A stretch of 25,681 bases of DNA from Promethearchaeota archaeon (GCA_011364975.1 RDOE01000050.1:1-25681); one strand, 5' to 3'; shown: positions 1 to 25,681, numbered from the stretch's first letter. The notes: generated from the letters alone by a model not told the origin. Made by a program: numbers and translations.

Positions 1-1195
1 AGCAAATTCCAATCGCAAGAAGGCCAAATTTAGGGATAAAGAAAAATGATCCCACTATTGTTAAAGTAGTTACATTTATATTTATGATCAGAATGGGTTT
101 CAACTGATGCTTGAGTCTGAAATAAAAAATGAAAAATGTATTAATTGAGGCTGGGATCGCAGCTATAGCCAAAATTAATAATAGCTCAAAACCAAATATA
201 GCATAATTTCCTCCAAATAGCTGTAATAAGAATTTTCCAAAAAAGAAAATACCTAAAACAGCAGGGATTATTAAAATTGTCATTAAAACGATAGCTTGTT
301 TTTGATTTGCATGTTTTTTTCCTGTAGCGCTTGCTTCTTCAATCATGAAGGAAGCACCAATTCCCTCGGGCATAGCTAAAATCATATTTCCAATCATCCA
401 AGAGACATAGAAATATGCACTGTACTCTGGTGAAAGCAATTCTAATACAAGTATGGGAAGAAAAGATCTTGGAAAAATTGATAGTAAATTAGCAATGTAA
501 TTTCCTAAAGCAAAAATACTCATTTCAGAAATTTTTGATAAGTCTATATGAAATTTAGGATTAAAATCTTTAATTGCTATTGGAAGACCGAACTTCCAAA
601 GGCATAAAGTTACAATCCAAATTGCTAGGCTAGTACCTAATATCAATCCGATAGCACCGAGATTGACTAGGAATATGCAAATAGGTATCTTGACTAAAAT
701 TACAATTATAGTTCTCACAAATACTAAAAAAGAGACTCTTAGTCCAGCAAAGGTTGCGCCTAAAATTGAAGACAGATCATTAGCTATCACTAGTGTAAGA
801 AGTATTACCATAAATAAGATTTGATTATTCAAATTAGAATACTCGGAACTTATTAAAAAAAGGATAGAAAAACCGATAATGCTTATGATGACTGATGAAA
901 TCAGAATTATCAGAGTCGATGAGATGATTAAATCAGTTTTAGATTTATTGTAATCTGGTAAATAACGTCGAAGTCCTTCTTCAAGTCCAAAACGGGAGAA
1001 TAGGGCCAACCAAACGCTCATGGTTATCAAAGAGGTTGCAATACCAATTTCAGCCTCATTATAAACATTAGTCATTATGGTCCAAAAAAGAAAATTTATA
1101 GGGGCGCTTCCTATTGATGCGGTCATTAGGAAAAACGCATTTAAAACGAGGGGGTTTAAAAATCTAGCAAATAACTTCTGTTTTACTATAGCCAT
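1..1195 (-). CDS. Oligosaccharide flippase (MOP/Wzx, archaeal-type polysaccharide biosynthesis protein), 3'-truncated by window edge
   Basis: Not in ORF track (no stop in window). ATG at 1195 with GGGTG upstream; manual translation MAIVKQKLFARFLNPLVLNAFFLMTASIGSAPINFLFWTIMTNVYNEAEIGIATSLITMSVWLALFSRFGLEEGLRRYLP... and IPKFGLLAIGIC at the edge; typical multi-TM flippase pattern. Confidence 0.85.
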   Translation of the reverse strand, partial: MAIVKQKLFARFLNPLVLNAFFLMTASIGSAPINFLFWTIMTNVYNEAEIGIATSLITMSVWLALFSRFGLEEGLRRYLPDYNKSKTDLIISSTLIILISSVIISIIGFSILFLISSEYSNLNNQILFMVILLTLVIANDLSSILGATFAGLRVSFLVFVRTIIVILVKIPICIFLVNLGAIGLILGTSLAIWIVTLCLWKFGLPIAIKDFNPKFHIDLSKISEMSIFALGNYIANLLSIFPRSFLPILVLELLSPEYSAYFYVSWMIGNMILAMPEGIGASFMIEEASATGKKHANQKQAIVLMTILIIPAVLGIFFFGKFLLQLFGGNYAIFGFELLLILAIAAIPASINTFFIFYFRLKHQLKPILIININVTTLTIVGSFFFIPKFGLLAIGIC

Positions 1196-1257
1196 TGGTA
1201 CACCCGTTTTAAATAGATGCCTCTTCAATTATCAAGAAAGATATTTCATTTATTAGT

Positions 1258-1992
1258 TCAATTAAATCCTTTGGTTAACCAGCGAAATCCGAAGATGATA
1301 GAAGCAATATAAATGGAAGATAATCCTAATGCATATAAAATTACAAAAAATTCCGTTAAAGATAAAATAAACGCAATATAGTATAGAAAGTAACAATAGG
1401 GAGCTATAAAAATATTTGAATATAAAATTAATAGATAGTACGTTAAATTTCGGTTACTTCTCTTAATAGTCTTACTAATTTTCAAGTTTGGGTCATTGCT
1501 GGAATTTCTTAATGCTCTATTCACAGATATCATATTTCTCTCAAACATTGATTTAGTTAAGCCAGAAATAAAACCCAGAATTAAAAATACAATTTCACCT
1601 GTCGTTTGATAAACAATCCAACCTATTAAGGGAAAAAAGACAGAAAATTGTATTTCATGACTTATCAGCTCTACTTGAAGACCAATCGGTGAAGCTGTTT
1701 TTCTAAATCTAGCAATTTCTCCATCAGAGTTATCTAATATGGTTCCAACTACAACAAAGAAAATAGAGATGATTATACCTATGATATTGTTTAATAGTAG
1801 GCAGAGAAATCCTATTATGACAATTACGGTCCCTAGGACTGAAACTTGATTTGCAGAAAAACCTAATCTAAGTAATACCTTCGTAAAGTAAATAGATGGA
1901 TATCGCCATATCACAGTCTTGACTTCTGAATTCTCTCCATTATTTCCTTGGCAGATTTCCCTCAGTTCTTTTATAGATATAGTCACAAGCAA
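1258..1992 (-). CDS. CDP-alcohol phosphatidyltransferase/phosphotransferase family protein (variant motif)
   Basis: SANQVS helix and DNSDGEIAR-x8-G-x3-E-x3-H motif (canonical DxxDGxxAR-x8-GxxxDxxxD); several TM helices; TTG start preceded by AAGGAG. Confidence 0.85.
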   Translation of the reverse strand: MLVTISIKELREICQGNNGENSEVKTVIWRYPSIYFTKVLLRLGFSANQVSVLGTVIVIIGFLCLLLNNIIGIIISIFFVVVGTILDNSDGEIARFRKTASPIGLQVELISHEIQFSVFFPLIGWIVYQTTGEIVFLILGFISGLTKSMFERNMISVNRALRNSSNDPNLKISKTIKRSNRNLTYYLLILYSNIFIAPYCYFLYYIAFILSLTEFFVILYALGLSSIYIASIIFGFRWLTKGFN

Positions 1993-2072
1993 TTCTCTCC
2001 TTTTATATTATAATGTTCTCGGTGCATTAATTGATAGATCTTCGGTATTTTTGAGAAGTTAATAAGTCTCAC

Positions 2073-2090
2073 TATAAATATATTTTTTCC
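2073..2090 (-). promoter_or_regulatory. Putative archaeal BRE/TATA promoter for the CDP-alcohol transferase gene
   Basis: Minus strand reads GGAAAAAATATATTTATA, a purine-rich BRE followed by a TATA box, about 80 nt upstream of the start. Confidence 0.35.
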
Positions 2091-2242
2091 AAGATATGAA
2101 ATGGATCTATTAAATGAAAATTGCTTTGTAGTCCATGAGTTAATCTTTTTAAAGCTAGTTAAATCAACTATTCAGAAACAAGGGATTATTTATTAAAAGA
2201 CTTAATAAAGGACAGAATAATGTATAACTAGGATTTTTTCAA

Positions 2243-3964
2243 TCATTTTGACTTATAAATCTTGATATAATCCCATATAATGGTTGATCCAGCTTTCCCT
2301 CCGATGAAAAAGGAAATTCGTCTTACAAGAAACGCCTGCTTAATTTTGATGGTATATAGCTCAAAATCAGATGTAGTATTGCAATAATTTATTTCATATT
2401 TCTTCTCTCCAATCCAAGGAGCTAGAGTTGGATGGATTTCATACAAACTGAAACCCCAATACGCGCTATTAGGGGAAGTCAACCGTGCTTGAACAATAAT
2501 ATATTCTGAGGCATTTATCCATACAGAAAAATCAAAATGAGATTTAATATGAGCCATTTCATTATTCTCAAGTGCTGCTGGGGTTACTATTGTTTGAAAA
2601 AAAGATCTATTTACGATATTAATTTCAATAAAAGTAGGGGAATAATTTTCTATAGAAATGAGATCATTAAAATCATTTTGATAATAATCTTGATATAAAA
2701 GCGGTCCTGTTCCAATCGAAACATTTCTATTGATGTAGAGTTCTATAGAGGCCCACGACAAAGGAAATATGCACAAAAATAGAATACAAACAAGTTTTAA
2801 TGTTTTTAAATTAATTTTTGAGTTGATAGTCTTTGACGCATAAACAAGAGGAATCCAAGATATTGGCAGCCAATAACGAAGACCCGAGGCCGAAGTAGCA
2901 TAAGAATAGTATAATGTATATGCCAAGAAGAAAATAAAACCCCAAACAACAATGATGTTGAAATCTTCGTATTTAAGCCCATTTGGAGGTTTAACAAACC
3001 TTCTAAAACTTTTGAAAGCTAAACTCCCTAATGATAACATAAATATTGATGTTGCAGGAAGAATACCTGTTTTTATAAGACCTTTAAAGAAGTTTTGAAT
3101 AAATCTTGGATTTAACCATTTTTGTTGTAATAATAGTAGAATTTTAATGAATTCTCTATTCATAAACTCCTCTCTATAAGCTGTAGAAACGAGTTGAGCA
3201 AGAACAGGAAAAATTAAGGGATCAATATATAAGAGTAGGTATAAAAAAAATACAAAAATAAAAAAAATACTAATTCTCAATTTTCTTGGTCTTATTAATA
3301 CAAAAAATAGGATAAACGCAAGAATGTAAACTTCTCTTGTTAAGAACGCAAGGATAAATGAAATAAGACTTAGAACCAAGAATAAATATTTTGTTTTTTG
3401 CCTATTTTTTTGAAAAATTTCCAGAAATACTATCATTAATAGAAAAAAGAATAAACCAGCCATATCCGTGATAATATTAAACCAATAGTTAAGAAAATTA
3501 TAACTAAAGACTGTAAACAATATAAAGAAGTTAATCCCTTCTTTAGGAAAATTATATATCTCTAATAATTTTTTCATTAAAACTAGATTTGCTAAAGCAA
3601 ATAATAAATTAATAGAACATGCCAACAATCCTATGTTTATAGGAAAGATAATATGAACTATAGCAATGATGCTAGGATAAATAATTCGGTTTTTTTGATA
3701 ATAATTAGTAATTAATTCATCACGAACTCCGGTACGAATCAGTTTTTCGATTGATAATGCAAAAATTTGATAAGAATCAACATTATAACCAGTAAAAAAG
3801 ATTGTTTTAATCAAACCAAAAGAAATTGAAAACATAAAACTAATAAAAAGTAAGTACTTGAACTTCTTCTGAATGAAATCTAAAACTATAGCACTAGTCT
3901 GTTCCACTTTATGTGCAAAATTATCCAAGTAATCTCCTAGGTTATTTCGATTTATTTCGATCAT
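2243..3964 (-). CDS. Polytopic membrane protein, GT-C fold (PMT/ArnT-like) glycosyltransferase candidate with C-terminal soluble beta-rich domain
   Basis: Many TM segments, acidic first loop (NVDSY), ITD and LTRE motifs, LRYWLP (RYxxP) motif typical of GT-C; hydrophilic C-terminal ~160 aa ending IWDYIKI. Confidence 0.6.
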   Translation of the reverse strand: MIEINRNNLGDYLDNFAHKVEQTSAIVLDFIQKKFKYLLFISFMFSISFGLIKTIFFTGYNVDSYQIFALSIEKLIRTGVRDELITNYYQKNRIIYPSIIAIVHIIFPINIGLLACSINLLFALANLVLMKKLLEIYNFPKEGINFFILFTVFSYNFLNYWFNIITDMAGLFFFLLMIVFLEIFQKNRQKTKYLFLVLSLISFILAFLTREVYILAFILFFVLIRPRKLRISIFFIFVFFLYLLLYIDPLIFPVLAQLVSTAYREEFMNREFIKILLLLQQKWLNPRFIQNFFKGLIKTGILPATSIFMLSLGSLAFKSFRRFVKPPNGLKYEDFNIIVVWGFIFFLAYTLYYSYATSASGLRYWLPISWIPLVYASKTINSKINLKTLKLVCILFLCIFPLSWASIELYINRNVSIGTGPLLYQDYYQNDFNDLISIENYSPTFIEINIVNRSFFQTIVTPAALENNEMAHIKSHFDFSVWINASEYIIVQARLTSPNSAYWGFSLYEIHPTLAPWIGEKKYEINYCNTTSDFELYTIKIKQAFLVRRISFFIGGKAGSTIIWDYIKIYKSK

Positions 3965-4200
3965 TTTGTGCTATCCCGATATTGCAAAAGCTTTGAGCTA
4001 TAAAATCAATCGATTAGATTTTCTCTTACCTTCAAAGATTTTTATTTTTAATTCTTGGGCTTTTCAACAGCTTTTAAATTTTCATTATGATAAAATTTCG
4101 GTTGAATTACTATTGATCTATATTTAAACCTAAATGATGAATTTTGTTACTAGTTGACGAAATTTTGATAAAAATTATCTTTCCTTTTTACTTAGAAAAA

Positions 4201-5397
4201 TTAAATGTTTGGTCGATTTGTATCCGCTAATAAGCCAAAGTACATAAATTGAATTCCGACTAAAAGAAGAATAGTGGAAAAAATAGTGAGATCAAATGGG
4301 ACAGGGAACACAACTGAGGAAACTGAAGTGATAGAAAAGAAAAATAATCCAAGGAGGAAGGCAAGAATCCCAAATCCGCCAAAAAACCAAATTGGTTGAA
4401 AATCCCTCAAAGTTCTGATAATAGTTAGCCAAGATCTCCATGCATAATCTACAGGGGTTCGAATTAACCGTGATTCACCTATTTTACGTTTATCAAAAAA
4501 GATAGGAATTTCTAATATCCTACTATTCATAAATCGAGCCTGGATTATTGTTTCCTGAGTATATGTATATTCTCCTCGTAATTTATAGGAACGTACAAGA
4601 TGAGTGGAAATACCACGAAAACCAGTTTGTCCATCTGTGATTCGAATTCCAAGCATTAAGGATAGGGCAAAACTCATCATTTTATTACCTAACCTTTTAC
4701 TAAAGGACATTCGTTCAATTTGTCCTGCAAATCTCGACCCAAGAACTAAATCTGCTTCTCTAGTAAGAATGAAATGGGATATCTTTGGAATCTCTTCTGT
4801 ACGATATTGACCGTCAGCATCGAAAGTTACTATTGCATCTATATCTAATTTCGCTGCATATTCCAAACCCTTTTTCATTGCTGCTCCTAAACCCTGATTT
4901 ATTTCATTTCGAAGAACATGAATCTCTGGAAATTGAGTCAATAAATCACTCGTATTATCAGTGGAACCATCATCAATGACAACAATGTTCTTAGAATAGT
5001 TCTTGCAATCCCTAATAATATCCCCAAGGGTTTCAGCTTCATTATATGTTGGTATAACTATTCCTAACCTCTCTGGATCTTTCTTTAATACTTCAGGTAA
5101 TTCAGATAATAGATTACTTCTTAAGAAAATATTAGAAAAAATTTTTGCGATGAGAGAGAGAGTTACTAACGTTAATCCAACAAAGAAAAACCCCCAAACG
5201 AAAATCAGTAATATCTGGGAATAATTCCCTGATTGTAACATAGTTTGTAAGAAAATAATAGTTTCTCTTAGATCAAATGCCAAAACTAGCTCTAGGATAA
5301 ATTCAAATATTTCAATAGATAAAATAAGGAAAATCATAACACATGAAAGACCCATTGATAGGATACCATATTCAAATATTCTTCTTTTTATTTGCAA
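4201..5397 (-). CDS. GT2 glycosyltransferase, polyprenol/dolichol-phosphate sugar synthase-like, with N- and C-terminal TM helices
   Basis: IVIPTYNE, VIDDGSTD, NQGLGAA, FDADGQY (DxD), GSRF and ITDGQTGFR motifs; TTG start with GAGG upstream. Confidence 0.9.
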   Translation of the reverse strand: MQIKRRIFEYGILSMGLSCVMIFLILSIEIFEFILELVLAFDLRETIIFLQTMLQSGNYSQILLIFVWGFFFVGLTLVTLSLIAKIFSNIFLRSNLLSELPEVLKKDPERLGIVIPTYNEAETLGDIIRDCKNYSKNIVVIDDGSTDNTSDLLTQFPEIHVLRNEINQGLGAAMKKGLEYAAKLDIDAIVTFDADGQYRTEEIPKISHFILTREADLVLGSRFAGQIERMSFSKRLGNKMMSFALSLMLGIRITDGQTGFRGISTHLVRSYKLRGEYTYTQETIIQARFMNSRILEIPIFFDKRKIGESRLIRTPVDYAWRSWLTIIRTLRDFQPIWFFGGFGILAFLLGLFFFSITSVSSVVFPVPFDLTIFSTILLLVGIQFMYFGLLADTNRPNI

Positions 5398-5704
5398 CTA
5401 CAATCCTCTTTTATCTATAAATTTAATTTAGTTTATAGTATTTCCTTCCTGTTTCTAGATATAAAATCTAGCATATAGTTATATTTTCCTATATAGCTTA
5501 AACTAATATGTATACCTTCAGTGATCTGAGTAGGAAAAATATCAATTCTTGAAAATATTCTTTTCTTTAGTTCGACGTTCAAAATAACTTCTTTCTTAAT
5601 CATTTTTTTAATATCGCAGTAAAATTTTTACATTACATCATTTAGCTGTTGTTAATTAATATTTTACAGTTCAATCAGTAATGACTTTGAATTCAGGGAT
5701 CTAC

Positions 5705-6664
5705 ATGAAAAATATTCTGATTTCGGGTGTTGCAGGATTTATTGGTTCTCACACTGCTGAAAAATTGCTTCAAATGGGGTACAGAATTATAGGCATTGAT
5801 AATCTAAATGATTATTATGATGTTAAATTAAAAAAATCTAATCTGGATAATTTAAGAGAAAATAACCAGTTTAAATTTATTAAAATAGACATCACGGACT
5901 TTAAATCTTTAAATATATTGTTAAATGAAACTTCATTTGACTATATAATACACCTTGCGGCCCAAGCTGGAGTAAGGTATAGTAACGCCAAACCATTGTT
6001 ATATCAACGAGTGAATATTGAAGGAACGCTAAATCTGTTAGAAATTGCCCGACTATCAAGTTGTAAAACGTTTATTTTTGGGTCTTCCTCTTCCGTGTAT
6101 GGCAATCAAGAAATATTTCCGATTCTAGAGACAGCTAATACAACAAAGCCCATTTCTGTTTATGCAGCAACGAAACAAGCAGGGGAATCGCTTTGCCATA
6201 GCTACTCTCACTTATATGGAATTGATATTAATACATTACGCTTTTTTACTGTTTATGGGCCTCGTGGCCGTCCAGATATGTCTCCGTATATCTTTACTAA
6301 AAGTATAATTGATAAAAAACCAATAAAAATATTTGAATCAATTTCTGGAACTATAAAAAGGGACTTCACTTATATTTCCGATGCTGTAGCAGGAATTATA
6401 AGTGCTTTGCACTTTAACCATGGATTTAACGCTTTTAATATAAGTAGTGGGATTCAAATTAGTTTAATGGATTTCATTTCGCAATTAGAGGTTGAATTGG
6501 GAGAAAAAGCGAATATAGAGCGTCATTCCGAAGTCCCTGGGGATGTGAGAATTACTTACGCAGATATTTCCAAAGCAAGATCAAAATTGGGTTTTAATCC
6601 GCGTATGGATTTAAATCAAGGAATTAAAGGATACATTGATTGGTATAAATCGTATTATTTATAA
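5705..6664 (+). CDS. NAD-dependent epimerase (extended SDR), UDP-glucuronate 4-epimerase-like
   Basis: GVAGFIGS, DNLNDYYD, HLAAQAGVRYS, SSSSVYG, YAATK and LRFFTVYGPRGRPDM; ATG 5705 fits the family N-terminus (ORF opens at 5681). Confidence 0.9.
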   Translation: MKNILISGVAGFIGSHTAEKLLQMGYRIIGIDNLNDYYDVKLKKSNLDNLRENNQFKFIKIDITDFKSLNILLNETSFDYIIHLAAQAGVRYSNAKPLLYQRVNIEGTLNLLEIARLSSCKTFIFGSSSSVYGNQEIFPILETANTTKPISVYAATKQAGESLCHSYSHLYGIDINTLRFFTVYGPRGRPDMSPYIFTKSIIDKKPIKIFESISGTIKRDFTYISDAVAGIISALHFNHGFNAFNISSGIQISLMDFISQLEVELGEKANIERHSEVPGDVRITYADISKARSKLGFNPRMDLNQGIKGYIDWYKSYYL

Positions 6665-6829
6665 TTTTAAATTAGTATTGTCCCTTATTTTCCACGTATT
6701 CATAACCCTTAGGAAAAATATTAAATATTATGATTAGTTCACACTGAGTATGATTGAGATAAGATAAAAAAGTAAGGAAAATAGATACCTGTTAGCAATT
6801 AATTTGTAAATAGAGAGAGTGCTATCACA

Positions 6830-8170
6830 TTGAGTGAGACTAAAATTGCAATTCATGGTACAGGCTTTATTGGACTTGTGAGCGGATGTTGTTTTGCCAT
6901 TAAAGGATTTAAAACAATAAATTCTACATATGATCAAATAAAATGTGATCAAATTAATAAAGGGGAAACTCCTTTTTATGAAAATGGCTTAGAAGAGCTT
7001 TTAAGAGAAGCTTTGGCAACTAAAAATTTTAAATGTGTCGTTGGAAGGAAATATGCCGTCTTAAATTCAGATGTTAGTATGATTGCTGTTGGAACTCCAA
7101 TGGGAAAGGATTATAGTATAAATTTAACATTCATTGAAAAAATAGCAGAGGAAATTGGTCAAATCCTTCAGAATCATAATCAATATCACTTAATCGTTGT
7201 CCGTTCTACAGTTGTTCCTGGTACAACAAGAAATCTGGTAGGTAAGAGAATTGAGAAACTTTCAGGTAAAAAAATGGGAGAAGATTTTGGCTTATGCATG
7301 CAACCTGAATTCCTTGCAGAGGGAAGGTCAATCTTAGATACACTTGAACCAGACAGAATCATTATTGGAGAATTAGACAAAAAATCAGGAGATATTTTAC
7401 AGAAAATTTATGGAGTATTCTATGAAGATCATTTGAATAATTGCCCAATTTTAAGAATGAACCTAGAAAGTGCAGAGCTCGTGAAATATGGAAACAATTG
7501 TTTACTAGCAACAAAAATTTCTTATGCTAATGAGATGTCACGAATTGCGGAACTTGTACCTGGAGTTGACATCGTTCAAGTTATGAGGGGAGTAGGACTT
7601 GATTATCGTATTAATGAAAAGTTTTTAAGAGCAGGAGTAGGTTTTGGCGGATCGTGTTTTCCGAAAGATGTTAACGCAATCATCTCATTCGCTAGAGCGC
7701 ATGGATATGACGCTAGATTATTACGCGCAATTATGGAAATTAATGAAGATCAAGCAAAACATACAGTTGACTTACTCGAAAATGAACTAAAGGAAGTAAA
7801 AAATAAAAAAATTGCTCTCTTGGGATTAGCCTTTAAACCTGGAACCAATGATATGCGTTTTGCACCCTCCATCAGAATTATAGATTATTTACTAGAAAAA
7901 GGAGCCCAAATTATAGGTTGGGATCCAGTGGCAGAAGAGGAAGCCTTTAAAATAATGAAAAATTCAATACTGTATGCTGATAAAATCGAAGAGGCTCTTT
8001 TGGATGCCGATGGGGCTATAATTGTCACAGAATGGGATGAAATTTCTCAGTTACAACCGAATGACTTTAAAAAGTCAATGAAAACTCCAATTGTAGTAGA
8101 TGGAAGACGAATATTAGATCCGACAAAATTTCAAGATGAAATTACACTTCTCTCTATAGGAAAACGCTAA
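6830..8170 (+). CDS. ugd: UDP-glucose/GDP-mannose 6-dehydrogenase family (Ugd/AglM-like), paralog 1
   Basis: GTGFIG Rossmann loop, IAVGTP, RSTVVPGTT, PEFLAEG, catalytic GFGGSCFPKD, GLAFKPGTND, DGRR; TTG start. Confidence 0.9.
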   Translation: MSETKIAIHGTGFIGLVSGCCFAIKGFKTINSTYDQIKCDQINKGETPFYENGLEELLREALATKNFKCVVGRKYAVLNSDVSMIAVGTPMGKDYSINLTFIEKIAEEIGQILQNHNQYHLIVVRSTVVPGTTRNLVGKRIEKLSGKKMGEDFGLCMQPEFLAEGRSILDTLEPDRIIIGELDKKSGDILQKIYGVFYEDHLNNCPILRMNLESAELVKYGNNCLLATKISYANEMSRIAELVPGVDIVQVMRGVGLDYRINEKFLRAGVGFGGSCFPKDVNAIISFARAHGYDARLLRAIMEINEDQAKHTVDLLENELKEVKNKKIALLGLAFKPGTNDMRFAPSIRIIDYLLEKGAQIIGWDPVAEEEAFKIMKNSILYADKIEEALLDADGAIIVTEWDEISQLQPNDFKKSMKTPIVVDGRRILDPTKFQDEITLLSIGKR

Positions 8171-8202
8171 ATTCTGTTGTAAATTAAATCGAGACGGACT
8201 AT

Positions 8203-9063
8203 ATGACAAAAAAAACACGTGTAACTATTACTATCGATCCAGAATTATTGAATACAATAGATACGGAAATTGATGGAATCATAATTAGATCACGAAGTGA
8301 AGCAATCGAGAAATTTGTTAAAGGATATCTAAAACACCAAAAGATCGCTTGTATCCTTGCAGGGGGAGCTCCAAGTCGTATGAAAACCTTTGATTCTTCA
8401 GAATATAGACCATTATTACGTATTAACGGAAAAACCCTTATAGAATATATTATTGAAAAAATTATTACTGCAGGTTTCCAAAAAATTTTAATTATTGGTA
8501 AACAAGAAATAATTGAAGCGATTTATTCAAAAATTGCGCCTAATAAAACTATTTTGGATTATATAGAATTCATTGAGGAATCTGATTCATTTGGAACAGC
8601 TAAAACATTAGAACGGGCACGAAATTTCATTAAAAATGATTTTTTAGTTGTTCCCTGTGATACATATTTTGACTTCAATATTCAAGATCTATACAAGTTT
8701 CATATAGAGCAAAATTCGTTAGCAACTTTTGCTATCTATAGCAAAACATCTTTTAATAGCCAGTATAAAGGAGTTGTGGAGCTTGACGGACTTCATATTA
8801 TTTCTCACGAAGAAAGACCAGAACGGCCCAAAAGTCACTTGATAAAAACAATGATTGGAATCATGTCTCCAAAGATATTTGAATACATTCCCCATGGTCC
8901 AGTAGAATGGCGAATCGAAAAAGAACTAATTGAGCAATTAATCAATCAAAATAAAGTATTAGGATATCTAGTCGCAGGAGAATGGTTCAATGTACATTCA
9001 ATAAGTGATTTGGAGCAATTAAAATTATATTTAAATTATTCTACTCAAAAAAAAGCACCTTAA
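8203..9063 (+). CDS. Ribbon-helix-helix (CopG/MetJ-like) DNA-binding domain fused to sugar-phosphate nucleotidyltransferase-like domain
   Basis: N-terminus [15 protein letters not shown]...[11 protein letters not shown] fits the RHH strand-helix-helix pattern; then ILAGG...[26 protein letters not shown] and WFNV of the NTP_transferase fold. Confidence 0.8.
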
Positions 9064-10382
9064 TGTCCAGATTGCATAGTATTAGGAATTAAGGATAATG
9101 TGTCCTTAATACTGAGGCAAAAACTCTCCGATTCTAATGCACGTTGATTAAACAATATTGATTTTGCTGTTTTGACCATAGCAGGATATCCGCTGCGTAA
9201 TAATTGATTTGCATATATAACGATCCTAACTCCTGCTTTTGCGAGCCTCTCTTCGGTAATAGAACTATATGTTGTTGGTACAGCAACTAGGGGAACTTTT
9301 TCTACTAATTTTGAATAAAATTCACAGAATTCCAAAATTTCATCAGGATCTGTGTTTCTACTATGGATCATAATTGCATCTGCACCAGCTTTAATATAAG
9401 ATTGAGCTCTCAAAAGCGCATCGTCTAGTCCTTTTTCCAAAATTAGGCTTTCTATTCGTGCAATTATCAGAAAATCTTTAGTAATCTGTGCTTTTTTCCC
9501 CTCTGAAATTTTATAGCAAAAATTTTCTATACTATCTTGGATTTGTTCGACTTCATTTCCAAAAAGGGAATTTTTCTTTAATCCAATCTTATCTTCGATA
9601 ATTATAGCTGAAACTCCAAGTCTTTCAAGAGTTTTTACAATGAAAATGAAATGCTCAGTTAATCCTCCATTGTCCCCATCAACAATAATTGGCTTTGTTG
9701 TCACATCTAAAACCTGATTAATTGTATATAATCTTGATGTGAGATCAACGAAACCTGTATCAGGCCTTCCCTTGGCAATTGAATCGGTTAGACTACTTAT
9801 CCAAACTCCATCAAATTCTCTGAAGTCATTATCCATGGTTATATTAGTTTGCTCTACTATTAATCCCGTGAGGCCATTATGAGCCTCTAAAAACCTCAAG
9901 AGAACTTTATTTTGTAACAATCTTCTAAATCTTCTCATCCGAATCTCTGGCGTTGTCCCAATCTCCTTCAATCTTTTCTTGATCTCGGTTGATGATATTC
10001 CAGAGGTGTATGGAGGTTCTATTAATATTCCACCCCATTTTTCTAATGTATCTATTACTTGTTGTCTTGTACCACTCTGAGGCCCAGTTTTCCAGTCATC
10101 ACCATGAATAACATAATTTGGTCTAATTTTTAGTAAATTGTCGGTGTAATCCAAAGTATCTTGGGGAATTACTTCCTTAATTCCTTTTATATTTTCAACA
10201 ATAGATTTTCTCTGTTCATATGTTAAATATGGAAGGGGTTTATAACTAGCTATAGCTTTGTCAGTTAATAACCCTAAAATCACATCTCCCAGCTTTCTTC
10301 CTTCATTTATTATATTTAAATGACCAGGATGTATTAGATCAGCGCTCATTGCAATGTAGACCTTTATTTGATTATTTTTCAT
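9060..10382 (-). CDS. aepX: Phosphoenolpyruvate mutase (PepM/AepX) with N-terminal HxGH cytidylyltransferase domain
   Basis: PepM-diagnostic EDKxxxxxNS ([10 protein letters not shown], nt 9567-9596), plus [27 protein letters not shown] and IYANQLLR; N-terminal [13 protein letters not shown] and GISST of the CTP_transf_like family. Confidence 0.95.
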
Positions 10383-10497
10383 TATTTAGCCTTCTTTTAA
10401 GATATCTACTCAATTATTCAGGATAATGATTTTTATTATTTAATTTCTAGATTAACCAAAATAATCTTTTTAATGGCATATTTCAATTAATTGAACC

Positions 10498-10514
10498 CGG
10501 GAAACTTTATTAAT
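10498..10514 (+). promoter_or_regulatory. Putative archaeal BRE/TATA element facing away from pepM
   Basis: CGGGAAACTTTATTAAT resembles the archaeal BRE + TTTAWA consensus; no annotated + strand gene follows. Confidence 0.3.
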
Positions 10515-10955
10515 GTAACTTTTATAGTGTTTAAAGGGATCTACATATTATTTAAAAAATAATTAACCGAGAATTATATGATTATCACGAGTCTTTAAAA
10601 TAATTTAAAAATCACTGGGGGAGATGGTGATGCTACTGCTAATCGATTGAACCCTCTTCAAAGAATGTTGAAAATTCTTGATAGCATAAAAAATCAATAT
10701 ACGGTTATATTATTCCTATTTGATAAATAGAGGTTAAAAATTACTCCCAAAAGGAGTGTATAAAGCGGGTAATTTATAACAAAAGGTTTTTTATTAAATA
10801 CAGATCCTTTGAGCTAATAATATAAATCTATTTAAATTAATTGACTGAAAAACCCTTTTCCTTTGGATCTTCTTTTCTCTCATTAGCATTTTAAATTGGT
10901 TTATTGTAATCAATTATGGATTTTGGCATATAAATGATTATTTCGTGTATATATG

Positions 10956-12356
10956 CTAAGTATCAATAGAAAGTGGGGCATCAAAGGATTTTAAGTTGTT
11001 GGAAGATTTATTAGGCGTATGATTAAAAGGTAAATGGTTTTTTCGATTGATGGAACTACCAATTGTCAAATAACAGACATCCACAGGAATTTTTCTATCG
11101 GCATAAATTCGTCTTCCATCAATAATTATTTTTTGTGCCATATTTGATACTAATTTATTAATGCTTATTTCTTGATATTCTGGCCATTCGGTCAATAAAA
11201 TACAGGCGTGGGTGCCAGTTAAACAAGACTCAATGTCAGAAAAAAACTTTACACCATATCTCGAAAATGATCGTAGATCAATACGATCAATAATCGGATC
11301 GTGTGCGTGAATTTTTGCGCCGTTTCTCCATAAAGAACGAATAACTGATAAAGCGGGAGTTTCCCTGATATCATTAGTACCAGGTTTGAAAGTTAGGCCA
11401 AAAATTGCGATTATTTTTCCATCAAGTTCTCCTAAATGCTCACGAAGGAGTTTTGTGACTTTCAAGGGGCGGTTTTCATTTACTTCTAAGACAGCATTGA
11501 GTAGAGAAGGTTTTTCAGCTAAATTGTCTTGTGCAAATTGTAAAAGGGCACGAACATCTTTCGGAAAACACGATCCACCAAATCCAATCCCTGCTTTTAA
11601 AAAAAAAGGAGAAATCCGCGGATCATAACCAATACTATCCATTACATCCCCAATATCAGCGTCATCTACTGATTCAACAATATTTGCTAATTCATTCACA
11701 AATGATATCTTTGTTGCCAAAAATGCATTTGCAGCATACTTTGCAAATTCAGCTGATTCAATGCTCATCTGAAGAATTGGAATTTTTTCACCATAAAAGT
11801 TCGTATAAAATGATTTGAGGAAAGTTGAAGCCATGGCAGTATTTGATCCTATAATCATCCTGCAGGGATAAAGAGTATCTTTTATTGCAGTTCCCTGAGA
11901 TAAAAATTCAGGACTGAATGCAATCCCGATGTTACCACGTTTTTCCAGATGTTGCAGATACCTTCTAGTGGTTCCAGGAATAACAGTACTTCTAATGGCA
12001 ATCAACGAGTAATTTGGATTTAATATTTCTTTCTGACGTTTTTGTATTGTTTTAACGACATTTCGTACGAATTGAAGATTGATATACCCATCTTGGTCGC
12101 TTGGGGTTCCAACAGCAATAAAAATAATCTCAGAAGGGGGGATATTTTCTTCGATGTTAAAAATCCTCAAATTGCCAGAGGATAACCCCTTTTCTAATAA
12201 TTCATCTAATTGTGCCTCATAAATTAATGATTTACCTGCTTTAATTGCTGAAATTTTCTCGTGATCGACATCCACAAGACTTACGTCATATTTCGTTGCA
12301 AAACATACAGCGGTACTCAAACCAACGTATCCTGCTCCAAAAATGGTAATTTTCAA
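10956..12356 (-). CDS. ugd: UDP-glucose/GDP-mannose 6-dehydrogenase family (Ugd/AglM-like), paralog 2
   Basis: GAGYVG, VDVD, IAVGTP, RSTVIPGTT, PEFLSQG, GFGGSCFPKD, GLTFKPGTND, DGRR; TTG start with GAGG upstream. Confidence 0.9.
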   Translation of the reverse strand: MKITIFGAGYVGLSTAVCFATKYDVSLVDVDHEKISAIKAGKSLIYEAQLDELLEKGLSSGNLRIFNIEENIPPSEIIFIAVGTPSDQDGYINLQFVRNVVKTIQKRQKEILNPNYSLIAIRSTVIPGTTRRYLQHLEKRGNIGIAFSPEFLSQGTAIKDTLYPCRMIIGSNTAMASTFLKSFYTNFYGEKIPILQMSIESAEFAKYAANAFLATKISFVNELANIVESVDDADIGDVMDSIGYDPRISPFFLKAGIGFGGSCFPKDVRALLQFAQDNLAEKPSLLNAVLEVNENRPLKVTKLLREHLGELDGKIIAIFGLTFKPGTNDIRETPALSVIRSLWRNGAKIHAHDPIIDRIDLRSFSRYGVKFFSDIESCLTGTHACILLTEWPEYQEISINKLVSNMAQKIIIDGRRIYADRKIPVDVCYLTIGSSINRKNHLPFNHTPNKSSNNLKSFDAPLSIDT

Positions 12357-12624
12357 CTAAAATCAACCTCGAGCTCTTTGTACTCACTGATTAACAATTT
12401 TCCTAATCTGAATTTGTAGATTTCTTTTCATTTTTTTTATTATTTTTAGAATACAAATAAAATAAAAAGGAGTAAATTAAATGAATACAAGGGAGGTATT
12501 TTTAAAATTGAGCTATATTAAAGAGATTAAGTAATTTTCAGATTTAATTAACATTCAACTCTACTATTCATCCCGATCCTAGAAATATAACTACCAGAAG
12601 CAATGAAAATTATGTGAAGGAGAC

Positions 12625-13359
12625 ATGATTGAAAATCGAAAAATTGCAACTATAATTCCAGCTTTTAATGAAGAAAAGCTGGTTAACGATACATTACAAG
12701 GCATTCCAGAGTATATTGACAAAATTATAATTGTTGATGACGGATCGACTGATAGAACTCCTCATATCGTCAAGATGGTAAAAGATCCCAGAGTTAAGCT
12801 TGTTAGACATCAAAAAAATAAAGGAGTCGGAGGAGCCATTGTATCGGGTTATAAGATCTGCTTAAAGCTGAAATATGATATTTCGATTATTCTAGCAGGA
12901 GATAATCAAATGGATCCAAAATATATTCCCAATTTATGTCGTCCGATTATTAATGGGGAAGCTGATTATGTAAAAGGTAATCGATTAACTGGATCAGATG
13001 GATGGAAGGGTATGACTAAATTTAGATTATTTGGAAATTTAGTACTTAGTTATATTACAAAAATCGCTTCAGGATATTGGCATATAATGGATCCCCAGAA
13101 TGGATATACAGCTATTTCCTATAAAGCGCTTTCATTACTAAATTTGAATAATATTTCTAGAGGATATGTATTCGAAAATGATATTCTAATTAAATTGAGT
13201 ATGAAGAAGCTTAAAGTGGTGAATGTATCAATTCCTGCGAAATATGGGGAAGAGGAATCTAAGATAAAATACAACACCTTCATTATAAAAACTAGTCGTT
13301 TTCTTCTAAAATCATACATTTTGCGGTTGAATACTAAATATTCTGGAAGGCTGCGATAA
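12625..13359 (+). CDS. GT2 glycosyltransferase, dolichol-phosphate-sugar synthase-like (soluble, no long TM tail)
   Basis: IIPAFNEE, VDDGSTD, NKGVGGA, AGDNQMDP, KGNR and DPQNGYTA; AAGGAG SD before the ATG. Confidence 0.9.
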   Translation: MIENRKIATIIPAFNEEKLVNDTLQGIPEYIDKIIIVDDGSTDRTPHIVKMVKDPRVKLVRHQKNKGVGGAIVSGYKICLKLKYDISIILAGDNQMDPKYIPNLCRPIINGEADYVKGNRLTGSDGWKGMTKFRLFGNLVLSYITKIASGYWHIMDPQNGYTAISYKALSLLNLNNISRGYVFENDILIKLSMKKLKVVNVSIPAKYGEEESKIKYNTFIIKTSRFLLKSYILRLNTKYSGRLR

Positions 13360-13471
13360 TGAAATCTCATTTATTCACATGGTCTTTTAAGATTTCTACT
13401 TTCATCTAGTAAATTATTATAAAATAAATCATTAAGATTGAATATTTTTTTATCTGTTTATGAAAATTTGA

Positions 13472-14347
13472 TCAGGATTTTGTGAATATTATCACATAAG
13501 CCCCTGATAAAAATTCCAAGAAAGGAATCTTTCTAAACAGGTTTTCCACTAGAATACAGATTTTTGGATTTATTCTGAAAATAAAAAAGGGGAAATAACC
13601 CAAATTATAAATGAATTTGACTGCAAAGTATTTTGATAATAATTTCAAAATTTCTGGTGCTGAGAAAATCCTCTCTACTGCATAATTGAAGTTTTTATTT
13701 GTTCTAGGATCAGTTTTGATTATAAAAACACCTCCCTTCTTTTTTTGAGCTCTTTTAGATAAAAAACTGATATATGGATTCAATTTATTTGTTTCAGCGA
13801 TAATTATGTTTCCTCCCTTTTTGAGAAGTTTTCGCATTTTTAGAACTAAATCTCCAAGAGGAGCAATGTGAGAGACTGCTTCGTTCAATATAATTAAATC
13901 ATATTCGCCAGTATGCTTTAATATATTCTTCTCATAAAATTCTAAATCCAAGTTTATATTTAAATAATTTTCATAGAATAATAATCTTTCTTGCGCAATA
14001 CTCACTCTCTCTTTCGATGTATCTACTCCAATTACCCTACACCCAAGGATACTCATCAAAATTGCTTCAGAACCCATTCCACAACCTGCATCTAAAACTT
14101 GTTTTTTTGGATGCGCATTTTGTGCAAAAAACTTAGCTCGCTCTGCATAATAGTGCTGACGATAACAAGAATATCCTCTCTTCCCCAATAAAAAGGAATA
14201 ATACTTTTTCAATTGTTTTCCATGAGTCTCTCCATATAGTTTCTCGCTTTGAGAAATTTCTAAAGATAACAAGTCACAAAAAGCTATTATTTTTTGATAA
14301 TTATTTAGTAAATTCCCTTTTAAAGTGTTAAAAGGATAATTTCTCAT
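13472..14347 (-). CDS. Class I SAM-dependent methyltransferase
   Basis: Motif I VLDAGCGMG, VIGVD, YDLI..EAVSHI and LLKKGG; GGTG SD upstream. Confidence 0.85.
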   Translation of the reverse strand: MRNYPFNTLKGNLLNNYQKIIAFCDLLSLEISQSEKLYGETHGKQLKKYYSFLLGKRGYSCYRQHYYAERAKFFAQNAHPKKQVLDAGCGMGSEAILMSILGCRVIGVDTSKERVSIAQERLLFYENYLNINLDLEFYEKNILKHTGEYDLIILNEAVSHIAPLGDLVLKMRKLLKKGGNIIIAETNKLNPYISFLSKRAQKKKGGVFIIKTDPRTNKNFNYAVERIFSAPEILKLLSKYFAVKFIYNLGYFPFFIFRINPKICILVENLFRKIPFLEFLSGAYVIIFTKS

Positions 14348-14432
14348 ATTTACACCATAAATATTATTTCTAACTTTATAAAATAGTTATTCTAATCTTT
14401 ACGTTCTCTCGAAAAAAAAGTAAGGAGAAAAA

Positions 14433-14528
14433 ATGTTGCATTCACAAATAATAAGTGAAAAAAAAGGCAATATTCATCCAATAATAATGATATCTATATA
14501 TATTGTTATCAAATTATATCTTAGTTAA
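14433..14528 (+). CDS. Putative small (31 aa) hydrophobic protein
   Basis: AAGGAG (14422-14427) 5 nt before ATG; MLHSQIISEKKGNIHPIIMISIYIVIKLYLS*; ends 5 nt before the next start. Confidence 0.3.
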   Translation: MLHSQIISEKKGNIHPIIMISIYIVIKLYLS

Positions 14529-14533
14529 TTGAT

Positions 14534-16324
14534 GTGAGTTTTGTGATCCATTATCCATTTAACTCAAAACGCAATAAAAATATCTTTTTGGTAGTTTTTG
14601 CTATATTTTTATTATTATATTCTTATATATCAAAATTTTTGAATCCATTTGAAATTTTAGATCCGTTTGTTAATGCAAATTACAAAAACTTACAGCAAGC
14701 AATATTCTCTATAATTCTTTTATTTTTAATATTTTCAGTCATCTTATATTTCTGTATGGATGAACCAAGCAATAATTTTTTCATATTGACATTTATGTGC
14801 GGGGTAATTATCGTCATTAGTCCAAGTTTATTTACTACAAGATTATTTTCTTCCGATAGTGCTATTCATCTTTTTATCATTAAAAAAATTATATTAAATT
14901 CGTCAATACCAGAATATGTGCAATATATGAATTTTACTTATCATAGATTGATAGCATTAGTTACTTCCCTGACGAAAAGCGACCCATATTACATTATACT
15001 ATATTTACCACAACTTGTGACATTTTCATTATATTATACTGGAATTTACCTGATTTTGTTTAGATCTAAAACCTTAAATACAAAATATCGTAAAAATCTT
15101 CTCACATTTCTAATTTTCAACCCTTTTATTCTTTTCAACTTTTCATATTTTGCACCCTTCTCTTTATTAATCTCAGTATCTCCATTATTATTTTATTTAA
15201 CAAGTCATGAAGGAAATCTAACTTGGAAAAAGGAAACACTATTCACAGCAGCAATAATGCTATTAACTATTACGTCTCATATTTTTGGTTATTTTATAAT
15301 TGGATTAGGATTGTTTTTAATCTTTTTAATGATTATTCTAGGTAGAATGGACCACTTAACCTATAAAAAAATTCTAGTTGCAATCTATATGACAATAGCT
15401 TTAGCAATTACTTTTATCTTAACTTGGAATCAGGTTATGGAAATATTACTACCGATTTTACCTTTTTCTTCTACGATCAAACTATATTTCACCCTCTATT
15501 CATTAGAAGGAGGAGAATTAATAAATTTCTTTAGATATAATACAATATATGCCCTTTTATTTAGGTTAATTCAGTTATTTCCCATTGTTTTTAGTTTTAT
15601 ATACAACCAAATATATTATTTTATAAAAATTCGATCAAAATCTAAACTAGAACTTAATTATTTGACATATCTTAGAATATGCTCCGACCTACTATTTAGC
15701 ATATTCCTAATTTCGCTATTTATTGGATATAATCTTAGATTTTTCCGAATGGTGGTAATAATTTATTTTATTTATGTAATGTTATCAATTATAGATTTAT
15801 TTCTTATTATTGAAAGATTATTTTCATTAAATGCAGAGAATTATAAATTTAATACCAAAACAAAATGGATATCTTTCACTCTTTTGGCCTTAATTCTTGC
15901 CATTACAACGAGTTTAACATTTGAAACCCAATCTCCCTATTCATCTTCGGTCTATACTACGTTAAAATGGACAAATGAAAATCTCCCAAATAATTCTAAA
16001 TTTCTTACTAGCTCTCATCTATTAAAACTCATTTATGGATTAACCTCATACTCGGGAACTGATAAATATTGGGCTCTTTTTGGGAACGAAATAGTAACTC
16101 CCTCCTTTGAAAGCGTTTCTTATTTCTTAAATGATTGGATCGGACTGGATTTTAACGTATATTTACTTTTAAGCTTCAATGATAGTTCCGATGAACCGAT
16201 TAGCAACAATGTTGAAAAATTATATTCCATCGCAGAGAATTCGGATTTTTTTGAACACATGTTCTCTGATTCAGGGGTTTATTTGTATAAGATTATTTTA
16301 AATGAACAAGAGAATTTTTTATGA
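14534..16324 (+). CDS. Polytopic membrane protein, GT-C-like (polymerase/ligase/transferase candidate)
   Basis: More than 10 predicted TM helices, SSDSAIH (DxxxH) first loop, C-terminal LKWTNENLPNNSKFLT segment like those following the last TM of STT3/GT-C proteins, but no WWDxG. Confidence 0.55.
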   Translation: MSFVIHYPFNSKRNKNIFLVVFAIFLLLYSYISKFLNPFEILDPFVNANYKNLQQAIFSIILLFLIFSVILYFCMDEPSNNFFILTFMCGVIIVISPSLFTTRLFSSDSAIHLFIIKKIILNSSIPEYVQYMNFTYHRLIALVTSLTKSDPYYIILYLPQLVTFSLYYTGIYLILFRSKTLNTKYRKNLLTFLIFNPFILFNFSYFAPFSLLISVSPLLFYLTSHEGNLTWKKETLFTAAIMLLTITSHIFGYFIIGLGLFLIFLMIILGRMDHLTYKKILVAIYMTIALAITFILTWNQVMEILLPILPFSSTIKLYFTLYSLEGGELINFFRYNTIYALLFRLIQLFPIVFSFIYNQIYYFIKIRSKSKLELNYLTYLRICSDLLFSIFLISLFIGYNLRFFRMVVIIYFIYVMLSIIDLFLIIERLFSLNAENYKFNTKTKWISFTLLALILAITTSLTFETQSPYSSSVYTTLKWTNENLPNNSKFLTSSHLLKLIYGLTSYSGTDKYWALFGNEIVTPSFESVSYFLNDWIGLDFNVYLLLSFNDSSDEPISNNVEKLYSIAENSDFFEHMFSDSGVYLYKIILNEQENFL

Positions 16325-16327
16325 ATT

Positions 16328-17281
16328 TCAGTCTCTCCAACCTTTAATTTTTCTAGTAAAGTGATTATTAATCTTGTAGGTTCTATCAAACAAGCAAATA
16401 GAATATCTTAAAATATTGAAATAATTTTTAGGAAAAAGCTTGATGCTTTTAGTAAAATAAATGAAGCTCATCTTTTTATTCCTCAGAAGGGCTGTGCAAA
16501 TTGCCAAATTCATATAAAGACTTGCAAGACGTTTTTTATTCCATACATAAAAATCCGATTCATATCCTCTTAAGAGGATATAGTATATCTTGTATGCATT
16601 CAATAAATATGAAGAATTTAGATATTGCCTTGAGAGTGAAATATTTTCATTGTGAATCAAATATGTTATCCTGTTAATTGCTCTTGTTTTTACTCGTTTT
16701 GAGATCTTTAACCATAAAATACTTTCTCCTCCATTTACATTTTCATTAAATCTATAATAAGGATTTAAAAACAGGTTAAGTCTCATAATAGGATGCATTT
16801 CTCCACCAAATTTCTCACTTTTTACAACTTCCTTGTAATCAAGAATAAGGTCATCTCCTTTAACCCAAGAAGTCTTTCGGCCATCTTGATCTATAGTTTG
16901 AAATAAAAATCTCTGAATTTTAGGATACTTAATAATCGATTCTGCAATTCTATTCAAAGAATTATGAACTAATTCATCATCGTCCCCCAAAAAGAAAATA
17001 TATTCGTTTTTGATGTTTTCACTCTGTTCCAAAGCTTTAGTAATACCGGAATTCCGAGCACTACAAACCCCTCCATTCTCTTGTTTTTGATAGAGAATTA
17101 AATAGGAATATTTTTTAATGAAATTTTGGACAATAATCTCTGTATTATCATTTGATCCATCATCAATTATTATAATTGTAAATTCATCATATTTTTGCTG
17201 TAGAACTGATTCTATTGCCTTTGGAAGAAGCGAGTCTCTATTGTAAGTTGGAATAACAATGAAGAATTTTGGTAAGGTCAA
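16328..17281 (-). CDS. GT2 glycosyltransferase (GT-A fold)
   Basis: IVIPTYNR, IIDDGSND, NGGVCSARN, FLGDDD; probable start TTG 17281 with GTGGGA upstream (ORF track extends to 17374). Confidence 0.9.
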   Translation of the reverse strand: MTLPKFFIVIPTYNRDSLLPKAIESVLQQKYDEFTIIIIDDGSNDNTEIIVQNFIKKYSYLILYQKQENGGVCSARNSGITKALEQSENIKNEYIFFLGDDDELVHNSLNRIAESIIKYPKIQRFLFQTIDQDGRKTSWVKGDDLILDYKEVVKSEKFGGEMHPIMRLNLFLNPYYRFNENVNGGESILWLKISKRVKTRAINRITYLIHNENISLSRQYLNSSYLLNAYKIYYILLRGYESDFYVWNKKRLASLYMNLAICTALLRNKKMSFIYFTKSIKLFPKNYFNILRYSICLFDRTYKINNHFTRKIKGWRD

Positions 17282-17493
17282 TTTCCCACGTTTAAGACAT
17301 GGAAGAAAGATTCTTAAAAGATATTCGACAAAAACTATCTGAGTTTGATATATCATATCTAATTTCAAAAACAAATAAACTACAAATCGTAATCTTTGAA
17401 ATATAAGGTGAAAGATGTTGATAGTTCGAATTCAGAGAAATTTCGTGAGATTCAATAAAATTTATCCAATTAAATGACTATGGAGGAAGTTTA

Positions 17494-18927
17494 ACGTCCA
17501 ACAACCAGTATTGGAGGAAAGTCATAAAAGCTTCAAAATGGTCTGTTCTATTTGAATTATTCTCCAAATTGGCTTATTTTCTTATCTTATTGATCACTGT
17601 TTGGATATTATCACCAGAGGAATTTGGAATCGCCTCAGTAGCTGTCTTAGTATTTAATTTTTCTTTAATTTTTAGGGATCTAGGTTTAAGCAAAGCTCTA
17701 ATACAAATAGATACGAATATTGAGGAAGCTACAAACGTAGTATTTTATATAAACCTCATGCTAGGTATAGTCATCTATATTTTTTGGTTTATATTTGCTG
17801 ATTATCTAAATATAGTTTTTAGAGATGTCAGAATTGGGAACGCAGTTCGTATTCAAGTAATTCAAATACTAATCGGGACGATAGGATATGTATATATTGC
17901 GCTTTATCAAAGAGACTTAGATTTCAGGTCGCTATTTTGGAGTAATATGATTCTAAGTATTATACCTGGATTTATATCCATTCCATTAGCATTGCTAGGA
18001 TTAAGCTATTGGTCTATAATTCTGGGAAATTTAATTGGTTCTTTTATTCAGGTAGTATTTTTAGTTAAAACAAATTCATGGAGACCAAAACTATCCATAA
18101 ATCGAAAAATAGCATCTATAATCCTAACTCAGGGAATGCTTATGACAGGGGAAAGTCTGTTTACTTGGTTAATCAATTATTTTGATAATCTTCTTGTGGG
18201 AATATTCTTTGGTTCTGCTTCAATAGGAATATATAATTTAGGAAAATCCCTTTCTGCAACAATTTTTAGCGTTTTGAATAGTCCTCTCCTTCCAATCATA
18301 TATAGTTCATTATCACGGTTACAAAAAGATATTAAACAGTTTATAGATTCATATTTGAAATTCTTAAGCATAATCTGCTCATTAACACTACCTGCAGGAG
18401 TCGGGTTATTTTTAGTAGGAGATCTTATTGCAATTTCCTTCTTTAGTACAAATTGGATCAGTATAGGAGTAGTGTTGAGTCTTTATGGAATGAAAAGTGG
18501 ATTACAGAGCATTTTCAACACGAATGCCTCGACTATGCGATCAATTGGACGAGTTAAATTAAATCTGAAAATTAATTTTATATCATTACTTTATACCATT
18601 CCCTTCCTAATTCTTGGCGCAATGGAAGGTATGGAAGTGTTTCTTTTGATAAATTTACTAATTTCTACCTTAAATTTAATATTAAGTTTTACTTGTGTGA
18701 TGAAAATTCTAGAATTACAAATTTTTAAAATAATGAGGAAAATGAAGAACCAATTTATTACAATTGCAGTTATGAGTATAATAATTCGATTTTTGCGGGA
18801 AATTATTACTGCAGTTCCCATTATAGAGTTGTTCTTAGTTGTTTCTGCTGGAACCCTAATTGTATTATTCTCATTAATCCCTAATAGAACAAAAGTCTTC
18901 AATTTAATAAATGAATTCATATATTGA
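17494..18927 (+). CDS. wzx: Wzx/PST-family polysaccharide flippase (lipopolysaccharide biosynthesis protein)
   Basis: LSPEEFG, DLGLSKALIQ, YWSII.G, DNLLVG...IGIY motifs; frame is open upstream of TTG 17569 and encodes the family N-terminus KVIKASKWSVL; best SD-linked start is ACG at 17494. Confidence 0.85.
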   Translation, partial: TSNNQYWRKVIKASKWSVLFELFSKLAYFLILLITVWILSPEEFGIASVAVLVFNFSLIFRDLGLSKALIQIDTNIEEATNVVFYINLMLGIVIYIFWFIFADYLNIVFRDVRIGNAVRIQVIQILIGTIGYVYIALYQRDLDFRSLFWSNMILSIIPGFISIPLALLGLSYWSIILGNLIGSFIQVVFLVKTNSWRPKLSINRKIASIILTQGMLMTGESLFTWLINYFDNLLVGIFFGSASIGIYNLGKSLSATIFSVLNSPLLPIIYSSLSRLQKDIKQFIDSYLKFLSIICSLTLPAGVGLFLVGDLIAISFFSTNWISIGVVLSLYGMKSGLQSIFNTNASTMRSIGRVKLNLKINFISLLYTIPFLILGAMEGMEVFLLINLLISTLNLILSFTCVMKILELQIFKIMRKMKNQFITIAVMSIIIRFLREIITAVPIIELFLVVSAGTLIVLFSLIPNRTKVFNLINEFIY

Positions 18928-18943
18928 AGGAAATTAGATTATA

Positions 18944-20083
18944 ATGCATGTTACACACCTTACTTCAAGTTTTCCTCGGTATTTGGGAGACTTTCATGGT
19001 TCATTTCTAAAATCGCAACTTGAGGAAATATGTAAATATAACATCAGGATAAGTGTGGTATTCCCCAGAGGATATCAATATATCTACGAGCCAAATTTAA
19101 TCCTGAATTTATATCCCTTTCGCTATTTTCCTCAGAAATTGGAAACCTTACCCAATGAGCCATTGTATACAATATCTAGATCAAAAGTGATCCAACTACC
19201 CTTTTATCTTGGAGGAGGTTTCTTTAAAACTATTAAAATACACGCAGATGTAGTGCATGCACAATGGGCTATTCCTATGGGTTACATAGCCTCAATCTCT
19301 AAAAATATTAATAAAATCCCCATTGTATTAACTCTTCATGGTTATGAAGTTGACTTTGCAAAGAGATTTCCTCCAATTTTGTATGCCTTAAAAAAGGCAT
19401 GCAATTCCGCTCAAAGAATAATATGTGTAGCAAATCATATGAAAAAAGATTTAGTGCCTCTTGGTATCGATGAGAAAAAAATGGAGGTTATCCCGCTTGG
19501 AATTAATACTAAATTGTATAATAGATACAGGGATTCCAAATATCACATAAAAGCTGATAATAGTAAATTAAGAATTGGTACTTTGAGCTCTCTTGTTGCG
19601 TTAAAACGCATACAAGATGTTATAAACTCAATAAAAATCCTTAAGAATTACGATTATGAATTGTTAATAGGTGGAGATGGTCCTATGCGATCATCGTTAG
19701 AGAAACAAGTACGTGCTTACAATTTAAAGAATGTAGAGTTTTTAGGTCAAATTCCTACAAACCAAGTCCCATCCTTTTTATCTTCACTAGACATTTTTGT
19801 GTTATCTTCATATAAGGAAGGGCTTTCTATTTCTTTACAAGAAGCTATGAGCTGTGGTTGCGTTCCAATAGTTTCTGATTCCTTATTAGCACACGAACTT
19901 ATTATTGAAGGTAAAACAGGATATTTTTATAAATACTCAAATGTACATGATTTGGCTCAGAAGATAGGCATTGCTTCGAAGAATTTAGGGATTGGAACCC
20001 AAGCTCGTAAACATATTGAAAAGAATTTTGAGATAACTAAAAATACTCGAAAAGTTGTGGAAACATATATATCTGTTCTTTGA
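18944..20083 (+). CDS. GT4 glycosyltransferase (GT-B fold)
   Basis: TSSFPR, VHAQWAIPMG, TLHGYE, GDGP and EGLSISLQEAMSCG (ExxxxxxxE). Confidence 0.9.
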   Translation: MHVTHLTSSFPRYLGDFHGSFLKSQLEEICKYNIRISVVFPRGYQYIYEPNLILNLYPFRYFPQKLETLPNEPLYTISRSKVIQLPFYLGGGFFKTIKIHADVVHAQWAIPMGYIASISKNINKIPIVLTLHGYEVDFAKRFPPILYALKKACNSAQRIICVANHMKKDLVPLGIDEKKMEVIPLGINTKLYNRYRDSKYHIKADNSKLRIGTLSSLVALKRIQDVINSIKILKNYDYELLIGGDGPMRSSLEKQVRAYNLKNVEFLGQIPTNQVPSFLSSLDIFVLSSYKEGLSISLQEAMSCGCVPIVSDSLLAHELIIEGKTGYFYKYSNVHDLAQKIGIASKNLGIGTQARKHIEKNFEITKNTRKVVETYISVL

Positions 20084-20105
20084 AAATAAAAATGCTGGAA
20101 AAGGG

Positions 20106-21245
20106 TTAACTTTCCAAAATATATTGGATTACTTTTTTCTTCCAGTTAAAAATGAATTTAGATTTTCTTTTCTTGCAGAATTCACTAATTTTTTGATAAT
20201 ATTGTTTATCTTCAATAATCCTTGTTAATTTGCTAGAAAGCGCTTTCACATCATTTGGAGGAAAGAGAAGTTCATCAAAAAACAAAATCTCTTTATTTCC
20301 TCCGATATTTGTTGCAATACAAGGTTTTCCAATGCCCAAACCTTTCAATAAGACATTGGAACAACCTTCATAAACAGAGGGAACTACAATAAGATCAAAG
20401 TCCCTCATTAGATCTAATGGTTCGATAACCCAATCAATTATCTTAATTCTATTAGAAAAACTCCTTATTTCTTCCATAAGTGAACCATTCCCTACTAAGA
20501 CTAATTCAGCATTCTTTGTATTTAGGTTCAAAAACGCCTTTACTAGTGTTATTATGCCTTTAATTGGCTCAAATAATCCAATAAATCCAATCCTCATTGG
20601 TTTAGTTACTATCGAAAAATCTAAAGATTGTTGATTAAATGAAAGAGCAGCAGGAGGAATATCATTATTTAAAATCCGATGATCACATATTCTTAACTTC
20701 CTGTGTCTTTTACATACCCTAGTTACGAGATCATTTGACACAAATATCAATTTATTAGAAGCAAAGATACCAATTGTTTCAAGAAGATCTCGAATGACAA
20801 TTTGGATTCCACTTTTTTTATTCAAAACATCCTCCAATCTTCTATCTCCTCGTACGAAGGTTATGACTTTAGTTGATTTACTAAATTTCTCAAAAATAAA
20901 AACACATGAGAGATCTAAACCAAAAGATATTAGATATTTGGCTTTTGTCTTTTTAGTGATAATTGGTACCAATAATGTTGAAATCAATATGAACAATACA
21001 TAATTAAAGGGATTTAGCGTTTTCCCTAAAGGGATCTGTTTAAATTGCAAACCCATTAAATTCGGATATTTTCCTATTAATCCACCTGAATCAGAGCAGA
21101 TCAGAGTTATTTTAAAATTGTATTCAAGTAAACCTTCAATGAGAGTTTGAAGTCTTTGATATGACCCTCCTTTATTTATATTAAATGTTACTATGATAGC
21201 TGTTTTATCAGGACTTACATAATTTGCTATTGTTTTATTCTTCAT
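20106..21245 (-). CDS. GT4 glycosyltransferase (GT-B fold)
   Basis: KGG N-terminal loop, GFIGLFEPIKG, VGNG, VPSVYEGCSNVLLKGLGIGKPCIATNIGGNKE (second Glu of the ExxxxxxxE motif is Lys). Confidence 0.85.
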   Translation of the reverse strand: MKNKTIANYVSPDKTAIIVTFNINKGGSYQRLQTLIEGLLEYNFKITLICSDSGGLIGKYPNLMGLQFKQIPLGKTLNPFNYVLFILISTLLVPIITKKTKAKYLISFGLDLSCVFIFEKFSKSTKVITFVRGDRRLEDVLNKKSGIQIVIRDLLETIGIFASNKLIFVSNDLVTRVCKRHRKLRICDHRILNNDIPPAALSFNQQSLDFSIVTKPMRIGFIGLFEPIKGIITLVKAFLNLNTKNAELVLVGNGSLMEEIRSFSNRIKIIDWVIEPLDLMRDFDLIVVPSVYEGCSNVLLKGLGIGKPCIATNIGGNKEILFFDELLFPPNDVKALSSKLTRIIEDKQYYQKISEFCKKRKSKFIFNWKKKVIQYILES

Positions 21246-21457
21246 TGTAAATTAATTCCAACAAAAGCATTGTAATAAAGATTTTTTAAAACCTATTAAA
21301 TTCTAATTTCTGAGTGAATCAGAGAGGATAAAAACCAGTTCCATATAACCTAACTAAGTAACATTCTTTAGGAATAATTTTAGTTGACGATTTATGATAG
21401 CTCGAATCATCTGATCTGAGAAAAAAGAAAAAAGTTTCGTATTAACACCTAAGAAAA

Positions 21458-21477
21458 TTGATAAATACTTTTATCAA
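21458..21477. repeat. Perfect 8-bp inverted repeat (TTGATAAA-tact-TTTATCAA), candidate operator
   Basis: Seen directly, 15 nt upstream of ATG 21493 in a divergent intergenic region. Confidence 0.4.
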
Positions 21478-21492
21478 GAATAGAATAAGATC

Positions 21493-22704
21493 ATGAATTT
21501 AGGAATAAAACCAAAGATTTTGATCATTATCCCTAATCTCGATTTATCTGGTGGGGCAGAGAAATCAGCTTCAATTTTAAGCAATCTTCTAGCTGATGAT
21601 GGATATGAAATTTATGTGTTAACGTTTTATTATTGTTCGCAGATGCATAAAACTAAAGGAAAATTTTATTGTCTTTATGAAAAAGGAAATGGAGAAAAAA
21701 AATTTGTATTAAAGGCTCTATTTCATGTAAAAAAGCTTTTTCTTCGTACAATAGTAATCAATGGGATTTGTAAAGAAAACGCAGTAAACACTATTTTTGC
21801 TTTTATGGAAGATGCAAGTTTCACATCTCTCCTTACTAAGATATTGTTTAGATTGAAGCAAAAAGTAGTAATTTCAATCCGAACAAATCCAGAAGCATAT
21901 GGAAAAACAAATAGAATGATGATGAAGCTTTATCCAAGAGCAAACAAAATCGTATCAGTATCAAATGGAGTTAAAGAAAGTTTAGTTCAAAAAGGGATCT
22001 CTAGGAGTAAAATTATAACAATTTATAATCCTATTGAAATTTCTAAAAATAAATTGATGTCTAATACACGAATAAAGAATTTCCCTGAAGATATATTTCT
22101 AAATTCCTTTGTTTTTTTAAATATTGGAAGACTAGATAGACCTAAGGGGCAATGGTATCTTATTAGAAGCTTTAAAAAAGTTGTAGAAAATTACTCGAAT
22201 GCAAAACTCATCATTATTGGGATAGGCCCTCTAATGAAAGACCTAACCAACCTTATTAGAGAATCAGGGCTGGAAAATTCAGTATATATACTTGGTTCGA
22301 TTCCTAATGTATTTCCTTATCTAAAAAATGCTGATTGCTTTGTCTTCACCTCTCTCTGGGAAGGATTTCCCAATGTTTTATTAGAGGCCTTATCGATGGG
22401 ATTACCGATTATATCTAGTGATTGCCATTTTGGGCCAAGAGAAATTCTTGCTCCAGAATTAAATCTGTTTGATAGAGTTGAGTACCCATATTATACAACT
22501 TATGGGGTATTAATCCGCAGATTCCAAATGGATTTTAAAATAGGTACATTAAATGTCAAATCTTTATGTGAAGAGGAGGAGATGTTGATTAAAGTCCTAT
22601 GTAAATTTCTGGAAAATCCAATTAAGAATCGGGAAAAAAATGAAAAAAGGGCATTAAACTTTAATTTAACCTCTTTTTTTGATGCTTGGAAACGTCTTAT
22701 CTGA
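21493..22704 (+). CDS. GT4 glycosyltransferase (WabH/PglJ-like)
   Basis: GGAEK, IYNP, IGRLDRPKGQ and SLWEGFPNVLLEALSMGLPIISSDCHFGPREIL. Confidence 0.9.
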   Translation: MNLGIKPKILIIIPNLDLSGGAEKSASILSNLLADDGYEIYVLTFYYCSQMHKTKGKFYCLYEKGNGEKKFVLKALFHVKKLFLRTIVINGICKENAVNTIFAFMEDASFTSLLTKILFRLKQKVVISIRTNPEAYGKTNRMMMKLYPRANKIVSVSNGVKESLVQKGISRSKIITIYNPIEISKNKLMSNTRIKNFPEDIFLNSFVFLNIGRLDRPKGQWYLIRSFKKVVENYSNAKLIIIGIGPLMKDLTNLIRESGLENSVYILGSIPNVFPYLKNADCFVFTSLWEGFPNVLLEALSMGLPIISSDCHFGPREILAPELNLFDRVEYPYYTTYGVLIRRFQMDFKIGTLNVKSLCEEEEMLIKVLCKFLENPIKNREKNEKRALNFNLTSFFDAWKRLI

Positions 22705-22834
22705 AATAAACTAAAAATAAGACATTAAAACATCAGAATTATCCTATGTTCATAAATAAATTGTACTACGCAATGTATATTTCAAAAAAGGATCGTTTAC
22801 AGCCTTTTACATAGAATTTACAGTGGTATGTAAT

Positions 22835-23788
22835 ATGAAAAGTCTAGTTACTGGTGGAGCAGGTTTTATAGGCTCACATCTTGTGAAAAAATTAGTAGAA
22901 AATAAACAGGAAGTTATTGTTCTTGATAATTTCTCTTCAGGCAGATATAATTATAAATTTCTTGAAACAATGCCAAAAGTAGATATTATTGAGGGTTCTA
23001 TTATTAATAGGGATGTTGTTCACGATGCTATATCACAATGTGATAATATATATCACCTTGCTGCCTTTAATCGTGTTCCGCGCTCAATTGAAGATCCGAT
23101 ACTATCAAATGAGATTAATATTACTGGAACTCTTAATATACTCGAAGCAGCAAGAAAATTTGATATTGAAAGCATTGTTTATAGTTCAAGTTCTTCAGTC
23201 TATGGGATGTCAAAGGAATTCCCTAGAGTAGAGAACTGCAATCCAATGCCAAAAAGCCCCTATGCTGTAGGTAAATTAGCATCAGAATACTATTGCCAAG
23301 TATATGAAGATTTATATAATATAAAAGTAAAAATCTTAAGATATTTTGCAGTTTACGGACCAAAGCAATCACCAATCATTAAATATGCAGCTGTAATTCC
23401 GTATTTTATACTGAATGCATTAAATGGTAGAAAATTACCCGTCTATGGAGATGGAAATCAGCGAAGAAATTTCACTTTTGTCGAAGATACGGTAAATGCT
23501 ACGATTTTGGCAATGAAATCAGATAGAGCTTCAGGAGAAATAATCAATATTGCAAATGAATCTGAAATTTCATTAAATGAAATTATTGATCTTCTAAAAG
23601 AGGAATTAAATAAAGATATATTGGTGGAGTATTATCCATGGAGGAAAGGAGATGTGAAACACGCTTACCCTGATTTATCAAAAATGAAAAAAATTCTTGG
23701 ATATAGATCAATTTATTCAATAGAAAAAGGCATAAAAACGACTCTTGATTGGTATAAAAGCAATCCTTCTTATTTTGAAGATTCCTAA
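22835..23788 (+). CDS. NAD-dependent epimerase (extended SDR), WbpP/UDP-GlcNAc 4-epimerase-like
   Basis: TGGAGFIGSH, HLAA..VPRSIEDP, SSSSVYG, PKSPYAVGK (YxxxK), YAAVIP and GDGNQRRNFT; ATG 22835 (GTG 22823 is an alternative). Confidence 0.9.
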   Translation: MKSLVTGGAGFIGSHLVKKLVENKQEVIVLDNFSSGRYNYKFLETMPKVDIIEGSIINRDVVHDAISQCDNIYHLAAFNRVPRSIEDPILSNEINITGTLNILEAARKFDIESIVYSSSSSVYGMSKEFPRVENCNPMPKSPYAVGKLASEYYCQVYEDLYNIKVKILRYFAVYGPKQSPIIKYAAVIPYFILNALNGRKLPVYGDGNQRRNFTFVEDTVNATILAMKSDRASGEIINIANESEISLNEIIDLLKEELNKDILVEYYPWRKGDVKHAYPDLSKMKKILGYRSIYSIEKGIKTTLDWYKSNPSYFEDS

Positions 23789-23804
23789 TAGGACAGAAAT
23801 ACTC

Positions 23805-24908
23805 ATGGTTGAAATTACATATTTTATTAGTGATTATGGTTTTGGACATGCTGCTAGGAGTATTGCAATTATTAGAGCTTTTCTTGCTTGTGATTTAGAT
23901 ATAAATATAGAAATTCATACGTTTTTTCCTTTAGAATTAATAAAACGCTCTTTATCCAAAAAAAGTGAAATAAAAAGAATAAAATTTCACAAAATGAGAA
24001 ATGATGTTGGTTTTATCTGGAATGCTAAACAAGAGAAAATTGATAATGAGAAAACAACAATTAATGTTCATCAATGGGTAAAAAACTGGCCATCAACCTA
24101 TCTCTTTGAGAAATATATTTTTTTGAAAAACAAAGAAATCTCGCTCATAGTCTCTGATATTGCTCCCCAACCTTTTTTATTAGCTAAGAAATTAGATTTA
24201 CCGAGTATTGCTATAAGTAATTTTACCTGGTTTGATATTTATCAAGATTTCTGTAAAACTGAGGATTTGCAAGAGATTTGGAGAGCATATAGGGAAGCTT
24301 CCTTAGGACTCATGCTTCCCTTTAATCTTGAAAACAAAGTTTTCCCAACAATCCTCGAAACATCTCTGGTTAGCAGAGATCCAACCCGATCGCGCAAGAA
24401 AATTTGTTCCAATTTAAAAATTAACCCCTCCACTCCTATAATATATGCAGGAACAGGAAAGTCCTTAATAAATCCGTTTATAGAAGAATGGAAAATTCAT
24501 CCAGAATATGATTTCATTCTAGGCAGTAGCTCAACCATTTCTGCCCCAAATATCCATAGCATTCCCTATAATGATCCCGAAGGCCAAGATTACATCGCAG
24601 CTAGTGATCTAGCCGTCTTAAAGATTGGTTATAGCTCAATTTCGGAAGCAATTAGAGCGAAAATCCCATTTATCGCTATAGATTTTGTTCAGAGTGCAGA
24701 AACTAAGTTTATGAGAAAAAAAATTCAAGAGTTGAATATTGGGGAATGTATCACTCCTCAGGAGTTTTTTTCTGGTAAATGGATAGATGAAATTCCAAAA
24801 ATCATGGAATTGAAGGAAAATTATTCCTCATTACCCGAACGATTTTTGAAAAAAGGAGAATATCAATGCGCAAATATTATTCTTGACCTATTACAGGAAA
24901 TAATTTAA
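23805..24908 (+). CDS. GT-B fold glycosyltransferase-like protein (GT28-related; like the N-terminal domain of L-arabinokinase)
   Basis: YFISDYGFGHAARS, LIVSDIAP, SNFTWFDIY and DLAVLKIGYSSISEA; ATG 23805 avoids overlap with the upstream gene. Confidence 0.75.
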   Translation: MVEITYFISDYGFGHAARSIAIIRAFLACDLDINIEIHTFFPLELIKRSLSKKSEIKRIKFHKMRNDVGFIWNAKQEKIDNEKTTINVHQWVKNWPSTYLFEKYIFLKNKEISLIVSDIAPQPFLLAKKLDLPSIAISNFTWFDIYQDFCKTEDLQEIWRAYREASLGLMLPFNLENKVFPTILETSLVSRDPTRSRKKICSNLKINPSTPIIYAGTGKSLINPFIEEWKIHPEYDFILGSSSTISAPNIHSIPYNDPEGQDYIAASDLAVLKIGYSSISEAIRAKIPFIAIDFVQSAETKFMRKKIQELNIGECITPQEFFSGKWIDEIPKIMELKENYSSLPERFLKKGEYQCANIILDLLQEII

Positions 24909-25014
24909 CTTCTGTCTTTTAATTGAATGTCTCTAGGTATTTTTCATAAAAACCATTAGATCTAATATTGAAGAATTAAAACATCATGTTTTATTTGCAA
25001 TTAATTGATTTAAA

Positions 25015-25681
25015 ATGGTTACCAAAATTGCTGTTATCGGTATGGGTTACGTGGGAATTCCTATTGCCGCATTATTAGCAGATATCGATGAATTTCAAGT
25101 GACAGGTATCCAACGACGTTCTAAACGGTCGGGATGGAAAATTGAGTATATTAACCAAGGTAAATGTCCGATTAAAAATGAACCTGTTCTTCCTGAACTA
25201 CTTCAACGTGTTGTTAAGGAAAAAAAGCAATTAGTCGTAACTGATGATATTTCTATGATTTCTGAGATGGACTATGTTCTAATTGATGTCCAGACTCCAA
25301 CAGATGAGAATAATGTACCGCAATACGTATCGCTTCGAGGAGTAAGTAAAGAGGTCGGAACCCATCTTAAACAGGGTACGACAGTCATCATTGAATCTAC
25401 CTGTGCTCCTGGCACAACTGATTATATTGTAAAACCTATCCTTGAACAGGAATCAGGTTTAACGGCTGAAAAAGATTTTTATTTGGCTTTTGCATATGAA
25501 CGTGTTATGGTTGGCCGTTTAATCTATAATATTCTGCATTATCCGCGTATAGTGGGAGGAATTGATGTAAAAAGTGCAGAGAAGGCTGCTTGGTTGTATA
25601 AACAAGTTCTCAAAAGCAAGATTATTGAAACAACAGCTTTAACTGCAGAGCTTGCAAAAGTAGTGGAGAATACATACCGTG
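25015..25681 (+). CDS. Nucleotide-sugar dehydrogenase (UDP-N-acetyl-hexosamine 6-dehydrogenase, WecC/WbpA-like), 3'-truncated by window edge
   Basis: Not in ORF track. Manual translation MVTKIAVIGMGYVGIPIAA...QRRSKRSGWKI...IDVQTP...ESTCAPGTT...AYERVMVGR...AELAKVVENTYR. Confidence 0.9.
   Translation, partial: MVTKIAVIGMGYVGIPIAALLADIDEFQVTGIQRRSKRSGWKIEYINQGKCPIKNEPVLPELLQRVVKEKKQLVVTDDISMISEMDYVLIDVQTPTDENNVPQYVSLRGVSKEVGTHLKQGTTVIIESTCAPGTTDYIVKPILEQESGLTAEKDFYLAFAYERVMVGRLIYNILHYPRIVGGIDVKSAEKAAWLYKQVLKSKIIETTALTAELAKVVENTYR

Follow-up and report, generated by a model that had tools for sequence, protein, structure and literature searches.

The canonical route from phosphoenolpyruvate mutase (PepM) to a CMP-activated phosphonate requires the phosphonopyruvate decarboxylase Ppd, which draws the unfavourable equilibrium of the mutase towards product, and then either the reductase PhpC or the aminotransferase AEPT. 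Other families that consume PnPy are PalB-type aminotransferases, FrbC and VlpB-type 2-hydroxyacid dehydrogenases. Among bacterial systems, AepX of Bacteroides fragilis belongs to a capsule locus, and Fom1 of the Streptomyces wedmorensis fosfomycin pathway consists of a PF01467 domain followed by PepM. The available text of PMC6697681 reports that this Fom1 domain cytidylylates HEP and that 23.6% of Ppm proteins carry a cytidylyltransferase fusion. It also describes the PntC systems of Treponema denticola, Atopobium rimae and Olsenella uli, whose pepM genes belong to glycan loci that also encode a cytidylyltransferase and a phosphotransferase and for which activation with CMP is anticipated. 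Clusters of this kind generally rely on a LicC/PF12804-type enzyme for activation and on a LicD-like transferase. 'Burkholderiales_CDP-OH' neighbourhoods combine a Ppm–cytidylyltransferase fusion with CDP-alcohol-type phospholipid genes (PMC8942020, in part), and lipid products have been proposed for them. In Nitrosopumilus maritimus, an archaeal pepM lies amid glycosyl- and nucleotidyltransferases, and a phosphonate-decorated exopolysaccharide has been proposed (PMC9381506, in part).

The window analysed here is the whole of a 25.7-kb contig (25 681 nucleotides) that belongs to an Asgard-type archaeal MAG of 3.74 Mb. It shares the domain order of Fom1, the glycan setting of the Pnt clusters and of N. 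maritimus, and the pairing of a fused cytidylyltransferase with a CDP-alcohol-type gene, but differs from each of these systems in its complement of downstream enzymes. Fom1 belongs to an antibiotic cluster with Ppd and a reductase, whereas the window is a glycan island with neither; the Pnt clusters encode Ppd and AEPT, the bacterial Burkholderiales neighbourhoods have genes for both of these enzymes plus an oxygenase, and the methylphosphonate pathway of N. maritimus, a member of another phylum, has ppd, phpC and mpnS. Cassettes in other Asgard genomes are also related. Those of G038, G035, G193 and G124, from the same phylum, combine CyTase-PepM with Ppd, Fe-ADH and a 240-aa nucleotidyltransferase, the gene order differing between genomes, and their PepM proteins are 61–67% identical to that of the window (64% for G038 and 67% for G124). 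Those of G257 and others contain a PepM–nucleotidyltransferase fusion, Fe-ADH, a nucleotidyltransferase, Ppd, and TarF-like and CDP-OH-like genes. In these cassettes Ppd (416–490 bits) and Fe-ADH adjoin PepM, whereas the window has neither. Our preferred interpretation, to which we assign a probability of roughly 0.55, is that the locus is a strain-variable Asgard surface-glycan island whose phosphonate module is incomplete and most likely represents a mosaic that is inactive or was truncated recently.

Host genome and glycan genes

Sequence markers indicate that the host of the contig is an Asgard-type archaeon. The MAG (99.25% complete, 6.09% contamination, 200 contigs) contains an archaeal SSU fragment (602 bits), no bacterial SSU was found in it, and three actin-family genes are present (175–292 bits); for one actin-related protein every organism-named match is from an Asgard lineage.

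Gene content supports the assignment of the contig as a surface-glycan island with uronic-acid chemistry, with all pathway steps predicted from family membership and most NCBIfam equivalog scores below their cut-offs. Three genes encode UDP-sugar dehydrogenase-like proteins. UGDH1 (6830–8170, plus strand; TIGR03026 406 bits, cut-off 189.8) resembles UDP-glucose 6-dehydrogenase; its best in-phylum relatives, in family f16 and in G252, are 68–70% identical, and it is 58% identical to the MAG's own paralogue on another contig (C85). UGDH2 (10956–12356, minus strand; TIGR03026 395 bits) is inverted with respect to UGDH1, and inverted repeats I1 and I2 occur between the two paralogues. The third, UDP-ManNAc-dehydrogenase-like, is cut by the contig end (25015–25680, plus strand; PF03721 117.5 bits, and 180.7 bits to TIGR03026 for the partial protein). 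Two SDR proteins accompany them: a GalE-like NDP-sugar epimerase/dehydratase of the extended type (5681–6664, plus strand; PF01370 188.6 bits; GalE model 175.8, below cut-off) and a TviC-like NDP-sugar (uronic acid) 4-epimerase (22823–23788, plus strand; PF01370 208.5 bits; TviC model 205, below cut-off). A protein combining a ribbon-helix-helix segment (RHH_1 19 bits, weak) with a sugar-1-phosphate nucleotidyltransferase (PF00483 79 bits) is encoded at 8203–9063 on the plus strand and overlaps the convergent pepM by four bases. Its best PDB matches are sugar-1-phosphate nucleotidyltransferases (43 bits), to which it is more similar than to PntC (PntC-AEPT structure 6pd1, 27.9 bits), and it is not orthologous to the 240-aa nucleotidyltransferase of the Asgard cassettes (34 bits).

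The glycosyltransferases include three GT2 proteins: a membrane-anchored, polyprenyl-phosphate-sugar-synthase-like enzyme of AglJ/PpgS/ArnC-like type with four predicted TM (hydrophobic) segments (4201–5397, minus strand; PF00535 98.7 bits; sub-cut-off scores of 119 bits to the AglJ model and 95 bits to the PpgS model), a soluble AglJ-like enzyme (12625–13359, plus strand; PF00535 86.4 bits; AglJ model 78.8, below cut-off) and a PglI-like enzyme (16328–17374, minus strand; PF00535 91 bits; PglI model 89.6, below cut-off). Three GT4 enzymes are located at 18944–20083 (plus strand; PF00534 106.6 bits), 20106–21245 (minus strand; PF13692 81.7 bits) and 21493–22704 (plus strand; PglJ-like; PF00534 104 bits; PglJ model 139.6, below cut-off), and an MJ1255-like GT1-type enzyme at 23745–24908 (plus strand; PF13528 25.7 bits; TIGR00661 35, below cut-off). 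A SAM-dependent methyltransferase is encoded at 13472–14347 (minus strand; PF13489 59.8 bits). Two MOP-family flippases are present, one cut by the contig end (2–1228, minus strand; PF01943 30 bits, cut-off 28.2; eight hydrophobic segments) and one of Wzx type (17569–18927, plus strand; PF13440 211 bits; 11 hydrophobic segments).

Two further membrane proteins were assessed by structure prediction. The protein encoded at 14534–16324 (plus strand; no Pfam family found; 13 homologues, 28–32% identity) has an AF2 model with pLDDT 85.7 and pTM 0.87, and Foldseek matches to STT3/AglB/PglB/ArnT (E 1.6e-5, TMq 0.44–0.53) and to ALG9 confirm a GT-C fold for this model; the WWDYG motif was not found in it, nor was an AglB-type oligosaccharyltransferase found in the window. 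The 573-aa polytopic protein at 2243–3964 (minus strand), which has a C-terminal CBM-like β-sandwich, has no Pfam or NCBIfam family that we could find. Its 17 homologues are 35–53% identical, and those with names are only from Thorarchaeota and Helarchaeota. In its AF2 model (pLDDT 84.6) the C-terminus alone matches PDB entries, of CBM4/CBM6 type, and its nearest ESM Atlas clusters are PMT_2 at 0.95, a lead from language-model features; it is possibly a GT-C-type transferase.

The first-pass annotation had listed flippases, Dol-P-sugar-synthase-like GT2s, GT-C-like transferases, uronic-acid enzymes and a methyltransferase. All are recovered here, with the GT-C designation upheld by fold for the protein at 14534–16324 and, for that at 2243–3964, by language-model features only. 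The three GT4s, the GT1, the third GT2, the second epimerase and the nucleotidyltransferase extend that list. In such an island, the nucleotidyltransferase, three dehydrogenases and two epimerases would supply UDP-uronic acids, and the GT4, GT2 and GT1 enzymes would assemble a lipid-linked oligosaccharide at the cytoplasmic face for export by the flippases. The AglJ-like GT2s may provide polyprenyl-phosphate sugars to be added outside the membrane by the GT-C-fold protein or proteins, and the methyltransferase may tailor the product. This uronic-acid and Dol-P-sugar logic is like that of the Haloferax volcanii N-glycosylation genes AglJ/AglM/AglF. Such names rank top in NCBIfam for the membrane-anchored GT2 and, if equivalog models alone are counted, for UGDH1, and lower for the nucleotidyltransferase; however, all of these scores are below the equivalog cut-offs.

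The CyTase-PepM fusion and a candidate transferase

The Fom1-type bifunctional cytidylyltransferase and phosphoenolpyruvate mutase (CyTase-PepM; 440 aa) is encoded at 9060–10382 on the minus strand and was correctly described as intact in the first-pass annotation. It contains PF01467 (53.6 bits) and PF13714 (176 bits) and scores 382.3 bits against the PepM equivalog TIGR02320 (cut-off 319.55). The motifs EDKxxxxxNS and HxGH (as HPGH) are both present. The N-terminal domain matches PDB entry 5x3d (188.6 bits over 134 residues; deposited as 'phosphoenolpyruvate phosphomutase'), which we take to be the Fom1 CyTase domain, and the PepM part matches 1m1b/5unc (137–140 bits). Among 95 homologues, 76 columns reach at least 97% conservation, and the window protein deviates at none of them; both domains are conserved to an equal degree, and the end branch of the window PepM is 0.29, compared with a median of 0.23 in the tree. 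The gene is free of signs of decay, which fits continued use or very recent loss of its partners.

The upstream spacer (10383–10955, 573 bp) contains no gene-sized frame, with ORFs of 25–39 aa only, and neither an Rfam family nor a ppd remnant was found in it. The gene lies mid-contig with intact neighbours on each side, and independent assemblies cover 8862–11198 (X4 record 14) and 8862–9484 (X6 record 21) with no differences. Since these contigs from two other studies bridge the nucleotidyltransferase/pepM junction, the ppd-less order is not an assembly artefact.

About 7 kb from pepM, the CDP-alcohol phosphotransferase noted earlier is present as a CDP-OH-like membrane protein (1258–1992, minus strand), although its PF01066 score is marginal (24.5 bits, cut-off 22) and its motif is a variant, DxxDGxxAR-x8-G-x3-E-x3-H, whose final His is common to all five aligned members. 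Its best PDB match is AF2299 (4o6m; 25.5 bits), and it is 31.5% identical to the protein of G257, which has the same His-variant motif. Members of its subfamily are also found next to pepM in further Asgard genomes and one CPR bacterium: homologues lie 4.4–5.6 kb from PepM in six genomes of sister genus g22 and ∼2 kb downstream of pepM in loci L065, L158 and L180. Relatives of the gene are present in 15 of 134 genomes of the family, and in sister genus g22 only. The protein is a plausible candidate CMP-phosphonate transferase.

Missing phosphonate enzymes and competing interpretations

CyTase-PepM would form the first part of a phosphonate-tailoring module, making the C–P bond and activating the product with CMP, and the CDP-OH-like enzyme its last part, transferring the phosphonate. 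With the missing steps supplied, the route would run from PEP through PnPy, PnAA, HEP and CMP-HEP to esterification of a hydroxyl group of a glycan or lipid. The part in between, Ppd and a reductase or aminotransferase for HEP or AEP, is missing from the contig: ppd, AEP-forming and HEP-forming genes are all absent from the island. It is most likely missing from the organism too. The best TIGR03297 (Ppd) match in the contig and MAG is 46.9 bits (cut-off 312.5), and tblastn with two Asgard Ppd proteins gave no genome match at E ≤ 1e-3 and, within the window, none with E below 1. An AEPT above cut-off was not found in the MAG (best 179 bits, cut-off 360.8), nor was a close PhpC-like alcohol dehydrogenase found in the genome, where Fe-ADH matches are only 26–33% identical to the cassette enzymes. 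Because Ppd and the HEP/AEP-forming step are missing, the strain as encoded cannot make canonical phosphonates, and the module is most likely inactive or recently truncated. Module turnover in this lineage supports this interpretation: PepM is patchy, broken ppd copies with in-frame stops occur in G038, G001 and G257, and the window PepM falls together with a Hodarchaeales-named protein while relatives of the CDP-OH-like gene are confined to g22. Of the claim of CMP-phosphonate decoration, the Fom1-like activating domain and a plausible transferase are supported and the pathway is not; a phosphonate-decorated surface is possible, as genes that escaped assembly or a non-canonical step may complete the module.

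In the first of these cases, ppd and phpC or AEPT would reside on unassembled or unbinned DNA, the CyTase domain would activate HEP or AEP with CMP, and the CDP-OH-like enzyme would transfer it to glycan or lipid. The conserved PepM, the pepM-linked transferase subfamily in the same island and the complete HEP-type cassettes of related Asgard genomes are consistent with such a working system, and a 200-contig MAG with 6% contamination can miss accessory genes. We nevertheless consider it improbable, given a 99.25%-complete MAG lacking Ppd and AEPT and a pepM whose order with its neighbours recurs in other assemblies. Linkage bears on both sides: of five other genomes without a ppd next to pepM, three have one elsewhere, but Ppd is above cut-off in eight of ten other Asgard PepM genomes tested and lies within 3 kb of PepM in seven of the eight. 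Among pepM loci with at least 2.5 kb on both sides (fetched flanks of 10 kb at most), ppd lies within the flanks in 78 of 84 (48/54 genome and 30/30 metagenome loci; median gap ∼20 bp), and published proportions are ∼83% of ppm neighbourhoods (PMC8942020, in part) and 86% of pepM genomes (PMC9381506, in part). The second case, in which PnPy is drawn off non-canonically, for example by reduction to phosphonolactate or direct activation by an island dehydrogenase or nucleotidyltransferase, and the CDP-OH-like enzyme attaches a novel phosphonate to the glycan, is doubtful. It would account for a conserved pepM without ppd in this strain. Two related Lachnospiraceae species also hold ppd-less CyTase-PepM, and Ppd was not found anywhere in the one such genome searched (G061, with locus L092), a hint that genes of this type can persist in a genome lacking Ppd; rare 'pre-Ppd other' neighbourhoods, and ∼13% that are unclassified, are described in the available text of PMC8942020. 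Several NAD-dependent dehydrogenases do flank pepM, but their strong family scores mark them as ordinary NDP-sugar enzymes, the PalB-type, FrbC and VlpB-type families are absent from the island's Pfam/NCBIfam assignments, and the window and the other ppd-less loci have only generic sugar genes in common.

A bacterial or DPANN origin of the contig through contamination of the bin, which would make the system non-Asgard, is highly improbable. The bin contamination would allow this, as would a next-nearest PepM clade that is DPANN-rich and island DNA that, one dehydrogenase gene excepted, is not conserved within the genus. Against it, contig and bin agree in GC (0.308 and 0.306), and with a tetranucleotide distance ranked 71 of 166 the contig has a make-up typical of the bin; the named relatives of the 573-aa membrane protein, the UGDH1 relatives and the family-wide relatives of the CDP-OH-like gene are Asgard; and in the PepM tree the window protein and a Hodarchaeales-named one form a group (98* support). 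Together with SSU and actins, these data bear out the archaeal host proposed earlier.

PepM in archaea

The archaeal novelty initially attached to this PepM is smaller than assumed, as PepM in archaea is already known: Ppm occurs in 1.6% of archaeal RefSeq genomes (PMC8942020, in part), the same CyTase-PepM fusion is found in DPANN and Thermoplasmata genomes, and one relative of the window protein is already named a Hodarchaeales PEP mutase in NCBI. In the phylum scan, 43 of 400 genomes have PepM, that of the window (G000) included, and PepM in the family of G000 is otherwise of another fusion type. In that Asgard family, 30 of 134 genomes contain complete HEP-type clusters, the more interesting by-product of the analysis.

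Host assignment and the glycan island

The host metagenome-assembled genome (MAG; 3.74 Mb in 200 contigs, with a completeness of 99.25% and a contamination of 6.09%) contains an archaeal SSU rRNA fragment (602 bits), no bacterial SSU rRNA and no McrA. It encodes three actin-family genes scoring 175–292 bits, and the organism-named matches of one of these proteins are all from Asgard archaea (Promethearchaeota and Thor-, Hod-, Loki-, Hermod- and Odinarchaeota). The best of the three matches (292 bits; MAG contig C142, 30093–31175) has one in-frame TAG. The contig studied here has a GC content of 0.308, compared with 0.306 for the bin, and its tetranucleotide rank of 71 out of 166 is typical of the bin. 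Gene by gene, the UGDH1 protein (6830–8170, forward strand) is 68–70% identical to those of phylum members, the gene for a CDP-alcohol-phosphotransferase-like (CDP-OH-like) protein has relatives in 15 of 134 genomes of the family, and the PEP mutase (PepM) falls into a group with a support value of 98 that includes a protein named Hodarchaeales by NCBI. Taken together, the MAG markers, the contig composition and the Asgard relatives make a bacterial origin very unlikely, which upholds the archaeal host proposed by the first-pass annotation; that the contig is a contaminant of the bin is highly improbable.

The window, a complete contig of 25,681 bp, comprises 20 gene-sized frames, which are nearly contiguous, with no tRNA and no Rfam family. 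Pfam and NCBIfam models identify two MOP-family flippases, glycosyltransferases of the families GT2 (three, of which two are AglJ/PpgS/Dol-P-hexose-transferase-like, one of these being membrane-anchored), GT4 (three) and GT1 (one), three NDP-sugar dehydrogenases, two epimerases of the extended-SDR type, of which one resembles TviC, a SAM-dependent methyltransferase, the CDP-OH-like protein, a single gene that combines a ribbon–helix–helix domain with a sugar-1-phosphate nucleotidyltransferase, and two large membrane proteins without a family. The glycan island of flippases, glycosyltransferases, uronic-acid enzymes and a methyltransferase recognized earlier is thus confirmed by family assignments, and one of its two GT-C-like components by a structural model (see below). 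Within the genus, only UGDH1 has matches at the DNA level, and the GT-C-like protein has a relative in one of the 134 family genomes; glycan islands of the variable kind are typically this poorly conserved, and the pattern does not help to place the contig. UGDH1 and UGDH2 (10956–12356, reverse strand) are inverted paralogues that bracket a nucleotidyltransferase–pepM gene pair and share repeats at 7622–7672/11553–11603 and 7066–7100/12101–12135. Speculatively, recombination between them could invert the intervening segment and perhaps aid rearrangement.

The larger of the two membrane proteins without a family (596 residues; 14534–16324) has 13 relatives with 28–32% identity among 1.8 billion representatives. 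Its AlphaFold2 model (pLDDT 85.7, pTM 0.87) has a GT-C fold, and the top 24 Foldseek matches in the PDB are all GT-C enzymes (E values from 1.6e-5), including STT3, AglB, PglB, ArnT, DPY19 and ALG9, with TMq values of 0.44–0.53 to oligosaccharyltransferases and ArnT. The AglB/STT3 oligosaccharyltransferases are characterized by a WWDYG motif. Neither this motif nor any Pfam family, STT3 included, at E ≤ 0.01 was found in the protein, which was consequently rejected as an AglB/STT3 enzyme; with the GT-C fold of the model and no WWDYG motif, it is classed as a predicted GT-C transferase rather than an oligosaccharyltransferase. The second protein (573 residues; 2243–3964) is polytopic and has 17 relatives with 35–53% identity among 5.8 billion proteins, those with names being from Thorarchaeota and Helarchaeota only. 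In its model (pLDDT 84.6), a bundle of membrane helices leads into a C-terminal β-sandwich that resembles CBM4/CBM6 modules and is the sole part matched by Foldseek; GT-C likeness is seen only among ESM Atlas neighbors (PMT_2 clusters at 0.95). The invariant residues Asp63, Arg93, Asp167, Arg210/Glu211 and Lys294 suggest that it may be an enzyme.

The CyTase–PepM fusion and a candidate transferase

The central gene of the cluster (9060–10382, reverse strand) encodes a 440-residue fusion of a cytidylyltransferase-like (CyTase) domain and a PEP mutase, and is the only pepM found in a scan of the MAG. The protein scores 382.3 bits against the PepM equivalog model TIGR02320 (cut-off 319.55; 383.8 bits in the genome scan). 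The N-terminal domain matches PF01467 (53.6 bits) and carries the HxGH motif of this cytidylyltransferase-type domain as HPGH; it also matches PDB entry 5x3d (188.6 bits), which bears the molecule name 'phosphoenolpyruvate phosphomutase' and which we take to be the CyTase domain of Fom1. The mutase part matches solved PepM structures with 137–140 bits. An alignment with 95 homologues has 76 columns conserved to 97% or more, and the protein deviates at none of them; both domains show equal similarity to those of the nearest relatives. The EDKxxxxxNS motif, described as Ppm-specific by Rice et al. (PMC6697681), is present. The architecture is a common one: more than 8000 database proteins were matched, the best with 67–77% identity, and Rice et al. 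report a PF01467 fusion in 23.6% of Ppm proteins; no relative at the metagenome loci exceeds 68% identity. The fusion is real and intact, as the first-pass annotation had it, and is predicted to have mutase activity on PEP.

The pepM gene lies in the middle of the contig, with a 573 bp spacer without a gene upstream. A nucleotidyltransferase gene (8203–9063, forward strand) converges on it, and its end shares four bases with the pepM stop. This nucleotidyltransferase was considered as the PntC-like enzyme of Asgard cassettes and rejected on comparison. The stretch 7500–12500 recurs nearly unchanged in runs of six studies of marine sediment, estuary, mangrove and soil metagenomes, with no RNA runs listed, and parts of the window are without cover in some runs; the near-identity across six studies indicates a widespread strain. 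The nucleotidyltransferase–pepM junction is bridged with no differences by contigs from two studies not marked as possible sources (X4 record 14, 8862–11198; X6 record 21, 8862–9484), which rules out an assembly chimera as the origin of the gene order.

The CDP-OH-like protein (1258–1992, reverse strand) matches PF01066 marginally (24.5 bits, cut-off 22), and its top match in the PDB, at 25.5 bits, is AF2299, a CDP-alcohol phosphotransferase from archaea. The signature of CDP-alcohol phosphotransferases is D-x2-DG-x2-AR-x8-G-x3-D-x3-D. The corresponding window motif (DNSDGEIAR-x8-G-x3-E-x3-H) retains the first half intact, with the third Asp changed to Glu and the fourth to His. The last Asp is His in all five aligned pepM-linked members, which come from Asgard archaea, CPR and metagenome contigs and conform to D-x2-DG-x2-AR-x8-G-x3-D/E-x3-H; each lies near a pepM gene (window, 1258–1992; locus L065, 5119–6003; L158, 7627–8508; L180, 4810–5802; L210, the pepM cluster of the Asgard genome G257, 4493–5311). 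In L065, L158 and L180 the gene is about 2 kb downstream of pepM, directly following pepM–ppd–adh in L065. Among the 54 genomes of the sister genus, 15 have a homologue and 17 have PepM; both occur in ten, six of which have the two genes 4.4–5.6 kb apart on one contig, and five have the homologue without PepM. These genomes are kin and do not constitute an independent count. The protein is plausibly a CMP-phosphonate transferase, and the His-variant subfamily is flagged here as a candidate group of such enzymes.

The missing middle of the pathway

The PepM equilibrium favors PEP. Known pathways pull the reaction forward by phosphonopyruvate decarboxylase (Ppd) or, more rarely, by a PalB-type aminotransferase, FrbC or VlpB (PMC8942020). 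None of these four enzymes was identified by Pfam/NCBIfam among the window genes. In the MAG, the best match to the Ppd model TIGR03297 reaches 46.9 bits (cut-off 312.5); tblastn with two Asgard Ppd queries found no match at E ≤ 1e-3 in the MAG and, when extended to E = 10 in the window, nothing below E = 1. A weak match to a TPP enzyme on MAG contig C184 was rejected as Ppd, as it belongs to a 2-oxoacid:ferredoxin oxidoreductase operon; this operon and a heterodisulfide-reductase-like FlpD fusion are adjoined by a TIR-domain protein (locus L032, 8866–9597). The best AEP aminotransferase match in the MAG is 179 bits (cut-off 360.8), and, with regard to a PnAA reductase (PhpC), the Fe-ADH matches in the MAG are only 26–33% identical to the cassette enzymes, with none on the contig. 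A search of the MAG for a PhnD-type binding protein (PF12974) also found none, which, for a single family, is weak evidence against phosphonate salvage.

The usual pepM neighborhood differs from this. We collected 80 named genome loci with CyTase–PepM from bacteria, DPANN and Thermoplasmata; 54 of these have flanks of 2.5 kb or more on either side, and ppd is present in the flank of 48 of the 54. Of 80 metagenome loci, 30 have such flanks, and all 30 contain ppd; the median ppd–pepM gap is about 20 bp. In five of the metagenome loci the ppd is shorter and aligns as two segments, so that a 100-bit threshold misses it. These frequencies may be compared with about 83% of ppm neighborhoods (PMC8942020) and 86% of pepM genomes (PMC9381506) in the literature. 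Five genomes with a ppd-less locus have ppd elsewhere in three cases and nowhere in two. Among ten other Asgard genomes with PepM, Ppd scores above the cut-off in eight. Seven of these (G035, G038, G193, G124, G197, G220 and G257) encode it on the PepM contig, no more than 3 kb away; the eighth (G001) has it on a different, short contig. In the two genomes without Ppd above the cut-off (G005 and G009), the contigs with pepM are only 3–4 kb long.

The two ends of a canonical pathway are plausible in the window: the fused CyTase for nucleotidyl activation and, 7 kb away, the CDP-OH-like gene. The proposal that a CMP-activated phosphonate decorates an acidic lipid-linked glycan or a lipid stands to this extent; a working pathway, lacking Ppd, AEP aminotransferase and a close Fe-ADH, is not supported. 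We favor, with a probability of about 0.55, the reading that the module is incomplete and probably inactive. The missing genes might instead lie on unassembled DNA and the system be working. The window pepM is flanked by several kilobases on either side in a MAG estimated to be nearly complete, and we consider this explanation unlikely. PepM might also be used independently of Ppd. The ppd-less loci elsewhere offer no alternative partner in common with the window, their neighbors being LicD, a TauD-like protein, a HAD-nucleotidyltransferase, a glycerophosphotransferase and capsule genes, and such use is a minor possibility. One specific form is more doubtful still: phosphonopyruvate or a direct derivative (e.g. 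phosphonolactate) would be activated with CMP, and the His-variant CDP-OH-like enzyme would attach it as an ester to an acidic surface glycan. If true, this route would be a novel form of surface decoration by phosphonates, found among the prokaryotes most closely related to eukaryotes. The window alone does not demonstrate a phosphonate surface, because the pathway is incomplete. For annotation it serves as a caution that finding pepM intact within a glycan island does not suffice to infer a phosphonate producer.

Two Lachnospiraceae species have sister CyTase–PepM genes (loci L092 and L100) without ppd in the 10 kb flanks, and a search of the L092 genome (G061) found no ppd anywhere. Their neighbors include a glycerophosphotransferase-like protein, nucleotidyltransferases and a methyltransferase, and the pair may represent a stable ppd-less use of PepM.

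PepM lineages and clusters in other Asgard archaea

In a quick IQ-TREE analysis of 96 PepM sequences, the window protein groups with the homologues P0002, P0003, P0004 and P0008 (support 98) beside a DPANN-rich clade; the PepMs of two Asgard genomes of the same order (G038 and G035) are placed elsewhere, with Gammaproteobacteria (support 99). A PepM match was found in 43 of the 400 genomes of a phylum scan, the host included. Within the family, 30 of 134 genomes have PepM (three of three tested exceed the PepM cut-off), and these 30 proteins are of another fusion type, PepM with a C-terminal nucleotidyltransferase (519–585 residues, 46–50% identical), which is absent from the host genome. Loci of this type include L210 (G257, contig C18, 181000–200999), L012, L013 and L014.

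In G257, the gene order is GT4, GT4, CDP-OH-like, nucleotidyltransferase, a 443-residue protein, PepM–nucleotidyltransferase, Fe-ADH, nucleotidyltransferase, Ppd and epimerase, an arrangement that resembles a full HEP-type cluster for surface tailoring. In G001 and G009 the fusion is preceded by a TarF-like gene. At the loci whose context was examined, complete HEP-type clusters combine PepM, Ppd and Fe-ADH with nucleotidyltransferases and with transferases of the TarF-like and CDP-OH-like types. Bacteria are known to decorate their surfaces with phosphonates, and the same has been proposed for Nitrosopumilus. We found no paper on phosphonate genes or surfaces in Asgard archaea, supplements aside, which may list archaeal ppm neighborhoods, nor one on Asgard PepM–nucleotidyltransferase clusters; archaeal Ppm as such is already in print (PMC8942020; PMC9381506). 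The clusters make phosphonate tailoring of Asgard cell envelopes a hypothesis that is testable in cultured or enriched relatives.

In three Asgard genomes an additional ppd-like copy is broken, either by in-frame stops or by being split into pieces (G038, contig C1, 3623743–3624749; G001, contig C183, 13–745; G257, contig C18, 19586–20583). These copies are a sign of decaying phosphonate modules and, thus, of module turnover in the lineage. Together with the placement of the window PepM and the other fusion type of its family, they attest to a mosaic history.
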